Source of the DNA: Candidatus Latescibacterota bacterium
GTDB lineage: Bacteria > Latescibacterota > UBA2968
Length of the DNA: 64,000 nucleotides
Reading direction: 5' to 3'
Assembly: GCA_965222605.1 (NCBI GenBank)
Contig: OZ244960.1
Coordinates: forward strand, 5,408,001-5,472,000
Below the pieces are notes generated by a model. That model was not told the DNA's origin. It did no database searches and saw nothing but the letters and a program-made list of their open reading frames with translations. The position numbers were made by a program, and so were the translations under genes. The number at the start of each line of letters is the position of its first letter. Position 1 is the stretch's first letter. Positions 1-64,000 of the stretch are shown here, one piece after another.

Positions 1-332
1 TGTGCAACATCTCTGCCGGGAATATGCCATTTCCCGCTGTAGTAGGCGTTGTAACCATTTTTGTTCAGCCATTGCCCCAGGTCCGGCATGGACGGAACCA
101 TGTTGGCACCATTGGTCACCACTCCGTTCTCGGGGGTGTGGCGCCCGGTAAACCAACTCGCACGCGCTGGACAGCAGACAGGATTCGCGCTATAGGACTT
201 TACAAAGCTGATTCCCCTTGCTGCAAGCCGGTCCATACTGGGCGTCTTCACGTCATTGCACCCCAGATGTCCAAGGGCTTCCGCGCTATGCTGATCGGTC
301 GTAATCAGAAGAATATTCGGTCTCTGTTCCAT
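1..332 (-). CDS. Sulfatase, N-terminal part (runs off window start)
   Basis: Manual minus-strand translation from ATG 332: MEQRPNILLITTDQH...NPVCCPARASWFTG, with the CxPxR formylglycine motif. Not in the ORF track because it is truncated by the window edge. Confidence 0.85.
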   Translation of the reverse strand, partial: MEQRPNILLITTDQHSAEALGHLGCNDVKTPSMDRLAARGISFVKSYSANPVCCPARASWFTGRHTPENGVVTNGANMVPSMPDLGQWLNKNGYNAYYSGKWHIPGRDVA

Positions 333-335
333 CGC

Positions 336-1064
336 TTATGACGCCTCCCTCTTGAGAATCACCGTCCGACGCGTACTCATCACCAGAAATAATCGTCCAT
401 TCGCATCCACATAATAACAGGTCGGAATAACGGATTCCCCGTAATGACAATACACATCGGTAGTCACAGCACTTTGATCTGTTGTGATCTCCGATGTCCC
501 GCGATAAATTAGAAACTGCCTTTCTCGGATCATCGAGAACTCTTCTATCAGGTCAAATGTATGCTTTGTAGTGTCCATTCCGACGGCCAGCCGCTGGACT
601 GCGTCAAAAAGACACCAGTCGGCGGTATAGTGCCCAAGCGTCTTTGAACGCGCAGGCTCTTTGCCATCCATCAAAAGTCGGCTATCTCGAACTTCGCCTT
701 TCTGGGTGTAGCCAACCAGTCCTTTTCCCGCCGGGCTCCCGTTGGAATACTTTAGCGTCCAGGCCTTTGGAGATGTGAGTGCGTTGTTCTCGCATTGTGC
801 ATTAATCTCTGTCGTGTTATCGAACTTCAGGTCCGAGCAGGTGATTCCCAAATGACGGTCTTCACCCTCATTTCTGGCGGAAATCCTGAGCGTAGCCTCA
901 GGCTCGTGAGATCTACTGCCGGAATTCCCTCGCTTCGTCCGAATGTTCATCCAGTAGATATCGTATGTCTGCTCTCCCGGTGCCTCCGGATTAAAGGCTC
1001 CGGCGGGCAAACCGTACTTGTTCAATACCCTTTTCGTATGGATATATTCCCATGGCTCAGCCAT
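336..1064 (-). CDS. Hypothetical protein
   Basis: 242-aa ORF with an AGGAG RBS, 3 nt upstream of the sulfatase start; no recognised motif. Confidence 0.6.
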   Translation of the reverse strand: MAEPWEYIHTKRVLNKYGLPAGAFNPEAPGEQTYDIYWMNIRTKRGNSGSRSHEPEATLRISARNEGEDRHLGITCSDLKFDNTTEINAQCENNALTSPKAWTLKYSNGSPAGKGLVGYTQKGEVRDSRLLMDGKEPARSKTLGHYTADWCLFDAVQRLAVGMDTTKHTFDLIEEFSMIRERQFLIYRGTSEITTDQSAVTTDVYCHYGESVIPTCYYVDANGRLFLVMSTRRTVILKREAS

Positions 1065-1277
1065 TCCCCCGCTCCTTTCTAAGGAAGTCTCTCAATGAAA
1101 GATATTTAGATTCTACAACATACCGGGTGGGAGTGCAAGTATCATCTGGTATGGATTTCGAAAGGGTGTTGGAAAATGCTCTATGACCTACTTTGGCTGG
1201 GCTTGACCCACAAAGGCGAAGTCGCTATCGTATCGGGCGCGAATTGTATTATAGGAGCGACTAATGGAGGACCGATA

Positions 1278-2363
1278 ATGTCGAATGAAAAGCCAAATGT
1301 GCTGGTGATTCAGCCCGATCAGCACCGCGGAACGGTGATGGGTTGCGCAGGTGACTCGCAAGTGAAAACGCCGAATCTGGACCGCCTTGCGTCGGAGGGA
1401 ATCCGGTTCTCCCGCTGCGCTTCGTCCAGCCCTGTGTGCTCCCCATTTCGGGGGACGATGCAGACCGGATTGTATTGCCATACCCACGGCGTGGATGTGA
1501 ACAATATTCTGCTGGATCCCGAGATGATCACGTTCGCCGACCTGTTTGCGGACGCTGGATACGCCACGGGCTATATCGGGAAATGGCATCTGGATGGGGG
1601 CATTCCCAGTGGTGGCGGATTCATCGAGCCCGGTCCAAGGCGAGCGGGATGGCAGGAATGGCACGGATATCAGAAGGGGCACCAGTTTTTCGAAGTCTGG
1701 GACTACAACGAGAATCGCGAGAAGGTGCGGATCGAAGGCTACGACTGGGAGCCGACATGGCATACGGATATGGCTCTGGACTTTGCAAAACGAAATCGCG
1801 ACGCTGGTCATCCCTGGCTCTACTATTTGGGATATGGCCCGCCGCACAAGCCCGAACAGTGCCCGCAGAAGTATCTGGATATGTACGATCCAGATACCTT
1901 TGAACTGCCAGACGACGTGAAGGGACGGTTCGGAGAGCGGGAACACGAGCTTCGGAGGCTTTATCAGATGTATTACGGTCAGGTAACGGCGGTGGATGTG
2001 GACCTCACCCCTACGATTTTAGACCTGGCGGGATTGGGGATTCCCGATGTGATGCAGGGCGACAGTATGGCGAGCTGGTGTCTGGAGGGAAAAGGCGTGG
2101 AGAACGACTGTGTATATATGGGACTCCGTGGCGCAAGCCAGCCTGGTGGATGGCGCGCCGTGTGGGATGGCGGCTACGTGTTTTCGCCAGGTATTCACAA
2201 TGTTCTATATGACCACGAATCCGATCCGCTGGAGATGGAAAATCTCATCGACGTGCCACAGATTTCAGGTGAGAGGAAGCGGTTGGCGGAGCTACTCGTA
2301 CAGATGGCCGAGAAGACGGAAGATCCGATGCTGCAAGAGGTGAAAGGCCTTTGCAGTATGTGA
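1278..2363 (+). pseudogene. Sulfatase with in-frame internal deletion
   Basis: GGAGG RBS; MSNEKPNVLVIQPDQHR, CSPFR, GYIGKWHL and PPH are present, but YYGQVTAVD runs straight into VDLTPTILDL, so the SDHG/K segment is missing. Confidence 0.75.
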
Positions 2364-2528
2364 GCTAAGGCGCGTGGTTTAATGGATCGCCTTCAACTCC
2401 TTTTATGCAGGGCAGCAGAGAGCGTCCTTCAGTTTCTCCTGGATTTTCAGCATCGGCCAGATGGAGAATATTGGTCTGTGTATCATGTGTTCGGGGTGGG
2501 GGAGGGGTCGATTGATCTTTTTTTTCTA

Positions 2529-4985
2529 TCAGTTGCTTTTGAAAGGGTCGCTCAAAACAACGAGGGTGATGAGATCATGCAGGCCCTTATTTTTTTCCTG
2601 TACATCCCGAACTATTGCATCAACCCCTGGTCGATCAGAAATTCCCAACTCGCGACCAATTGCATAGGTCAGCAATTTATCTGTCAGACAACGCGTGAAT
2701 TCTGCGTGACGCTTTGTCATTAGCTTGCGAAATTCGATGAAGGATTTAAAAGTTTCGCCACTCGGCAATTTTCCCGAAGGATCAATCGCTGCGCTTTGGG
2801 TATAGCGGGTTCGCCAACCGCCGATCGCATCAAAGTTTTCCAGCGCAAAACCAGGCGGATCGATTTTGCTATGACATTGGGCGCAGGTCGGCATCTCGCG
2901 GTGCTTGACCAGTTGATCTCTGATGGTTGTTGCCCCTCGCGTGTCTGGCTCAATCTCAGGCACATCGTCCGGCGGTGGCGGCGGTGTGTATCCCAGCAAA
3001 TTTTCCAGCACATAAATCCCGCGCACCACAGGCGAAGTATCTACGCCATTGGCCGAAGCCATGAGAAAACTGCCCTGGCCCAGCAAACCACCGCGTGGTG
3101 TCCCGGTGAGCGGAACCCGGCGAAAATGCGCTCCCTCAATACCTTCTATCCCATAATGCCGGGCAAGTTCCCGATTGAGAAAGGAATAATCAGCAGAAAG
3201 AAATTCACGGAGCGAAAGATTGTTGTCGAGTACGTGCCCAAAAAACGTCTCTGTTTCAGTCAACATAGCAGGGCCGAGATTATCGCGGAAATAGACTCTA
3301 AAATCCGGGGACGGTGGCATCTCACCAATGTTGTCATAGTCGAGCCACACGCGAATGAAATCTTTAACAAAGCGGTGCGACTTTGTGTCACTGAGCATAC
3401 GATGGATCTGCTTACTGAGCGTGGCCGGGTCGCTGAGTTTCTTCTGTTGAGCAAGTGATAGCAGTTCATCATCTGGCACGGAAGACCACAAAAAATAGGA
3501 TAATCGGGCAGCCAGAGAATAATCATCCAGGGCGCCCTCGCCTTCATGCAAAAACAGAAAAGCAGGCGAACTGAGAATGGCCTGAAAACCCAGTTGTAAT
3601 GCGGCCAACGGCGCCATGCCATTGCTGAGTTTTTCATGCGCAAGCGACTCAAATGGTGCCAGTTCTCCAGGCCGCAAGGGCCTGCGAAAAGCGTCTGTGG
3701 CAAATGCACGCAAACGCTCCGAAATGCTCTTCCGGTCCAAATCCTCAGGTTGTAAATCGCCATACATCAACTGATGTCCGCGTGGAGGCCAGTCTTTCAC
3801 TTGGGGTCCACTAACCTGAACTTCCCAAATCCTTAGCTTAGGCCCGCGGTAAACCTTGAGCAGCGCGTGATTTCTTTCATTACCCGGTTTCTGATCTACG
3901 AAGGGCAGGATTTCGGGTTTTGGATTTTTTGCCCTGGTAAGCTTGCGAACCAGTGCTTTGGTTGCCAATGTTCCATTGCGGAAACGAACCTCAGGCTCAA
4001 CCCCTTTTTCCAGATAAACATCCCATTCAAACCACTGAGGCTCTTCACGGATCAGTTCAACAGTTGCAAGCGTGTATTCGCGAGAAATATTGCCCGTGCT
4101 CTCCACACTGCCTTTGCGATCTACGGCCGCCAACTCCAGCACAAGCGGATCGCCTTTGGGAAAATCGTTGAGTTCTTTGTCATAATGGTGATTGCGATCA
4201 ATTGCTGCCGCCCGCACCCTTATAGTATAGGTTCCACTGACAGGGACACCACCATCCATCAGCGGATAAAAACCAATATGACCACCCCGGTAGTGCCGTC
4301 CAGTCAGATCATCGTATCCCGTATCTGACACAAACCGAAAGCGATCCTCTCTAAAAACCTTGGGCAAGGAGCTGGCCTGTTTGCCTTTAAAATAGAAAGG
4401 GGATTTCTGCACGTAATTTTTGGCTTCGGGTTTGGCTTCAAAATGCGTGGCTCGCGTGACGGCTTCTTCAGCAACACGCAAATAGTGATCGAGCAACATG
4501 CCCGACGTGACAAGCCCGGCGGCATTGTTATCAAAGCCTTTGACCTTCACTTCGGGTGGAAAATCTTCCGTTGGATCCCAGGCCTCCATATTCAGACGGA
4601 GTAAATCACCGAGTGTTTGGCGATATTCCCAGGCGTTGAGTCGCCTAAGAGGTGTATGCTGTCCTTTGCCTGACAATCGCATACGCGCTTCAGCAATTGA
4701 TACTGTAATCACTTGAACAGTGGCAAGCACCTCATCTTTACTCGGCTGCATCTGGCGCTTTGGTGGCATCGACTGCAGGTTGAGCTGATCAACAATATCC
4801 TGCCATAGTTCTAATTCTTTGAGGTTGACAATCGTCTCAGAAAACTGATCAAAGCGCCGATCGGCTTTTTGCACGCTTGAACCATGACACTTTACACAAT
4901 ATTGTGTAAGAAATGCCCCGGGCAGTTCTGCCCAAACAGAATGAGCGCATAGCGTGAAGACAATAACCATCAAAACCCGCTTCAT
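2529..4985 (-). CDS. DUF1592/DUF1588/DUF1587/DUF1595/DUF1585 protein with planctomycete-type cytochrome c motifs
   Basis: Signal peptide; CVKCH and CAQCH heme motifs; RRLNAWEYRQTL, RLSYFLWSS, TSPVVRG and GFALENFDAIG signatures. Confidence 0.9.
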   Translation of the reverse strand: MKRVLMVIVFTLCAHSVWAELPGAFLTQYCVKCHGSSVQKADRRFDQFSETIVNLKELELWQDIVDQLNLQSMPPKRQMQPSKDEVLATVQVITVSIAEARMRLSGKGQHTPLRRLNAWEYRQTLGDLLRLNMEAWDPTEDFPPEVKVKGFDNNAAGLVTSGMLLDHYLRVAEEAVTRATHFEAKPEAKNYVQKSPFYFKGKQASSLPKVFREDRFRFVSDTGYDDLTGRHYRGGHIGFYPLMDGGVPVSGTYTIRVRAAAIDRNHHYDKELNDFPKGDPLVLELAAVDRKGSVESTGNISREYTLATVELIREEPQWFEWDVYLEKGVEPEVRFRNGTLATKALVRKLTRAKNPKPEILPFVDQKPGNERNHALLKVYRGPKLRIWEVQVSGPQVKDWPPRGHQLMYGDLQPEDLDRKSISERLRAFATDAFRRPLRPGELAPFESLAHEKLSNGMAPLAALQLGFQAILSSPAFLFLHEGEGALDDYSLAARLSYFLWSSVPDDELLSLAQQKKLSDPATLSKQIHRMLSDTKSHRFVKDFIRVWLDYDNIGEMPPSPDFRVYFRDNLGPAMLTETETFFGHVLDNNLSLREFLSADYSFLNRELARHYGIEGIEGAHFRRVPLTGTPRGGLLGQGSFLMASANGVDTSPVVRGIYVLENLLGYTPPPPPDDVPEIEPDTRGATTIRDQLVKHREMPTCAQCHSKIDPPGFALENFDAIGGWRTRYTQSAAIDPSGKLPSGETFKSFIEFRKLMTKRHAEFTRCLTDKLLTYAIGRELGISDRPGVDAIVRDVQEKNKGLHDLITLVVLSDPFKSN

Positions 4986-6235
4986 GAAATCTCCATCGCA
5001 GAAAAGGTCCCGGTGCTTTTACCAAAGCTATCTCGCTCTACGCCAAACCACTGCAGGGCGGAAAGCCAGAGATTTGACAGCGGAATTCGCTTGTGTGCCT
5101 CAGCAGGACACACGAGATGCCCTTGATGGTTCAAACCGCCCCCCGCGAGAATTACCGGCAAATTCTTATTGGAATGCCTTGAACCATCGCCCATGCCACT
5201 TCCCAGAACAATTAGTGTGTCGTCAAACACCTTTGCTTCTTTGAGGTGATCCAGAAACCGACCAAACTGAGTCAACAAATATTCTTCCACAACCTGCAGG
5301 TCTTTCAATCGCCCCTCCGCCTTGCCGTGATGTGAAAGGCCGTGATATCCGCCAAGGTTGAGTTCGGACGTCTTAAAGGCCAGGGGGATTTCAAAGGTCG
5401 CAACCCGTGTCGAGTCTGTCTGTAATGCCAGCGTTAGCAGATCATAAAAAAGCGGCATTTCCTCAATTTGCATCCGTTCGAGGTCTTCCACAGGCTCAAT
5501 TGGAGATTCTGGCTTGGGTTTGTCGAGCCATTCGCGCGACATTTGCAGGCGATGCTCGACATCGCGCACCGAAGTCAGATATTGATCGAGCTTACCGCGA
5601 TCCGCCGCATTCAATTGCCCATGGAGTGTCTTGGCCGACTCAAGCAAGGCGTCAAGTACACTGCCCCGATTTGATAATGTACGACGCTCTGCGCTTCGCA
5701 TAGCCTCATCATTCTGTACAAACAAAGCTTGAAAAATGCGGGCAGGATTGTTAATCGGTGCCACATTTACGCCCGACCGCATCCATACCATGTCTGTACC
5801 TTTGCCCAACCCTGCAGTAATTGAGGGAAAGCGCGTTGTACTGCCCACATGCTCAGCCGCCATCTGGTCCAGCGTCATATTCTTTTCGGGGAAACCCGCG
5901 GCTTCTTCCTTGCGCACGCTGCTCAGAAACACGTGTACGCCAGCGTGTCCACCACCCGTACCATGATCGAGATTTGAAAAGACAGTAAAATCACCTCGGT
6001 GTGAATTGATATACTTCAGCGTCAGGCTCGTCTCATAGTCCTTACCGAGTTGCTTGGGAAAAAATCCGCCCGGCCAAAATCCCAGATGATTGCCCACGCA
6101 GACCAGGCGCCTCGGATTTGCCGCACCGTACACCATTCTGCTTTCTAAGAAAGGCAAAGATAGTGCTACGCCTGCGCCCTGTAAAAAGTGCCGACGATTA
6201 ACCCGCGCTTGCAAAAGTTCAGAAATGACGTTCAT
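4982..6235 (-). CDS. DUF1552 domain protein
   Basis: Tat-like RRHFLQGAG-ALSLPFLES; SVLD, LDQYLTSVRDVE, YHGLSHH, HSNKNLPVILAGG; overlaps its usual DUF1592 partner by 4 nt. Confidence 0.9.
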   Translation of the reverse strand: MNVISELLQARVNRRHFLQGAGVALSLPFLESRMVYGAANPRRLVCVGNHLGFWPGGFFPKQLGKDYETSLTLKYINSHRGDFTVFSNLDHGTGGGHAGVHVFLSSVRKEEAAGFPEKNMTLDQMAAEHVGSTTRFPSITAGLGKGTDMVWMRSGVNVAPINNPARIFQALFVQNDEAMRSAERRTLSNRGSVLDALLESAKTLHGQLNAADRGKLDQYLTSVRDVEHRLQMSREWLDKPKPESPIEPVEDLERMQIEEMPLFYDLLTLALQTDSTRVATFEIPLAFKTSELNLGGYHGLSHHGKAEGRLKDLQVVEEYLLTQFGRFLDHLKEAKVFDDTLIVLGSGMGDGSRHSNKNLPVILAGGGLNHQGHLVCPAEAHKRIPLSNLWLSALQWFGVERDSFGKSTGTFSAMEIS

Positions 6236-6313
6236 GCCTTATCCCCTGATTAACTGTTTCTGTATAAGTTGGAATCTCTACGCCAAAATTCGTCCTAATA
6301 TAGCAGACAACGC

Positions 6314-6385
6314 GGCATTTGGCAACGAGTGGTATGTACGCAATATGTATATCGAAGGTTCGCCTGAGCACGAGCATTTTGTGTC
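6314..6385 (+). pseudogene. Fragment of GH29 alpha-L-fucosidase
   Basis: AFGNEWYVRNMYIEGSPEHEHFV matches the GH29 N-terminal PAFGNEWYPRNMY motif; no start and no rest of gene. Confidence 0.6.
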
Positions 6386-6419
6386 GCGAATTGGAGATGT
6401 GACATCATTTGATAGGGGT

Positions 6420-7418
6420 TCAGATTGTCGTTCTTCCCTGATACAGTAGTGGATGTATGATCCCAATCGCGTCAATCTCAGACTGGAGATCGGTGGGGAG
6501 GGGGCCACGCTCAATGGCGTCGATATTCGATTCGATTTCATGCGGATTTTTGAAGCCAGTCACGATACATTTGAGACGCTGCTCAGGCAGTAGCCAGCGC
6601 AGGGTGAGCTCCGGCAACTCCAGGCCCGATGATGCCTGGATGTCCAGGTATTTGCAATACGCGCGGTGGAAGCCTTCATCCATCCATTCGGGAAGATGGT
6701 CACGCCAGTCTGACTTGGCAACGGCAAGCCAGCCCTTCATAAACATCGCACCACCAACTACTCCTACGCCCTCTTCTTCGGTAAGGGGAAGCAGAAAGCG
6801 GGCAGCGTTGCGATAAATCGGATTGTATTGGTGTGCGACCATCATTGAGTCCAATTCAGTGGCGCTGACCAGCCGAGCAAGGCGTCGTGCATCTTTACCC
6901 GTGATGCCGATGAAGCGTGCCTTGCCTTGTTTCTTTGCAATGCGAAGAAACTCCAAACAAGGTGCCGCCGGAAAGTCATACTCTTCCTCGTCTATGATCA
7001 GTGGTCCTCCGTGGGATATGGCAATCTCCTCAGGCAAAGGATCATCTGACCACCACTTTCGCTGATCTGCCTCATGTAGCTGGATCAGATCCACATAGTC
7101 GGTCTGAAGTCTGCATAGACTCTCTTCAAATTGTCGCATGAGGGAGTCGACTTTGCGGTGTCCCCCTGGGTCTTCTACACCACCCACCTTGGTCGCCAAG
7201 AATACCGTTTCCCGCCGACCTCGCAATGCCTCACCTAACAGACGCTCATCTTCGCCTTTGCCATAGGCGGCAGCCGTATCGAAGTAATCGATCCCCCGGT
7301 CAACTGCCAGGGCAATACATTCGTTTACTCCCTGTTGGCCCTGGCCAGACATAAAACAGGTGCCCAGGCCAAGTTCGCTGACGTTCACTCCCGTATTTCC
7401 AAGTGCTCGACGCTTCAT
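6420..7418 (-). CDS. Aldo/keto reductase
   Basis: LGNTGVNVSELGLG, GIDYFDTAAAYG, LATKVG, LQTDYVDLIQLH. Confidence 0.9.
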   Translation of the reverse strand: MKRRALGNTGVNVSELGLGTCFMSGQGQQGVNECIALAVDRGIDYFDTAAAYGKGEDERLLGEALRGRRETVFLATKVGGVEDPGGHRKVDSLMRQFEESLCRLQTDYVDLIQLHEADQRKWWSDDPLPEEIAISHGGPLIIDEEEYDFPAAPCLEFLRIAKKQGKARFIGITGKDARRLARLVSATELDSMMVAHQYNPIYRNAARFLLPLTEEEGVGVVGGAMFMKGWLAVAKSDWRDHLPEWMDEGFHRAYCKYLDIQASSGLELPELTLRWLLPEQRLKCIVTGFKNPHEIESNIDAIERGPLPTDLQSEIDAIGIIHPLLYQGRTTI

Positions 7419-7460
7419 ATGAATACCGTAATCCTTTCGCCGTCATACGGAATGATTCTG

Positions 7461-8366
7461 TCAATTCAAGTGGTTGTCCAAGAATCCCAATACTCTCGCT
7501 AAGGCGGCTTTCACTTGGGGGTCCCACCAACGTCCGTCGAATCCGTGGCCGCCGCCCTCGATCGTGACCATCTCGTGGTCTACGCCCGCCTCCTTCAGGC
7601 GGTTCTGCATACGCACCGACAGTTCGTACGGAACGTCTGTGTCGTCTGTCCCGTGTAGCAGCAGCGTTGGCGGATAGTTCGCATTGACGTTCTGATCTGG
7701 GCAGTACGGGGTGAAAAACGCGGGATCCTTCGCAGGATCGAAGCCGCTGACCTCGATCGGCCAGATGCCCTGCTGCCGCGTGTACCGATAGAACGTGCCT
7801 GGACGTCTGCCTTCCGAAATCGCTCTCGGCTCGACCTGCTCCATCGCCTCTTCGCGCCCGATGTGCCGCTGCTCCAAGTAGAACGGGGACGGTTTTGTAT
7901 ACCACGAACCGATCAGATCTCCATATCCATAGAAGGACACCAGGGCCCCAGGCTTCGAATCGAACGTGCCCATCATCAACGCCAGGTAACCGCCCGCGGA
8001 ATGTCCGACCGCGCCAATTCGCGCAGGATCGACACCGAGTTCATCTGCGTTCGACCGAATCCACCCAAACGCATCGCGGACGTCTGCTATGATCTCTGGT
8101 AGTTTGGTCTCAGGGGCGAGCCGGTAGCTGATCGAGATGACCTTGTATCCCGCATCCACGTAGCGAGCCGCGTGGCCCTGACCGGCTTCTCGACTACCCA
8201 TTATGAGTGCACCACCGTGAATCCACACTACGGCGGGGGATATTTTGGCCATCGCTTCTGACGAATACACGTCGAGATGGATGTCGCAGTCTGTCGTCTT
8301 CTTGAAGGCGTAGGTTCGGCGCAGGAGTGTGAAAATGGGTTCCGGCAAAGTATCCTCTCCAATCAT
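7461..8366 (-). CDS. Alpha/beta hydrolase (HSL-like esterase)
   Basis: HGGA oxyanion motif, YRLAPE, GHSAGG nucleophile elbow, HGTDDTDV, GHGF. Confidence 0.9.
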   Translation of the reverse strand: MIGEDTLPEPIFTLLRRTYAFKKTTDCDIHLDVYSSEAMAKISPAVVWIHGGALIMGSREAGQGHAARYVDAGYKVISISYRLAPETKLPEIIADVRDAFGWIRSNADELGVDPARIGAVGHSAGGYLALMMGTFDSKPGALVSFYGYGDLIGSWYTKPSPFYLEQRHIGREEAMEQVEPRAISEGRRPGTFYRYTRQQGIWPIEVSGFDPAKDPAFFTPYCPDQNVNANYPPTLLLHGTDDTDVPYELSVRMQNRLKEAGVDHEMVTIEGGGHGFDGRWWDPQVKAALARVLGFLDNHLN

Positions 8367-8387
8367 CTTAGAAATCGTTCAATGTTA

Positions 8388-8993
8388 TTAAAGAAGCCCC
8401 AGATGATTCAGCTTCTGCCGAAGACCGTCGGCTCCAGCATAGGTGTGTCCGGCTATACCCAATCTGGTCGCCGCTGCTACATGCCCGGCGTTGTCGTCTA
8501 TGAACAGAGCCTGCCCTGGAGTTGCTGCCACGGTATCCAGGGCTGCGAAGTAGATGCCGGGATCGGGTTTTGCAGACCCCACCTCTGAGGAGTTGACGAT
8601 GTAGTCGAAATTTTCGGTGATGCCCAATCGCCGAAGATCTGAGGGTAATCTCGACGTCGCATTGCTGATGAGGACTAAGTGTGCCCTCTTTCGACAAGCC
8701 TGTAAGATCCCCAGAACCTCCAAATCGACTTCTCCTGGCGATACGGACCAGATCGCAACCGCGCGCTTCGCGTTGGCTTTCGAGAAGCCCTTGCTGAGCA
8801 GGTCCGCAGTTCTCCCACGCCACTCTTCGTCAGATATTTGGCCTGTGATCACCAGGGGGAGCAAGTCATCTGAAAACGCAGCCCTGGGGATGGCTCCCTC
8901 GGGAAGCCCGGTTGCTCGCTCAGCCTTCCGGTGTATTTCAGGGGACCAGATGCGAATCACCCCGTCGAGGTCTGTCAAGATTGCGTTCGTCAT
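8388..8993 (-). CDS. HAD-family phosphatase
   Basis: DLDGV motif I, SN, KPDPGIY, FIDD. Confidence 0.88.
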   Translation of the reverse strand: MTNAILTDLDGVIRIWSPEIHRKAERATGLPEGAIPRAAFSDDLLPLVITGQISDEEWRGRTADLLSKGFSKANAKRAVAIWSVSPGEVDLEVLGILQACRKRAHLVLISNATSRLPSDLRRLGITENFDYIVNSSEVGSAKPDPGIYFAALDTVAATPGQALFIDDNAGHVAAATRLGIAGHTYAGADGLRQKLNHLGLL

Positions 8994-9000
8994 TTAGGTT

Positions 9001-9150
9001 TTACGTTTCTTTTCTCGCAGCGATGTACGGCAATTCTGAAATAGTAGGGTGGGGACCTTGCATTTCCGAAAGGTCATCGATTGATGCCCTCGTCTTGATG
9101 GCCATCGCTATGGCCGCGAGGGAATCAGCGGCATTCCTTCCAACAGCTAA
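9001..9150 (-). pseudogene. C-terminal fragment of a pyridine nucleotide-disulfide oxidoreductase (dihydrolipoamide dehydrogenase-like)
   Basis: AADSLAAIAMAIKTRASIDDLSEMQGPHPTISE carries the HPTxSE dimerisation-domain motif; the rest of the gene is absent. Confidence 0.65.
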
Positions 9151-9164
9151 TCCTCCGGACCTCT

Positions 9165-10379
9165 TCACAAAAGATTCCCTTGTGCGCAGGAGTTGTGACC
9201 TATCACCGTGATCGGCTCGGTCATTCCTATACAAACATTGCCACTCACAAGGTTCCAGTCACTGTGGCCACTCTCGATGATGCCCCGCGTCTGGCACGGT
9301 GTGTCCCCCCCAACCGTCGGAGATTTGTCAGCATCATCGGCGCAATGGTTGCCCTGGACAAGAAACCTTTTGGCATTATGCAGGCGCAGGGCGGGATAAG
9401 CTCCTGGCTTCTTCCAGGAATTGCTACGGAGGATGTTCCCGACGATCACATGTTCCACGCCATTGCTTGCGTTAATGCCCCACTTGCCATTCTCTGAGCA
9501 CACATTGTTGCTGATGATGTTGTGATGATCCTCCCCATGCCCCACGCCGCCGATGCCACTGTAGTCGTTGCCTGTGAACACACTGTCGCTACATATAGAG
9601 TCGCGCACATGGCCGCAGAAGTACAGACCGTCTCCGCCGTTTCCAATGGCGATGTTGTGTGACCAAATGCTGCGTTCTATACCAGTGCCGGGATGGTATC
9701 CGTGTCCGCGACAAAAGCGAACCTGACAGTGGGTGACCTGCACATCCGAGCCGCCCTGCACGCTGATGCCGTCACTCGACCAGTCGATGACCGTTACATT
9801 TTGGATGCGTACACCTCTACAGCGGACAATGTGTACAGCGCTGTAAGTAAAGTCTTGCCACCAGCGCCCTTTGGGATCTCTTGACCCGCGTAGCGTCAGA
9901 TTGTACAAGCTCACGTCATCTCTACTGACAGCGGTAATGCCCGGGAAGAGGCCGACGATCTGGGCTCCCTCTTTCACCCTCAAGCCCCTGTTCAGTGGCT
10001 CGCTCAAGCGAACGAGGTTGCCCTTTACCGACCTCACCAGCGCGTGGGTCCCATCCCACCATTGGCGAGGACGGTCGTTCAGCCCGACGCCATCGTCTGA
10101 GACGAAGGGCACTCGCCCACGTAAGTGGACGCTGCGGGAACCTTTGCGTACATCTCGAATCAGGAACAGCGCTCTGGGAGCAGCTATCGTCAGCTCAGTA
10201 GCTGATCCCTCGCCGATGAGGCTCACGCCACTTCGAAGGACAATCGACTGACGTAGCCGCCATTTGCCTGCCGGAATCCGGACGCTCCCACCTCGCTCGC
10301 CAAGGGCGTCAATCGCCTCCTGAATCCCCGAGGTAGCCGAATCCTGATCGAGAGATGCCATGATTACTTCGCTCATCAT
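9165..10379 (-). CDS. Right-handed parallel beta-helix protein (pectate lyase-like fold)
   Basis: IQEAIDAL..GGSVRIPAG start and repeated N/G-rich beta-helix turns. Confidence 0.8.
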   Translation of the reverse strand: MMSEVIMASLDQDSATSGIQEAIDALGERGGSVRIPAGKWRLRQSIVLRSGVSLIGEGSATELTIAAPRALFLIRDVRKGSRSVHLRGRVPFVSDDGVGLNDRPRQWWDGTHALVRSVKGNLVRLSEPLNRGLRVKEGAQIVGLFPGITAVSRDDVSLYNLTLRGSRDPKGRWWQDFTYSAVHIVRCRGVRIQNVTVIDWSSDGISVQGGSDVQVTHCQVRFCRGHGYHPGTGIERSIWSHNIAIGNGGDGLYFCGHVRDSICSDSVFTGNDYSGIGGVGHGEDHHNIISNNVCSENGKWGINASNGVEHVIVGNILRSNSWKKPGAYPALRLHNAKRFLVQGNHCADDADKSPTVGGDTPCQTRGIIESGHSDWNLVSGNVCIGMTEPITVIGHNSCAQGNLL

Positions 10380-10456
10380 AGGCTTTCAATACCTTTCATC
10401 AAGGCGTGTAGCTGTTATCGGCTGTGGACAAAGAATGCTGTAGCCTCACGGGTCCT

Positions 10457-11350
10457 TTATTTATTGAGCATACTATACAGGCGTGGGATCTGTTCGACCA
10501 GGATTTCTGCCCTGGTCATCTTTTCCCACACGTCGCCGACTCCACCATATTCGAATGTCACAATCCACGGTCGCCCCCACGTACCATTGTTAATCTGATC
10601 TATCACCCATGCCAAGAACGACCAGTCATCGTGCCCCATTGGCATGTGATCCACCAAACGGCCCTCGACGCGCTGGATAATTGCTTCATCCACTCCTATC
10701 TGGCGTGCCATCTCTATGTAGGTTCCTTCAATCCGGTGGATGCCAGTGATATGAAGTTCTTCGATGTGTTGGACTGGCAAGTCTGTAATATACTCACGTG
10801 CGTCGATACCCAAATAGTCGGCAGCCAGGCGAGCATGAGATACATCTAAAAGCAACCCACAACCCGTCTCCGCTACTATCTGACAAATGACTTCTGATAA
10901 GAACGCTGGACGTAATACGTTGTGTGTTCTTCCATCGAAATCGTTCTCAACAACTACCCGCTCTGCTCCAAAACGCCGGACTACGGCACTCACATCCCGG
11001 ATCATATTATCTCTCAGCATTTCGATATGTATCGGATCCGTGGTATTGGCCGATACTTCTGGGTAATCAGTATCTTCTGGTGCCAGATGCAGGTTTATAA
11101 AAGGTGTGTCTGTTTGTTCCATTAGACCTTCGACCTGATCCCACTTGGCTGGCTGATTGGTATGGGGATTCACTGCATCAGAGATACCCAGGCCTACCTT
11201 AAGTGGAAAGTGTAGGTAAACGGGGTGACTTTCTTGAATCGTTGTAATTTGGTCAAACAAATGGTCAGAACACTTGAAACGTTCGAAGGCAATCTGCTGC
11301 TGCCGCAGCAACTCTGCCGCTTGGATAGAATAATTTACAGCAAGTTTCAT
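10457..11350 (-). CDS. DUF692 / MNIO-like TIM-barrel metalloenzyme
   Basis: NLHL, VVEND, GLLLDVSHA, EELHITG, DH and FEYG pattern typical of DUF692. Confidence 0.65.
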   Translation of the reverse strand: MKLAVNYSIQAAELLRQQQIAFERFKCSDHLFDQITTIQESHPVYLHFPLKVGLGISDAVNPHTNQPAKWDQVEGLMEQTDTPFINLHLAPEDTDYPEVSANTTDPIHIEMLRDNMIRDVSAVVRRFGAERVVVENDFDGRTHNVLRPAFLSEVICQIVAETGCGLLLDVSHARLAADYLGIDAREYITDLPVQHIEELHITGIHRIEGTYIEMARQIGVDEAIIQRVEGRLVDHMPMGHDDWSFLAWVIDQINNGTWGRPWIVTFEYGGVGDVWEKMTRAEILVEQIPRLYSMLNK

Positions 11351-11438
11351 AGCTGTCTCTCCAGCAATAATTCTGATTCGCTACCTAAATGTGTAAATAA
11401 ACGAAAGCGATTAGCCTCGGTTTTTTATTTTTTTCCAT

Positions 11439-12239
11439 TTACTTGGTTACCGACCAGTAGGTATTGGTGATATGTGGTGAGCCCACGTAGGGTTTGCCGT
11501 CGTGGCTCCCGTATAATTCCCACTGGTCAAATCCACTCAACCGTAGTAGCAACTGAAATTCCTTCTTGTGAATCCATCGAGCTTGCATTGGCACTTTGGC
11601 CGTCTCCCCGTCATACTCAAAGGTCCAAGTGTAGGTTTCCGTCTGCGATGTCAGGTCACATATTTTCGAGTAATTAACCCGAATCGGCTTCCCCGTCTCG
11701 GGGTGCATGCACTCACCGAACTCCTCCTCTGCTGGCGGGGTGTCTTGGTGAAGGAGTATGTCTTCTGTGTAGGAAGGAATGTAGAAGTTCAGGAGTAGGC
11801 GTCCTCCTGGCTGCAAATGCTCATAGACACGTCGAAGGCAGTTAATTTGGCTTTGCTGAGTCGGCAGCATCATGAAGGAACTGGCAGGTATGAGAACCGC
11901 TGCAAATTGGCGGTCATAGATAAAATCGGCAAGATCGTGTTGTGAGATTCGAGAATCTATATCTGAAATTCCCAAATCTATTGCCTTGTATCTGAGCACT
12001 TCCAACATGGGAAGCGAAACATCAAACCCAAAGATATCAAACCCATCCAGAAGCAGAGGCAGCATTTTACAACCCGTTCCACAGGCAGCCTCCAATATCG
12101 AACCACGCGTGTTCTGCAATTGATTTCGGTAAAAGTGTAACTCCCGTTCATTTAGTGCAGAGCGGCCACCAGTCTCGTTCCATTGATCATAGATTAGTGC
12201 CCACCAACGGGTATCATAGTTACTTCCAGTCTCTTGCAT
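11439..12239 (-). CDS. Class I SAM-dependent methyltransferase
   Basis: ILEAACGTG motif I, GFDVS, HLQPGGRL. Confidence 0.88.
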   Translation of the reverse strand: MQETGSNYDTRWWALIYDQWNETGGRSALNERELHFYRNQLQNTRGSILEAACGTGCKMLPLLLDGFDIFGFDVSLPMLEVLRYKAIDLGISDIDSRISQHDLADFIYDRQFAAVLIPASSFMMLPTQQSQINCLRRVYEHLQPGGRLLLNFYIPSYTEDILLHQDTPPAEEEFGECMHPETGKPIRVNYSKICDLTSQTETYTWTFEYDGETAKVPMQARWIHKKEFQLLLRLSGFDQWELYGSHDGKPYVGSPHITNTYWSVTK

Positions 12240-12306
12240 GAGTACCCCTATGCAAAGATAGGTTTGGCTTTTTCTTTGTGAACCCGCATAGAAAGGCCAC
12301 TTTGAA

Positions 12307-12831
12307 TTACGTTTGGAGCCTTTGAAAGGCTTTAAGAGTTGATGAATCAGTGACTATTTCCCTTGCGGCTTCAATAGTCAACCATTTGGTAGCATAGAAT
12401 TCCTGTAGATCAATGTTGAAATTGCTGCCATCTGTAAGAAGCAAATACCAGATGTCATAATGAGACTGACAAGGTTGCACAGGATTTTCTATTGGTGTAA
12501 TGGTAAACAAAAACGGTTGTGGTTCGGATTTGAAAAAGCTCCATATTCCCAATTCTTCACCTATCTCACGGTTCAAAGCTGCCAAAAGCGTCTCGTCTTT
12601 ATCTATATGACCACCAGGAGAAAGCCAAAGGCCAGACTTTTTATGGTGGATGACAAATACCTTTTTGCTCTGGGAATCATAGGGCAGAAAATAGACACAA
12701 AAGTGGGTCTCCGGATTTTCATCTCGCGTTGGTTTTCCTTCTTTCACTCTTTGTTTATAGCGACTATAGGTTTTCCCATTGTCACATATATCATGGTCGA
12801 TAACTTTTGCAATTGATTCTTGTGTTTTCAT
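12307..12831 (-). CDS. NUDIX hydrolase
   Basis: GGHIDKDETLLAALNREIGEELG Nudix box. Confidence 0.9.
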   Translation of the reverse strand: MKTQESIAKVIDHDICDNGKTYSRYKQRVKEGKPTRDENPETHFCVYFLPYDSQSKKVFVIHHKKSGLWLSPGGHIDKDETLLAALNREIGEELGIWSFFKSEPQPFLFTITPIENPVQPCQSHYDIWYLLLTDGSNFNIDLQEFYATKWLTIEAAREIVTDSSTLKAFQRLQT

Positions 12832-13038
12832 AGCGGCTTTTCGGGTAGGTTCCGTTGAGCAACGTGTTAGAAGAAGCAGTGTCGATTAAATCCTTCTAAT
12901 TCGTTAGTGATATGTGCAAGAATCGTTGCTCGAAAGGGCACTGAAACGGATTGAATGGAGCCGTCATCCCTGCTTCTTTTTTCATGCCCTGTGCATACGC
13001 TAAAGAGTGACCATCATCTAAAAAACAACCTGCGCGCA

Positions 13039-13058
13039 TAACCGCGCTGTTATACGCT
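13039..13058 (-). repeat. Collapsed attC-like site
   Basis: Minus strand reads GTATAAC-agcgcg-GTTATGC: inverse core and core only 6 nt apart. Confidence 0.35.
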
Positions 13059-13142
13059 GGCAGAAATCCAACCCTACTGGTTTAACTCATCTTTCAATTC
13101 CATTCGGATGAATAAGCACTGTTGTTATGCGTTGTGGGCTTC

Positions 13143-14204
13143 TCAATCAGGTTCGACTGCATTCTCCAAAATGGTAAATTTGCGCCAATCAGAGTCGATT
13201 TCTGCTTGAATTCTATACGGAAGAACGAACATCGGATCTGTGTGCCCGAAATCCATCTGCGTAATTATGGGGAGCGAAGTCAATCCTTCCTCGTCAGCGA
13301 CTATCTGAAGTATGGCATCGTCATAAGCATGAAACGAATCAGGCGACAACTCGTGGCCACCTGGTCTTCCAAAGAGAATCCCACTCAAAGATGGAAGAAT
13401 ATCCATCGCAGCAAGAGACCGGAAAAACCTGGTTACCGTACTTGGCGGCGGTGTTTCTTCAGACGTTTCGATAAAGAGTATCGCGCCTTCCCACACTTCC
13501 TTGTTAGGCCAAACGTCTGTACTTCTTATCCAGTCGAGAACTTCGAGGCAACCACCTATGAGGTGTCCTTCCGCTTGCCCTTCTCCCTGGAGATACTGCC
13601 AACCCGCAGAGCCTTGAAGGATCCTCTTTCTTTTTTGATTCGCAGGATTTGCCCAGTCAAGACGTTCGACGGTCCAGCCATCTCGATTCTCCGGTATTTC
13701 ACCAATATTTCCAGAATCAAATAAGGTCCGTCTAACGGAGTTCACCATGTAGGGAAACAACCCACCGTTCTCGGCAAATCCCGCCATAATTGCTGGACCA
13801 TAAAAGGAGACAATGCCCGCCTTTAGGCACGCAAAGTGGGAAACGGTCGTATCGGAATATCCCACGAAGGGCTTCGGATTATTCCTGATAAGATCAAGGT
13901 CTAGGTGACGAAGAATTCTAATCGAGTCATCGCCGCCAATAGTCGATATAATTCCTTTGATTTCTGAGTTTGAAAAGGCTTCCATCAAGTCATCCGCACG
14001 CGCTTTTGGATTCTCAAAGAGCCATTTTGGCTCTCTGAGTGTATGAGGCATCTCGATCACGACTAGGCCAAATGCTTCTTCCAGTTGCTTTTTTCCAGCT
14101 TCATATCGATGTGGAATTAGCCCCGGTCCACCCCATGACAGAGATACAGTGGCTACCTTATCTCCCTCTTGAAGCTTTGGTGGTTTAGTAAGCGATGGTT
14201 TCAT
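13143..14204 (-). CDS. S66 family peptidase (LD-carboxypeptidase / MccF-like)
   Basis: STIGGDDS, GYSDTT catalytic Ser, GGCLEV, FIETSE, DFGHTDP catalytic His. Flanked by GTTATGC upstream and the complementary GCATAAC just after the stop. Confidence 0.9.
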   Translation of the reverse strand: MKPSLTKPPKLQEGDKVATVSLSWGGPGLIPHRYEAGKKQLEEAFGLVVIEMPHTLREPKWLFENPKARADDLMEAFSNSEIKGIISTIGGDDSIRILRHLDLDLIRNNPKPFVGYSDTTVSHFACLKAGIVSFYGPAIMAGFAENGGLFPYMVNSVRRTLFDSGNIGEIPENRDGWTVERLDWANPANQKRKRILQGSAGWQYLQGEGQAEGHLIGGCLEVLDWIRSTDVWPNKEVWEGAILFIETSEETPPPSTVTRFFRSLAAMDILPSLSGILFGRPGGHELSPDSFHAYDDAILQIVADEEGLTSLPIITQMDFGHTDPMFVLPYRIQAEIDSDWRKFTILENAVEPD

Positions 14205-14229
14205 TTTAGTAAATGGCGACTCCCGTTAC

Positions 14230-14290
14230 GCATAACGTTTTCCGGTTTGCGAATCCGCGAAGCGGGTTGCCGAAGGGCAAGCAGCACAGC
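14230..14290 (-). repeat. attC-like right half upstream of the S66 peptidase
   Basis: Minus strand ...ccttcggcaacccgcttcgcggattcgcaaaccggaaaacGTTATGC; the matching GCATAAC lies at about 13125-13131 after the gene, as expected for a cassette. Confidence 0.5.
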
Positions 14291-14372
14291 ACGCACCGTC
14301 CCCCTAATTGTCTTTTATTTTTAACGCCGGGAATCTAATGGATTCGCCACTGATGTCAATCAGATACGAAGT

Positions 14373-14477
14373 TGGCAGAGGGTGTGGGAATCGAACCCAT
14401 ATACGAGATATCCTACAGGATACTCGTAGCCCTCGGTTTGGAAGCCTCGGGGCCGACACCATCGGCTCTCACCCCCT
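14373..14477 (-). tRNA. Non-canonical tRNA-Sec-like gene with 8/4 fold (allo-tRNA-like); anticodon loop CUUCCAAA
   Basis: Acceptor AGGGGGTG/CACCCTCT (8 bp, G3.U70), G73, encoded CCA; T arm TGGG-TTCGATT-CCCA (4 bp); D arm GCCGA-TGGTG-TCGGC; variable arm TACGAG.TATCCT-GT-AGGATA.T.CTCGTA; TATGAT about 20 nt upstream. Confidence 0.75.
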
Positions 14478-14598
14478 GCTCAATAATTCGACGATATCAT
14501 AAAATGGAATGTTTCGGCTGGGATAGGGAAGACTACACATTGTTCTTTTTGAAGTGCATCGACCGGGTTTTTCGTCGCTGCGATGAGGACTGACTTGC

Positions 14599-15861
14599 CT
14601 ATTCTGTCACAACCGCTTCAGGTGGGACACGAACTGATGACAATATCAAGTAGGTAAAGGCCATCATCATTACAGCAGCTGAAATCAATAGTGTTGCCTC
14701 CCAGCCAAAAGTTTCACCAAGGTAGCCACCTGACAACGCCGCAATCGGAATTATTCCGAATACGACAAGACGCCTGGTGGCATTAATTCTACCTAACAGT
14801 CTATCCGGAGTCACTGCTTGCCTCAGGCTAACTTGGCTTATGCTAAAGAGGGTCAACGCCAGGCTAAAGACTGCTTGGATAGCAATGACGGCAGGGAGCT
14901 TCATCCAACCGAAGTAGCCTGCAAAAGGAAGCACTCCCATCGCAATCCCCTCAAGTAGCGACGCAATGATCAACAACCAGCCTGCACCCATCCGCTTTGC
15001 AAGTGGAACAGCGGATAGGGCCCCGATAATCGAGGCACCTCCTGCAACAGATCCGATGATTCCCAGCCAGATCGGAGTAATGTCCAGGGTGCGAATAAGA
15101 AAAAGTGTCCAAACTGTATGTTGTACAGCACCTGCTGCACTTGCGAGAGCCGTCCCGATAGTCATGGCTCTCAGAATAGGGTGACTAAATAGGATCGATA
15201 TTCCCTCCTTGATGGCAGCTATCACCCCCTGGTCCATCCTGGTCTTGATATCATCAGATTCATCAAATCGGATCCTCGATAGGAGCAGACCAGATAAAAA
15301 GTACGAAACTGAATCCACAAGTATTGCCAACGGCGCACCCAGAATGTCCACAAGGTATCCAGCTGCTCCGGGTCCTGCTACATTCGTTGTTGAAGTGCTT
15401 AGCTGAAGTCGGGCATTCCCCTCGACCAGATCTTCCCGTTTCACGATGGAAGGCAAAAACGATGTCGAGGCAAGGACGTACATCATCGCGAGTGTACCAC
15501 CTGTAAAAGCCACAATATATAGCAACTCTATGGATAGCCAGCCAAACAAAGCTGCTGCAGGGACCAGACTTATGACCAATCCTTGTCCGAACGCACTCGC
15601 GACCAGTATGGGCTTTCGTTTGGCCCGATCAATCCAGACACCAGCCAAGAGTGCAAAGAGAAGTACTGGAAGATGCCATGACGCGTTGAGGAATCCCATT
15701 TCCTTCGCGCCAACCTGAAGAGTTATCACTGCAACAAGGGGGAGGGCAAGGTTGGTGACAGAAGAACCAAGATCCGAAATAGTGACTCCGCTCCAGAGCT
15801 TGGCAAAGTCAGAATTGGAGCACGCCAGCCGAAAGAGGCCGCCCTCAGATGCTCTATTCAT
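14599..15861 (-). CDS. MFS transporter (DHA3/H+ antiporter-like)
   Basis: About 12 hydrophobic segments; AGVWIDRAKRK motif A; LRQAVTPDRLLGR. Confidence 0.9.
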   Translation of the reverse strand: MNRASEGGLFRLACSNSDFAKLWSGVTISDLGSSVTNLALPLVAVITLQVGAKEMGFLNASWHLPVLLFALLAGVWIDRAKRKPILVASAFGQGLVISLVPAAALFGWLSIELLYIVAFTGGTLAMMYVLASTSFLPSIVKREDLVEGNARLQLSTSTTNVAGPGAAGYLVDILGAPLAILVDSVSYFLSGLLLSRIRFDESDDIKTRMDQGVIAAIKEGISILFSHPILRAMTIGTALASAAGAVQHTVWTLFLIRTLDITPIWLGIIGSVAGGASIIGALSAVPLAKRMGAGWLLIIASLLEGIAMGVLPFAGYFGWMKLPAVIAIQAVFSLALTLFSISQVSLRQAVTPDRLLGRINATRRLVVFGIIPIAALSGGYLGETFGWEATLLISAAVMMMAFTYLILSSVRVPPEAVVTE

Positions 15862-15929
15862 TCGAAATATCCTCTATATGGTGGTTCGTCTGTTTAGTTT
15901 TTGTGGGCAATGAAACCCATCTGGTTTTT

Positions 15930-16475
15930 CTATAAGATAGTCCGTGCAATCCGAATAGAACCTTCCAAAAGAATCTCTCTGTGTTCGTCTTTCCTCTCGG
16001 TTCTCCAGTATTCTCGTGCCCTCTCAAACATTGATTCGAGAGTTTCAGACTCTTCAAAATAGCTTATGAGATCCATATTCGCAGCAAACACACGAGAGCA
16101 ATCAACAATCTCAACTTCGTAGAGTTCAGCGTCTGCTCTTTTCGAATTGAACCGTCTGGCAACACTCTCGTCTGTCCAGAGGAAGAGGCAATCAAATCGA
16201 CTTGGTCTATATGGAAACTCTCTGAGGCGCACCGCCTCCCAGGCGACTTCCAACAGGACACTTCCCGTTGAGGCCGCATCTGGAACCGTCACGGTGAGAG
16301 GACTGGTTTGCACTTTGATCAGGGTTTGGCGCATCAGATGGTCTTGAAAGTTCCCCGGTTTCACAAGGGTCCCAGAAGAAAGCCCGGACTTCGCTGACCA
16401 AAACAGTAGAGCTTCTCGACCAATATCAAGAGCCATTGTGTTGGGTGCGTCCCTGTAGTGGTTTAGTTTTGCCAC
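15930..16475 (-). CDS. Hypothetical protein (DUF2441-like)
   Basis: WEAVRLREFPYRPSRFDCLF...AREYW...EILLEG pattern; preceded by an attC-like half site. Confidence 0.55.
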   Translation of the reverse strand: MAKLNHYRDAPNTMALDIGREALLFWSAKSGLSSGTLVKPGNFQDHLMRQTLIKVQTSPLTVTVPDAASTGSVLLEVAWEAVRLREFPYRPSRFDCLFLWTDESVARRFNSKRADAELYEVEIVDCSRVFAANMDLISYFEESETLESMFERAREYWRTERKDEHREILLEGSIRIARTIL

Positions 16476-16513
16476 AGCTATGCCTCGCTCTTCTATGTGG
16501 GAAAGACAGCTTG

Positions 16514-16545
16514 CGTGTAACGCCTGCGCCTCGCCTCCGGTAAGC
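16514..16545 (-). repeat. attC-like right half
   Basis: Minus strand ccggaggcgaggcgcaggcGTTACAC, about 40 nt upstream of the 15930-16475 start. Confidence 0.4.
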
Positions 16546-16555
16546 CCTACCTATG

Positions 16556-16996
16556 TTACGTCCCGCTGGCGTCGCGCAATTCTCGCTTCTTCACCATCCT
16601 GGATAGCAACGCCGATCCGACAGCTGAGACTGTGCTCAGTAGAGTCACGGAACCGATTATTACGATCCCCCACAGCCACAGCGGGAGTTCGGTATTCGCC
16701 GTCCCGACAACAAAGGGAAGCACGCCCACCAGCAGACCACTCACCGCCCCTCAGGCGCTGACTCGTGAAAGCGACAACTCAGCGAATCTGCGACGGCCCT
16801 CTGCAATCCCAAGCACTGCGGAAAAGACCGCACCGCAAAGGAAGCCCGGATACGCTCCCACCGCCACCCACATTTCCTCCATGGAATCGCTCGGGTCCAC
16901 AATCATCCCTATCAGCACACCAATCGGTGCCCATACCACGGCCCAGGTCAGGGCCATCAAGACTGCACCGCGGATACGTCTCAGCCATGTATTCAT
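16556..16996 (-). pseudogene. Membrane protein interrupted by one in-frame TGA
   Basis: ORFs 16751-16996 and 16556-16744 share a frame (LSLSRVSA*GAVSGLLVG); TGA at 16751-16753; four TM-like segments overall. Confidence 0.7.
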
Positions 16997-17077
16997 TTGA
17001 TACCTCCCTGTGACTTGGATCTTCTCCACCAATCCTAACGATCAGATCTACGTCACGAAAACCGACTGGCAGAGCTT

Positions 17078-17535
17078 TTATTCAGACTTACGACAGGAAA
17101 AAACGACGATATCATGCTCCGATGGTTCGGTGTCCCCGTAAGCTTTCGTCGTCTGTATATCCATAAATCCTGCGGTACGTAGCATTTCTTCAAATTCAAC
17201 TGTGTCATAAAACCGTTCATTATAGTCGAACAGTTCAGTCGTAGTGAGTTCTCCATTCATATACACTTCATATTTGGTTAGGTTGCGAATGACTCGTCCA
17301 CCGTCTCTTTCAGACCATAATGAAGTAATCCAAACGGTCGAACCATCAAGCCGGTCTTCGATTTCAATTTCCGTTTCGCCTGATTTTCCAAACTCACCTT
17401 CTTCAAGTGGCGTCTTGACGTCCAGAACAAACCATCCACCGGGCAAGAGATAGTCCCAGAGTTTCTGGAGAGATTTCCGAGCAGATTCCTTTTCATAGAG
17501 ATGACCAAATGAACGGTCCGGGATGAAAATGAATC
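17078..17535 (-). pseudogene. C-terminal part of a SAM methyltransferase, 5' end replaced by the GNAT gene
   Basis: GFIFIPDRSFGHLY...LLPGGWFVLD...LRTAGF; SAM-binding motif I is absent. Confidence 0.7.
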
Positions 17536-18074
17536 CATTTGTCCCGATACAAGAGAAATACAGACCGCTCGGGCAACATGTGGTCCTCAAATTCGCCTCT
17601 ACCCAGTCCAGGGGGTACACGCTCGATCTCCTCAAAATCCAGCCGGTGGAGAAGCCGGACAGACCGTTTGTTTGCAACAACGCATCTGGCTTCAATTTCG
17701 TCCAGATCCAAATCTTCAAAACCTACCTGCAGGATGCTTCGGACAGCCTCTGATGCAAAGCCCTGACCCCAATAAACGGGCGACAATTCGTAGCCTATGT
17801 CACCCCGCCGGCTCTCAATGCTTTCTGTGCGTATTCCGCAGTTACCGAGTAATATCCCATTTGAGCGGTCTGTGATGGCGAACTGGAACTTGCATCTCGG
17901 ACTTTCTTTGGACCATGCGATGCACTTATCTACAAAGCGGACGCACTCCTCTCTGGTGTAGGCGGGCCGGTAGTAGTATTCCAGATACCTTGGGTCCCTT
18001 CTGAACTCGACGATGGCGTCCACGTCTTGTTTGGTGAACTCCCTCAGAAGTAAGCGTTCAGTCAACTTTTCCAA
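17493..18074 (-). CDS. RimJ/RimL-family GNAT acetyltransferase, copy 1 (module A)
   Basis: TERLLLREF, DIGYELSPVYWGQGFASEA, NKRSVRLL; near-identical to 20401-20964. Confidence 0.85.
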   Translation of the reverse strand: MEKLTERLLLREFTKQDVDAIVEFRRDPRYLEYYYRPAYTREECVRFVDKCIAWSKESPRCKFQFAITDRSNGILLGNCGIRTESIESRRGDIGYELSPVYWGQGFASEAVRSILQVGFEDLDLDEIEARCVVANKRSVRLLHRLDFEEIERVPPGLGRGEFEDHMLPERSVFLLYRDKWIHFHPGPFIWSSL

Positions 18075-18150
18075 TTTGGCCTTCCTCAATTCATAGCCTC
18101 TTTTCAAAAAAAATCACATCAAACCCGGATATCTTCTGTCGTTCTATTTC
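18075..18150 (-). repeat. 3' fragment of GNAT gene 30752-31210 (module B)
   Basis: Encodes EIERQKISGFDVIFFEKRL* plus trailer, matching 30736-30811. Confidence 0.85.
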
Positions 18151-18155
18151 CAAAG

Positions 18156-18893
18156 TTACATTTTTCTGACTATAAAGTATGCACGTCTGCCCAGCTCATA
18201 GGGCTCGCAATCCAGTGACGAAAAAGTATCGCACACCTCGAAACCCACCTCGGAAAAGAGAAATGTCAACTCTCGAAATCCATAGACCCGCATAGAGCTT
18301 GTCTTCGTCTCGGAAATTCCGTTCGCAACCAAAGTCCATTCATTATCAATCCGGCTCTCCGTGTGTCTGTATTTCGTGTCATCCAGGACAGTAGTTTCAC
18401 CTACTTTGCTCCAACTGCGGAGCTGGAGTCTTGGGAGTATTGTTTCTGCGACGTTGGGAATATCCAGAGCAAATCTCGAACCAGTCTTGAGCGTTCGATG
18501 CACTGCCTCGAGGAATCGCCTATTTCCGTCGTCGTCGAAGTATCCAAAACTTCCCCAAAAACAGAATGCCGCATCGAATGTCTCAATCCAGGACAGATCC
18601 CTCATATCCGTCTCAACAAGCTCAAGACCAAGATTCGCTCCTTGTGAAGCGGATTGCGCCTCTTGAAGAAGGACGGTTGTAATGTCAACGCCGGTTACTT
18701 TATAGCCTCTCTCAGCCAGAGGAATCGCCAATCTACCATTGCCACACGGCACATCGAGAACCCGACAACCTGGCTTCAAATTGAGCACGCGCACGAGGAA
18801 ATCTACCTCTTCTGAGGTACGCTCTGCTCGCATGTTTCTTTGAACGTCGAGCCAATTTCCAGAAAAAAAAGTGGTCCACCATTCAGTACTCAC
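18156..18893 (-). CDS. Class I SAM-dependent methyltransferase
   Basis: VLDVPCGNGR, VTGVD, DMRDL, FWGSFGYF. Confidence 0.88.
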   Translation of the reverse strand: MSTEWWTTFFSGNWLDVQRNMRAERTSEEVDFLVRVLNLKPGCRVLDVPCGNGRLAIPLAERGYKVTGVDITTVLLQEAQSASQGANLGLELVETDMRDLSWIETFDAAFCFWGSFGYFDDDGNRRFLEAVHRTLKTGSRFALDIPNVAETILPRLQLRSWSKVGETTVLDDTKYRHTESRIDNEWTLVANGISETKTSSMRVYGFRELTFLFSEVGFEVCDTFSSLDCEPYELGRRAYFIVRKM

Positions 18894-19199
18894 ATTTCGT
18901 CTCCAATCTCGGATCACTTTGCCGGGGTGGGGTTGGGGGCTTTCACAGAACGACAAGCCTGAGATCAAATCATGATATATTCCGCTATCAGTTTCTTCAA
19001 CGCTTTGCCTTTTTCAGCTATCTCCTGACTCTCAAAATGTCGAATTTCAAAAAGTCTCACTAAACTCTCATAAAGATCCGCAATCTCAGAATCTCAACAA
19101 TCTGTTCATTAATCCGCTTATCATAGGCAATAGGAGTGCATCCGTATTTGTTGAATAGAAAGGCCTTCAAACATAATCCTATCTACAAGCAGGCGGCGT

Positions 19200-20222
19200 A
19201 TGCAAACATCTGAACAGACGAAGACCAACCTGAGGAGTTACGATTCCCTTACCCAAAGAGGCCAAGCTCGGCGTCTGCGCGAACTCGCGAAGTCCGCACT
19301 GCGTCAATTCGGCATTCGCGTCCATCGCCTCGAACTCATCAAGCACCTGGTCAACACGACATTCAGACTCCGATCAAGTGAAGGAGAATTTCTGGTTCGC
19401 GTGCACCGGGAAAAAAACCACACCGTTCGCCTGGTCGAATCAGAACTGGCGTGGCTCTTGGCGCTATCCAAAGAAGCCGATGTTACAGTCCAGACGCCCT
19501 ATCTCGCCCCAGACGGCAGAAGCGTTGTTTTGGCGGAGGCAGCCGGTGTGCCCAAAGCTTACCCCGTCACCGTGCTTTCATGGCTCAAAGGAAGGATCGT
19601 GCCTCAGGTGCGTCGGACAACCATGCATTACGAAGGCCTCGGGCGCCTTGTTGCCACACTACACAAACACGCGATACAGTGGGAGCCACCTGACGATTTC
19701 GAACGCCCTGTCTATGATGCCATTCATCAACTGGGAAAGCTATCAGTCCGACCCTTGCCTGAGTTAGGGCCTCGATACCTGCCCGCGTACGTCTTGAGGG
19801 ACATGGAAGCCGTCTATGAACGGCGTCAAGAAGCCGAAAAGGTGCTGGGTACTGGTTGCGAGCATTTTGGCCTGATCCACTTTGATCTCAGCTTCAGCAA
19901 TATCCTATTCTATGGCCGGGAAGCACTACCGATCGATTTCGATGCGTGTGGCTTCGGTTTTTATGCCTACGATCTCGGTGTTGCTCTGACAGGTCCCTTT
20001 GCCTACGAGAACTTTATGGCCCGATGTGAGGCTGTCTTCCGAGGCTATCGCCAGGTCCTACCTCTCAGGCGCGAATGGATCGAGTACCTCCCGACCTTCA
20101 TGGCATCTCGCACTGCTTCCTATATCTTACATGTCGCAGCGAATCCGAAGGCTGTAGAGTCACAGTGGCGCTCCCTCCTACGTCCCCTTCTTAAGGCCAC
20201 TCTTGATCAGTTTCCCTCCTGA
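19200..20222 (+). CDS. APH / type II homoserine kinase family phosphotransferase
   Basis: GLIHFDLSFSNIL Brenner-like motif, IDFDACG, YDLG. Confidence 0.85.
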   Translation: MQTSEQTKTNLRSYDSLTQRGQARRLRELAKSALRQFGIRVHRLELIKHLVNTTFRLRSSEGEFLVRVHREKNHTVRLVESELAWLLALSKEADVTVQTPYLAPDGRSVVLAEAAGVPKAYPVTVLSWLKGRIVPQVRRTTMHYEGLGRLVATLHKHAIQWEPPDDFERPVYDAIHQLGKLSVRPLPELGPRYLPAYVLRDMEAVYERRQEAEKVLGTGCEHFGLIHFDLSFSNILFYGREALPIDFDACGFGFYAYDLGVALTGPFAYENFMARCEAVFRGYRQVLPLRREWIEYLPTFMASRTASYILHVAANPKAVESQWRSLLRPLLKATLDQFPS

Positions 20223-20258
20223 TGTCCTTAGTTTCTGGTGACGAACAAACCGATTCAG

Positions 20259-20402
20259 ATATACGAGATATCCTACAGGATACCCGTAGCCCTCGGTTTG
20301 GAAGCCCTCGGGGCCAGCACCACCGGCTCTCACCCCCTGCTCAATAATTCGACGATATCATAAAATGGAATGTTTCGGCTGGGATAGGGAAGACTACACA
20401 TT
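20259..20402 (-). pseudogene. Truncated second copy of the tRNA-like gene with its upstream region (module T)
   Basis: Matches 14399-14541; lacks the T arm and the 3' acceptor strand. Confidence 0.8.
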
Positions 20403-20964
20403 ATTTGTCTCGAAGCGCGTGGATCCATTTGTCCCGATACAAGAGAAATACAGACCGCTCGGGCAATGTGCGGTCCTCAAATTCATCTCTACCCGGTCCG
20501 GGGGGTACACGCTCAGTCTCCTCGAAACCCAGCCGGTGGAGAAGCCGGACAGACCGTTTGTTTGCAACAACGCATCTGGCTTCAATCTCGTCCAGGCCCA
20601 AATCTTCAAAACCTACCTGTAGGATGCTCCGGACAGCCTCTGACGCAAAGCCCTGACCCCAATAAACGGGCGACAATTCGTAGCCTATGTCACCCCGCTG
20701 GCTCTCAATGCTTTCTGTGCGTACTCCACAGTCACCGAGTAATATCCCATTTGAGCGGTTCGTGATGGCCAACTGGAACTTGCATCTGGGACTTTCTTTG
20801 GACCATGCGATACACTTATCTACAAAGCGGACGCACTCCTCTCTGGTGTAGGCGGGCCGGTAGTAGTATTCCAGATACCTTGGGTCCCTCCTGAACTCGG
20901 CGATGGCGTCCACGTCTTGTTTGGTGAACTCTCTCAGAAGCAAGCGTTCGGTCAGCTTTTCCAT
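20401..20964 (-). CDS. RimJ/RimL-family GNAT acetyltransferase, copy 2 (module A)
   Basis: Paralog of 17493-18074; ATG at 20964; different C-terminal tail. Confidence 0.85.
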   Translation of the reverse strand: MEKLTERLLLREFTKQDVDAIAEFRRDPRYLEYYYRPAYTREECVRFVDKCIAWSKESPRCKFQLAITNRSNGILLGDCGVRTESIESQRGDIGYELSPVYWGQGFASEAVRSILQVGFEDLGLDEIEARCVVANKRSVRLLHRLGFEETERVPPGPGRDEFEDRTLPERSVFLLYRDKWIHALRDK

Positions 20965-20975
20965 ATAGATCCAGT

Positions 20976-22214
20976 TCATGATTCTTTGTCTTCGATATGA
21001 ACAACAGACGGAATCATCCGAGCAGATGTTCCAAGAACGAGGGTCAGTAATCCTCCTGCTAAGAACCACGGCTGCGGGCCAAATACATCGGTTACGGGAC
21101 CTATCACGATGAGACCGAGCATCGTTGTAGACTGCACGGAACTATGAAGAGCGCCAAATACGCGGCCTTGTAGATGGGGATCGACATTGGCCTGAAGGAG
21201 CGCCCGGAGAGGCGCGTTGATAAGCGAGCTACCGACGCCGCTTAAAGCTATGCCTATGATGGCTAAAGCAAGACGGGTATGAGGGGCTATACCTACGAGT
21301 ATTGTTCCAATGCCATACACAATCCAGCCGAAGATCGTCGTCATGATTCGGCGACGGAATCCACCCCAAGCCCCAACCAGAAGGCCTCCCAAGACAATGC
21401 CCGCTCCCCATGCAGAATTAAACCAACCAAGTTCGGTAGCACCTCCATTGAAGTGATCTGTTATCAAGAGGGGCGAGATGGTCATCTTCGTGTTCCCAAA
21501 TATGTTTAATACGGCAGCAATCAATATTAAGTTCCGAAGACCAGGCCATCTCCACAAATAACGAAATCCTTCCAGCATATCAGCCCATATTCCACTCCCT
21601 TGGCTATGCTTCCCCTCCATCCTTTTTGGCTGTGGAATCCAAATGAAGAGGAGAGGACCGATAGCAAGCATTGCCGTCAAAACATCGATGGCCAATATGA
21701 GATGTATCTCAAACACAGCCAATGCTATTGCTCCAAGGGGAGGCCCTCCCATACTGAGTACTCCATGCAGGGTTTGATTCGTCCCCTGGATCCTGGCCAG
21801 ATGTTTTTCGGGCACCATCAGAGGCGTGGAAGTTATCATCGCCAAGCCTTGAAATGCACGGCCAATACTCGCAAGGAAGTTTACTGCGTAGATATGCCAG
21901 ATCTCGATAATTCCCATCCAGAAAAGACCAGCAAGACCGGCCATGGCTATCGCAACAAGCGTATCCGAGACGATCATTACAATTCGGCGGTTCCATCTAT
22001 CGTTCAGTGCGCCAATGATGGGAGCCAAGAAGACTTCTGGTAGATAGGCGACAAGGACTGAGGTCGCGAGAATGGTCGCAGATCCTGTCTTTTCTGTAAG
22101 CCACCACACCAGAGCAAACTGTGCAACTTGAGTTCCAAAAGACGACAGCGTTTGTCCCGTCCATATGGTAAAAAAGCCGCCAGCCCATGCCCCGTCTCTA
22201 TTCAGATGAATCAA
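20976..22214 (-). CDS. MFS efflux transporter (MefA/DHA3-like)
   Basis: IWTGQTLSSFGT, TGSA, GALNDRWNRR, LQGRVFG; about 12 TMs. Confidence 0.88.
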   Translation of the reverse strand: MIHLNRDGAWAGGFFTIWTGQTLSSFGTQVAQFALVWWLTEKTGSATILATSVLVAYLPEVFLAPIIGALNDRWNRRIVMIVSDTLVAIAMAGLAGLFWMGIIEIWHIYAVNFLASIGRAFQGLAMITSTPLMVPEKHLARIQGTNQTLHGVLSMGGPPLGAIALAVFEIHLILAIDVLTAMLAIGPLLFIWIPQPKRMEGKHSQGSGIWADMLEGFRYLWRWPGLRNLILIAAVLNIFGNTKMTISPLLITDHFNGGATELGWFNSAWGAGIVLGGLLVGAWGGFRRRIMTTIFGWIVYGIGTILVGIAPHTRLALAIIGIALSGVGSSLINAPLRALLQANVDPHLQGRVFGALHSSVQSTTMLGLIVIGPVTDVFGPQPWFLAGGLLTLVLGTSARMIPSVVHIEDKES

Positions 22215-22257
22215 TTATCTCTCCTTTTACTATACAAATATGGATTCCCTGCATGGC

Positions 22258-22340
22258 GTATAACGTCTCGCGTATCCCCGAAGCCGAGAAGCGGTTTGAG
22301 GGGGTGGGATTAGGTAGTATCCGGAGCTGTGGTGTTATAT
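22258..22340 (-). repeat. attC-like site, copy 1 (module E)
   Basis: 83 bp, ATATAAC...GTTATAC with inner imperfect inverted repeat ctccgga/ttcgggg; follows a gene-end remnant KKSDDVPFLL*. Confidence 0.65.
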
Positions 22341-22398
22341 GTTATGACAGTTTTGTGATCATTCAAAGAAGAAAGGGGACGTCATCACTTTTCTTTTC

Positions 22399-22564
22399 TT
22401 AGAGATGGACTGCTAGCGTTTTGTTTCATGATTGGCTTAAAAATTCTCTACTATTTTAATGGGGGGTGCGGGACACGATGAAACAGACTGTGGATGCCGT
22501 ATATGAAAATGGAGTCTTCAAACCTTTGAAACCTCCTGAACTATCTGAGGGTCAGCACGTTCGT
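22399..22564 (+). pseudogene. Upstream region and 5' part of DUF104 antitoxin (module C)
   Basis: Matches 30354-30521; MKQTVDAVYENGVFKPLKPPELSEGQHVR, then diverges. Confidence 0.8.
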
Positions 22565-22686
22565 TTTTCGATCATTACACAGTATGAGATTCTACGCGGC
22601 CTGCCATTCCCTCATTGCTTTCTCTCGCGGATTTGTTCATATAAGGAGCAAGCCGTTGTTATCTTTTTAAAACAGGAGGTTACTGG

Positions 22687-23667
22687 ATGTCCAAACCGCT
22701 TTATCAACTGGACTGGCAGCGTCAGGAGCAGCCGGTTCTGTCGGGGATGACCACAAACCAGGACTGGTGCCGGGTGACGGTGTACAGCCCGGCCGTTCTC
22801 CGTATGGGCGATACGTACAAAATGTGGTACCTGGGCAACCGAACGGCCACGCGTACGAGCGATATGGATCTGGGGTATGCCGAGTCCCAGGATGGGCTGA
22901 CCTGGACGCCACATCCGGACAATCCGATCCTCAGCGGCGGGTTGCCGTGGGGCCGTGCGTGGCAGACGCCGCACGTGATCTTCGACAGCGATGAGAATCT
23001 TTACAAGATGTGGTTCGTGATGGCCGACAGCCATCCGGGTGAGGGGGGCAGGGCGATCGTTCTGGGGCAGAAGCTGGGGTATGCGACCAGCTCCGACGGT
23101 CTGGCATGGGAAGCCTACCCCGAGCCGATCTATCCGAGCGGGCGGGGGCCGTGCGTGTTGAAGGAGGGGCCGAACGCCTACCGGATGTGGATGTGTTCAT
23201 CCCCCAGTCCGGACGGAGAATTTGGAGATCTGGTCGGGAATATCTACCACTTCGAATCGGCCGACGGCATCGCCTGGACGCGGGACCCCGAACCGATGAT
23301 CCAGGCCACGGAAACACGCCAGAGCGTGATCTATCCGAGCGTTTTGCGGGACGAGCGGGGGTATACGATGTGGTACGGGTGCCATGTGGAGGGGGGAATC
23401 TTCGAGCTTTTCTGTTCGACGTCGGAGGACGGGCTGAATTGGACGCACCACCTAAAGGAGCCTTCGTTTCCCGCAACACGCGATCCGAACGATTTCGACG
23501 GACGGTACACGTCCACGCCATGCGTGCTGGACGACGGCGACCGTTACCTGATGTACTACTCCGCCCGAGACTGGGGAAACCTCTACCGGGCCGGGGACGG
23601 GACGATTAAGACCGACGGCGCGGGCATTTACCGCCACATCGGGGTGGCCGTATGTCCGAAGAAATAA
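22687..23667 (+). CDS. Five-bladed beta-propeller glycoside hydrolase-like protein (GH43/GH32/GH130 type)
   Basis: Repeated YKMWY / YAESQDGLTW / SxDGxxW units; AGGAGG RBS; visibly GC-rich. Confidence 0.75.
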   Translation: MSKPLYQLDWQRQEQPVLSGMTTNQDWCRVTVYSPAVLRMGDTYKMWYLGNRTATRTSDMDLGYAESQDGLTWTPHPDNPILSGGLPWGRAWQTPHVIFDSDENLYKMWFVMADSHPGEGGRAIVLGQKLGYATSSDGLAWEAYPEPIYPSGRGPCVLKEGPNAYRMWMCSSPSPDGEFGDLVGNIYHFESADGIAWTRDPEPMIQATETRQSVIYPSVLRDERGYTMWYGCHVEGGIFELFCSTSEDGLNWTHHLKEPSFPATRDPNDFDGRYTSTPCVLDDGDRYLMYYSARDWGNLYRAGDGTIKTDGAGIYRHIGVAVCPKK

Positions 23668-23797
23668 ACCGCGACAAGATGAGATCGGGGCGTCAATAGT
23701 GCACACGCCATAGACCTGTTTTTTTCTTTTGACTCTTCTTTTCCCGTTTGCGCTCAAGCGCTCGGTTTACCGTCTCGCTGTGCAACGCTTTGTTGGG

Positions 23798-25564
23798 CTA
23801 TACTGATTTACTTTCTTTTTTGAGTCGCTCTTTCACCCAGCGATATTCTCCCAGATGGTTTCGTTGCTCCTCCGTGACCAATCTGTCCAGGGCGGCTCTT
23901 CCTAGCCTGTCTTGTACTTGCTGATAGTATAGGCTGGCTGGTGTAACGCGGGTGCCTGCCTCATCGCTCTTGCCAGAACCGATCACCCAGCTGATTCCGT
24001 CTGGGGGTGCTTCCACGTCGAATCCCGGAGCGACACAGTTATAGAAACAGGTCTGAGTTCCGGCCCACCCATGACCGGTACCAGAGTTGCCTCGGAACCG
24101 TGATTCCATTCCCCGCTCAGATTTTACATTGTCGAACAGGGTACCAACAGAATAGCGATGGTGCGGACCCGCAGAAGACTTGGTGTCGAATCCAATACAA
24201 TCGACGAAGACGTTGGGCCCTGCCGTTCTTTCCTGTGTGACAAATTCATGGCGTCCGTTATAGGCAAGGCAACGTTGCACCAGATTCAGTTGCCCATCAA
24301 TCATGAATGTGTAGCGACGACCGCCGACGATTTTTGACGCATGACCAAGATTGACACAGTCTTGTACAGTTGCACGCTTGCCGGAAGCAGAGACCAAGGA
24401 CCAACCGAAATAGTGTCCCGTGACGTTACGTACCCAGGTATTCTCGGTATTGCTCTTGAGTTGGACCCCATGCCAGGCGTGGTTTTCAGCCCGACTCGTT
24501 TCCGTAAGGTTTCCGTAGGGATGATCAGGAGCAGGTGCGGCGAACTCTGAAACCAGGAGCATGTTTTCAACACCGACTTCAGTCACACGTCCTGCTGGCT
24601 CGTATTGGTAGATTGCGCCTCCGCCATATTGATGCTCCATCGGATGGACGATTGGGGCATCAACAATGATGCGGTTTGCATCAACTCCAATGATACGACG
24701 TTCAAAATAGAGATCATAGTCTCCGGCTTCCCATTGTCTGGTAAAGTCAAATGTCTTCCCATCCTCAGACAAAGGTACCCGCTTAACAAAGTCGTCCCAG
24801 GATTCATCTGGCTTCTGCAGCAGACAGTACTTGCTATGACTGTCAAGACGTTGGTAGTAGAAGCCTGCTGCCTCGTCGTCCTTTACCCAGCGCACGTTAC
24901 GAACGCCAGCCCACCTGGGTTTCAGTTTATCGCAACCAATGAGATGGATCCAATCCGCCGTTGATGGCCTATGCACGACAATTCGATCTCCGGGCTTATA
25001 GCCTGAAGCCGATTTCACTTCAAAGGAATGACTCCCGATAGGAACATAAGCATCGACGATCGCCTGCCTGGAATCCGTTACCAGTTTTATTTGGTCCGTC
25101 GGGTATCCATGTAGGATATGAGCCTCGAGATTGTCTGATTTGGGACTAACCGTGATCAACGCCCGCTGGTATTTCTGGTCGTCGTAACCGGTGGCAATGA
25201 TGATGGTGTCATCCGGGCCGTCGCCTTCGCCCCTGAGAACAATACCACTGTGCGTAATTGTAAGCGTTCCCTCGACTCGGTAAACGCCACGCTTGAGCAA
25301 CAAAGCCCCGCGAAAGCCAACCTTGTCAGGCGGGAAGGTACTCAGTTTATCCAGCGCATCCTGGATGCGCTGGGTATCGTCACCATGACTCGATTCAAGG
25401 GTAATTTTCACAGGGACGTGAGGAATCGCCCTTTCGCCGGAATGATAGCCTACATGGGAGAAGTCAGGGAGACGGTTGCCCTTTGGGTCCTTCAAGTAGA
25501 TCAACTTTCCTGACGGATCAAGATGGTACAGATTGCTTGTGCTGCGGTGTGTCGATGTCTTCAT
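23798..25564 (-). CDS. Pectate lyase-like beta-helix protein
   Basis: GNRLPDFSHVGY, IQDALDKL, GALLLKRGVY, GPNVF, GPHHRY, GHGWAG motifs. Confidence 0.65.
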   Translation of the reverse strand: MKTSTHRSTSNLYHLDPSGKLIYLKDPKGNRLPDFSHVGYHSGERAIPHVPVKITLESSHGDDTQRIQDALDKLSTFPPDKVGFRGALLLKRGVYRVEGTLTITHSGIVLRGEGDGPDDTIIIATGYDDQKYQRALITVSPKSDNLEAHILHGYPTDQIKLVTDSRQAIVDAYVPIGSHSFEVKSASGYKPGDRIVVHRPSTADWIHLIGCDKLKPRWAGVRNVRWVKDDEAAGFYYQRLDSHSKYCLLQKPDESWDDFVKRVPLSEDGKTFDFTRQWEAGDYDLYFERRIIGVDANRIIVDAPIVHPMEHQYGGGAIYQYEPAGRVTEVGVENMLLVSEFAAPAPDHPYGNLTETSRAENHAWHGVQLKSNTENTWVRNVTGHYFGWSLVSASGKRATVQDCVNLGHASKIVGGRRYTFMIDGQLNLVQRCLAYNGRHEFVTQERTAGPNVFVDCIGFDTKSSAGPHHRYSVGTLFDNVKSERGMESRFRGNSGTGHGWAGTQTCFYNCVAPGFDVEAPPDGISWVIGSGKSDEAGTRVTPASLYYQQVQDRLGRAALDRLVTEEQRNHLGEYRWVKERLKKESKSV

Positions 25565-25862
25565 TGTTATTATTCTTCAAGTGAAACTTGATATAGAGAG
25601 ATTTGCTTTGTATGAGGTTTTCTTGGTTTTTGTGCACGATTTGTCGGGGTGGAGTGGTTGGGAGTTCTTGCGCCGCTTGCCTGTAACTACGGGATTAACG
25701 AACAGTTACGGTAATATTTGTTTACTGCATCAGTTCATCGTGCATTAACGCAAAGGCAGATGGTTTTTGGGGGTTTCTTAAAGCATCCAACACTCGGGCT
25801 ACAGCCGTCTCGGGTGTCTCCTTGAAAGTATCCACTTCAACAGGGACTCTGATTCTCAGACT

Positions 25863-27842
25863 TTAACGCTGCTCCGACGATTTTATTCGCTTCACGACGG
25901 GAGCTCTATTCCTTGGAGGATAATCTGGGTGCAGCCCGGCCATTCGCGGCGTCTGGGGACGGATCGGTCCCCAGTTGATCGCATAGGGGTGATCCTTACA
26001 GAGTTGCTCGATCTTTTCCCAGGTGGCGAGTACGTTCGCCTGTTCGCTTTTGTCTCCGTTCCAATACCGGGTCATTCCAGCGCGAATGTCGATCATGTGG
26101 CGGGTGTGATCCAGGCCTATGCGGACGAAATCGATCCGCGCTCCGAACCGCTCCGGTTCGTCCGTGACCTTGCGTGACGCCTGTTCGAGTAGCGCGTAAG
26201 CGCGGTCGAAGAACGCCTTGTCATAGACATCTGGGTATGCTCGTTCACTTGCCCAAAAGATGCTGCGCGTCTCATCCATCAGATTCCAATAGGCCTCGAG
26301 TTCCGTGGCTGCTGGGCCGAATGCGCGTTGATAGTAATTCTGTAGAATCGCCTGCCCATCCTGCGACGGATCCCACAAGAGATGCGCCATGAGATAGTAT
26401 TGTGGCCCGTGCGTTGCCCAGTGTTCCCATACCATATCGACAAAGATGCCCATCGCTTTTTCGCCGATCAGTTTGAAGTCCTCGATTGCTTGTGTGAGAG
26501 CCACATCCGGCTGTCCCTGAGGCCAGCCCGCGGGGTCACCGACATTGGGTCGCCACATCATGTGCTTCGCGACCTTCGACCACGCGATATATTGCTCTTT
26601 GTGCGTGGAACTCCTGGTCGAACCACGGTCGATCAGGCCGTCCCGGTTGAGGAAATTTGCCACGCTTGCTACAATGACATTCTCCGCCGGAACTTCGCGA
26701 ATCGGAGCAGGCCGGGAATGCCCATAGGCTAGCATCATGACATAGTAGTCTCGATCCGGATAGCGCTGCTTGAGTAACCGCGCACATGTGTTAGCAAACC
26801 GGACGTGCCGATCGGAGAGCGCGGGCAGTTCCTGCGTGGTTCCTTTCCAGTGAAACGAACGGGGCTCGCCATCCGGATGGTCCCAGGCGCGACAGGGCTC
26901 ACAAACACAATGCCCGCTGGCCCAGCCGTCGTTAGGCGACGCATTGAAGACGCGTTGATTTGGATTTTGTTTTAGCGCTTCCTCGACATCCGCGAGCCAT
27001 TGCTGAGGCACCTCCGGATTCGATTGGCAGAGCTTGGCGTGTTTGGATCGTGGAAATCCGCTCCGCGTTCCGTCGGGCTGAAGTGCGAAGTATTCGGGGT
27101 GTGTTTCGTGAAATCGCTCCCACCAATCGCCGAATCCGTGCCCTCCTTCCATTTCGAGGGAACCCAACTGCAGCCGTTGACGGCGTGTCCACTTCTGGGA
27201 TCGACCGTATTTTCCCCTGGGCGCCAGCCTGGAGTAACTGAACAGCCCGGCCCGGTAACGAAGACTGGGATGGTAGCGATACCTGAAGGTCGCGAAGCGG
27301 ATGGATTCCTGCGGGACGATGTCCTCGCCGAGCTCGCCGGGCCAGAGCCAACGCACGCCGAGTCGATCGTGCAGAAACGTATAGATCGCATTTACAGTCC
27401 CATACTCTTGCTGGATTCCCTCGATCCGTTTCCCGTTGATCTGTGCAATCAGGTGGTTGGGATCCCAACGGTCTCGTCCCGCGATTACGAGGTGCTTTTC
27501 GCTCGCCGCGATGACGATTTTCTCGGGGTGTTGGAAGTCGAAGTCGATCTTTGGAAACAGCGAATCAAGCGCCGGTTGGTAACCCACCCAGATGGCCCGA
27601 TCCGGAAGTTGGCGGGGTGGACCATCGATCCATTCCGGCCGAGTCCCACAGGTTTTCTCGATGTAATCGGCAAGGTCAACCGCGGCTTTGCGCGTGAAAG
27701 GTGGTGCATCTGGAAAGAGGATCAGCGGCGCCGGTTTGATCCCGGCTTTTTTATCGACGAGGGTGAACTCGGCGGTATCGGCTGCTGAAATCGAGGTTAG
27801 CACGATGGAAACGGTGCGGAGCAGCTTGATTTTTTTTAACAT
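25863..27842 (-). CDS. DUF4838 domain protein (secreted)
   Basis: LGVRWLWPGELGE, HPEYFAL, LCQSNPEV, SPNDG..CVCEPC, LLWDP. Confidence 0.85.
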   Translation of the reverse strand: MLKKIKLLRTVSIVLTSISAADTAEFTLVDKKAGIKPAPLILFPDAPPFTRKAAVDLADYIEKTCGTRPEWIDGPPRQLPDRAIWVGYQPALDSLFPKIDFDFQHPEKIVIAASEKHLVIAGRDRWDPNHLIAQINGKRIEGIQQEYGTVNAIYTFLHDRLGVRWLWPGELGEDIVPQESIRFATFRYRYHPSLRYRAGLFSYSRLAPRGKYGRSQKWTRRQRLQLGSLEMEGGHGFGDWWERFHETHPEYFALQPDGTRSGFPRSKHAKLCQSNPEVPQQWLADVEEALKQNPNQRVFNASPNDGWASGHCVCEPCRAWDHPDGEPRSFHWKGTTQELPALSDRHVRFANTCARLLKQRYPDRDYYVMMLAYGHSRPAPIREVPAENVIVASVANFLNRDGLIDRGSTRSSTHKEQYIAWSKVAKHMMWRPNVGDPAGWPQGQPDVALTQAIEDFKLIGEKAMGIFVDMVWEHWATHGPQYYLMAHLLWDPSQDGQAILQNYYQRAFGPAATELEAYWNLMDETRSIFWASERAYPDVYDKAFFDRAYALLEQASRKVTDEPERFGARIDFVRIGLDHTRHMIDIRAGMTRYWNGDKSEQANVLATWEKIEQLCKDHPYAINWGPIRPQTPRMAGLHPDYPPRNRAPVVKRIKSSEQR

Positions 27843-27893
27843 GTTTCATTCCTTCCTTGGACAAGGTTAAGCATCAAGACCAGATAAGCTGTA

Positions 27894-27985
27894 GATCCAT
27901 TTGTCCCGACACAAGAGAAATACAGACCGCTCGGGCAATGTGCGGTCCTTAAATTCGCCTCTACCCGGTCCGGGCGGTACACGCT
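27894..27985 (-). repeat. 3' fragment of the module A GNAT (third copy)
   Basis: Encodes RVPPGPGRGEFKDRTLPERSVFLLCRDKWI, matching the ends of 17493-18074 and 20401-20964. Confidence 0.85.
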
Positions 27986-27987
27986 TA

Positions 27988-28536
27988 TTAGACTGTATTA
28001 TGCCTGGACTCAAATTCTGCTCGCAAAATTCCGAATAAGAGCCTGTCCCAACGTCGATTGGACCAATATAGAGCCTCACGCTCGCACCCTTCCTGAGTAA
28101 ACCCGAGCTTCTCGAGAACTCGGATGGCACCCGTATTATTGGAGGTTGTCGCAGCCGAAATCCTGTACAAGTCCAAATGTTCAAACCCAAATCGTAGTAT
28201 TACCAGTACGGCATCTGTGCAGTACCCCTTACCTCTATCCTTCCTACGGGCAATGCCAGCACCGAGGCTGGCGGTACGATTTCTCAAGTCGATTTCCGAC
28301 AACTGAATATCGCCAAGAAGATTTCCATCTGGACTGAAGATGCCCAGGTAAACTTGAGTCTTTCCCTGCTGCTCCTGGATTTCCTCGAACCATTTTTCTG
28401 AGCCCTCGAGTGAATGACCAGGCCTGACTGGTTCAGTCGGGATTGGCTCTTCGAGCTCATAATGTTCCCAAAGGGTGCGGCAATGCTCGCGTTCCATTGT
28501 CCGCAATACCACTTTTTTACCACGCAACTCGATCAT
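27988..28536 (-). CDS. RimJ/RimL-family GNAT acetyltransferase
   Basis: RGKGYCTDA, FGFEHLDLYRI, NTGAIRVLEKLGFTQEG. Confidence 0.88.
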   Translation of the reverse strand: MIELRGKKVVLRTMEREHCRTLWEHYELEEPIPTEPVRPGHSLEGSEKWFEEIQEQQGKTQVYLGIFSPDGNLLGDIQLSEIDLRNRTASLGAGIARRKDRGKGYCTDAVLVILRFGFEHLDLYRISAATTSNNTGAIRVLEKLGFTQEGCEREALYWSNRRWDRLLFGILRAEFESRHNTV

Positions 28537-28565
28537 GAGAGGTAACCTGTTGACAGATTTTCGAT

Positions 28566-28700
28566 ATTGAAAACCATCTATATTCTTTTATATTCATTAG
28601 AGATGGATTGCTATCGTCTTGTTTCAAGATTGGCTTAAAAGTTCTCAACTATTTTAAACCGCCTAAGACAAGGAGGAATCATGCTACGAGTCAGCGACCC
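28566..28700 (+). repeat. Fused modules C (DUF104 upstream region) and D (RBS and first 7 codons of the LamG gene)
   Basis: 28566-28657 matches 30322-30414; 28652-28700 matches 33417-33463 (MLRVSDP). Confidence 0.8.
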
Positions 28701-29154
28701 TATCGTTCAGAAGTACATCGATTCCGAGTTCGGGCAGCGATGTCTCTACGAGGGAACGCATTGCACGGAGTGTGTGAGGGAAGAAGACAAAGAGATATGG
28801 GGAGTCGGTGATGCACCTTCCTCCTCAGCTTATCCGGGCTTAGCGGCTCGAAAGTTCATTAAAGCTCACGAGATCCACGAAGAACTTGGCCTTGCAAGCC
28901 CGGCCGAGATTACCGGCGTAGGCATATTGAATGAGCTATCTGCTCACACAACAGCTAAGACTCGGGATTCCCTCTGGTACGAAGCTCACGGAAGCGAAGG
29001 TGGCATCCCCGTCTGCATCAGGCCGTGTATGTGGCAGGCTGGGCAAGATGTACTTGACATCGCGATCCTTGAATCCATGCTCCAACGGAAGGAATTGGGA
29101 ATCGCCACCGAAATGCTGTCTCGTTTCCTGGCCAGGATTGCGGAGCATAGGTAA
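28681..29154 (+). CDS. Chimeric hypothetical protein
   Basis: AGGAGG RBS; starts MLRVSDP like 33444, remainder unrelated. Confidence 0.45.
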   Translation: MLRVSDPIVQKYIDSEFGQRCLYEGTHCTECVREEDKEIWGVGDAPSSSAYPGLAARKFIKAHEIHEELGLASPAEITGVGILNELSAHTTAKTRDSLWYEAHGSEGGIPVCIRPCMWQAGQDVLDIAILESMLQRKELGIATEMLSRFLARIAEHR

Positions 29155-29314
29155 TCAGCGATTCCAGCCCGATTTTTGCCATAGTATAGAGAAGTAATCC
29201 AGGCTTCCTGAATCTGACTGTGCATTAAGGTCTAAGGGAAAGAATGCGGGAGAAGCCAGAAAGTAGTATCTGGCCCTCCCGTTTTTTCGTGCGTCAAACG
29301 AACTCACTGCTTGC

Positions 29315-29397
29315 GGCTAACGGTTCCCACATCCCCGAAGCCGGGAAGCGGTTTGAGTGGGGGAGGGGAGATGGTGTCCGGAGTTGTGGTGTTATAT
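29315..29397 (-). repeat. attC-like site, copy 2 (module E)
   Basis: 83 bp, ATATAAC...GTTAGCC with ccaca/tgtgg and ctccgga/ttcgggg pairing; homology to copy 1 continues to about 29452. Confidence 0.65.
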
Positions 29398-29454
29398 GTT
29401 GTGACAGTTTTATGATCAGCAAAGAAGAAAGGGAACGTCATCACTTTTCTTTGT

Positions 29455-30240
29455 TCACTTCTTTCGAGCGAGCCAAATCTGTTCACCTCCATACAGATAA
29501 GGACCCCGATGAAAGTTTCCATACAACGCCAGAATCTGATATCCACACAATTCTAGTAGATACTGCATTTCGTTCTTATAGATATGTCGTGTCGTACCGA
29601 CGTTATGAATCCTTGAAATTGTCTCGCCAGATTTGCTAATTTCTTCATAAGTATAATGCCATTCTGAAATTTGGGTCTCAAGATCACATTTTCGACTTCC
29701 CCAAAGTATAACACGATTTCCCGTCTCCGGATGATTCAACTCTTGTAGCTTTTTCAATGCTGTACCTCCACCAGATGCGGAGACAAGCTCATCCAAACTG
29801 GGATCACCATTATGTATTATCAGAAGTCCATTATCTAAAAGATGCTCATTGATGCACAAAAGGGACTTTCTTTGGTCTTCTGGTGTTAAGATATGGTGGA
29901 AAGCTCTGTAGGGAATCAAGATGGTGTTGAATCGGTTTTTCAGCGAAAAATCACGCATGTCGCCTGCAACGAGGTTTATACGCTCCTGAACTTCATTACT
30001 GAGCTTCGAGACATTTTCGTTCGCTAATTCAAGCATCTCAGAAGATGGCTCAAGCCCAAAAACATCTAAACCGGATTCAGCCATTGGGATCAGCACTCGC
30101 CCTGTCCCACATCCGAGTTCCAAAACTGGGCTTCCCGCATTCTGGACTTCTTGAATATAAAATTCTATATCATCTTTTGTTTTCAGTGCGTCTTCTCGAG
30201 CATCATAGAGTTTAGCTCTGATACCTCGATAACCTTCCAT
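29455..30240 (-). CDS. Class I SAM-dependent methyltransferase
   Basis: VLELGCGTGR, GDMRDF, IPYRAFHH; GGAGG RBS; AT-rich. Confidence 0.9.
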   Translation of the reverse strand: MEGYRGIRAKLYDAREDALKTKDDIEFYIQEVQNAGSPVLELGCGTGRVLIPMAESGLDVFGLEPSSEMLELANENVSKLSNEVQERINLVAGDMRDFSLKNRFNTILIPYRAFHHILTPEDQRKSLLCINEHLLDNGLLIIHNGDPSLDELVSASGGGTALKKLQELNHPETGNRVILWGSRKCDLETQISEWHYTYEEISKSGETISRIHNVGTTRHIYKNEMQYLLELCGYQILALYGNFHRGPYLYGGEQIWLARKK

Positions 30241-30434
30241 AAAACCTCCACAAAATCACACATCAAGTGAGTTGTATATGGTTGAAAATAAATATCTTAC
30301 AAGAATATTGCTTGATGCTAAATTGAAAACCAGCTATATTCTCTTACATCTCATTAGAGATGGACTGTTAGCGTTTTGTTTCATGATTGGCTTAAAAGTT
30401 CTCAACTATTTTAATGGGGGAGGTACGGGACACG

Positions 30435-30671
30435 ATGAAACAGACTATGGATGCCGTATATGAAAATGGAGTCTTCAAACCTTTGAAACCCCCTAAATTG
30501 TCTGAGGGTCAGCACGTTCGTATTGAAATAGAAACGCCTTTTGAAGAGAGTTTCGATGATCTTCTTGAACTGGCTGCAAAGGTCTATGAGGGACTCTCCG
30601 ATGACGACATCGACAGCATTGAGAAGATTGCACACGACCGTCGGGACTTTTTCGGAGATAGGACCCAATAA
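30435..30671 (+). CDS. DUF104 (AF2212-like) antitoxin
   Basis: DAVYENGVFKPL..LSEGQHVRI signature. Confidence 0.8.
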   Translation: MKQTMDAVYENGVFKPLKPPKLSEGQHVRIEIETPFEESFDDLLELAAKVYEGLSDDDIDSIEKIAHDRRDFFGDRTQ

Positions 30672-30734
30672 TGGCCTTACCCAAATAGGCCCGGGGTCGT
30701 CACCAACAATGAGAGACATTTTCAACGGATTCCC
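30671..30734 (+). pseudogene. VapC/PIN toxin remnant (start plus last motif only)
   Basis: TAATG-coupled start MALPK, immediately followed by VVTNNERHFQRIP, the VapC C-terminal TNN motif. Confidence 0.65.
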
Positions 30735-30751
30735 TTTTGGCCTTCCTCAAT

Positions 30752-31210
30752 TCATAGCCTCTTTTCAAAAAAAATCACATCGAACCCGGATATGTTCTGT
30801 CGTTCAATTTCACAATATCCGTTCTTTTCATATAGTTTGCGAGCCGCAATCTGCTGCACTGTTGTATCCAGGCAGAGTATTTTATACCCCAAATCATCTG
30901 CTCTCATCTCAAGTCTATTCAGAATCGTCTGACCAAATCCTCGTCTTTGAAAATCAGGATGAACGCGCATCCTTTTAATTTCTGCCTTGTCATCTAAAAT
31001 TCGTTGCAAGGCACCCATTGCAACCAATTTCTCTTCGCAGAATCCTGCTAAAAACTCGCCTTTGTCAGCTATATATGTCTCTTTAATAGCATGAAGGTCA
31101 TTGTCTTGAGTGCCGCTACCTGCATTCGCTCCAACCTGATCCAGTGCTAAGTTGTGTAGATTCCAGACTTCATTGTGGTCAGAAGCCTGATAACGACGAA
31201 TTTTCAACAT
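30752..31210 (-). CDS. GNAT acetyltransferase (module B, full copy)
   Basis: AEIKRMRVHPDFQRRGFG, LDTT..QIAARKLYEKNGY. Confidence 0.9.
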   Translation of the reverse strand: MLKIRRYQASDHNEVWNLHNLALDQVGANAGSGTQDNDLHAIKETYIADKGEFLAGFCEEKLVAMGALQRILDDKAEIKRMRVHPDFQRRGFGQTILNRLEMRADDLGYKILCLDTTVQQIAARKLYEKNGYCEIERQNISGFDVIFFEKRL

Positions 31211-31224
31211 GAATATTCCCTCTT

Positions 31225-31380
31225 TGTGACCTTTGTTGTCATCGGAGCAGTTGAGATAAAAGGCGAGGATCTTCCCGTCTTCATACTCGACGAGTGCGTG
31301 CCCGAGATTTCCGCTTCTTCCCGTCTGGGAGTGATCGACGAAGAGAATCCCATCGTTCGGCGGGTTTTTCGGGATGACAT
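31225..31380 (-). pseudogene. Fragment of a BNR/sialidase-like protein
   Basis: VIPKNPPNDGILFVDHSQTGRSGNLGHALVEYEDGKILAFY, wedged between two unrelated genes. Confidence 0.4.
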
Positions 31381-31946
31381 CAATCGGTAAGAAAGAACGT
31401 TCCCCTCTTTTTGAACCGAAAACTCTCATCGGGTACGACGAACGCCAGTTTATCACATAAAAAAGAGCCAGACGGAGCTGAATTTTGGAGCCTTGCACAA
31501 AGCTCAAGGCTCTCGTCTATGGATATGAACTCGGCGATGGTCATGTGCGGAGCTATGTTGCGCCTGTGATACGCTTCGCCGGAAAATGCCGATGTCCCGT
31601 GGAGGATCTGCTTTAAATTATCGATAGGCTCTTGTGGCCTTATAGGATACGAGACACCAGGGTGCCTGGTTGAGGCATGCGGCTTGTCGTAATAAAGAGT
31701 GAATGGCTGGACATCAGTAATGACGTTGTTGATTTCATTGATAAGATTAGGCGTCATTTCCCGGCTCAAGGGATCTGACAAAGATATGTGCGTCGGACAA
31801 GAGGCAGCTGAGCGGAGATCATACTTTGCTCGCAAGAGGTCGATCTCCTGCGATACCTCTGAAGGGGGCATGATAAGGATGAGGCCAAATCGGTAGTCGC
31901 GTTGCCAATCTTCCCACTTCGATGTGTCTTTTACGTATGGAATCAT
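31380..31946 (-). CDS. 2H phosphoesterase / 2'-5' RNA ligase family
   Basis: Two HxS/T motifs: THISL and PHMTI. Confidence 0.8.
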   Translation of the reverse strand: MIPYVKDTSKWEDWQRDYRFGLILIMPPSEVSQEIDLLRAKYDLRSAASCPTHISLSDPLSREMTPNLINEINNVITDVQPFTLYYDKPHASTRHPGVSYPIRPQEPIDNLKQILHGTSAFSGEAYHRRNIAPHMTIAEFISIDESLELCARLQNSAPSGSFLCDKLAFVVPDESFRFKKRGTFFLTD

Positions 31947-31994
31947 GATGAACTCTCACGAGGTGTCAGACAGGTTCTATTGAGGTTATGCGTC

Positions 31995-33242
31995 TCAGGC
32001 TTTTGATGTTTGTAGGGCTTCACACGCTTGTTTCCAGACAAGGTGTTCTGCCATCATCTTCTCAACTTTTTCAGGGGTGGTGGCGCGCAGATCGCGTTGT
32101 TCTTCGGGATCAGTACTCAGATCGAACAGGCCGTCTGGTTTGCCGTCTGTGGCGTGGAGTTTTAGATTTCCCTCACGGACCGCGTCCTCTGTTCTATACG
32201 TCCAGTGCATGGGGCGGTCCAGGCACTGCTCTTTGCCTTCGAAAAGAGGCCACACGTTTTGGGCGTCAATGACGCGATCGTCGGGCACAGTTGCACCGGC
32301 GAGAGCGGCGAATGTCGCGTAGAGATCATAGTGTATCCAGGGCGTGTTGATTTTTGTATTTGGAGCGATTGTTCCCGACCAGACCGCGTTGCAGATGACC
32401 CTGAGCGAACGCTCCCAGAGGGTTCGACCATAACCATTGGTCCGGCTGCCTCCCTGATCGCTCAGGAATACGATGAGCGTATTTTCCGCAATACCGGCAT
32501 GGTGTACCGCATCCAGCACGCGCCCCACGCACAGGTCCAGGTATTCGACCATATATTGGTAGTTTACCATTGGATCGTCGCTGTGATAGTATCCGGGCGG
32601 GGCCTGATAGGGACCGTGTGGGGCATAAAAGGCGAGATTCAGGTAGAAGGGCTCGGGCTTTTGGGATTGACGGTTGATAAATTTGATGGCTTCATCCGTA
32701 AACAGGGTGTCGAAGTAGCCCTCGTGCGCTATGGGTTCCAGACCGCGAAAAAAGTGGCTCTTCATGTCGCGGTTGTAAAGGTGGGTGTAGTAGTCGGCAT
32801 GGCCAGCGTTGCTCCCGTAAAATTCATGAAAGCCGTGGTGTAGCGGGTTGAATGTTGCAGCATATCCCAGGTTCCATTTTCCAAACAGCCCTGTTGTGTA
32901 TCCGGCATTTCGCAAAAGTCTGGCTATAGAGACTTCCTCGAGCGAGAGTCCGGATTCCGGATTATCTGGACGGGTCTGTGAGTTGATGCCAACCCGATAC
33001 GGATGCCTGCCTGTGTTCCAGGCGCAACGCGCTGGTGAACACAGAGGGGTTGCGATCAGGCAGTTGTCGAAGACAACCCCTTCGCTCGCCATTGTGTTCA
33101 ATCTGGGAGTTTCGAATATCCCTTCGCCATAATAATCGACTGCTTCGCAACCGAGGTTGTCGGCGACCATGAAGATGATATTGGGATTGTTTTCCATCAA
33201 CACTTTCCCGGGATGAACAGGAGCCAATTTCTGAGCACACAT
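31995..33242 (-). CDS. Sulfatase carrying a fused HigA-like N-terminal fragment
   Basis: MCAQKLAPVHPGKVLME, then NPNIIFMVADNLG, CSPAR, GKWNLG, YAPH, SDQG. Confidence 0.8.
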   Translation of the reverse strand: MCAQKLAPVHPGKVLMENNPNIIFMVADNLGCEAVDYYGEGIFETPRLNTMASEGVVFDNCLIATPLCSPARCAWNTGRHPYRVGINSQTRPDNPESGLSLEEVSIARLLRNAGYTTGLFGKWNLGYAATFNPLHHGFHEFYGSNAGHADYYTHLYNRDMKSHFFRGLEPIAHEGYFDTLFTDEAIKFINRQSQKPEPFYLNLAFYAPHGPYQAPPGYYHSDDPMVNYQYMVEYLDLCVGRVLDAVHHAGIAENTLIVFLSDQGGSRTNGYGRTLWERSLRVICNAVWSGTIAPNTKINTPWIHYDLYATFAALAGATVPDDRVIDAQNVWPLFEGKEQCLDRPMHWTYRTEDAVREGNLKLHATDGKPDGLFDLSTDPEEQRDLRATTPEKVEKMMAEHLVWKQACEALQTSKA

Positions 33243-33443
33243 AGGTCTATTTCCTTTTAGAGTGCGTATGTCGTGTCGATCCACGAGTGAAGGATGTTGG
33301 TCTTGTGCTGTTCATACGCATGCGATGCCTGTATCGGCAGGGATGGTGCTTAACGTTCCTATTTTTTTGACAATTCGGCTTGCGAGACGTATTTTCGGCC
33401 ATAGACCTTGCTCTGCTTTTAACCGCCCAACCGAGGAGAAATC

Positions 33444-35060
33444 ATGTTGCGAGTCAGCGACCCCGACCTGATCGCCCACTGGCCGTTCCGGGAAAATCTG
33501 AAAGACCATTCCGAAAGTGGCCTGTCCATCCAAAATCACGGCGTTGAAATTGGGGAATCAGGCGGACAAAAAAGCGCCCAATTCAACGGGGCGGAAACCT
33601 TTCTGGAAGTTCCCTGCAACCTGTCTATAGGGACAGGCGATTTTTCATGCGCCGGATGGATCCACACGGAAGAAACCGAAGTGGTCGGCGACATCCTCAG
33701 CCAATTCGATCCGAAAACCCGCCAGGGGTGGCAGATCTCGGTCCTCACCCATACCGGAATGACCTCCACCGCCCAATCGAATTACCGCAACCTCCACTTC
33801 GGCATCGACAACGGGCATCTCGGGTCCTGGACCGATTGCGGCCGTCCCGGTCAGGCAGTCAAAATATCTGCACTTTCAACACTGGGGGGACACCTGTACG
33901 CCGGCACCTTCGAGAACGGCAAAGAAGAGGTCGGCCACCTGTGGCGCTACGAAGGGGAAAAACGCTGGACCGACCTGGGCAATCCAGTCGGATGCAACAC
34001 TGTCAACGCCGTCGTCGAATTTAAAGGCGCGCTCTACTGCGCCCTCGGCCGGTATAATTGCAACGGCTCCGCCCTGGGCGATCCCCTGAACACCACACCC
34101 GGCGGCCAGGTCTATCGAGTCGATGCCGACGGCCAATGGACCTTCTGCGGGCATCCAGGCATCGAAGACGCCACACCCGAAGAGACACCTACCACGGGAC
34201 ATGACACGGGCAAAGCCGACAACGCCACCGCCCTCACAGTCTACCAGGGTCGGCTCTACGCCACCAGCCTCTATCGCGAGGGCGCCTTTGTCTATGATGG
34301 CGGCACCACCTGGACGCCCATAGGTCCAGACGTGCGGCTGATGAGTTTCACCATCTATCGGGACCGGCTCTACACCCTCGTCAACGGCGGCCCGGTTCTT
34401 CGCTACGAAGGCAGCACCGAATGGACCGACTGCGGCTGTCCCGAAACCTCCACCCAGACCTACTCGGCGGTCACTTTCAAGGGCCAGCTCTATGTCGGCA
34501 CCTGGCCTCAGGGCGAAGTCTATCGATATGACGGCGACACGACCTGGACCTGTCTGGGCCGGGCCGGGTACGAACGCGAAATCATGGCCATGGGACTTTA
34601 CAACGGCAAAGTCTATATCGGCTCGCTCCCAATGGCCAACGTCTGGCGGATGGACGGCAATCAGTTCACATTCCTGGAGTCTCTGGACCGCACGCCCGCG
34701 CCCCTGCGGCGGGTCTGGTCCATGGCCGTTTATCAGGGCCGCCTCTATGCCGGCACCCTGCCGTCCGGACATGTCTATTCAGTCGAAGCCGGCAAAGTCG
34801 CCACCTGGGACCACACATTTCCCGAAGGATGGCGACACGTAGCCGCAGTCAAGCAAGGCGGCGTTCTGACCCTGTACGTCGATGGAACCCCTGTCGCTAC
34901 AACAGACAGCTTCAATCCAAAACGCTACGACCTCAACCCCAACTGTCCCCTCTTAATCGGCTTTGGTGCCCACGACTATTTCAAAGGTGCCCTGCGAGAC
35001 ATCCGTATCTATCGCCGGGGCCTCACACAACAGGAAATCCAAAACCTTGCCAGGGACTGA
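33444..35060 (+). CDS. LamG/ConA-like domain protein with inserted beta-propeller
   Basis: LIAHWPF, GDFSCAGWI, WRHVAAVK..LYVDG, GALRDIRIY; repeated LYAGT/YDG..W units. Confidence 0.8.
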   Translation: MLRVSDPDLIAHWPFRENLKDHSESGLSIQNHGVEIGESGGQKSAQFNGAETFLEVPCNLSIGTGDFSCAGWIHTEETEVVGDILSQFDPKTRQGWQISVLTHTGMTSTAQSNYRNLHFGIDNGHLGSWTDCGRPGQAVKISALSTLGGHLYAGTFENGKEEVGHLWRYEGEKRWTDLGNPVGCNTVNAVVEFKGALYCALGRYNCNGSALGDPLNTTPGGQVYRVDADGQWTFCGHPGIEDATPEETPTTGHDTGKADNATALTVYQGRLYATSLYREGAFVYDGGTTWTPIGPDVRLMSFTIYRDRLYTLVNGGPVLRYEGSTEWTDCGCPETSTQTYSAVTFKGQLYVGTWPQGEVYRYDGDTTWTCLGRAGYEREIMAMGLYNGKVYIGSLPMANVWRMDGNQFTFLESLDRTPAPLRRVWSMAVYQGRLYAGTLPSGHVYSVEAGKVATWDHTFPEGWRHVAAVKQGGVLTLYVDGTPVATTDSFNPKRYDLNPNCPLLIGFGAHDYFKGALRDIRIYRRGLTQQEIQNLARD

Positions 35061-35089
35061 CCTGGACCTCTATGGGTGTCAGACAGGTT

Positions 35090-36505
35090 CTAAGGCTCGG
35101 GGTGGCTCGCATAGGCCAGTTCGCGCAGTACATCGACCGCGAGGAGAACATCCTCCCTGCGGCAGTCGAATTGCCCGACCTGGAAGCGAATGACGAACTG
35201 TCCTTCATGGATCGTCTGCGTCAGGTAGATTCGGCCGTCATCATTGACCGCGCGGAGCAGGCGTTCGGTGGCGTCGTTGGCGTTCTCACCGTCGGGGGCG
35301 TACTGGAACGTGAAGAGCGAAAGATGGCAGTCCGTTGTCAGGCGAAAGCCGTCCAGCAATGTGATCGCGGCGGCGGCCTCCTCAGCCCAGGCAATATGGT
35401 TCCGGATGCGTTGTCGGAGGTCTTTGAGACCGTGGGCACGGAGCAGGAACCAGAGCTTGAGGGCTCGGAATCGGCGCCCCAGGGGGATCGTCCACTCGCT
35501 GTAATTGGTGATCTCGGTTTGGCCGAGGGTCTGGAGGTAATCCGGACGGATACCGAGGGTGCGAACCTGTGCTTCCGGGTCCGCAAGAAACTGGATCGAG
35601 CAGTCGAACTGCGCACCGAGCCACTTGTGGGGATTGAAGGCGATGCTGTCAGTTCCCTCGACACCCTCCCACAACTCCCGTAGCTCAGGACAGATCATCG
35701 CGGAACCGGCCCACGCGGCGTCGATGTGGACGTAGAGATCATGCTCTCGTGCCACTTCGATGGTCTGGTGCACATGGTCGGACGCACCAATTGACGTGCC
35801 TCCAACACAGAGGACGACACCGGCCGGAAGAAAACCCGCGGCACGATCAGCGTTGATCGCCCGGCGGAGCGCCTCCGGGTCAAGTGCCCAGGAACCATCA
35901 GTCGGGACTTTGACCAGATTCCGTTGGCCGATACCGGCGATGCGAATCGCCTTGTCAACCGACGAGTGGGTCTCCGGCGAGGCGTAGATCCGGAGTTGTT
36001 TCTCTCCCGCTATTCCAGAATCGATTCCTCGCCAGCCGAGTGTGCGCTCGCGCATCGTTAGTACAGCACAGACATTTGCCGACGTTGCCGTATCCTGGAT
36101 AACCCCCTGGAATCCTTCTGGTAGCCCGAGTGCCTGGCGCATCCAGTCGACCATCCGAGTCTCAATTTCCGTAGCTGCGGGTGAGGTCTGCCAGAGCATG
36201 CACTGGGCCGCCATGACCGCCGTCAAATTCTCGGCGATCATCGAAGCCGGCGCAGCGTTGGCGCTGAAGTACGCAAAAAAGCACCGGTGTTGCCAATGCG
36301 TCATGCCGTCCGGCACAATGCGCTCGAAGTCGGCGAAGATCGTCTCCATGCCTACCGGTTCTTCTGGTGGCGATAGAGGCAGCATCGCAGCGATCTCGCC
36401 CGGTGCGGTCTGCGCCCGAACGGGCCGCTCTTCAAGCGTGGCCAGGTATTCGGATCCCCACCGTGCAGCTCGTTCAGCCCATTGAAAGTAGTCTTCTCGT
36501 TTCAA
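35090..36505 (-). CDS. PLP-dependent group II (aromatic-L-amino-acid-type) decarboxylase
   Basis: PDGMTHWQH, TSPAATE, HSSVDKA, HIDAAWAG, NPHKW PLP lysine, LGRRFRALKLW. Confidence 0.92.
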   Translation of the reverse strand: MKREDYFQWAERAARWGSEYLATLEERPVRAQTAPGEIAAMLPLSPPEEPVGMETIFADFERIVPDGMTHWQHRCFFAYFSANAAPASMIAENLTAVMAAQCMLWQTSPAATEIETRMVDWMRQALGLPEGFQGVIQDTATSANVCAVLTMRERTLGWRGIDSGIAGEKQLRIYASPETHSSVDKAIRIAGIGQRNLVKVPTDGSWALDPEALRRAINADRAAGFLPAGVVLCVGGTSIGASDHVHQTIEVAREHDLYVHIDAAWAGSAMICPELRELWEGVEGTDSIAFNPHKWLGAQFDCSIQFLADPEAQVRTLGIRPDYLQTLGQTEITNYSEWTIPLGRRFRALKLWFLLRAHGLKDLRQRIRNHIAWAEEAAAAITLLDGFRLTTDCHLSLFTFQYAPDGENANDATERLLRAVNDDGRIYLTQTIHEGQFVIRFQVGQFDCRREDVLLAVDVLRELAYASHPEP

Positions 36506-36568
36506 TTTAAGGTTTTTTCAATTTAAGGTTTTGGGGCATCGCGTCCGGTTTTTTAGAAATCCAGTTCT

Positions 36569-37546
36569 TCAAAGGTAGTCGCTGATGTCCATTTCTGGAT
36601 ACGCGTTTTTTATCAGTTCAACGGAGATGGGGGTGTACATTGCGTCACCGGGTTTTGGCCAGCCGAAGAGACTTCGAACCCTTGATGTCGTTTTTGCCAA
36701 AAAGGGTTTCAAGCGCCGACTCACTCCAGCTTCCCTTTTTGCTGTCGATGTCCATGCCATGGTGTCTCTGCGTCCTATCGAGAAGAAAATAACCGCACGC
36801 TGTCTGTCCTTGTCTGCAAAAGGTTGTGCTGCGTGTGGCGTGTGTGAACTATAGAATAGAACGCTGCCAGCTTTCCCAGTGATTGAGACGGGTTCCTGCG
36901 CGTGAAGAATTTTGCGGATATCGGCAAAGCGGTAAGAGTGAGGCACCTTGCGGATGTCGCCAAAGCCCAAGCCGTGGTCCTCAATCACGCGCAAGATATC
37001 GCCCATTTTGTCGTGTACTCTTGGGACCAACCGAACAGGCGCACAATCTTCATCAATATCGTCCAGAAAGACCCAGGCCTGAATATGACCATACCGCTGC
37101 CAATCTGGGTGAGGAGGAATAAAGGGTTTGGCCCAATCCAGGTGAAACTCGGTTTCTGGCTTCGTTGGGGTCCGTCTATCTATTCTGCCGTTTCGGACAT
37201 AGACGTAACCATGGTGGTAGTGTATATCAGGCGTATCCAGAACCTGTTCCAGAGCATCCAGAAAAGGATCGTGTTCCAGGATCTGGTCAATGGATTCTAC
37301 ACCTGTTGGAATGTCACCGAACTGCGATCTGGGGCCGCCAAACCCGAGACCTCCTCCGGGTAGGCGCAGCTTCTCCTCAAGGTCAGGATTGGCCTTCATT
37401 TCGGCAATGAACTCGGGAAAAGACTTTCCATAAGCGTTTTCTTCCACGGCCTCAAGCACCGCTGACAATTGGCTGGTCGAGAACAGATCCGGGACTAAGA
37501 GATAGCCCTCTTGTTGAAAAAATTCATACTGTTGTGGCGTCAGCAT
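36569..37546 (-). CDS. Phytanoyl-CoA dioxygenase (PhyH) family
   Basis: MLTPQQYEFFQQEGYL, FHLD, VFLDDI, GKAGSVLFY, H distal. Confidence 0.85.
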   Translation of the reverse strand: MLTPQQYEFFQQEGYLLVPDLFSTSQLSAVLEAVEENAYGKSFPEFIAEMKANPDLEEKLRLPGGGLGFGGPRSQFGDIPTGVESIDQILEHDPFLDALEQVLDTPDIHYHHGYVYVRNGRIDRRTPTKPETEFHLDWAKPFIPPHPDWQRYGHIQAWVFLDDIDEDCAPVRLVPRVHDKMGDILRVIEDHGLGFGDIRKVPHSYRFADIRKILHAQEPVSITGKAGSVLFYSSHTPHAAQPFADKDRQRAVIFFSIGRRDTMAWTSTAKREAGVSRRLKPFLAKTTSRVRSLFGWPKPGDAMYTPISVELIKNAYPEMDISDYL

Positions 37547-37580
37547 TTTCGATCTCCTTTCATAAAATGAGCTATATCGC

Positions 37581-38075
37581 CTAAATTTCATCGTCATCCA
37601 GAGTGCGCTGTCCTTCAAACGGTCCCCATTGAATACGCTCTCTGGTTTTTTTATCACTCTTGTAAATCTCCGGATCATAATCCGGGTTTACCTTCGGAAA
37701 TCGAGCCCCGACCTGTTCAAAATAGCCCATCATCTCATCGTAGAGTTTCTGGTGTGTTTCCGGATTCTGCTTTGCAATATTGGTAACCTCGCCAATGTCG
37801 CCAGAAAGGTCGAACAACATCGGAATATTCGGTCGTTCGTAAAAATGGATCACCTTGGACGAACCAGAAATAATGACCGAATGTGGCACAGATCTCCGAT
37901 AATGAGGATAATGAAAATAAAGATAGCGATTCAGAAAGCCCCTGTTAGGCTCTTTTCCAGCCATGTAATCCGCGAGGCTGACACCGTCAATGTTCTGCAA
38001 TTCTTCCGAGTCGCCACCAGCCCAATCAACGAAGGTGGGTAAGAAATCATAGTTGATCACATTGCCGGTAAAAAC
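37581..38075 (-). pseudogene. Sulfatase C-terminal fragment
   Basis: [30 protein letters not shown]; no N-terminal catalytic region. Confidence 0.75.
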
Positions 38076-38299
38076 TGAGCTCGGTTTATCAAAATCCACA
38101 TCCTGCCACTTATTTTTATAGTGCGGATAAATATCGACGCCGATGCGATAGACATCGTCCAGTGCCACCTCGGGATAGTCCTCCAGCTTGATAATGGAAG
38201 GAAAGGGATGACAGGCTCAGCACATTGTAGCGATAGCGCGCCAGGTCATCGAGATAGGCTTTCCAGAAATCAAAATCCCAGACCGTTTCAATATTGTTC

Positions 38300-38468
38300 T
38301 GCGCCGAATCTCCCGCCCCGCCTCTTTTAATGCCTCGTTTAGTTCCTGCGCCGCGAACACCAACTGCGGGATCTTTGCATCATATTCGACCGAAGCCGCG
38401 AGACGACCCGGTAAAAGAATGCCCAAAACGAGTAACCAATAGAGAAATGAACGAGGTCTCTTTTTCAT
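38300..38468 (-). pseudogene. N-terminal fragment of a secreted protein
   Basis: GAGG RBS and signal peptide MKKRPRSFLYWLLVLGILLPG, then PQLVFAAQELNEAL, then breaks off. Confidence 0.45.
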
Positions 38469-38527
38469 TGTCTTAATCCTCTAATTTCAACGGATACAAC
38501 TCCAGGATCCCCTCATTAAAATAGACA

Positions 38528-39802
38528 TCAGCTCGTCTTCAATTCATCAACATTATCCCGCAATTTTTGGAACGCTTCGAGAATGAGGTCCATGTTTTCG
38601 CGCGGTCCGAGAAGAATGCGGTGCGTGAGATCAAGGGCTTCGGTTTCGTGAATGCGCTCGGCTTCGGGACAATAGACTTTGGTGTAGTCGATGGGATCAG
38701 CCTGGTACAACGGGCAGCGGATTGGACAGCCTGTTTCGCCCCATTTGCCGCTGGCAAACATGCTAAATTGATAGAGGGGCTTTGTCGGGCCAATGCCACA
38801 GGGCACGCCTTCGGCCTGGAGCGCTTTGCGGAATCGGTCGCGGTGGATGCCTTCAAATTCTTCGGAGATAAATTTGAAGTGCCAGCGATAGGGGTTCCAG
38901 CGGGTGACGCGCTCGTCAATGTCGAGACCAGTGAGTCCGGGAATAGATTCCATTCCTTTGTGGAAATACTTGAGATTTTTCCACCGAATTTCTGCCTGTT
39001 CTTCGAGGCGGGTGAGTGCGATCAGGCCGATGGCCGCTTCAAATTCGCCCAGTCTTAAGGTTGTGGCAGGCCAGGTGAAGTTCAGACTTTCTTCGCCTCT
39101 GTCTCGGCCTGCGTGATGATACCGAAAGGCTTTTTCGTACAGGCTTTCGTCTTTGGTCATCACCACGCCGCCTTCGCCTATGGCGAGTACCTTGCCGGGC
39201 ATGCAGGAGAAACCAGCAATGTCGGCGTGAGATCCCACGCCTTTGCCTCTCCATTGCCCGCCGTGCGCATGAGAACAGTCACTGACCAGGCCGATGTTGT
39301 GTTTGCGGCAGATGTCACCTAAAGCATCTGTATCGCAGGGCATGCCGCCCATATCTACGGCAACCACTGCCCGAGTGCGCGGCGTGATGAGGGCTTCTAC
39401 GCTTTTGGGATCGATGGTGTAGTTGCGCGGGTCGATGTCGGCAAAGATGGGAATGCCATTGCAAATCATGACGCAGGAAGCAGACGCAATGTAAGTTGAC
39501 GCAGGGACAATGACTTCACAGCCAGCTTCGACGCCGAGGGCTCGCAAGCAGGTTTCGAGTGCTGTGGTGCCTGTGGAGACAGCAAGGGCGTATTTGCTGT
39601 CGTGAAATTCTGCAAAGGCCTGTTCAAATGCGTAGAGTTTGCTGTCGCCATGGTTGTAATAGTCAAAGCCACTGCGCCCCCATTTGTGACTGCGAAGGAC
39701 GTCGATAACAGCTTTTTCTTCGCGTTCATCGTGAACCGGCCAGGGTTGGCGCAGGTCTTTAGTAACCGTTTTTGAACCACCGTTGATTGCGAGTTTAGGC
39801 AT
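38528..39802 (-). CDS. DegT/DnrJ/EryC1/StrS aminotransferase
   Basis: STGTTAL, EVIVPASTYIAS, DCSHAHG, FSCMPGK, GEGG. Confidence 0.92.
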   Translation of the reverse strand: MPKLAINGGSKTVTKDLRQPWPVHDEREEKAVIDVLRSHKWGRSGFDYYNHGDSKLYAFEQAFAEFHDSKYALAVSTGTTALETCLRALGVEAGCEVIVPASTYIASASCVMICNGIPIFADIDPRNYTIDPKSVEALITPRTRAVVAVDMGGMPCDTDALGDICRKHNIGLVSDCSHAHGGQWRGKGVGSHADIAGFSCMPGKVLAIGEGGVVMTKDESLYEKAFRYHHAGRDRGEESLNFTWPATTLRLGEFEAAIGLIALTRLEEQAEIRWKNLKYFHKGMESIPGLTGLDIDERVTRWNPYRWHFKFISEEFEGIHRDRFRKALQAEGVPCGIGPTKPLYQFSMFASGKWGETGCPIRCPLYQADPIDYTKVYCPEAERIHETEALDLTHRILLGPRENMDLILEAFQKLRDNVDELKTS

Positions 39803-39840
39803 TGAAGCGCTCCTTGCGGGATGAATATTTGCAGGTTTTT

Positions 39841-41058
39841 TTATTGATCGTGCAGTTTTGTGAGTAAGGTTTGTGTTTCGTCAATCCAGCGTTCACCTGT
39901 GCCGGGAACAACGCAGGCGCGGTTGTATTCGAGTGGGTCGTTTGGGTAGGGGGTAACGCCGTAGCCACCGAAGTTATACGCGCGGCGATTTGGTACATAG
40001 CCACATGAACCTTGGGAATAGCCCATGACAATCGTGCGCGCAAAGGGCGATGACGATTGGGTGGATAGAGATAGCTCGATGAAGGGTTCACCCTGCCAGA
40101 AGACGAGTGCCAGGTCGTCGCTTATGCGGATGGTGGGGATTTCGATTCGGATGGTTTTTTCGTTTGTGTATCGGTTGGGAAGTGTGTCTTGCCAGCGCTC
40201 TACTTTAAGTGAAAGATTTGTTTCTGGCGTTGCTTGTATCCAGGCAACGATGGCTTCTCTGGCGAGCGCTTTGCCCATTTCTTCGACCGTATCATAATTG
40301 TCTCTGGGTTCCTGAATCGGAAGTATGTTGCCACATGCCCCTTGTAGAAATATTGAGAAAGGTACAGGTGTGCCTGCTTCAAAGTGGTGACGGGTTGCGC
40401 CGGGATATTCGGCGGTGAAGAGACGATTAGCGGTCATCATGATGACGGGATGAGCGGTAAAGTGGATTGCGGTCGTGATGGGTTGGCCATTGGGTGTGTC
40501 GAATCGCAGGACAGTGACTGCAGGGTCAACAGGGCCGTTGGGCAGTTTTTCAGGATTGCGGTTAAACGATTTAAAGCTTCCGTCGGGCAATATCTGGCGT
40601 CTGTTGTAGGCGAGGTCGGTGTTGACAGAGCCTGTTGAGAGTGTGGCGGGTTTAAGATTGGTTATAGACTCGACAGCAGCATCGACAACCTGCTTTCTTA
40701 TGTGAACAATCGCATCATCTTCGGGGCTCCCGCCAAAGTAATAGATGCATTCTGGGCCACTGTGATTGTGGGTGCCACACAGGATCAGGTTTTCGGGTGG
40801 AAGATCGGATTGTGCGGCAAAAGCATTGCGCATGGCATCCACGTCGATCCACTGAAAGCTCAGGAGATCTGCCGAGCAAATGACGATAGTGGTCGTATCG
40901 TCAGATAGTGCCAGCGCTTTGACGTATAATGGGTCATGGATACCTTCTGCAATGCGAGGTTGCATGGGCGAGCGGTTTACAGGAAAAGCACCCATAGCCG
41001 ATCCTGTAGATGGTGTGATGTCTCGTTGTGCTGTACCAATCTTTATTATATCTGCCAA
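39841..41058 (-). CDS. Neutral/alkaline ceramidase N-terminal-like hydrolase
   Basis: DITP, HDPLYVKAL, THNHSGP, NRR, HP, QGACGN, GEPF, GYVP. Confidence 0.8.
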   Translation of the reverse strand: MADIIKIGTAQRDITPSTGSAMGAFPVNRSPMQPRIAEGIHDPLYVKALALSDDTTTIVICSADLLSFQWIDVDAMRNAFAAQSDLPPENLILCGTHNHSGPECIYYFGGSPEDDAIVHIRKQVVDAAVESITNLKPATLSTGSVNTDLAYNRRQILPDGSFKSFNRNPEKLPNGPVDPAVTVLRFDTPNGQPITTAIHFTAHPVIMMTANRLFTAEYPGATRHHFEAGTPVPFSIFLQGACGNILPIQEPRDNYDTVEEMGKALAREAIVAWIQATPETNLSLKVERWQDTLPNRYTNEKTIRIEIPTIRISDDLALVFWQGEPFIELSLSTQSSSPFARTIVMGYSQGSCGYVPNRRAYNFGGYGVTPYPNDPLEYNRACVVPGTGERWIDETQTLLTKLHDQ

Positions 41059-41118
41059 GGCTCAGATCTCCTGTGCGGGCATAGGGGTCACTTCATCTTT
41101 CTCCTATTGAAACTCTAT

Positions 41119-42528
41119 TTAAAGCGTCATCACATTCCACTGTTGTGTCGGATAATCCACCCACTGTTTTGATCCGCGCTCAAACGCCTTCCGATACTCA
41201 GCCATTGCGCCTGCTTGTAGTTCTGTAATTCGCGGTGAATGTGCCGGGTCATTTGCCAAATTCACAAACTCATACGGGTCTTCAGCAATGTGATAAAGCT
41301 CTGGTCCATAAGGTCCATGAATATATTTCCACTCCTGCGTGCGAATGCTCAGGTTCAAATCTCGCTGACGCTGTAACTCCGTAATCGCCACCTCACGTTC
41401 AAGTTCACGACCATCAACCAGCGACTTCAAACTCATGCCAGGTAAATGCACAGGAATATCCATCCCCGCAAAATCGAACGCTGTAGGTAGTACATCCAAC
41501 AGATTCACAAGTGAATCGCTCACCAAACCCGTTTGAAATTCCTTTGGCGGTTTCACAATGAATGGAATGCGAATGGCCTGTTCGTAGAGATTGTATTTCG
41601 AAAATGCGGTTACCCCTCGCGATCCCAACAGTTCACCGTGGTCAGAAAGAAAAATGATCAGCGTGTCATCGTACAATCCATTGCGATCCAAAGCGTCTAT
41701 CACTTGCTGATGACACCGGTCGCAGGCCGTGACAAAAGCCATGTAATTTGCAATCGCATCTCGTAGTTCTTCTCGCTCTAATCCGACAAAATTGGGATAA
41801 GCATCCCGATCGGGTAAATTATCCGGCGGTTCAGGTGGTAACGCAACGTCAGCAGGGTCATATAAATCTGCCAAATTAGCTGGCGTTACATGAGGTGCAT
41901 GAGGCCCTGACAAACTGCAAATCATGAAAAACGGATTGTCCTTGTTCTCTTCCACAAAGGCAGCAGCCTGTCCGCCAACCCACCAGTCGCGCGTTTGCGC
42001 TAACCTCAAGCTTGTCGTAAACCCCTTAAATGCCGCCGCACAATTGTCTCCACCCTGACTAATCCCACGCGCTTCCCGCTCGCCCATCACCGTCTCCACC
42101 CAATCCCGATGCTCCGCCACAAAATGGCTGTCCATGCGCTCGCCCGTCTCGTGAAACGGCCCTGCCCGATGATCAAATCCGTAATAGTTGTTGCGTTCAA
42201 CAGCCGCCTGATACGGCATTGTATGCATCTTGCCAAAGGCACCCGTTACAAAACCTGCCTGCCCAAACGCCTTTCCCATTGTCCACTCGGGGATTTGTGC
42301 AGGATCTAATAAATGCCGATTGGAATAAATCCCAGACTGAAACGCATATCGCCCGTGCAACATCGAATGGCGACTCGGCAAACACGGCGACACAGCACAC
42401 GTTGCCTGCGTAAACCGAATGCCCTCCTGAGCCAAACGATCATACGTTGGTGTTTGCAACCCCGGATAACCCGCACACCCGAGAAAGGAATGCGCGTGCT
42501 GATCGGTCATTAAAATCACAACATTCAT
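41119..42528 (-). CDS. Sulfatase (choline-sulfatase-like)
   Basis: TDQH, CLPSR, GKMH, PHAP, SDHGE, K.NLYE; all motifs intact. Confidence 0.92.
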   Translation of the reverse strand: MNVVILMTDQHAHSFLGCAGYPGLQTPTYDRLAQEGIRFTQATCAVSPCLPSRHSMLHGRYAFQSGIYSNRHLLDPAQIPEWTMGKAFGQAGFVTGAFGKMHTMPYQAAVERNNYYGFDHRAGPFHETGERMDSHFVAEHRDWVETVMGEREARGISQGGDNCAAAFKGFTTSLRLAQTRDWWVGGQAAAFVEENKDNPFFMICSLSGPHAPHVTPANLADLYDPADVALPPEPPDNLPDRDAYPNFVGLEREELRDAIANYMAFVTACDRCHQQVIDALDRNGLYDDTLIIFLSDHGELLGSRGVTAFSKYNLYEQAIRIPFIVKPPKEFQTGLVSDSLVNLLDVLPTAFDFAGMDIPVHLPGMSLKSLVDGRELEREVAITELQRQRDLNLSIRTQEWKYIHGPYGPELYHIAEDPYEFVNLANDPAHSPRITELQAGAMAEYRKAFERGSKQWVDYPTQQWNVMTL

Positions 42529-42553
42529 AACTATTCTCCAGAAAGTCGAGCGA

Positions 42554-43198
42554 TCAGTAAATATATCGCACCCGCCTGAACTCACCGAGCATCGGATCCT
42601 TCACGCGTTCCATGTGATCTTGCATACATTGCATCAGCGATTCCTGCAGCGCCTCGTGTGTCTCGAGACCGTAGAGGTTGTGCAATTCGTGCGGATCGTT
42701 TTCGAGATCATAGAGCTCTCCAAGATCCGATTGATTAAACACAAACTTGTGCGTCCTGGTGCGCACCATACGAGACTTGTGCTCCTGAATCTGACCGTTG
42801 AACTGACAATACACGCTGTCGCGACCCGTTGGTTCATCCTCCCCCTTCAACAGCGAAAGAATGCTCTGCGTGTCGGGTACAATATCAGGTGTTAGACCTG
42901 CGACTTCCAAAAAACTCGGAAACAGATCCTGCAGATAGACAAATTCGTCGTTCTCTCGGCCTGGCTGTTGGCATTCGGGATGCGCTGCAATCAGAGGCAG
43001 GCGAAAACTCTCCTCATCAAAAAAAGGTCCTTTTTCAAACAGCTTGTGTGCCCCCATATTGTCTCCGTGATCTGTGGAAAATACAACAAGCGTGTTTTCC
43101 GCCAGGCCGAGCGTTTCCAACTCAGAAAGCATACGCCCCACCAGATCCCAGTGCTGTTGATCCGTAAGAATGAGCAGAATATTCGGTTTTTCTTGCAT
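42554..43198 (-). pseudogene. Sulfatase with large in-frame internal deletion
   Basis: MQEKPNILLILTDQQHWD joins directly to LVGRMLSELE...STDHGD; the CxPxR region is missing. Confidence 0.8.
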
Positions 43199-43234
43199 AC
43201 TCGCGTCCTCTTCAAAAACAGGAATCAGATTTCC

Positions 43235-43507
43235 CTAACTCGCCATCGCCAGTACTTGATCTTCATTAATCAGGAATTCTTTCGGTAAATCGAGGGGGTG
43301 GCCATTTTCACACACGGGCAAATAATCCAGATATTGATTTTTTGGCCTGATCGCCCGCATCCAGGGCACATCGCGTTTGGCGATAAACCGAACGCGCTCT
43401 TTGATCACGGGGATATCGTCCTGGTTCAACAATCCCTGAAAGATGAAATATCCCTTGTCCAGCACTTCCTGTTTCCAATTCTTATCGCGTATCTCGTCTC
43501 TTTTCAT
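43235..43507 (-). pseudogene. PhyH-like fragment
   Basis: DKGYFIFQGLLNQDDI start; far too short and lacks HxD. Confidence 0.4.
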
Positions 43508-43538
43508 AGCAGGGTTCCTTTGTTAAGGGCCTAATCCG

Positions 43539-44567
43539 CTATATGTTCTCCATAGCCTGACGGCGGCGGCGGCGAGCAAGTTCGCGCAGATCCACAACCT
43601 CATCTGTCTCATCCACAATTTCACGTCCAATTATCTCTTCAAGCACGTCTTCCAGGGTCACCACGCCAGCCAATCCACCGTATTCATCAATCACGACAAA
43701 CAGATGTTGCCTGCGCTCAAGAAACATGTGCAACACCCGATCCAACGTCAGCGTTTCCACCACAAAGTGCGCGCCTCGCGAAAGATTTTGAATGGGAATA
43801 TCTTCGCGACCTTCGGCAGCCGATGACAAAATATCCCGACGGTACACGATCCCAACAACATCTTCTGCATCTTCATCTACTATGGGAATGCGATTATATG
43901 ATGGAACACCAATTTGTAACACCTCACTTACTTTTTGCTGGGCTTGAAGCGAATAAATGACCGTGCGCGGTGTCATTATTTCCTGCACTGTTTTCTCTTT
44001 TAACAATAGAATATTTTGAATGGCACTGCCTTCTTCTGCATCAATGGTTCCCGCCTGTCGCCCTATATTTACCAATGCTATGAGTTCCTCTGAAGATACG
44101 ACATGTTCGACTTTTCCAGGAGATATTAGCTGTGTCACTAATTGGCACAGCCAGATAAGCGGTGCTTGTATCCAGATCAAGAACTGGATGGGATAGGCAA
44201 TCAAGGATACAAGATGCCGGGCATAAACCACGCCAATCGTCTTTGGAATAATCTCAGAACATAAAAGAATAATCAGGGTAAATACCACTGAAAAATGCGG
44301 CAACCACGGCTCACCCAGAACTTCTGCCGCTGCCGCTCCAGCAAGGGCGGCTCCACCTGTATGCGCAATTGTGTTAAGTGATAGAATACCCGCAATGGGC
44401 ACATCTACATTTTCTCTAAACTTTTTCAATAACCGGCCAGAAACACTGCCAGTTTTCGCCAGCGATTCGATATGACCAATAGGAACTGAATACAATGCCG
44501 CTTCAAAAAGTGAACACATAAAAGAAAAGAAAACGGCAAAGCTCATAAAAAAGATCAATTCAAACAT
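43539..44567 (-). CDS. CNNM/DUF21 plus CBS domain (CorB/hemolysin-like) protein
   Basis: CSLFEAAL, ILSLNTIAHT, SEIIPKTIG, IMTPR, DEYGGLAGVVTLEDVLEEIIG. Confidence 0.92.
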   Translation of the reverse strand: MFELIFFMSFAVFFSFMCSLFEAALYSVPIGHIESLAKTGSVSGRLLKKFRENVDVPIAGILSLNTIAHTGGAALAGAAAAEVLGEPWLPHFSVVFTLIILLCSEIIPKTIGVVYARHLVSLIAYPIQFLIWIQAPLIWLCQLVTQLISPGKVEHVVSSEELIALVNIGRQAGTIDAEEGSAIQNILLLKEKTVQEIMTPRTVIYSLQAQQKVSEVLQIGVPSYNRIPIVDEDAEDVVGIVYRRDILSSAAEGREDIPIQNLSRGAHFVVETLTLDRVLHMFLERRQHLFVVIDEYGGLAGVVTLEDVLEEIIGREIVDETDEVVDLRELARRRRRQAMENI

Positions 44568-44769
44568 CTGATTACTCCTCTCTATAATCTGTAAGGTTCG
44601 AATCGACTTCGGTTTGGTTGCTCTCGTTACAATATAGCTTCCGATACTGGTTATTTCCAGCGTATTTTTTTTATGCCCAAGAACATTAGAAAGGGTAGGA
44701 ATTGATCACATGGGCCAATACGATGCGAAATTGAATTACCCAAGCTAAATTCCCCTTGCTTGAGAATGA

Positions 44770-46992
<2,223 letters not shown>

Positions 46993-47004
46993 TCTCAGTG
47001 GATA

Positions 47005-48846
47005 TCATCGGTCACTCGGTTCGTCGCCGGAGACCAGATTCACGAGATCGCCCGGTCGAAGGGTCAGATCCGGGGAGATGTGGAGCGCATCCCCTATTGG
47101 GTCAGGGTCTGCTTCGGTGTACGGGAAGCCGATGGCTGGCAGGTCGGGATGTTCTGCCCTGATCTGGACCGGGTCCCCAGAGAGATCCTGCGAGAGCGAC
47201 CAATGGGAAAGGGACTCCGCGAAGGCAGCGAAACTCCCATCCGGTTCCTGAACATCTACGAGGACGATACAGTCGAGGGGATGATCACCACGCTGTAATG
47301 ACTCTCCTCCGTAGAGTCGAAGGTGCAACCTCAACTCGGTGTCCTCGCCATAGGCCAGACGTGCGTGGCCCTGCCGGGCTTCGCCATCCTCAGTCAGAAG
47401 CAGAGGTACGATCCCATAGTAGAGATCGCCGTAGGAGACGGCGACCGACTGACCCGGCTGGAGTTGTATGTCACCGCCACCCCAGTCCACGTTGCCGATG
47501 CGCACTTCCCGGATGGCGTCCCGCAGGCCGAACAGCACGCGGGGTTCGCAGTAGAACGTCGGGTCGTTCAGGAATCGTTCCTCTTCGTCTTCCGGTCTTT
47601 CGTAGTGGAGGCACCCCACGACGCGAGCGCCTTCCTGGCGAGACGTGAATGTCGCGCACGGCATATGCAGGAACGATTCGTCTGGGATGAGGGGGACGCT
47701 GACGCGCTCCTCGGTCTTGTTGCGGACGAGCAGGATGTAGGATGGTGGGGAGTGGCCGCCCACGGTTTGCAGACACTGGGAGGCCAGGCTCCAGTTGGGG
47801 GTCAGGAAGTGCGTTCGTCGCGAGCTAAGTGAAACGCCGCGATCGTGGATTTCGCTGATGCCTGCCTTTTCTTGAGCGAGGGTGCGGACGGCATCGGGAG
47901 GCACGTAATCAAACACAGTGTGTCTGATAAAGATCTCATTATTTAAAGCCCCCACGTAGATGTTGCCCGCGTCGGGTGGACACGGGGTGCCGAATTTGAT
48001 GTGGCCGTAAAACGCCGAGGCCGTGCTCGTGCCGTGTAGCGCGTCATTTTGATACGCCCGGGAAGGCGACCCTGCCAGGAATCCGTTGGGCAACATATTG
48101 AGTGCAAGCTGATAGGTGATGAGATCCATCGTCCGTTTTAGCTGATCGCGGAACTGGCTATCTCGCGCGTAGTTCCATGCCGCTTCCAGGCCGTGGAGGG
48201 TGACCGGGGTGTACCCCGGGCTGTTGAATTCGTGGAACCCGTCCTCCGAAGTGCCTCTGACCCAGACGTCGAAGGCTTCGGCTGCCTCGGCTTCGATTGA
48301 GGCATCGTTGAGGGCGTGCGAGAGGGCGACCCGGCCACCAATATTCAAGGAATATATGTTGGAGTACTGCCACCTCGCGGTGTGGTTGCGGATGCCCTCT
48401 ACGACATTCGGAAACGCGGCCTCCATTGCGTTCTTCGTCTCGGGTGTCAGCTTGTCCTGGAAGTCGAGATAGGCGTAAACGAGCGGAATGGTGATAAATG
48501 AAACCGCGTTTCGATCCTTGACGCGGTCCCAGTGCGTCATCCAGAAGAAATTGCCGAAGGTCTCGGAGCCCGGTTCGAGGTCCTGGCCCTCGAGTACGCT
48601 GTGGATGATGCGATTGGCCTCACCGGCGTCATCCGTGCCGTATGTCCGGTCGTCCGATAAAAGGAGCAGTACGGCGTACCAAATCGAAGCCGTACGCGTG
48701 TGTCCTGTGAAGCGGGGAAAGAACGGATCGAAGTTCCGAAGAAGGGCGACGTCCGGATCGTAGTTCTGGGCGTCTTTCTTGCGGAATCGGTCGCGCAGAA
48801 ACGCAACACGGGCGCGTTGCTCGCGAAGGATGGGATCGATGTTCAT
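47005..48846 (-). CDS. Hypothetical protein (possible alpha/alpha-toroid, lyase-like)
   Basis: 614-aa ORF with AGGAG RBS; DRNAVSF, YSNI, EFNSPGY, SRAY motifs. Confidence 0.65.
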   Translation of the reverse strand: MNIDPILREQRARVAFLRDRFRKKDAQNYDPDVALLRNFDPFFPRFTGHTRTASIWYAVLLLLSDDRTYGTDDAGEANRIIHSVLEGQDLEPGSETFGNFFWMTHWDRVKDRNAVSFITIPLVYAYLDFQDKLTPETKNAMEAAFPNVVEGIRNHTARWQYSNIYSLNIGGRVALSHALNDASIEAEAAEAFDVWVRGTSEDGFHEFNSPGYTPVTLHGLEAAWNYARDSQFRDQLKRTMDLITYQLALNMLPNGFLAGSPSRAYQNDALHGTSTASAFYGHIKFGTPCPPDAGNIYVGALNNEIFIRHTVFDYVPPDAVRTLAQEKAGISEIHDRGVSLSSRRTHFLTPNWSLASQCLQTVGGHSPPSYILLVRNKTEERVSVPLIPDESFLHMPCATFTSRQEGARVVGCLHYERPEDEEERFLNDPTFYCEPRVLFGLRDAIREVRIGNVDWGGGDIQLQPGQSVAVSYGDLYYGIVPLLLTEDGEARQGHARLAYGEDTELRLHLRLYGGESLQRGDHPLDCIVLVDVQEPDGSFAAFAESLSHWSLSQDLSGDPVQIRAEHPDLPAIGFPYTEADPDPIGDALHISPDLTLRPGDLVNLVSGDEPSDR

Positions 48847-49016
48847 CGGAGACTCCTTTGAGCGAGGGTGGGTAGGCTTGACGCTTCCATTCAACCGAAC
48901 TCAAGAATATATGAGAGCGTTAATTTAGCCGATTTTCTGGCTTTTGTGTCAAGATATGATATTAATGGATTAAGATAATCATATCAAAATTATTAACCTT
49001 ATGAGAAATTGACGCG

Positions 49017-49340
49017 ATGAGTGAACAACAACTTTTTCAGGAACGAGTAGTCAAGGTCTGTCAGAGTGTCACTGTTGGCAGGGCGGTCACGGAGCCCGTC
49101 TCCCTCTGGCTGATCAGGCAGTATATGCAGACCCGGGATTTACACCTGGGGCATCCGCCGGGCTTTAGAGTGCTGGACCCGGACGATGGCAAAAGCAAAG
49201 TTGGAGGTTGGCACTCTGATATTCCCTATACGTCGTCGACCGGTGGGGGAGACATTGCCGATCGGAAGGGACCCATCAAGGCGGTGCAGCGCAATGTTTG
49301 CGTGTCCGACTTCACCAAGATTCGCGGTGCGACTTTATAA
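49017..49340 (+). pseudogene. PhyH-like internal fragment
   Basis: GGWHSDIPY...AVQRNVCVSDFTK..GAT; truncated. Confidence 0.55.
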
Positions 49341-49427
49341 CGAACTGAATGCCAGGGAACAGCGGGAAATAACGGACCTTCTAACCAATCAGCCAGCAAT
49401 CGCTGGCTAATAACCTGAGGACACACC

Positions 49428-50261
49428 ATGCAAGTAGGAATTATGTCAGGTCACATCGCTCGGCCGACCCTGGAGGAAACGCTCGACGCCATACTTGGGC
49501 ACGACATCAGGCATCTTCAATTCAATTTGGAATCCCTAAATGTGCAGGGTTCGCTATCTGATAAACTCGCAAAGGCACCTGCGGTTCGGGCAGAGACCGA
49601 AAAGCGCGGCATGGTCATCGCGGCGCTGGGTGGTCCTGTCAATATGGTTCACCCCGATGAAGAAAAACGTCAGGAAGCTATCGAGTATCTGAAATCGCTC
49701 ATCTCGGCGTGTGACCCGATGGGTACCTCGGTGATTGCCACCTGTACCGGATCGCGCGATTCGGAGAGCATGTGGCGTAAACACCCGGATAACGAAACAG
49801 AAGAAGCCTGGCAGGTGTTACACAATACCCTGGAACAGGTACTGCCGGTTGCCGAAGCGGCCGGCGTCACCATTGCGTTCGAACCGGAAGTCAACAACGT
49901 CGCCAATACGGCGAAAAAGAGCCGGCGTCTGATTGACGAGATGGGTTCGGCAAATCTTAAAGTGGTCATAGACGCAGCAAATCTCTTTGGTGAGGGCGAA
50001 TTGCCGCGCATGACCGAAATTCTTGACGAGGCCTTTGAGTTGCTGGGTGATCATATCGCCATTGCCCATGGCAAAGATCTGGATCGGGACGGTGATGCAG
50101 GCCATCTCGCCGCTGGTACCGGCAAGCTCGATTACGCCCATTATGTATCGTTACTCTGTGGGCTACCCTTCGACGTGCCGGTCATTCTGCATAGCCTTTC
50201 CGAAGATCAGGTGGATGAAAGTGTTGCGATGCTCCGGCGTCACGCTGCAGCATACCAGTAA
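49428..50261 (+). CDS. Sugar phosphate isomerase/epimerase (xylose isomerase-like TIM barrel)
   Basis: AFEPE, DAANL, HGKD, AGTGKLDY. Confidence 0.88.
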   Translation: MQVGIMSGHIARPTLEETLDAILGHDIRHLQFNLESLNVQGSLSDKLAKAPAVRAETEKRGMVIAALGGPVNMVHPDEEKRQEAIEYLKSLISACDPMGTSVIATCTGSRDSESMWRKHPDNETEEAWQVLHNTLEQVLPVAEAAGVTIAFEPEVNNVANTAKKSRRLIDEMGSANLKVVIDAANLFGEGELPRMTEILDEAFELLGDHIAIAHGKDLDRDGDAGHLAAGTGKLDYAHYVSLLCGLPFDVPVILHSLSEDQVDESVAMLRRHAAAYQ

Positions 50262-50273
50262 GGAATTAACGAC

Positions 50274-50854
50274 ATGAAAGCCAAAAGTACCGGTCGGATC
50301 CCAGGAGTATCCATGAAGACTGGGCGCATGCAATGATCGATTTTCAGAACGGTACCGTGGGTATCTACGAGACGTCGCGCCTTGGTGAGGCACAAAAATA
50401 CTGTCAGATAACGGGGACCCTTGGCAGTATTCTCGATACCGACTATTTCGGCCCGGAGATCCCCCTGCGTTTGCGCATCGGCGAGGAGATGCAGGACATT
50501 CCTGTCGAAACCGAACGTCGTCAAATTGATGGCGTGGATGTGCTGCAGCGGATCGTCGCGCACACGGACCCTGAGACCGTCTATGAGAATCCGTTTCGCG
50601 ACTATGCCATCGACGATTGGTGTATCGGTCACGCTTCCGAGATTATGAGCATCGCCAATGCGGCGCTCAATGATGAACCGGCAGAATATGGCGTGGAAGG
50701 ACGCAAGGATGTTGAGATGGCCATGGCGATTTACGAGTCTTCTCTGAACAATATGGCTCCGGTGAAACTGCCGATTGAGGGACTGACCACCTACGAGCAG
50801 ATGCTGCATGAGGATTACCTCGAAAAGTTTGGCCAGCCCATCGATCAGTTTTAG
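50274..50854 (+). pseudogene. Gfo/Idh/MocA oxidoreductase C-terminal remnant
   Basis: EDWAHAMIDFQNGTVG...GRKDVEMAMAIYESS..PVKLP; no NAD-binding domain; AAGGA RBS and ATG at 50274 are out of frame with the remnant. Confidence 0.7.
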
Positions 50855-50957
50855 CAGGTAATTCACCCCGAAACACACATAAACCCGAACTTCGCGACCG
50901 GGCAAAGTCAGAGATGAGGTTCACAAACACATTCGTTAGATGGGAGGAGGAAAACCC

Positions 50958-52010
50958 ATGTACTTTCTTGTATTCGAGACGGATTTCCATCGACAGCGGA
51001 AGTACACCGAGGAAGGCTGTGCGCTCCTTGAGACTCAGAGCGAAGTCGAAATCGTCCGCCAGATTGACCAACAGGACAAGGAAGCATTCACGCGATTCCT
51101 CGAGCGCGTTCCCGTTGCCGATGGCATTGTGATAGGCCCCTGGCACCGTCCTGCAACCACCCCTCAAGACTGGCAATCTGCTGAGCGGCTGAAGGTTTTG
51201 GCGGGGACGTTTGACAATCGCTTCGATGGTTGGGTTGACATACAGGAGTTGGCAGATCGCGACATTCCGCTTATTGATACTTCGCGCGGCATGACGCCAT
51301 CGGTTGCCGAGTTTGCGCTGGCCATGACACTCAATCTTATCCGCGATATCCCAGAATCGCTCTACCTCGCACGCCAGGGCAAATGGAAGTCTCACGCGTG
51401 GGACAAGCCAGGCTTTGTCCATGGTGACCTGACAGGCAGGCGTGTGGGACTCGCCGGATTCGGCAGCATCAACCGGCGTTACGCCGAACTGATTGCGCCA
51501 TTCAAGTGCACCACGAGAAGCTACGACCCCTATGTCGCAGATGCCACACTTGCAGCACACGGTGTCGAGCGTGCCCGATCACTTGAGGAACTGGCTGCGT
51601 TCAGCGAAGTCTTCGTCGTCGGCCTTCCTCCGACGCCAACAACCCAGCAGATTATCAGCAGAGAAGTTATCAACGCCTTGCCACGGGGTGCTTTGTTTGT
51701 GCTTGTCACGCGCATGGCAGTGGTTGAGCAGGACGCGCTGTGGGAACGCATTAAGGCCGAAGAGATTGCTGCGGCGATTGATGTGTTCGCACCTGAACCT
51801 CCGCCACCAGATATCTGGTTTCGTCAGCATTCCAATGTGCTGGCAACCCCTCACATCGCAGGTGGCACGGATTTCTGCCATCGACGTTGTTTCACCGATG
51901 CGTGCAAGGATGCGATTGCGGTACTAACGGGTAATGAGCCACGCTTCCGCGCGACCCTGTGGGATGATGCCTGCTATCAGGGGAGACTCGACCAGGAGGG
52001 CGTCTCATGA
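50958..52010 (+). CDS. D-2-hydroxyacid dehydrogenase family
   Basis: SVAEFAL, GLAGFGSI, YDPY, DVFAPEP, TPHIAG. Confidence 0.9.
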   Translation: MYFLVFETDFHRQRKYTEEGCALLETQSEVEIVRQIDQQDKEAFTRFLERVPVADGIVIGPWHRPATTPQDWQSAERLKVLAGTFDNRFDGWVDIQELADRDIPLIDTSRGMTPSVAEFALAMTLNLIRDIPESLYLARQGKWKSHAWDKPGFVHGDLTGRRVGLAGFGSINRRYAELIAPFKCTTRSYDPYVADATLAAHGVERARSLEELAAFSEVFVVGLPPTPTTQQIISREVINALPRGALFVLVTRMAVVEQDALWERIKAEEIAAAIDVFAPEPPPPDIWFRQHSNVLATPHIAGGTDFCHRRCFTDACKDAIAVLTGNEPRFRATLWDDACYQGRLDQEGVS

Positions 52011-52077
52011 CGGTCGGACTCAGGGATAAATAAAATATAATCTCCAGAGATTAATCCTGCTGTAAAGGAGAGTAGCT

Positions 52078-52974
52078 ATGAGGCCGCTACGAGAGATCAG
52101 TATGTCATCAAACATTCACTTTGCTATGGGCGGCGCCATTTTCGGAGCCTTCACGACTGAATCCGCGGAGCTGATTGCTAAGCACGGTCTGCCGGGTGTC
52201 GAACCTTACCGCAGTGGCCTGACCGCCTGGCTCGACGACCCGCAAACTCTGAAGGCCCTCCTCGACGAGTACGGTTTACGGCTCATTACCGCTTCGAACG
52301 GCGGGCCCGGTCAGTCGATGGCGTTCATCGATCGGTCAAAGCGTCGTGAAACAATCGCCGACCATGTCGCCTTCTGCCGCGATTTCCTGAAGATCTTCGG
52401 CTGCACGCACTTCAAGATCAACATGGGTAGCCGCCCGCAGAACGGAACAACCGCGGATGACATCAAAGCGATCTCGGAAACTGTGTCAGAACTCGGCAAG
52501 CGAACGCTTGAGATGGGTGTGACGATCGCTCCACACCCGCATATCTGGGGGCCGATCGAGCGGCCGGAGGAAGTTCGCGCCCTTCTTGATCAGACCGACC
52601 CAGATATCGTGTCCTGGATTCCCGACACCGCACAGCTCAACCTCGGAGGAGGCGATCCCGTTCAGCTCATCGACGATTATTACGACCGACTGGCCGCCGT
52701 CCACTGGAAGGATTCGAAGGCGTCGTATCGCGGTTATACTGGCCCGACACCGACGAAGGAGATGCACGCGGAGGAAATTCTGTACAAAGATCTGGGATCC
52801 GGCGGCGTCGACCACCCTGCGATTTGGGCCATGCTGAATGAGCGAGGCTACGACGGATGGATCACGCTCGATCTCGATCCCCCGCGTCCAAACGAAGGCG
52901 AAGGTTCAGTTGACGACAAAATTGAGATCAACTGTAGGTATCTGATGGAAACATTGAAAGTTTCCCGCCTTTAG
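52078..52974 (+). CDS. IolE-like TIM-barrel sugar dehydratase/isomerase
   Basis: HPHIW, PDTAQ, HWKD, LGSGGVD, GYDGWIT. Confidence 0.82.
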   Translation: MRPLREISMSSNIHFAMGGAIFGAFTTESAELIAKHGLPGVEPYRSGLTAWLDDPQTLKALLDEYGLRLITASNGGPGQSMAFIDRSKRRETIADHVAFCRDFLKIFGCTHFKINMGSRPQNGTTADDIKAISETVSELGKRTLEMGVTIAPHPHIWGPIERPEEVRALLDQTDPDIVSWIPDTAQLNLGGGDPVQLIDDYYDRLAAVHWKDSKASYRGYTGPTPTKEMHAEEILYKDLGSGGVDHPAIWAMLNERGYDGWITLDLDPPRPNEGEGSVDDKIEINCRYLMETLKVSRL

Positions 52975-53498
52975 TGTGTCAACCCCGACAGGGTTGAAGA
53001 ACATGGTCTGACTTTATCGAGGAAGAAAACAGGTTTACCGTGCGGCTTTGGAAGGAGCCAGAAGATACGCCAGCGCAGCTTGGAAGCCAGTGACTAAGCC
53101 TATACAGTCCCCGTAGTTTGCTCTAAACTTCTCCTTTTCCTTTCGATCTCTCTTTCTACAATATCGCGTAAATCATGGTGTTCCAGAGCATTTGATCTAA
53201 AACCACAACGTGGGCAGGAGGGCAATGCCCATGAATCAAATGTTACTACGTACGGGTTTCGGTCTTTCGTTAATTCGTAATCACACTTCGGACAAAAGCA
53301 TTGAAGATTATATATTGAATCTTTAGACTCTTTCCATCTAAATTTAAGACCTGAGATCACACCTTCTTTTTTTCTATATTTATCCCTACTGTTTTTGTTA
53401 TATATAGTCTTAATTACAATAAATACCCCCACAAATGCAGGGATTCCGATAATTAGCCATAACCATCCATATAAAGAAAAAGAATGATTAGATAAAAG

Positions 53499-55062
53499 GT
53501 AACTATTTAGGTATGTGAGTAATCAAGGGTATAGTTGTGTTCTTTCAAGACCAGTGCAAGTTCTTTCAAGACAGGGATGCGCTGTTTTCTCAAGGTTGAG
53601 AGGAAGGCTTGGAGGCGTGCATATCTCTTGGCCCCTGCCAAGGTGCGAAAGCATGTGGCGACTTTCTGTTTGACTTTTGCCGGGCGCAAGTCTCGTTCGG
53701 CTTGATTATTGGTGAACGGGACAGCATGGTGAAAGGCAAAGGCCAATACCGCGTCTTGATGTGTGATGAGCCGTTGGAGTAAGTTATAGGCACGACTACC
53801 TTTTGCCCGTCCCTTCTTGCCAGTCTTCTTGACAGGTGGCGGTTCCTTCTTTTGGGCATAAAGGAGCAGACGTTGATAGATTTGGCGGGCTTTGGGCTGC
53901 TTCGCTTCGGGCAGATTGGTTGTGCCTTGCACACTCATGCGATAAAGGGCTAAGAGGAAGCGGTGCATGTGCTTGGCCCATCGGCTCCCATTCTCATAGG
54001 CATCGGTGAGTTCGCGCAGGAGATGTGCACCGCAAAGACTATGGCGACAAGGCCAAGAGGTGAAATAGCTCGCATAGCTATCGTGGACGGCCCAACCGGG
54101 GAAGGTGTTAAGCACCGAATCGGCTCCTTGCAACGCCTCACGTCCCCGTTTTTGATGCACGAACAAATGTGTCTCGTGTCCTGTGCTTGAGACATGCAGC
54201 CAGTGCAGGCGGCCTGCTACCCTCAGTCCGGTCTCATCAAAATGCGCCACCGGACTTGCCATCAGCCGTTTCTTAATCACCGATTCGGTCTTTTCTAAGC
54301 CCCGATAGGCCAAGTCCAAGGCATCCTGTTGCGTGCTTTCATTGATGCCATGCCCAAACAGGTCTTCAAACAGATGCTTGATTTTCTTGAACGGAAGCCG
54401 ATAGTCCACATTGAGCAGACAGGATAAGGCACGAACACGCGACCCATATTGCACCGGCGCAGAGATAGGAGGTGGAAAGCGAGAAGTGTGATAGGCGCCA
54501 CAGCGCGAACAAGAACACCCAAAGGTCTGATATTCGGTCACCACCATACGAGGCTCTGGCAGATCAAAGCATTGGCGACGCGCAAGCAGACTTTGGGCAG
54601 CGGTGGACAAATCCTGACCGCAAGAACACTTTTCAACCCGCAGGGGAACCACCACATCCGGGGTCTCAACCTGCGACAACGTTTGACCCTTATGACCGCG
54701 CAGACCACCGCGCCGACGCTTCTGACTCGACTTGGGAAAGGCTGGCTTTTTGCGATATCCCTCGCTGGATGGGGGACGATGGCTATTCTGGCTATCTTGA
54801 CCTACTTGCCGCTTGAGGCGGGCATTTTCTTCGCGTAATTGCACGTTCTCTTCGCGTAATTGCTCAGTCTCAAGACTTAAGCACTCATGCCCTGCTTCCA
54901 AGTGCTCAATGCGACTTAATAACTCATCTATGAGGTGATGAAGGCCAACAATATCTTCTGGACGACGCAATTCCACATCCTTTCATTAAACAAAACATAA
55001 ATCACTCACTCAGACATAGGATAGACTTTTATAACCCTAAACGCAACAACCTAAATAGTTAC
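53499..55062 (-). mobile_element. IS66-family element (single-ORF, ISBst12-like)
   Basis: 14-bp perfect TIR GTAACTATTTAGGT; 8-bp target duplication GATAAAAG at 53491-53498 and 55063-55070. Confidence 0.95.
53507..54976 (-). CDS. IS66 transposase
   Basis: NSHRPPSS, HFDETG, CGAHLLREL, FTNNQAERDLR. Confidence 0.95.
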   Translation of the reverse strand: MELRRPEDIVGLHHLIDELLSRIEHLEAGHECLSLETEQLREENVQLREENARLKRQVGQDSQNSHRPPSSEGYRKKPAFPKSSQKRRRGGLRGHKGQTLSQVETPDVVVPLRVEKCSCGQDLSTAAQSLLARRQCFDLPEPRMVVTEYQTFGCSCSRCGAYHTSRFPPPISAPVQYGSRVRALSCLLNVDYRLPFKKIKHLFEDLFGHGINESTQQDALDLAYRGLEKTESVIKKRLMASPVAHFDETGLRVAGRLHWLHVSSTGHETHLFVHQKRGREALQGADSVLNTFPGWAVHDSYASYFTSWPCRHSLCGAHLLRELTDAYENGSRWAKHMHRFLLALYRMSVQGTTNLPEAKQPKARQIYQRLLLYAQKKEPPPVKKTGKKGRAKGSRAYNLLQRLITHQDAVLAFAFHHAVPFTNNQAERDLRPAKVKQKVATCFRTLAGAKRYARLQAFLSTLRKQRIPVLKELALVLKEHNYTLDYSHT

Positions 55063-55293
55063 GATAAAAGGAAATACCAAACCCATGAATTTAAGTCTAA
55101 AACAGGATTTAGGACGGCAAGGATTCCTTCAAATTTATCAACAAATCTCAATACCAATCCAGACAAGATCCCCGATATTGTCGATAATGCAACCACTACA
55201 AATTTTGATTTATTCGTCATCGTGATTGCCAATCCTCCGACCTTGTATGGATCTGTAACCCAAAATTTGAACCAGTTAGGAGGCTAATTCACG

Positions 55294-56196
55294 CTAAGGA
55301 TCAGCCGTGATATTTCTCATAAGAATGGCCTGCACCACTTCTTGTGGCGTCTGGTAGCTCAGGGCAGAATGCCGTCGGCCCTGATTGTAATACGTCATTT
55401 GCTTCTGTGTCACACAGATAAGTTCTGTCAAAGATTCTGCTTGTATAATCAAACTATGGTTTTCGGTCTTAAAACGTCCCCAAAAGGACTCAATCCACGG
55501 ATTATCTTTTGCCCCATTCATCGCAAAAGAAATCCGGGCACCTTCTTCAATCAACACACGATGTAACCAGTCGTATGAGGTGTAAACCGAATCGCGGTCG
55601 TGATGGATGAGGATGTCCGAAAGCCTCCTGTCCAAAAGAGCCAGGTTATTTTGCAACTGATCCAAACAATAAATCGCCAGCGCACGATTGCGATGTGCCC
55701 CCACGCCAAAGCCTGCGATCCATCTGGTGCGGATGTCTAAAAAGGCCATCAACCACGCTTTTTTCTGACCCTGACAATAGAGCAATTCTGTAAAGTCGGT
55801 GCAAAATACACACAGCGGATCAACGGTGCGGTTCTGAACTAAATTAGCGTCTTGTCCGACTTGGCTTATCAGCTTCAATACCGGATTCTTGCCACGTTTT
55901 GGCAGATGACGCGGTAAGTTCAACTCATAAGTTGACAATATCTTACGCAACCGCTTATGATTGACCACGATGCCGGTACGGGCTTTTATATCTTCCTTGA
56001 TGCGGCGATACCCATAATCGGGATGATGCCTGATCGTGGTGACGATCTCATCCTTGATCTGCTCATCTACTTGTGAACAAGAGGCCCGACCGCGACGATA
56101 ATGAAGCGTCCCTTTGGACAAGCCTAAGGCACGGCAGCACATATTTAGACCATATTTGTCCTTATGCTTTTCGGCCAGTTCTACTTTGTCAGACAC
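55294..56196 (-). CDS. IS3 transposase OrfB (DDE)
   Basis: YGYRRI, TDFT, HHDRDSVY, NPWIESFWGRFKTE, YYNQGRRHSAL. Confidence 0.92.
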   Translation of the reverse strand: MSDKVELAEKHKDKYGLNMCCRALGLSKGTLHYRRGRASCSQVDEQIKDEIVTTIRHHPDYGYRRIKEDIKARTGIVVNHKRLRKILSTYELNLPRHLPKRGKNPVLKLISQVGQDANLVQNRTVDPLCVFCTDFTELLYCQGQKKAWLMAFLDIRTRWIAGFGVGAHRNRALAIYCLDQLQNNLALLDRRLSDILIHHDRDSVYTSYDWLHRVLIEEGARISFAMNGAKDNPWIESFWGRFKTENHSLIIQAESLTELICVTQKQMTYYNQGRRHSALSYQTPQEVVQAILMRNITADP

Positions 56197-56198
56197 GC

Positions 56199-56483
56199 TT
56201 AACGGTTGCCTAAAAAAATTTTGAGCAAGGCCAGTTCTACTTCTTTCTGACCCAGCAGGCGCTCCAGTTCAGAAAGACGTGACTCATACGTTTTGACCGT
56301 ATCATTACCTGAGAAAATCTCGGCACCGCTGTCTATAAACTGACGTTTCCATTTTGACAGACTCACCGGATGCACATCGTAAGCGCGAGCGACTTCTGCG
56401 TCCCCTTTATCCGAGGTCAGTGCTTCTAACACGACCTGGAATTTGAGTTTAGCGGAATAGGACTTCTTGGATCTCTTCGACAT
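56199..56483 (-). CDS. IS3 transposase OrfA (HTH)
   Basis: YSAKLKFQVVLE, VARAYDVHP..LSKWK, leucine-zipper-like end. Confidence 0.9.
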   Translation of the reverse strand: MSKRSKKSYSAKLKFQVVLEALTSDKGDAEVARAYDVHPVSLSKWKRQFIDSGAEIFSGNDTVKTYESRLSELERLLGQKEVELALLKIFLGNR

Positions 56484-56903
56484 GGTATCTCCTCCTGTTG
56501 GTGAGAAAATACCACGCTGATACCCAATGTCAAGCGGTGTAAAACGGGGCGATGTCCAGCCCCGTTGATTAGCCTTTATACCGGTTCAACTATTGGGGCG
56601 CACCTCAAGACGACCGATCGGAAGCGGTTCAAATAGTACTCTCATGCCTTTCATTATCATACCTTTGGTTTAACTTATACAATACCTGATAAACTCCAGG
56701 AGCTCTTTTTTATTTCACATATCTACGTTATTCACGCACCTGTTCGGTTATAACATCAATATAATAGTATAATGTGAAAGTGTGCAATGCGTTTTCGGGT
56801 GGAGAATTTGTGAATAGATTTAGGCAGAGTCACTCTTTTTGGATTCCCCTCTTTGATACATTTTGAGGGGCTTAAATTTTGAGTATAATAATCTTTATAT
56901 TCA

Positions 56904-57010
56904 AAAATGACCTTGAAAACCCCTATTTTTTCGAGTAAATTGCAAATAGGCATTTATCGTTATATTCAAAAAGTGGAGGGGCGAATCGCCCGTTTTGACA
57001 GCGCGTTTAT
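56904..57010 (+). promoter_or_regulatory. Putative toxin-antitoxin promoter/operator, duplicated at 63175-63280
   Basis: Both copies keep the palindrome GGGCGA-W-TCGCCC (56979-56991, 63250-63262) downstream of TTGCAA...TATAT. Confidence 0.5.
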
Positions 57011-57024
57011 GGAGACACGACGCA

Positions 57025-57294
57025 ATGAAGAGAACATTGACCATTGATTACGGTGACGAAGTCCTGCTGGCTCTCGGATATACACCCAAGCAGTTCAGCG
57101 AAGAGGCCAAGCTCCTCATCGCCGTCAAGCTCTACGAATTGGGCCGTTTGTCCTCGGGAGGGGCAGCCAAGCTGGCTGGCATTCCCAAGCCCTTATTTCT
57201 GACAAAACTCGCCGAATATGGCGTTGATACTTTCCAACTGACCGAGGACGACCTCCAACAGGACTTAGACAGTGCCCGTCGTCTTGCGAACTAA
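57025..57294 (+). CDS. UPF0175 family antitoxin
   Basis: IAVKLYELGRLSSGGAAKLAGI..FL..L..YGV signature. Confidence 0.85.
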   Translation: MKRTLTIDYGDEVLLALGYTPKQFSEEAKLLIAVKLYELGRLSSGGAAKLAGIPKPLFLTKLAEYGVDTFQLTEDDLQQDLDSARRLAN

Positions 57295-57355
57295 AGAGCA
57301 CGGCATTCTCGACGCGATTCAGCCCGTTTTGGATCGTCTTCGAGCACTGCGGTGC
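57272..57355 (+). pseudogene. DUF3368 (PIN-like) toxin remnant
   Basis: VLRTKEHGILDAIQPVLDRLRAL resembles the DUF3368 C-terminus; the PIN core is absent. Confidence 0.55.
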
Positions 57356-57412
57356 CGGCTGAACACGCGGTGGAGGCGAAATCTTTAGCCAAAAGTAGGA
57401 AATGCTTAGTGT

Positions 57413-57751
57413 ATGAATGCGAAAGAACAAAAAATAACAGAATCGCTTTTGGATGAGATCGCAAACAAAATTGTCGAACACTTTCATCCAGATCAGATTA
57501 TCCTCTTCGGCTCTTATGCTTATGGCGAGCCAAAGACCGATAGCGATTTAGATTTGCTCGTCATTATGGATACAGATTTGCGTCCAACAGCGCGAAGTGC
57601 CGCAATTGCTCGCATTTGTCGTCCCAAATACGTTGCGATGGATATTGTCGTGCGTACACCTGAAGAAATTCAAACCCATCTGCAAAACTTTGATCCATTT
57701 CTCGAGGAAATTTTCAAACTTGGACGCACCCTCTACAAATCCGCCGGGTGA
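57413..57751 (+). CDS. Minimal nucleotidyltransferase (MNT) antitoxin
   Basis: LFGSYAYG...DSDLDLLV GSx10DxD motif. Confidence 0.9.
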   Translation: MNAKEQKITESLLDEIANKIVEHFHPDQIILFGSYAYGEPKTDSDLDLLVIMDTDLRPTARSAAIARICRPKYVAMDIVVRTPEEIQTHLQNFDPFLEEIFKLGRTLYKSAG

Positions 57752-58130
57752 TATACAAGCGTGGGTCTATAAAGCAGAAGAAGACTTTCGCACTGCCACG
57801 ACAATGGTTCGGAAACGCAAAGAACCTGTTCCCGACAATGTGTGTTTTTGCGCGCAGCAGTGTATAGAAAAGTATCTCAAAGCCTTTCTGGTCCTTCATC
57901 GCATTCATTTTCCAAGAATTCACGATCTTTTGGCACTGTTAGATTTCGCTGTAGATATTGATACTGAACTTGAGATACTTCGAGATGATCTGAACTTCCT
58001 GTCCCCATTTGCCGTTGAATTTCGCTATCCTGGGGAAAATGCCACTGTTGAAGAGTCAAAAGAGGCGGTTAAAGTTATGCGGCGTGTTCGACGCACTTTA
58101 AGGGCAAAATTGAAGCTCGAAGATGCATGA
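57720..58130 (+). CDS. HEPN domain protein
   Basis: W..KAEED, CFCAQQCIEKYLKA, HDL, RYPG; overlaps the MNT stop. Confidence 0.88.
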   Translation: MDAPSTNPPGDIQAWVYKAEEDFRTATTMVRKRKEPVPDNVCFCAQQCIEKYLKAFLVLHRIHFPRIHDLLALLDFAVDIDTELEILRDDLNFLSPFAVEFRYPGENATVEESKEAVKVMRRVRRTLRAKLKLEDA

Positions 58131-58222
58131 TGTCATAGCTTTCGTGGCATACACACTGGATTATCTGGTCACTTGGTATTGTGCCTATATTGCGAATGGC
58201 GCAATCATTCGTTCTGCGTCTT
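58130..58222 (+). pseudogene. PIN toxin C-terminal fragment
   Basis: LDYLVTWYCAYIANG resembles the DYLLTWNCxHIAN motif. Confidence 0.5.
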
Positions 58223-58320
58223 GACGACTCTGCTATCGTCGGTCAGAAGAGGTCTCGCCAGGCGTGGTGCCCGATTACAATATCGCTTTTGGATGAGATG
58301 GAAAGACAAAGGTGCATGAT

Positions 58321-59868
58321 ATGACCAAACGCAGATTGCCTATTGGTATTCAGACCTTCCGCGAAATCCGCGAGGAAAATTGCTACTATGTCGATAAAAC
58401 TGCCTACATGCAGCGGCTGATCGACGAAGGTAAGCACTACTTTTTATCGCGTCCACGGCACTTTGGCAAAAGCCTGTTTCTGGATACGCTGAAGGAACTG
58501 TTCGAGGGCAATGAACCGCTGTTCGAGGGGCTGTACATCCACGACCACTGGGACTGGTCTGTTCGCTATCCTGTCCTGCGCCTCGACTTCAGCAGCGGAA
58601 ACTATCAGGGGCCGGACGACTTGCGGAAGGAAGTGGCGGTGCAATTGGACGCCCTGGAGAACGAAGCAAAGGTCAGCCCGCGCGACGAAAACGCATCAGC
58701 TCGCTTGCGCCACTTGATGAAAGTTCTCCACGAGCGCAGTGGTCAGCGCGTTGTGCTACTGGTTGATGAAAATGACAAGCCGATCCTGGACGCGCTGGCG
58801 GTGCCCGAAGTCGCCCGGGCCAATCGCGACTTTTTGCACAGCCTGTACGCCACCACTAAAGACTGCGACGCACACATTCACTTCACCTTCCTCACGGGCG
58901 TCAGCCAATTCTCCAAAGCGAGCATCTTCTCTGGCCTCAACAACTTGACCAACATCACGCTGGATACGCGCTACTCGGCTATCTGTGGCTATACCGATGC
59001 GGACCTGGACACGGTGTTCGCGCCCGAGCTTCCCGGCCTGGATCGAGAAGAGATCCGCGACTGGTACAATGGCTATAGCTGGCGAGGAGAGGAGAAGGTC
59101 TATAACCCCTTCGATATTCTTCTGCTCTTCGACAGCCGCGAGTTCGGAGCCTACTGGTTCGAGACCGGCACGCCGACATTCCTCATCGAAACGCTGTTCA
59201 ATCGCCGTGTCAGTTCCCTCGAACTCGACGAGATGATCGGCAGTAGCGATTTGCTATCGACCTTTGATGTGGATGAAATCGCGACCGAGGCCCTGTTGTT
59301 TCAAACCGGGTACCTGACCATTACTGGTGAAGAGAACCTGGGCGGCAAGTCCTTCTATCGTCTGGGCTATCCCAACCGTGAGGTGCGCCAAAGTCTCAAC
59401 GAGAGCCTATTGGACTATCTGGTGAAAGACTCAACGCGTCTTATGGCGAACAGCGTTCAACTCTATCGTCTGCTCGAAGCCAACGACTTCGCCGGTCTCG
59501 AGATCTTATTCCACGCCTTTTTTGCCAGTATTCCTTATGAGTGGTACACCAACAACGACATCGCCAATTTTGAGGGCTACTATGCCAGCGTGTTCTATTC
59601 CTATTTCGCGGGACTGGGACTCAATATTACGGTTGAGGACAGCAGCAGCCATGGACGTGTGGATATGACTGTGTACTTCAACGATAACATCTACCTGTTC
59701 GAGTTCAAAGTGGTAGAGTTGGCGTCTGAGGGAGCTGCGATGGCGCAATTGCAGGAAAAGGGATACGCAGACAAATACCGGGGCCTGGACCAGCCTATTC
59801 ACCTGATCGGGGTAGAGTTTAGCAAGGATACCCGCAATATAACGGCCTTCGAGGTGGCAGGTGCGTGA
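58321..59868 (+). CDS. AAA-ATPase-like domain plus PD-(D/E)xK nuclease (DUF1703 type)
   Basis: LPIGIQTF, YYVDKT, RPRHFGKS, DENDKP, YWFETGTP, GRVD...FEFK...Q..EKGY. Confidence 0.92.
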   Translation: MTKRRLPIGIQTFREIREENCYYVDKTAYMQRLIDEGKHYFLSRPRHFGKSLFLDTLKELFEGNEPLFEGLYIHDHWDWSVRYPVLRLDFSSGNYQGPDDLRKEVAVQLDALENEAKVSPRDENASARLRHLMKVLHERSGQRVVLLVDENDKPILDALAVPEVARANRDFLHSLYATTKDCDAHIHFTFLTGVSQFSKASIFSGLNNLTNITLDTRYSAICGYTDADLDTVFAPELPGLDREEIRDWYNGYSWRGEEKVYNPFDILLLFDSREFGAYWFETGTPTFLIETLFNRRVSSLELDEMIGSSDLLSTFDVDEIATEALLFQTGYLTITGEENLGGKSFYRLGYPNREVRQSLNESLLDYLVKDSTRLMANSVQLYRLLEANDFAGLEILFHAFFASIPYEWYTNNDIANFEGYYASVFYSYFAGLGLNITVEDSSSHGRVDMTVYFNDNIYLFEFKVVELASEGAAMAQLQEKGYADKYRGLDQPIHLIGVEFSKDTRNITAFEVAGA

Positions 59869-59871
59869 GGG

Positions 59872-60126
59872 GTGAGAAATGCGGATGGAAGCGCGTATTA
59901 TCAATGGATAGAGCTGTGTGAGCAAGCAGGTGTCAAATGCGAAATTCACCAGCTTCGGCACACAGCCGCGACGGAGCTGGTGAACAGTGGCGTGGGTGTT
60001 GGCACAGTGCGCTGGCTACTGGGTCATCGCAATTTGCAGACAACTCAGCGATATGCGAATCTATCCACTGAGACTGTCCGGCAGGAGCTGGATACCTTCG
60101 CGCGTAGAAAAACGCGGACCCGGTGA
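59872..60126 (+). pseudogene. Tyrosine recombinase C-terminal fragment
   Basis: HQLRHTAAT, LLGH, TTQRY; N-terminal part absent. Second copy at 60760-60899. Confidence 0.8.
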
Positions 60127-60459
60127 TCGCGAATGGACTTCTGAGCAGTAATAAAACGCTTTGTAGATGCATTAATAGGCAGGCGTTGCATGTAAACCGG
60201 ATGTGTTGGTGGCACAGTGGGGATCCTATTTAACAACAGATAAGGTCCCCACCGAATCTCGTCTTCAGCAATCGCACACCAATGTAGTTTTGCGTCCTTA
60301 TCAGATTTTAGCAAGGTTTTCAAAAAGCAGTATGGAGATAATCCAACCAAATATCACAGAAAATGGAAACTGGGACAAATTTTGAACTTTAGGACAAATT
60401 TTTGGGGTTGACATCACGAGGCATTATAGAATATTAAAAAGTGGAGTTACCCCGTTTTG

Positions 60460-61189
60460 GATGCTGTTGCCGAATTCCGAATACTGTTCTCAGTGCAACT
60501 AAACATAGGGCTTGCAGAGTCTGTATTCAGGCCACAAACAGCCATCTTTTTAACCGCAGGTCCCTCTTGACCAATGGAGAACTATGAAACGCGATCCTAT
60601 TGTCGAAGAAATTCACCAGACGAGACAGAAACTCCTAAAAGAGTGCGGCGGCGACCTCAACCAGTTAATGGACCGCTTAAAAGCCGCTGAAGTACAAGAC
60701 CGAAGTCGTGTGGTCAGCACCATCTCTGTCCGCAAAACTTCATACTCATAACGACAGTCAGCAGGCGTCAAATGCGGGATCCATCAGCTTCGGCACACGA
60801 CCGCGACGGAGCTGGTGAACAGTGGCGTGGGCACGGTGCGCCAGCTACTCGGTCATCGCAATTTGCAGACCACGCAGCACTATGCGAAACTATCCACTGG
60901 AGCGGGGTACAATTACGCAAGTAGTTCAACCGTCCTGCATGAACCGGATGCCGACGTGGAAAGAGGTCAGAAAATTGGGCATTGTCATAAATGGAGCCTA
61001 ACTCATCGCGCATCTTCATATAGATATTGCCTTTGGGAAAGGCAGCTTGGGCAATACGAACGGTCTCTTTGGGCACGGGTTCAATTGGATCTTTGGATAG
61101 GGACATGGATTACCTCGGTAAAAGGGAAGAGGTACACGGAACCAGAAACCCTACATGATATGGTCATTATTTAATTCGGCAACAGCATC
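60460..61189 (-). mobile_element. IS1182-like non-autonomous element carrying cargo
   Basis: 17-bp TIR GATGCTGTTGCCGAATT; 6-bp target duplication GTTTTG; transposase 5' stub MSLSKDPIEPVPKETVRIAQAAFPKGNIYMKMRDELG at 60950-61106 (-). Confidence 0.85.
60584..60751 (+). CDS. Small antitoxin-like protein (55 aa)
   Basis: GGAG RBS; MKRDPIVEEIHQTRQKLLKECGGDL, a type usually found next to PIN toxins; below the ORF-track cutoff. Confidence 0.55.
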   Translation: MKRDPIVEEIHQTRQKLLKECGGDLNQLMDRLKAAEVQDRSRVVSTISVRKTSYS

Positions 61190-61231
61190 GTTTTGGTGGG
61201 TACCTTATGAATAGTTAGAAAGGAGGGTGAA

Positions 61232-61708
61232 ATGTCACAGAAATTTAAGATGGGGGTTATTTTTCTTTTATTGGCGTCGTTATTGGGGGTGAATGCTGGA
61301 TGTTTTGGCCTTTTCCGAAAGAGGTATCAGGAGTTAAGTCTTAACTCTGTTCCTACGGGCGCGGATGTTTATAGGACGGCCCCTTATATAGGCTATGTAT
61401 GGGTTGGCAAAACACCTATTACTTTGACTTTGGACCGAAAGGATAAAACTTATGTTTATGTAACGTTAAAACATGTTGGGTATAAAGACTATGTGCTTAC
61501 TATAAAGCACTCTCAAAGTGGAGAGGGTTCTGAAAAAGATAAATTTAGTAATTGGGTTGATACTGGCGGCTCTGGTGACCCGCTCGACGCTCTTGTCGTA
61601 TTAATTGGAGCCGTGGGTTATCTTGTGTATAAGGCGGGGGAAAGCACAGGTAATAGTTTGAAAAAAAGTTTCACTATACAGATGGAAAAATTAGACGTTG
61701 ATTCTTGA
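61232..61708 (+). CDS. Putative lipoprotein with PEGA-like domain
   Basis: AGGAGG RBS; lipobox-like NAGC; SVPTGADVY...GKTPI...GYKD; AT-rich. Confidence 0.7.
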   Translation: MSQKFKMGVIFLLLASLLGVNAGCFGLFRKRYQELSLNSVPTGADVYRTAPYIGYVWVGKTPITLTLDRKDKTYVYVTLKHVGYKDYVLTIKHSQSGEGSEKDKFSNWVDTGGSGDPLDALVVLIGAVGYLVYKAGESTGNSLKKSFTIQMEKLDVDS

Positions 61709-61721
61709 ACGTCCACGGAAC

Positions 61722-62180
61722 TGGAGTTGCCCCGCTTCAGATGCTGTTGCCGAATTGGTCGAGAGGGAGGTCAGCAGTTGTAAAAACGGCTGTTTGTGGC
61801 CTGAATACAAGCTCTGTATGGACAGAATTCGGAATTCGGCAACAGCATCGCTTCAGTGGAGTATTTAGGGCTTGGGTTTCAAGCCTGTGATTGATGCAGC
61901 TTGCCGTATAGAATCATTACGGCACATGCTTCGTAAGCCATCGGCGCGTGATAGGCGATGGAAGAATGCCTGCGATGCAGATTATACCACCCTTCAGTGT
62001 CAGTTCACATTCAAGGGTGGTGAAGAAACTTGCGCACATCACGTTGTCATAGCAGTCTCCCGCACTCCCATTGAAGGACGCACGCCAGCTTCACGATAAC
62101 GCTTTCCAAATGTGAGGGATATATACGGATTGACTCGGAATACCGCGACACTTCCAGAATGGTGCTCATCTGAACACCAT
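61722..62180 (-). mobile_element. Degenerate IS3-family right end
   Basis: Frameshifted OrfB pieces FGKRYREAGVRPSMG, DCYDNVMCASFFTTLECEL, EGWYNLHRRHSSIAY; terminal IR TGGAGTTGCCCCGCTTCAGTGGA once the MITE is removed. Confidence 0.75.
61740..61849. mobile_element. 110-bp MITE of the IS1182-like family
   Basis: Same 17-bp TIRs; target duplication GCTTCA at 61734-61739 and 61850-61855; interior homologous to 60460-60555 in inverted orientation. Confidence 0.88.
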
Positions 62181-62440
62181 CACCATAAATACCTTCCAAA
62201 ATGCCCTGTGTTTTTCAGGGCTTTTTTTGTGTAATCTCCCTAATAGTCCAATTATTTAATTCTAATCAAACTGTTTCATTTGAAACACTTTTCCGCATGT
62301 CCATTTTTGGGCATTTTTTAAAAACACGCTCTCCTGCAAGCAGTTACGGGATTTTTGAAAATTTTGGCACGATTTTTGCACTATATAAAGGGCACGAGAT
62401 CAAAATTTTCAGTTCCAAACCCGCACAGGAGGGCATTCCC

Positions 62441-63079
62441 ATGGTTCACCAGTCACTCGTAACCCGTCCAGCAGTACCATCCCGTACAGCCCCACCAGAA
62501 ACCCATCCTAAACCCGATGTCCTCGATGTCTTCGGATCCAGAGACAATGCGATTTGGGCGCACTTTCAGCGCGTTCTCGGTCTCTCTGCGCCAGCGATGA
62601 TTGCCATTTTCGCGCTCTATGCGACGCTCGTGGATATGGCACTGGGATTCATGCTCGAGGCTCTGCCGTTTTATTCGATTGCCGATGATCCCGCGGCTAA
62701 AGCCATCGACCCGAGGGCGATGATTGCCGACAACGGATTTTGGATAACGTTCATCGCGGCAATCTTCCTGGCACCGCTTCTCGAGACGTTGATGAACCAG
62801 TGGTTCCCGATCTGGCTTGCTATGAAGGTGACACACAGGCCCGTTGTTGCGGTCTGGTTTTCGACCGTGCTCTTTGGCGTCTTTCATCTGCATGCCGGGG
62901 TGTACGGGTTTGTGGCGACCGTTGGTGCTGGCTTCTTCCTGGCGGTTGCATTTCTGCACGCGCGTCAGTTTGGCCGCAAGCGCGCGTATTGGACGACCGC
63001 AGCGATTCACGCAGGTGTCAACGGCATTGCGCTGACGGTGGCTTTGATCCTCATCCGCCTGGGGATACAAGGACCGTGA
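62441..63079 (+). CDS. CPBP (Abi/CAAX) family intramembrane metalloprotease
   Basis: AGGAGG RBS; APLLET, FGVFH, IHAGVN motifs; multiple TMs. Confidence 0.78.
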   Translation: MVHQSLVTRPAVPSRTAPPETHPKPDVLDVFGSRDNAIWAHFQRVLGLSAPAMIAIFALYATLVDMALGFMLEALPFYSIADDPAAKAIDPRAMIADNGFWITFIAAIFLAPLLETLMNQWFPIWLAMKVTHRPVVAVWFSTVLFGVFHLHAGVYGFVATVGAGFFLAVAFLHARQFGRKRAYWTTAAIHAGVNGIALTVALILIRLGIQGP

Positions 63080-63296
63080 AGATATCCGGTTTATCGGGAT
63101 TTCAGGCAGAAAAAGATATAGACATAATACGAATTATGTCAGGAACACTTCCCAAAACGCCTACATTATACGCCAAAATGCCATTGCAAACCCCTGTTTT
63201 TTCGAGTAAATTGCAAATAGGCATTTATCATTATATGCAAAAAACGGATGGGCGATTCGCCCGGTTCGACAGCGCATTTTAGGAAATACTCAGGCT

Positions 63297-63366
63297 ATGA
63301 ATGCGAAAGAACAAAAAATAACAGAATCGCTTTGGGGTGAGATCGCAAACAAAATTGTTGAACACT
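63297..63366 (+). pseudogene. Truncated copy of the MNT 5' end
   Basis: MNAKEQKITESLWGEIANKIVEH matches 57413-57482. Confidence 0.8.
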
Positions 63367-63369
63367 GCA

Positions 63370-63530
63370 TTGCGAGCGCATCTGTTCTACCAGCCGTATT
63401 CACCTGAGCAAATTCCGCAGACAGTGTCTGCAGAATCTGAATCCAGCGAAATTTTCCAAACAGTGTCTGGAGAATTTGATCAATCCCCTCAACAACCGAT
63501 TTGCCAGACGCTGTCTGGCAAAAAGAAAAC
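63370..63530 (+). pseudogene. DUF1016 (YhcG)-like fragment
   Basis: LFYQPYSPEQIPQTVSAES...QTVSGEF...QTLSGK; the repeated QTxS units are typical of the DUF1016 linker. Confidence 0.5.
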
Positions 63531-63559
63531 GGGTAAAGAATATTACGCGATGTGTGACT

Positions 63560-64000
63560 TCAAAATTTTACGAGACCGTCAAAATCCAGCGGGTCTCTGT
63601 AATTGATAATATTGAGAAAGACACACATGGTATGGGTTAAGATTTTGGTATGCCACAGGTTCAATAAGTGCCATGCATCTCGCACTTTCATGCGGGCAAT
63701 ATGTAAACGTTCTGTCAATTGTGCATAAACGGTTTCGACTAATCGCCTTGTGGCTTTCTTCGCTTTGGGCAAAATGAAAGGGGTGCGTTCAGGATTTTCT
63801 TTCATATTGGACTTTAAGGGTGTCTTTATGCGTATGCGGTAGGTATCAAAACACCTTTTTTGCCAGTCCAAGTCCATAAATGCCGCATCTGCCAAGACGG
63901 TTGTCTCTCCCATCGTACCATTCAGGAGTGCGTCTCGGCAGTTCTTGTCGTGTCCATACGCTTGCAGGATCGGCGCGTGGACAATAAGACCATAATCCGT
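63560..64000 (-). mobile_element. IS982-family transposase, 3' part (runs off window end)
   Basis: Frame open to the window edge; LADAAF, TPLKSNMK, RRLVETVYAQL, KILTHT. Confidence 0.82.

Follow-up and report, generated by a model that had tools for sequence, protein, structure and literature searches.

The chief natural departure from the 7/5 shape of tRNA is found in the allo-tRNAs, which already serve as a chassis for genetic-code engineering. Instead of seven pairs in the acceptor stem and five in the T stem, they combine a longer acceptor stem with a shorter T stem, in 8/4 or 9/3 form. According to the main text of the paper on them (Mukai et al. 2017, PMC5389517), several allo-tRNAs are active in translation in E. 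coli, and those with a G3:U70 pair insert alanine there, together with serine when the discriminator is G73. The same text reports irregular allo-tRNAs that do not function in translation, as well as tRNAs that become charged yet go unused. An anticodon loop of 8 nt can also read triplets, as described for yeast mitochondrial tRNA-Thr(UAG) (in the portion of PMC3113583 cited here). Two identity sets matter for what follows (both as given in the cited part of PMC9976931): the bacterial Trp set comprises G73, A1-U72, G2-C71, G3-C70, G4-C69, G5-C68, A9, C34, C35 and A36, and the bacterial Ala set comprises A73, G2-C71, G3.U70, G4-C69 and G20.

Here we describe an allo-tRNA-like gene, called type A below, that occupies 105 nt on the minus strand at 14373..14477 of the window, by which we mean the whole 64,000-nt stretch of Latescibacterota DNA that was analysed. 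Its acceptor/T branch is 8/4, its 3′ end consists of G73 and an encoded CCA, and it is defined by its sequence, its Rfam alignment, its fold, covariation and copies in related genomes. The gene is a real, conserved structured RNA under selection, and we tentatively read it as a tRNA for UGG codons.

Standard tools pass over it. ARAGORN called no tRNA in the window; to recover the gene, as Trp(cca), the threshold had to be set to 60% and a 6-nt ‘intron’ forced. The gene region is likewise unmatched by Rfam at gathering thresholds; in E-value mode the best Rfam match is tRNA-Sec (RF01852), with 37 bits against a gathering score of 47 and an E-value of 5.6e-6.

We number the RNA from its 5′ end, so that base p lies at window coordinate 14478-p. 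The acceptor stem joins bases 1-8 to bases 94-101 in eight pairs: its 5′ strand, AGGGGGUG (A1, G2, G3 and onwards), lies at 14470..14477 (-) and pairs with 14377-14384, both in the fold and in the homologs, and the pairs include A1-U72, G2-C71, G3.U70, G4-C69 and G5-C68. Position 14376 holds the discriminator G73, which the encoded CCA follows at 14375-14373. The T arm (14385..14399, minus strand) has a 4-bp stem, UGGG/CCCA, and the loop UUCGAUU, as supported by the fold, pair counts and RNAalifold; relatives carry the loop alleles UUCGAUC and UUCGGUC. The D arm has 5 bp, or 6 if an A.C pair is counted, and the loop UGGUG, which across homologs varies from 4 to 6 nt. The elements of the elbow are intact, since the D loop contains GGU and the T loop is canonical. 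In the minimum free energy fold the long variable arm (14402..14428, minus strand) forms 11 bp, interrupted by a single bulged U and closed by a loop of 4 nt, slightly fewer than the stem of about 12 bp given by the first-pass annotation. The anticodon arm (14431..14450, minus strand) was placed from the Rfam alignment and the homologs. Its stem of six positions, CCGAGG/CCGAGG, has a central tandem G.A/A.G, two pairs that the Rfam alignment flags as non-standard, and closes the 8-nt loop CUUCCAAA (14437..14444, minus strand), in which the homolog alignment marks out a core of U (14442), CCA (14441-14439) and A (14438).

The minimum free energy fold of the gene is the cloverleaf itself, at -45 kcal/mol with a z-score of -2.6, and 2 of 200 shuffled sequences fold as well. 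The 105-nt 8/4 cloverleaf with G3.U70, G73, CCA and a 4-bp T stem, which had been proposed before any homolog was compared, stands on the minus strand with exactly the coordinates first assigned to it.

Full-length copies that are 90-94% identical occur in 12 of the 21 genomes searched of one Latescibacterota genus, together with one truncated copy, in G015, which has lost its 5′ strand to a deletion; the gene was not found in 8 of the 21. In total, 16 type A copies from the genus were compared. Outside the genus, no match of at least 90 bits was found among 132 genomes of the class, and a search of 185,579 species genomes returned nine matching records, all titled as Latescibacterota or Latescibacteria MAGs; the viral contigs searched had no match to the gene. 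Four more divergent genes, 57-83% identical, were found on three metagenome contigs, and they keep the fold. G73 and G3.U70 are kept in all type A copies, although in the metagenome and MAG matches this was imposed by the search pattern, which fixed the acceptor stem and so forced its invariance there. The pattern that found the divergent homologs left the anticodon loop free.

The covariation analysis that the first-pass annotation had called for supports the cloverleaf through compensatory pairs. In an alignment of 12 homologs, which was fitted to the model, 97.4% of the cells are paired, against 87.7% in shuffles (reached by 0 of 500), and both sides change in 15 of the 32 pairs; this number falls to 2-6 in controls that shift the 3′ partners by 1-3 columns. 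RNAalifold, run on an independent MAFFT alignment of nine sequences, returned the same 8/4 cloverleaf with an 8-nt loop, and 9 of its 32 pairs are compensatory. The variable arm contributes strongly, with both sides changed in 9 of its 11 pairs among homologs. Substitutions among the genus copies are either confined to loops or compensatory, such as GA/UC to AG/CU in the D stem and A-U to G-C or G.U in the variable stem. The outer pairs of the anticodon stem are conserved or covarying, and most lineages have tandem mismatches in this stem; the tandem G.A itself is limited to the genus, and the L064 homolog, which has a 9/3 split, has Watson-Crick A-U/A-U pairs at those positions. Mixed identity elements and an irregular anticodon arm on an 8/4 body had been noticed from the letters alone, and the Rfam match to tRNA-Sec, the covariation and RNAalifold all agree with that description.

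In the anticodon loop, the pentamer UCCAA is invariant in all 12 aligned sequences, which represent 7 lineages of 56-83% identity. The invariant U is preceded by another U, an A or a C, and differences in loop length are confined to the 5′ side: the bases that precede the U are CU, GCU, AU, CA, CC or GGCA, and those that follow CCA are always two, AA or AG. The first-pass annotation had described an 8-nt loop, and this holds for CUUCCAAA in the window, but half of the genus copies carry an extra G on the 5′ side, so that the loop has 8 nt in eight of the 16 copies and 9 nt in the other eight; in G030 it has about 10 nt. No homolog was found with the normal 7-nt loop and the 7/5 or 8/5 fold that would have pointed to an ordinary decayed tRNA; instead, all 16 genus copies and all four metagenome genes keep the enlarged loop. 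Since U-CCA-A is invariant and the 5′ side is variable, the loop can be read as U33, a CCA (Trp) anticodon and A37, with an enlarged 5′ side. Its U-CCA-A(A/G) also appears in the genome’s own tRNA-Trp, which has A1-U72, G73 and the loop CUCCAAA. Taken together, the comparative data on sequence favour this Trp CCA reading over a quadruplet UCCA and over a Gly UCC. All three had been suggested at the outset, and the first gains from the invariant UCCAA, but UCC and UCCA both need a base other than U at position 33 in three of the five loop types.

A quadruplet reading would make type A a + 1 frameshift suppressor whose 8-nt loop, parsed as CU-UCCA-AA, reads UGGA. The loop in the window has just the classic layout C32-U33-NNNN-A-A, UCCA is invariant in 12 of 12 homologs, and tRNAs with 8-nt loops do cause + 1 frameshifting, SufB2 being one example (from the cited part of 10.1101/2020.12.31.424971). 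However, position 33 would then be A or C in CAUCCAAA, GGCAUCCAAA and CCUCCAAG, three of the five loop types, and the loop reaches 9 nt in half of the copies from the genus. Nor is UGGA avoided in the ORFs of the genome, which argues against an efficient UGGA decoder: among 22,639 UGG codons in long ORFs, 24.6% are followed by A, against 23.0% after other NNG codons, which is about as common as expected and leaves thousands of sites exposed. A frameshifted downstream gene was also considered and rejected, because the shortened 137-aa and 144-aa forms of a 270-aa downstream ORF in L010 and L014 end at the joints of a VOC/glyoxalase cassette and are products of recombination rather than of frameshifting; the 270-aa ORF has no Pfam match. 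Among the limited set of genes considered, no candidate target for a + 1 shift turned up. We consider quadruplet decoding very unlikely.

We give an equally low rank to a Gly missense tRNA that reads GGA or GGG. This would take UCC as the anticodon within CU-UCC-AA and leave either a surplus last A or, in the extra-G allele, a G.A pair, and the parsing has some appeal: the genome’s own tRNA-Gly(UCC) has the loop CUUCCAA, and a closing G.A pair in the extra-G allele leaves exactly this 7-nt loop. Yet in this register the divergent homologs place A or C where U33 should be, and in every case CCA is followed by exactly two bases. U73 also belongs to the bacterial Gly identity set, and type A has G73, which counts against a Gly reading.

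Our preferred explanation, which we hold tentatively, is that type A is a functional, lineage-specific member of the allo-tRNAs found in one genus, an ‘allo-tRNA(CCA)’ that would act as a conditional reader of UGG. The gene would be transcribed together with the conserved block upstream of it, and the RNA would mature as a tRNA does and receive an amino acid; its identity elements suggest that it can probably be charged with alanine, tryptophan or serine. Alanine would be the likeliest amino acid, by way of G3.U70, with tryptophan (G73, A1-U72 and CCA) or serine (G73 and the long variable arm) as alternatives. If it reaches the ribosome, the RNA would pair with UGG as a triplet while the extra 5′ bases of the loop are looped out, and its role would be that of a minor or conditional UGG reader, either as an alternative Trp-tRNA or as a missense tRNA that replaces tryptophan with alanine or serine. 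It would be neither a Sec tRNA nor a Gly tRNA, and not an efficient UGGA frameshift suppressor. Some observations weigh against the UGG reader: the variable length of the loop looks like a relaxed anticodon-loop geometry, tandem mismatches occur in the anticodon stem of most lineages, neither ARAGORN nor Rfam at its threshold recognises the gene, and a reader that places alanine at UGG would be costly in a genome with so many UGG codons in its long ORFs alone. We think it unlikely that matters go further, such that this sponge-associated genus selects a tRNA with a loop of 8-10 nt that pairs with UGG (or UGGA) and carries alanine or serine, as a form of conditional recoding or ambiguity of Trp codons, with the 9/3 paralogs described below as a second, non-ribosomal branch.

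More broadly, type A may read the code in a non-standard way, or it may not decode at all. The second option draws on 9/3 paralogs in the same genus, which share the acceptor stem and tail with type A (AGGGGGYGA...UCRCCCUCUGCCA) and have no usable anticodon loop. In place of a normal anticodon arm they have a tetraloop (AUUG, ACUG or AUAU, with closing pairs that covary) on a 6-bp stem, a 6-nt loop, or an A/C-rich loop of 10-12 nt. Since paralogs without an anticodon loop share the acceptor stem, the function common to the family may depend on the acceptor end rather than on decoding. Type A would then be a tRNA-like RNA that is charged at its G3.U70/G73/CCA end and serves as an aminoacyl donor for a transferase, or else it would use UCCAA to bind TrpRS or another partner, as a sensor or decoy, and the 9/3 paralogs would work alike. 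The unfixed loop length of type A fits this idea, and inactive or charged-but-unused allo-tRNAs provide a precedent (main text of PMC5389517). The non-translating mimic, one of several options raised initially, has gained weight from the paralogs with their tetraloops or 10-12-nt loops, and we regard it as possible, if doubtful.

The protein genes of the genome point both ways here. It has one AlaRS, and its class Ib enzymes comprise TyrRS and two TrpRS paralogs, the second of which (TrpRS-2) could be a partner for a non-decoding RNA; however, TrpRS-2 was matched in 29 of 30 further family genomes, with or without a type A gene. One stand-alone DUF2156/LPG_synthase_C aminoacyl-tRNA transferase domain is encoded, but it lies 3 Mb from the gene, and no tRNA-dependent transferase adjoins the gene in any context seen. 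Profiles for FemAB and CDPS have no match in the genome; Lant_dehydr_N (LanB-N/PEARL) has none either, but this is uninformative, because the control was also silent (0 of 14 genomes). The exact retention of U33-CCA-A37-A38 is most simply explained by codon pairing or by recognition of the anticodon.

Upstream of the gene is a conserved block of about 80 nt (14478..14562, minus strand) that moves with the gene and is kept in 16 of 16 copies; a TATTAT hexamer stops 5 nt short of base 1, and the block may be a promoter or a leader. A sigma-70 scan found no consensus promoter upstream of the gene. The same scan marked one promoter-like site downstream of it, at 14359-14332. The block is repeated with 91% identity at 20306-20423, where it accompanies a second, truncated copy of the gene (20259..20338, minus strand). 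This copy is 94% identical over bases 1-79, to which it is limited, without the T arm and the 3′ acceptor strand; it carries the extra-G allele and its own upstream block, which reaches to about 20423, and it scores 82.5 bits with the model R1.

RNA libraries were read as assembled contigs only, from which ends, strand and expression level are not readable. One 235-nt contig over 14337-14522, from one of four runs (X4), spans the gene as the allele of a relative, and another (X5) covers 14457-14521 and continues into a relative’s upstream sequence; in two further libraries (X1 and X2) no contig lies over 14228-14514. Coverage of the flanking genes is of similar depth, which makes DNA carry-over a possible source of the spanning contig.

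The surroundings of the gene are variable and cassette-like, and they raise the question of whether it does anything at all. Beyond the upstream block there are at least seven unrelated contexts among the 16 copies, neighbouring cassettes are duplicated or rearranged, copies in two genomes have a 26-nt insertion in the T loop, and to these can be added the truncated copy in the window, the deletion in G015 and the genus genomes that have no type A gene. The variable surroundings, the truncated and inserted copies and the absences speak against a conditional UGG reader, and they are what would be expected of a functionless relic or hitch-hiker, whether a pseudogene with selC or tRNA-Ser as its ancestor or a recombination site of tRNA-like form within a mobile cassette region. 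Against this, compensatory changes and an invariant loop are found across lineages that are only 56-83% identical, and every stem is kept in the intact copies. No terminal repeats were found around the gene, and the nearest integrase matches are fragments at about 59.9-60.9 kb of the window, some 45 kb off. A decayed selC is excluded, as the genome has a canonical selC (73 bits) at 3.61 Mb and both selA and selB at about 1.08 Mb, the latter two in keeping with the early remark that neither gene is in the window, which covers 5.41-5.47 Mb. Of the explanations weighed here, a relic is the one to which we give the slightest chance.

The family of type A adds a new host phylum, the little-known Latescibacterota, to the allo-tRNAs. 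Its conserved anticodon loop of other than 7 nt is a test of how strict loop geometry must be, and a Trp-type anticodon together with the Ala determinant G3.U70 amounts to a natural experiment in conflicting tRNA identity. The sister genes, which have kept the acceptor end and discarded the anticodon loop, point to uses of aminoacyl-tRNA-like RNAs outside decoding. Even an inactive type A would show tRNA-Sec-like genes diversifying and decaying in variable genome regions, and would explain why standard tRNA finders overlook them.

Compared with tRNA-Sec (selC, RF01852), type A has the same 8-bp acceptor stem, long D stem, 6-pair anticodon stem, long variable arm and G73. Its T arm is nearly identical to that of the genome’s own selC, and its loop equals the selC loop CUUCAAA with one extra C. 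It differs in its 8/4 branch of 12 pairs, where bacterial tRNA-Sec is 8/5 with 13, in having no UCA anticodon and in its sub-threshold score. With bacterial tRNA-Trp it shares A1-U72, G2-C71, G4-C69, G5-C68, G73 and, if the invariant U is U33, the loop core U33-C34-C35-A36-A37-A38, whereas it is a class II 8/4 molecule rather than class I 7/5, has G3.U70 rather than G3-C70 and carries 1-3 extra loop bases 5′ of U33. Three acceptor pairs of the bacterial tRNA-Ala set are present, but the discriminator is G and not A, and the D loop has GGU, with a U after GG.

An enlarged loop in a selected tRNA is also known from yeast mitochondrial tRNA-Thr(UAG) (PMC3113583) and SufB2 (10.1101/2020.12.31.424971). 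As far as the cited parts of these sources go, those tRNAs have a canonical 7/5 body and demonstrated decoding, whereas in type A the surplus bases precede the conserved U and vary in number between alleles. Charged non-translating RNAs, such as the G-1 tRNA1 species and the B. cereus tRNA-Other (both cited in the main text of PMC5389517), resemble the present family in having an intact acceptor and an anticodon region ill suited to normal decoding, and this likeness is strongest for the 9/3 paralogs.

The allo-tRNAs remain the closest match. Our searches found no literature that joins allo-tRNA and Latescibacter, and the main text of PMC5389517 does not contain ‘UGG’, ‘Trp’, ‘tryptophan’ or ‘anticodon loop’, although its supplementary sequences could contain a relative. 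The hosts that it names are Clostridia, Proteobacteria and Acidobacteria, unlike the Latescibacterota here, and its anticodon table implies loops of 7 nt, in contrast to the 8-10 nt of type A; toxin-antitoxin genes, too, do not adjoin type A in the contexts seen. On the other side of the comparison, the same main text describes the 12-bp acceptor branch in 8/4 form (one homolog here is 9/3), the long tRNA-Sec-like D stem, the 6-pair anticodon stem and the long variable arm. Its allo-tRNAs have G73 or U73 as discriminator and in some cases G3:U70, and like type A and its paralogs they include sub-threshold matches to the tRNA-Sec model and irregular relatives in tandem arrays, and some members are thought to be non-translating.

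The 105-nt sequence on the minus strand at window positions 14373-14477 folds as a cloverleaf with an 8-bp acceptor stem (AGGGGGUG/CACCCUCU, including A1-U72 and G3.U70) and a 3′ end of G73 followed by an encoded CCA. After a linker of three bases come a D arm with a stem of 5 bp (6 if an A.C pair is counted) and the loop UGGUG, an anticodon stem CCGAGG/CCGAGG with G.A/A.G at its two central positions, an 8-nt anticodon loop, a variable arm with 11 pairs and a single bulge, and a T arm with a 4-bp stem and the loop UUCGAUU. The first-pass annotation had described an 8/4 allo-tRNA-like gene with mixed Ala/Ser identity elements and an irregular anticodon arm, and was correct apart from small details; the variable stem has 11 pairs, where it had counted “about 12”. 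ARAGORN reports no tRNA in the window, and no Rfam model matches the gene at gathering thresholds; in E-value mode, the tRNA-Sec model of Rfam scores it at 37 bits (E 5.6e-6), the gathering score being 47.

Full-length copies, 90-94% identical, were found by BLAST and by R1, a covariance model based on seven sequences of the genus, in 12 of the 21 same-genus genomes, the source genome among them. One further genus genome has a copy without the 5′ acceptor strand, and eight, 95-99% complete, gave no match to either search. Among 132 genomes of the class, no hit of at least 90 bits fell outside the genus. A loop-agnostic pattern run against one genome per species (185,579 species) returned 9 records, whose titles all name Latescibacterota or Latescibacteria MAGs; in metagenomes it found 4 genes on 3 contigs, and in viral contigs it found no match. 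In the species-genome and metagenome hits, the invariance of the acceptor stem is imposed by the search pattern; it is independent of that pattern only in the genus copies and in the paralogs found by the model. The gene is a conserved, lineage-specific variant of the known allo-tRNA class, and we found no report of an allo-tRNA in Latescibacterota in the literature searched, which for the key paper (PMC5389517) means its main text.

Within the genus, the copies differ only in loops or by compensatory changes, which turn GA/UC into AG/CU in the D stem and A-U into G-C or G.U in the V stem. A wider comparison brings in the genes from metagenomes and one decayed copy belonging to another genus, with 56-83% identity between lineages. 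In an alignment fitted to the model, standard pairs fill 97.4% of pair cells versus 87.7% in shuffles, a level reached by 0 of 500 shuffles, and in the same fitted alignment both sides have changed in 15 of 32 pairs, versus 2-6 with the partners slid. When 9 sequences were aligned independently with MAFFT, RNAalifold again predicted the 8/4 cloverleaf and its 8-nt loop, with compensatory changes in 9 pairs. The tRNA elbow should form, given that GGU in the D loop and the T loop itself are kept across the aligned lineages. With this fold and these compensatory pairs in homologs, the structure first noticed in the window is confirmed as real and far from chance; that the gene is a pseudogene seems to us very improbable.

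The anticodon loop occurs as CUUCCAAA (the form in the window), (G)CUUCCAAA, AUUCCAAA, CAUCCAAA or CCUCCAAG, and as GGCAUCCAAA in the decayed copy of genome G030. All 12 aligned sequences keep UCCAA unchanged, an invariance that was not imposed, because the search pattern left the loop free. Among these homologs, 2 to about 4 loop bases precede the invariant U, the nearest of them being U, A or C, and after CCA there are always exactly two, AA or AG. The source genome's own tRNA-Trp has the loop CUCCAAA, and the simplest register for the gene would be that same loop, with U33, C34-C35-A36, A37 and A38, and the surplus bases on the 5′ side. We favor, tentatively, an aminoacylatable allo-tRNA that would present a Trp-type CCA anticodon on a loop enlarged 5′, and that would read UGG if it decodes at all. 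The loop had also been proposed as Gly UCC or as a quadruplet UCCA; under either register, three of the five loop types would have A or C as base 33, and we consider decoding as Gly-UCC highly unlikely. Frameshifting at UGGA, which we hold to be similarly improbable, has the same difficulty at position 33 and a second one in the genome: an efficient UGGA reader, if present, might be expected to cause avoidance of UGGA, and A follows 24.6% of the 22,639 UGG codons in long ORFs of the source genome versus 23.0% of other NNG codons, so UGGA is not avoided. The tandem G.A of the anticodon stem is not general among homologs, being replaced by A-U/A-U in one of them (L064) and by G.A/A.A in L065 and L066.

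The same genus and its family also carry further genes, 1-3 per genome and often two or three in tandem, which ARAGORN misses. These paralogs have the acceptor stem and tail of the gene (A1-U72, G3.U70, G73, CCA), but differ from it in a 9/3 branch and a short variable arm. Their “anticodon” arm is a 6-bp stem with the tetraloop AUUG, ACUG or AUAU, whose closing pairs covary, or a stem with the 6-nt loop AUUCUG, or a stem with an A/C-rich loop of 10-12 nt. The paralog of the source genome (G000:C1:4238736-4238822, minus strand, outside the window) has the tetraloop form, with relatives in L040 and L042-L054. Searched with our acceptor pattern, this wider gene family turns up in 20 of 168 phylum genomes, nearly all of them belonging to one taxonomic family (18 of 30 there). 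To judge from these arms, the paralogs cannot decode in the usual way, which makes a non-decoding role for the whole family a serious rival; the gene would then be a tRNA-like RNA that is charged without decoding, as its paralogs may be. We rate this main rival to the CCA-anticodon reading as possible, though on balance doubtful.

Conservation extends from the gene over about 80 nt upstream and a short way downstream; beyond these flanks, the 16 copies have at least 7 different contexts. The neighbors are small accessory genes that recur in varied order (MFS transporters, Acetyltransf_3 GNATs, NAD-epimerase, VOC/glyoxalase, methyltransferases, APH, and a 270-aa ORF with no Pfam match), with visible joints between them. 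A second, truncated copy (20259-20338, minus strand; bases 1-79 of the extra-G allele) has its own upstream block, to about 20423. GNAT and MFS genes lie immediately upstream of this copy, much as the full copy has an MFS gene upstream. Two Acetyltransf_3 GNAT genes contain the arms of a 300-nt direct repeat (17530-17829 and 20420-20719, 94% identical), and between 9 and 25 kb the window resembles a patchwork in which small accessory genes have been duplicated and rearranged. Two genus genomes have extra copies of the gene (L031:327-458 and L032:1128-1259, both minus strand) with a 26-nt T-loop insertion that forms a separate hairpin and leaves the cloverleaf otherwise intact (117-120 bits with R1). 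No integrase was found near the gene in the window, no terminal repeats were found around it, and no toxin-antitoxin genes were seen in its examined contexts. About 45 kb from the gene, at about 59899-60895 (plus strand), two fragments have matches to the C-terminal portion of the phage-integrase family; one contains an internal stop, and together they look like the remains of an integrase. An ORF at 10457-11350 (minus strand), about 3 kb from the gene, matches the MbnB/TglH/ChrH family of RiPP precursor-modifying enzymes and adjoins a beta-helix/NosD-like protein and a methyltransferase; a LanB-type partner had no match in the genome, in a search whose control matched nowhere either. At 2529-6235 (minus strand) is a large gene pair with Planctomycete-type PSCyt/PSD domains (DUF1592, DUF1588, DUF1585, DUF1587, DUF1595) and DUF1552.

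Relatives' alleles occur in contigs assembled from RNA libraries labeled as sponge metagenomes. One 235-nt contig, with a relative's allele, spans the whole gene (1 of 4 runs), another covers its first 21 bases and upstream sequence (1 of 4), and the flanking genes are covered in all 4 runs, which is presence in RNA libraries and not a defined transcript.

The source genome, a single contig of 6.34 Mb, has a canonical tRNA-Sec at 3.61 Mb (73 bits, ARAGORN anticodon TCA) and selA and selB at about 1.08 Mb; since these sit elsewhere, the gene is rejected as its selC. ARAGORN finds a normal tRNA set there, including tRNA-Trp(CCA), tRNA-Gly(UCC) and four tRNA-Ala. Its 87-nt “tRNA-Ile(GAU)” with a long variable arm (G000:C1:5780692-5780778, minus strand, outside the window) looks like a relative of tRNA-Ser(GCU) whose anticodon has changed and whose 5′ acceptor strand is mismatched, and is probably a pseudogene. 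A second TrpRS paralog of 248 aa (G000:C1:1202740-1203483, equal to L070:1336-2082, both minus strand) is about 75 residues shorter than the full-length form of other genus genomes, the missing part lying around the expected KMSKS region. This short form is conserved, at 81-98% identity, in 10 other genus genomes; no link between it and the tRNA-like gene is shown.

In the identity table of Giege and Eriani (2023, PMC9976931), bacterial Trp identity comprises G73, A1-U72, G2-C71, G3-C70, G4-C69, G5-C68, A9 and C34-C35-A36, and bacterial Ala identity A73, G2-C71, G3.U70, G4-C69 and G20. According to Mukai et al. (PMC5389517), SerRS uses the long V arm and G73, and allo-tRNAs with G3:U70 in E. 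coli insert mainly Ala, and Ser too if the discriminator is G73. Set against these systems, the gene has every acceptor-stem identity element of bacterial tRNA-Trp except G3-C70, and all three acceptor pairs of bacterial tRNA-Ala with a different discriminator, G73 instead of A73, while it shares the long V arm and G73 with the substrates of SerRS.

Follow-up and report, generated by a model that had tools for sequence, protein, structure and literature searches.

Repeated modules in a variable gene array of a Latescibacterota genome as probable footprints of recurrent tandem duplication and differential loss

When the same short sequences recur along a chromosome with different genes between them, are they sites at which new genes are captured, or the remains of copies that the locus has made of itself? 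We examined this in a 64,000-nt stretch of contig OZ244960.1 from a Candidatus Latescibacterota bacterium, referred to here as the window, in which an earlier note had described six modules as the scaffold of a candidate integrase-free gene-capture array. We favour, with a probability of roughly 0.6, recurrent tandem duplication with differential loss, followed by unequal recombination between the leftover paralogous modules. The evidence does not support the capture of foreign genes.

The genome studied (G000) is one 6.34-Mb contig, and its relatives include G004, G007, G009, G014, G015, G019, and G020. BLAST against ten congeneric loci places a variable array of ~26 kb (window ~9.0–35.1 kb) between flanks (window 1–9037 and 35087 to ~48800) that are collinear in 10/10 congeneric genomes, at 86–98% identity by HSP. 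The array holds GNATs, SAM-methyltransferases, APH, MFS pumps, NUDIX, and others, mostly as tightly packed single-gene units, and one strand carries 207 of the 245 naive ORFs of the arrays. Judged by their families, the products are probably small-molecule-modifying enzymes and efflux pumps, encoded by genes of detoxification or resistance type. In the manner of an integron, the units are co-oriented and mostly promoterless, the spacers are short, and the order is permuted between relatives. The arrays lie head-on to replication in 5/6 genomes examined. The units discussed below are as follows.

9038..35089, no strand: whole variable array
14599..15861, minus strand: unit f, MFS transporter 1 (Pfam MFS_1), 23% identical to MFS transporter 2
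15930..16475, minus strand: unit g, DUF2441 protein (Pfam)
17067..17547, minus strand: unit i, methyltransferase 3' fragment, the gene being intact in G015 and G007
18156..18968, minus strand: unit j, SAM-methyltransferase (Pfam)
19200..20222, plus strand: unit k, APH-family phosphotransferase (Pfam)
20976..22214, minus strand: unit l, MFS transporter 2, MFS2 (Pfam)
22687..23667, plus strand: unit m, GH32/GH130-like protein (weak Pfam matches)
23798..25564, minus strand: unit n, 588-aa protein with no Pfam family; G019 is the sole examined relative with it
25842..27854, minus strand: unit o, DUF4838 gene
27988..28536, minus strand: unit p, GNAT (Pfam Acetyltransf_3)
28681–29154: ORF q, fused to module D copy 1 and unrelated to protein v
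29455..30240, minus strand: unit r, SAM-methyltransferase (Pfam)
30752–31507 (conserved core 30752–31216), minus strand: GNAT s, intact (Pfam Acetyltransf_1)
31380..31946, minus strand: unit t, 2'-5' RNA ligase superfamily protein (Pfam)
31995..33284, minus strand: unit u, sulfatase (Pfam)
33444–35060: protein v (Pfam Laminin_G_3), beginning with module D copy 2

The six modules themselves are real. Gapped self-BLAST and a repeat search of the window recovered each of them where the earlier note had placed it, with copies 83–94% identical and every repeat direct. Self-BLAST aligned T at 14399–14557 with 20259–20418 (93%, 160 nt); A at 17530–18073 with 20420–20963 (94%, 544 nt), plus an additional 95-nt fragment at 27891–27985 (94%); B at 18069–18150 with 30730–30811 (94%); E at 22246–22396 with 29304–29452 (83%); C at 22399–22567 with 30354–30524 (93%) and at 28566–28657 with 30322–30414 (90%); and D at 28653–28700 with 33417–33463 (83%). 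The module copies, together with the RNA gene and the third member of the element family to which E belongs, are these.

14212..14342, plus strand: ~130-nt element, S copy (iterated nhmmer, 5.6e-19)
14373..14478, minus strand: T1, tRNA-Sec/allo-tRNA-like RNA gene with encoded CCA (Rfam RF01852, 37 bits)
14399..14557, plus strand: T copy 1, 5' part of the tRNA-like gene and upstream region
20259..20418, plus strand: T copy 2 (T2), pseudo-copy with T-arm and 3' acceptor strand decayed or missing
17530..18073, minus strand: A copy 1 (A1), GNAT Acetyltransf_3, 3' end replaced by unit i sequence
20420..20963, minus strand: A copy 2 (A2), GNAT Acetyltransf_3, reading through into the 18-nt tail of T2
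27891..27985, minus strand: A copy 3 (A'), 95-nt 3' remnant of the GNAT-A gene
18069..18150, minus strand: B copy 1, remnant with 3' flank and last ~57 nt of GNAT s
30730..30811, minus strand: B copy 2, inside intact GNAT s
22239..22378, plus strand: E copy 1, ~130-nt element family member directly upstream of MFS2
29294..29433, plus strand: E copy 2, ~130-nt element family member downstream of methyltransferase r
22399..22567, plus strand: C copy a, promoter part and first ~41 codons of an AF2212-like gene, truncated
28566..28657, plus strand: C', p-linked promoter module
30322..30671, plus strand: C copy b, r-linked promoter module and intact AF2212-like gene (30414–30671)
28653..28700, plus strand: D copy 1, leader and first 7 codons (MLRVSDP) fused to ORF q
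33417..33463, plus strand: D copy 2, leader and first 7 codons of protein v

Pfam bears out most of the names that the modules had been given. A is a RimJ-type Acetyltransf_3 GNAT, B comes from the 3' end of a GNAT of the Acetyltransf_1 family, D opens a Laminin_G_3 protein, and C overlaps an AF2212-like gene (PF01954), which we take to be the family once named DUF104. That they form a capture scaffold is not supported. The modules look like footprints (gene ends, promoters, a leader with start codons, and pseudogene copies), not dedicated sites, and A1 and A2 are mutually nearest (93.6%) among 13 A copies, with none closer in the 11 relatives compared. As the earlier note had said, E adjoins C in round 2, whereas methyltransferase r lies between them in round 4. 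The consistency of the proposed order T-A-E-C-B-D over four rounds is only modestly unusual: four or fewer rounds under some order were reached by 75/2000 shuffles of the 14 module occurrences.

The tRNA-like label of T is upheld. T1 scores 37 bits, below the RF01852 gathering threshold of 47 bits, and ARAGORN makes no call, whereas the genuine tRNA-Sec of the genome, at 3,614,049, scores 73.3 bits. T1 has a 9-bp acceptor stem, a 5-bp D stem, a long variable arm, a 4-bp T stem, and an 8-nt 'anticodon' loop (CUUCCAAA), and its anticodon stem needs tandem G.A pairs, two non-standard pairs. Across nine copies, the 33 pairs of the cloverleaf are formed in 275/275 cells, with three compensatory pairs changed on both sides, against 24–52% in slid controls; the extended acceptor stem and long variable arm are conserved. 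Genomic islands linked to tRNA genes insert at the tRNA 3' end through an integrase, and T resembles such a target in lying partly duplicated at the edge of variable DNA. It differs in that the duplicated portion is the 5' part plus promoter rather than the 3' end, in that the window holds no integrase over 1–53 kb, and in not being a standard tRNA. The long acceptor stem, short T stem, and long variable arm recall the allo-tRNAs and tRNA-Sec-like tRNAs of Mukai et al. 2017 (PMC5389517), from which T departs by its score under the Rfam tRNA-Sec threshold, its 8-nt loop, and its tandem G.A anticodon stem. That paper describes allo-tRNA genes as often near toxin-antitoxin systems, some perhaps not serving translation, and makes 0 mentions of planctomycetes.

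The structure of the array varies strongly between relatives. Over 50 genome pairs, 235 of 424 shared adjacencies are broken; yet the inter-genome HSPs of at least 200 nt comprise 1106 co-oriented and 0 reversed matches, and 25/25 intra-array repeats of at least 60 nt (8/11 arrays) are direct. A permuted order with orientation kept is expected from duplication, deletion, and direct-repeat unequal crossing-over, since these never invert DNA. Between G000 and G015 the 14 shared genes fall into 8 ascending runs, about what we would expect of a random permutation, so that gene order alone lends no specific support.

Duplicated intermediates in G015 and G019 make directly visible the tandem amplification that the earlier note had offered as one of two options. 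In G015, two copies abut (41367–46997 and 46939–52537) with five collinear pairs at 86–98% identity, and they keep different survivors, l t A d c in one and p s t A' in the other. The G019 arrangement is X A B g h n followed by X' m A' p C s, with X at 98.7%, and a public run with a G019-like strain contains joints that 'go back' (18150>15906), as in a tandem duplication. Repeat pairs are collinear in 42/52 comparisons, which are not independent of one another. The losses are reciprocal: in the copy with A, s survives only as a 3' stub (B), and in the copy with s, A survives only as a 3' stub (A'). As both stubs are common to G000 and its sister G019, the underlying duplications would predate the split of the two and need no import.

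Remnants are common elsewhere, in G000 (T2, C copy a, C', D, and i, in addition to A' and B) and in relatives (f', a 5' stub of A, and partial l, a, c, and p). The 28–33-nt stub of the A 5' end lies between o and d in G007 and between t and d in G014 and G004, where the t–d junction is fused at GAACTCTC; the f'–l junction of G014 and G004 corresponds to a deletion of window 14745–20961 from a G000-like order. Junctions carry microhomology and remnants of former neighbours, unit i being fused to A1 at ATCCAT, and the microhomology joints link resident genes. Three marks of tandem duplication–random loss are found at this locus: orientation is kept, duplicated intermediates are collinear, and remnants stand at the former place of lost genes. 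The single C' of G019 matches copy 1 of G000 as far as a 30-nt stretch in which the two G000 copies do not differ, and thereafter has the downstream sequence of copy 2. At the level of sequence, this switch fits unequal exchange between copies. A homology anchor, of the kind that the earlier note had supposed, would give such a switch in this one remnant at least, but that the modules capture new genes is not supported. Nearly all units fall within the flank identity range in every relative, and since unit identity tracks flank identity, they look vertically inherited. Uptake of foreign or allelic DNA by homology-facilitated illegitimate recombination as the driving process, for which foreign cargo between one homology anchor and one microhomology joint is expected, is not supported: the 'cargo' is the gene pool of sister species, at flank-level identity to their orthologues.

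We propose that tandem segmental duplication would recur in the array, that loss would be differential and often reciprocal through microhomology-mediated deletions, and that the paralogous leftovers would serve as substrates for more unequal homologous recombination. The six modules would be what remains of a nested series of at least two or three rounds, E being a shared ~130-nt upstream element and D a leader re-used by an unrelated ORF. At the molecular level, we infer replication slippage or template switching with RecA-type unequal exchange; the head-on direction of the array may contribute, as may selection under which resistance-type genes are transiently amplified. Some observations weigh against this proposal. 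Unit d breaks ~1–10 nt from its own ATG in about 7 contexts, and unit o ends at one nucleotide in 7/7 contexts, its right-hand boundary being constant. Random breakpoints would account for such sharp boundaries only if selection and subsequent erosion trimmed the units to the ORF. In G019, unit o lies within a second array ~300 kb away; its relocation, with ends unchanged, between two arrays 125–300 kb apart is unexplained by local tandem duplication. The weak consistency of the four-round order also counts against the proposal.

Repeated uptake, the other option of the earlier note, we consider unlikely. In this reading, alleles of the array would have come again and again from sister species living alongside, through homologous or homology-facilitated illegitimate recombination after DNA uptake, and diverged copies of the modules would have been stacked side by side. 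Intragenomic duplicates are 6–7% diverged, close to the 7–8% between species, and the A gene of G019 is 91% identical to A1/A2 where its flanks are at 97.0 ± 2.1%, so that some allele import is possible. Unit e (S66), 97.8–98.6% identical to G015, G007, and G009, is at or above the best flank window, and runs with the G000 arrangement also hold those of relatives, so donors and recipients meet. Against import stand the flank-level identity of nearly all other units, the mutual proximity of A1 and A2, the A' and B stubs older than the G019 split, and the tandem intermediates of G015 and G019, more simply formed in place. ComEC (220.7 bits) and DprA (258.5 bits) are present but say little, as both are also over cut-off in 10/14 control genomes.

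A dedicated, integrase-independent cassette system, moving ORF-sized units within and between arrays, appears more doubtful still. The locus would then be an integron analogue lacking IntI and attC, with at least two dedicated head-on arrays in which duplications and remnants are by-products and not the engine, an idea to which we give little credence. ORF-exact boundaries in many contexts, the relocation of unit o, and the integron-cassette-like cargo and co-orientation would suit it. Its components, improbable candidates as they are, would be the array-specific ~130-nt element and/or the tRNA-like RNA, in cis or trans. The element is indeed confined to two arrays in the whole genome (3 + 6 copies, single strand), its S copy sitting between a sigma-70-like promoter match (14359–14332, minus strand, 10/12) and the S66 gene. 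It occurs, however, 1–3 times per ~25-gene array and not at every junction, its ends do not pair, and 1/7 folds beats all shuffles. No k-mer is enriched in 103 distinct junction spacers, and the 54 ORFs in the arrays of G015 and G007 include 0 recombinases. Partial-gene remnants and scars with microhomology are common, and clean excision and insertion would not leave them.

A decayed chromosomal integron or CALIN, with cassettes moved by IntI and attC sites since eroded, is very improbable. Promoterless, tight, co-oriented single-gene units with resistance-type functions would agree with it, as would the varying order among relatives and the YTAACG cores in several spacers, E included. But as the earlier note had held, IntI is lacking: in the whole genome, the best TIGR02249 match has 88.4 bits against a 265-bit cut-off, and the matches are distant Xer-like genes plus small fragments at window ~59.9–60.9 kb. 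A heuristic palindrome scan of our own in window 9001–35100 gave 0 attC candidates, sought as R''/R' palindromes of 50–140 nt (0.04 expected). The attC-like label of E does not hold, as its hairpin is not significant, is not kept in the second copy, and there is no end-to-end fold. Spacers between units are often 0–50 nt, under the usual attC length of 57–141 nt. Finally, concatenation of strain haplotypes by the assembler is scarcely credible: the public runs do mix related strains and 83–94% copy identity is possible for haplotypes, but the genome is a single contig, gene content differs per round, junctions A–B, A'–p–C', and C–s are found again in G019, G004, and G020, which were assembled independently, unitigs of run X19 (probably the source sample and not independent support) cover i–A1, A2–l–E–C, o–A', and C'–q–E–r–C' with 0 differences, and a 3059-nt contig of run X22 spans 14504–17562 with 3 differences.

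Recurrent tandem duplication with differential loss has a close likeness in the tandem duplication–random loss (TDRL) model for animal mitochondria, in which gene order also changes without inversion, through duplicated intermediates and with pseudogene or non-coding remnants where a copy was lost. Our case differs in being a ~10–45-kb array of dispensable accessory genes on a bacterial chromosome, with varying gene content, nested and frequent events at 3–8% sequence divergence, and leftover modules that recombine again; the TDRL literature that we found, in the parts available, is mitochondrial throughout. In innovation-amplification-divergence, gene amplification is followed by reduction, with unequal crossing-over between direct repeats. 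The array likewise has tandem copies with resistance-type genes, later trimmed, and direct repeats that seed further duplication or deletion. Unlike there, copies persist to 2–17% divergence and lose different members, giving stable permutations between species. Sedentary chromosomal integrons and CALINs (Cury et al. 2016, PMC4889954) share the long co-oriented promoterless single-gene arrays, the many acetyltransferases and the like, and an order that varies among relatives; the present array differs from them in having no IntI, no attC, spacers often under attC length, and many partial-gene remnants.

If our reading is correct, bacteria would reach integron-like outcomes through general recombination only. 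Genes of resistance or detoxification type would be rapidly reshuffled, with changes in copy number and turnover and with orientation fixed, while the leftovers of each duplication seed the next round. 'Cassette arrays' and 'scaffold repeats' need not mean a dedicated capture machine. As the arrays are head-on in most of the genomes examined, the idea that replication–transcription conflict fuels structural change would be testable at a natural locus. The array would be a bacterial chromosomal case of duplication–random loss with intermediates still visible in sister species, and a tractable system for the rate of accessory gene-order evolution.

In a DNA search of 41 related genomes, the interval genes were matched one by one at about 90–97% identity in many congeners. 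We then compared the window with 60–80 kb loci from ten closed or nearly closed congeners. All ten share collinear flanks (window 1–9037 and from 35087 to about 48800), with identities averaging 92–93% (97.0 ± 2.1% in the sister genome G019). The array between them is 10.3–45.1 kb long and holds largely the same orthologous units, at identities within the flank range and in changed order. Structure across relatives is thus variable and not invariant: 235 of 424 shared adjacencies are broken over 50 genome pairs, including 5 of 10 between the source genome (G000) and its sister and 12 of 13 between G000 and G015. Within two sets (G015, G017, G008, G009 and G007; G014 with G004) the arrays are nearly collinear, and the main difference is which units are present. 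Of the inter-genome HSPs 200 nt or longer, 1106 share the same orientation and 0 are reversed, the intra-array repeats are direct in 25 of 25 cases (in 8 of 11 arrays), and one strand carries 207 of the 245 naively called array ORFs. In the distant congeners G001, G010, G016 and G018, the locus and flanks are absent save for scattered pieces, mostly ~66% identical, and these four yielded no "empty site"; G005 has part of the left flank at 90–91%, located at a contig end.

The repeated modules described in the earlier note were all recovered as direct repeats by self-BLAST and repeat search of the window. Their proposed order, T-A-E-C-B-D in four rounds, does fit, but as evidence it is weak, because four or fewer rounds under some order were also reached by 75 of 2000 shuffles of the 14 module occurrences.

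Repeated modules, ~130-nt elements and tRNA-like gene of the arrays. Module repeats come from gapped self-BLAST and repeat search of the window.
14399–14557 and 20259–20418, direct: module T, 93% identity
17530–18073 and 20420–20963, direct: module A, 94% identity, 544 nt
27891–27985, direct: third piece of module A (A'), 95 nt
18069–18150 and 30730–30811, direct: module B, 94% identity
22246–22396 and 29304–29452, direct: module E, 83% identity
22399–22567 and 30354–30524, direct: module C, 93% identity
28566–28657 and 30322–30414, direct: module C, other pair, 90% identity
28653–28700 and 33417–33463, direct: module D, 83% identity
14212–14342, 22239–22378 and 29294–29433, one strand: ~130-nt element, first array (iterated nhmmer)
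Genome 5,567,542–5,589,466, one strand: ~130-nt element, second array (loci L083/L084), six copies (iterated nhmmer)
14373–14478, minus strand: T1, tRNA-Sec/allo-tRNA-like RNA gene, CCA encoded, Rfam tRNA-Sec 37 bits

Most of the earlier labels agree with Pfam: module A is Acetyltransf_3, module C overlaps an AF2212-like domain, module B is part of an Acetyltransf_1 GNAT, and module D holds the beginning of a Laminin_G_3 protein. Between the modules lie two MFS pumps (23% mutual identity), three SAM-methyltransferases, an APH kinase, a NUDIX protein, DUF2441, DUF4838, a 2'-5' RNA ligase-family protein and a sulfatase. Module B comprises the 3' flank and final ~57 nt of a GNAT gene (unit s) that is whole in round 4; in round 1 only this stub adjoins A1. 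A' is a 95-nt 3' stub of the GNAT-A gene and adjoins another GNAT (unit p). Both stubs are common to G000 and G019, and the losses are reciprocal, the copy that keeps A being without s and the copy that keeps s being without A. Copy a of module C carries the initial ~41 codons of an AF2212-like paralogue (33/41 identical). C' is a promoter-side module of 90–175 nt and occurs one to three times in every array examined. Module D is a leader with seven initial codons (MLRVSDP) common to the otherwise unrelated ORFs q and v. Unit i is a 3' fragment of a methyltransferase gene that is whole in G015 and G007, and is joined to A1 at the microhomology ATCCAT. T2 retains the 5' part of T and its upstream region, with a decayed T-arm and 3' acceptor strand. 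The E-C of round 2 differs from the E-r-C of round 4 by the loss of the methyltransferase r and of the left part of C'. PSD/PSCyt domain proteins, DUF1552 and many sulfatases suggest that the organism is a planctomycete; the window corresponds to positions 5,408,001–5,472,000 of its contig. One sulfatase ORF (41119–42585) is overlapped by the next ORF (42554–43198), which holds C-terminal sulfatase domains only; either a truncated second paralogue or a frameshift may explain it.

Duplication is directly visible in two relatives. G015 carries two abutting ~5.5-kb copies of a segment (41367–46997 and 46939–52537), marked by five collinear repeat pairs of 86–98% identity, and the survivors differ between the copies (l, t, A, d and c versus p, s, t and A'). 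G019 is arranged as X A B g h n followed by X' m A' p C s, and the identity of X is 98.7%. Collinearity holds for 42 of the 52 pairs of repeat pairs that could be compared, these comparisons being mutually dependent. Scars at junctions are frequent. A 28–33-nt stub of the 5' end of A sits between units o and d in G007 and between t and d in G014 and G004, where it is fused at GAACTCTC; the f'–l junction of G014 and G004 equals the G000-like order minus window 14745–20961. A joint that goes back, 18150>15906, was found in a run holding a G019-like strain and looks as the junction of a tandemly duplicated [g h i A B] would. Finally, the single C' of G019 follows copy 1 of G000 until a 30-nt stretch that the two G000 copies share without difference, and past it follows the sequence downstream of copy 2, an arrangement that unequal exchange between two C' copies would produce.

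We count the tandem copies, the scars and the C' switch as evidence for duplication plus DIFFERENTIAL loss. With a probability of roughly 60%, duplication plus differential loss is the main engine of array change. The earlier note had proposed that duplication drives turnover in the absence of an integrase and that leftover modules serve as homology anchors; the tandem copies of G015 and G019 and the lack of an IntI support this, and the anchor idea gains support because the C' switch fits unequal exchange between copies. The rest of that interpretation is not supported: neither a scaffold for gene capture nor attC sites, nor the uptake of foreign DNA by homology-facilitated illegitimate recombination.

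Foreign-gene capture is unsupported because unit identity tracks flank identity. The two A copies, A1 and A2, are mutually nearest among 13 copies (93.6%), and a search for a donor among the 13 gave a star-like tree in which a closer copy is absent. ComEC and DprA are present in the genome and are uninformative. Two units may be exceptions, so some allele exchange between species is possible. Unit e (an LD-carboxypeptidase S66 gene, 13143–14204) is 97.8–98.6% identical to its counterparts in G015, G007 and G009, at or above the best flank window; the flanks of those genomes average about 92%, and their arrays have the unit in another place. Either recent interspecies exchange or strong constraint may account for this. 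The A copy of G019 stands at 91% versus flanks at 97%.

A dedicated cassette mechanism that moves the units has, in our judgement, a small probability. In its favour are sharp unit boundaries: the DUF4838 unit o ends at the identical nucleotide, 12 nt upstream of the ATG, in 7 of 7 contexts, unit d breaks about 1–10 nt from the ATG in about seven contexts, and the sulfatase unit u breaks at the stop codon in three. Such boundaries are probably due to native spacers that were very short, to selection on the ORFs that were kept and to remnants eroding afterwards. Unit o has moved with unchanged ends; G000 and five other genomes have it in the first array, G019 in a second array ~300 kb away. There (locus L055) it sits inside a region homologous to G000 5,559–5,576 kb that is also co-oriented and is permuted between G000 and G019. 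The second array of G000 (5,559,000–5,590,000; L083, L084) has similar cargo, with GNATs, APHs, methyltransferases, NUDIX, PhyH and gene fragments, and contains IS605/TnpB and IS4/5 elements.

The two arrays also share a ~130-nt element, found by iterated nhmmer seeded with E1, E2 and the spacer after the S66 gene. Across the 6.34-Mb genome it is confined to these two arrays, with 3 + 6 copies that all lie on one strand; G004, G007, G009 and G015 have one copy each in the first array, and the second-array region of G019 has two. It lies upstream of a gene in most copies whose surroundings were checked, and has a conserved AACGTTAYACGC box and a short internal hairpin, which two second-array copies keep in different sequence (by eye, uncounted). 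The window copies have no Rfam match, and a promoter scan of E1 found nothing. As a candidate recombination site it was rejected: in seven folds its members do not fold end-to-end or like attC, and for this reason, and because there are only 1–3 copies per array, we do not read it as such. It is possibly a shared leader or operator module.

Tests for an integron were negative. Genome-wide, no integron integrase was found (best 88 bits versus a 265-bit cut-off), in agreement with the earlier note. No recombinase was found in window 1–53 kb, or among 54 array ORFs of G015 and G007 without a G000 counterpart, which gave one IS1 fragment only. A heuristic motif-plus-palindrome scan for attC returned 0 sites. 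Module E, read earlier as attC-like, was rejected: folded as single strands, E1, E2 and three further spacers with YTAACG had z from −2.7 to +0.85, and the E1 hairpin is non-significant and absent from E2. Junction k-mer enrichment over 103 distinct spacers gave T-rich words only, none beyond shuffle maxima, and many of the spacers are just 0–50 nt. Two further candidate sites were discarded. The CGGCTGG...GGGAAGAC motif at some unit o ends is intergenic in G000 only within T1 and T2, and the 15-mer GGTGTCAGACAGGTT at two junctions has two exact copies only, with at least three matches at three or fewer mismatches in 21 of 100 shuffles. A 15-nt sequence is repeated exactly downstream of the sulfatase unit (31962–31976) and directly downstream of the right-flank PLP-decarboxylase gene (35075–35089). 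Compared with sedentary integrons and CALINs (Cury et al. 2016), the array is alike in cargo, packing and co-orientation, but differs in both defining features, IntI and attC. About 20 kb past the array, another variable stretch (53507–56483 and 59925–60899) carries IS66-family and IS3-family transposase genes and, within a 146-nt direct repeat, two short fragments resembling tyrosine recombinases; HEPN and AAA-ATPase/PD-(D/E)XK genes lie next to these.

The array is unlikely to be an artefact of assembly, since the genome is one 6.34-Mb contig, several junctions recur in independently assembled relatives, zero-difference unitigs of public run X19 cover i–A1, A2–l–E–C, o–A' and C'–q–E–r–C', and 14504–17562 is spanned by a run X22 contig that has 3 differences. 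Run X19 is probably the source sample of G000. Over window 14000–33900, runs X19, X21, X22 and X1 contain the G000 arrangement plus alternatives, such as p joined to C with 38 other letters replacing q-E-r; these samples therefore contain a mix of several related strains or species.

The tRNA-like gene of module T is conserved far above its surroundings, with copies in relatives' loci L044, L034, L046, L041, L057, L060 and L063. The Rfam tRNA-Sec score of T1 lies below the 47-bit threshold, and ARAGORN did not call T in G000 or seven relatives; a genuine tRNA-Sec (73 bits) is present elsewhere in the genome. The proposed cloverleaf is paired in 275 of 275 cells over nine copies, with three compensatory pairs, versus 24–52% in slid controls. 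Its acceptor and D stems would have 9 and 5 bp, its variable arm 10 bp and its T stem 4 bp. Its "anticodon" region, CCCGAGG-CUUCCAAA-CCGAGGG, is invariant save one extra G in three copies, requires tandem G.A pairs and has an 8-nt loop. T resembles the tRNA-Sec-like allo-tRNAs which, according to Mukai et al. (PMC5389517), are often near toxin–antitoxin genes and may not all serve translation.

The array is oriented head-on to replication in G000. The dnaA gene (3,035,134; 3.035 Mb) coincides with the cumulative GC-skew minimum (3.05 Mb), which places the array (5.42 Mb) on the replichore with plus fork direction, and 84% of its ORFs are on the minus strand. In relatives, where dnaA position alone was set against the position and orientation of the array, G015, G009, G007 and G014 also have it head-on, and only G019 has it co-directional, giving 5 head-on cases among the 6 genomes examined with the origin assumed at dnaA. 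Head-on transcription promotes fork stalling and template switching, and this orientation might contribute to a high rate of duplication and deletion. Among the matches listed, the literature on tandem duplication–random loss in bacteria gave only mitochondrial cases, and that on planctomycete genomic islands with duplication or rearrangement gave nothing comparable; a prior description elsewhere is possible. The array would represent general recombination giving integron-like reshuffling of bacterial accessory genes.
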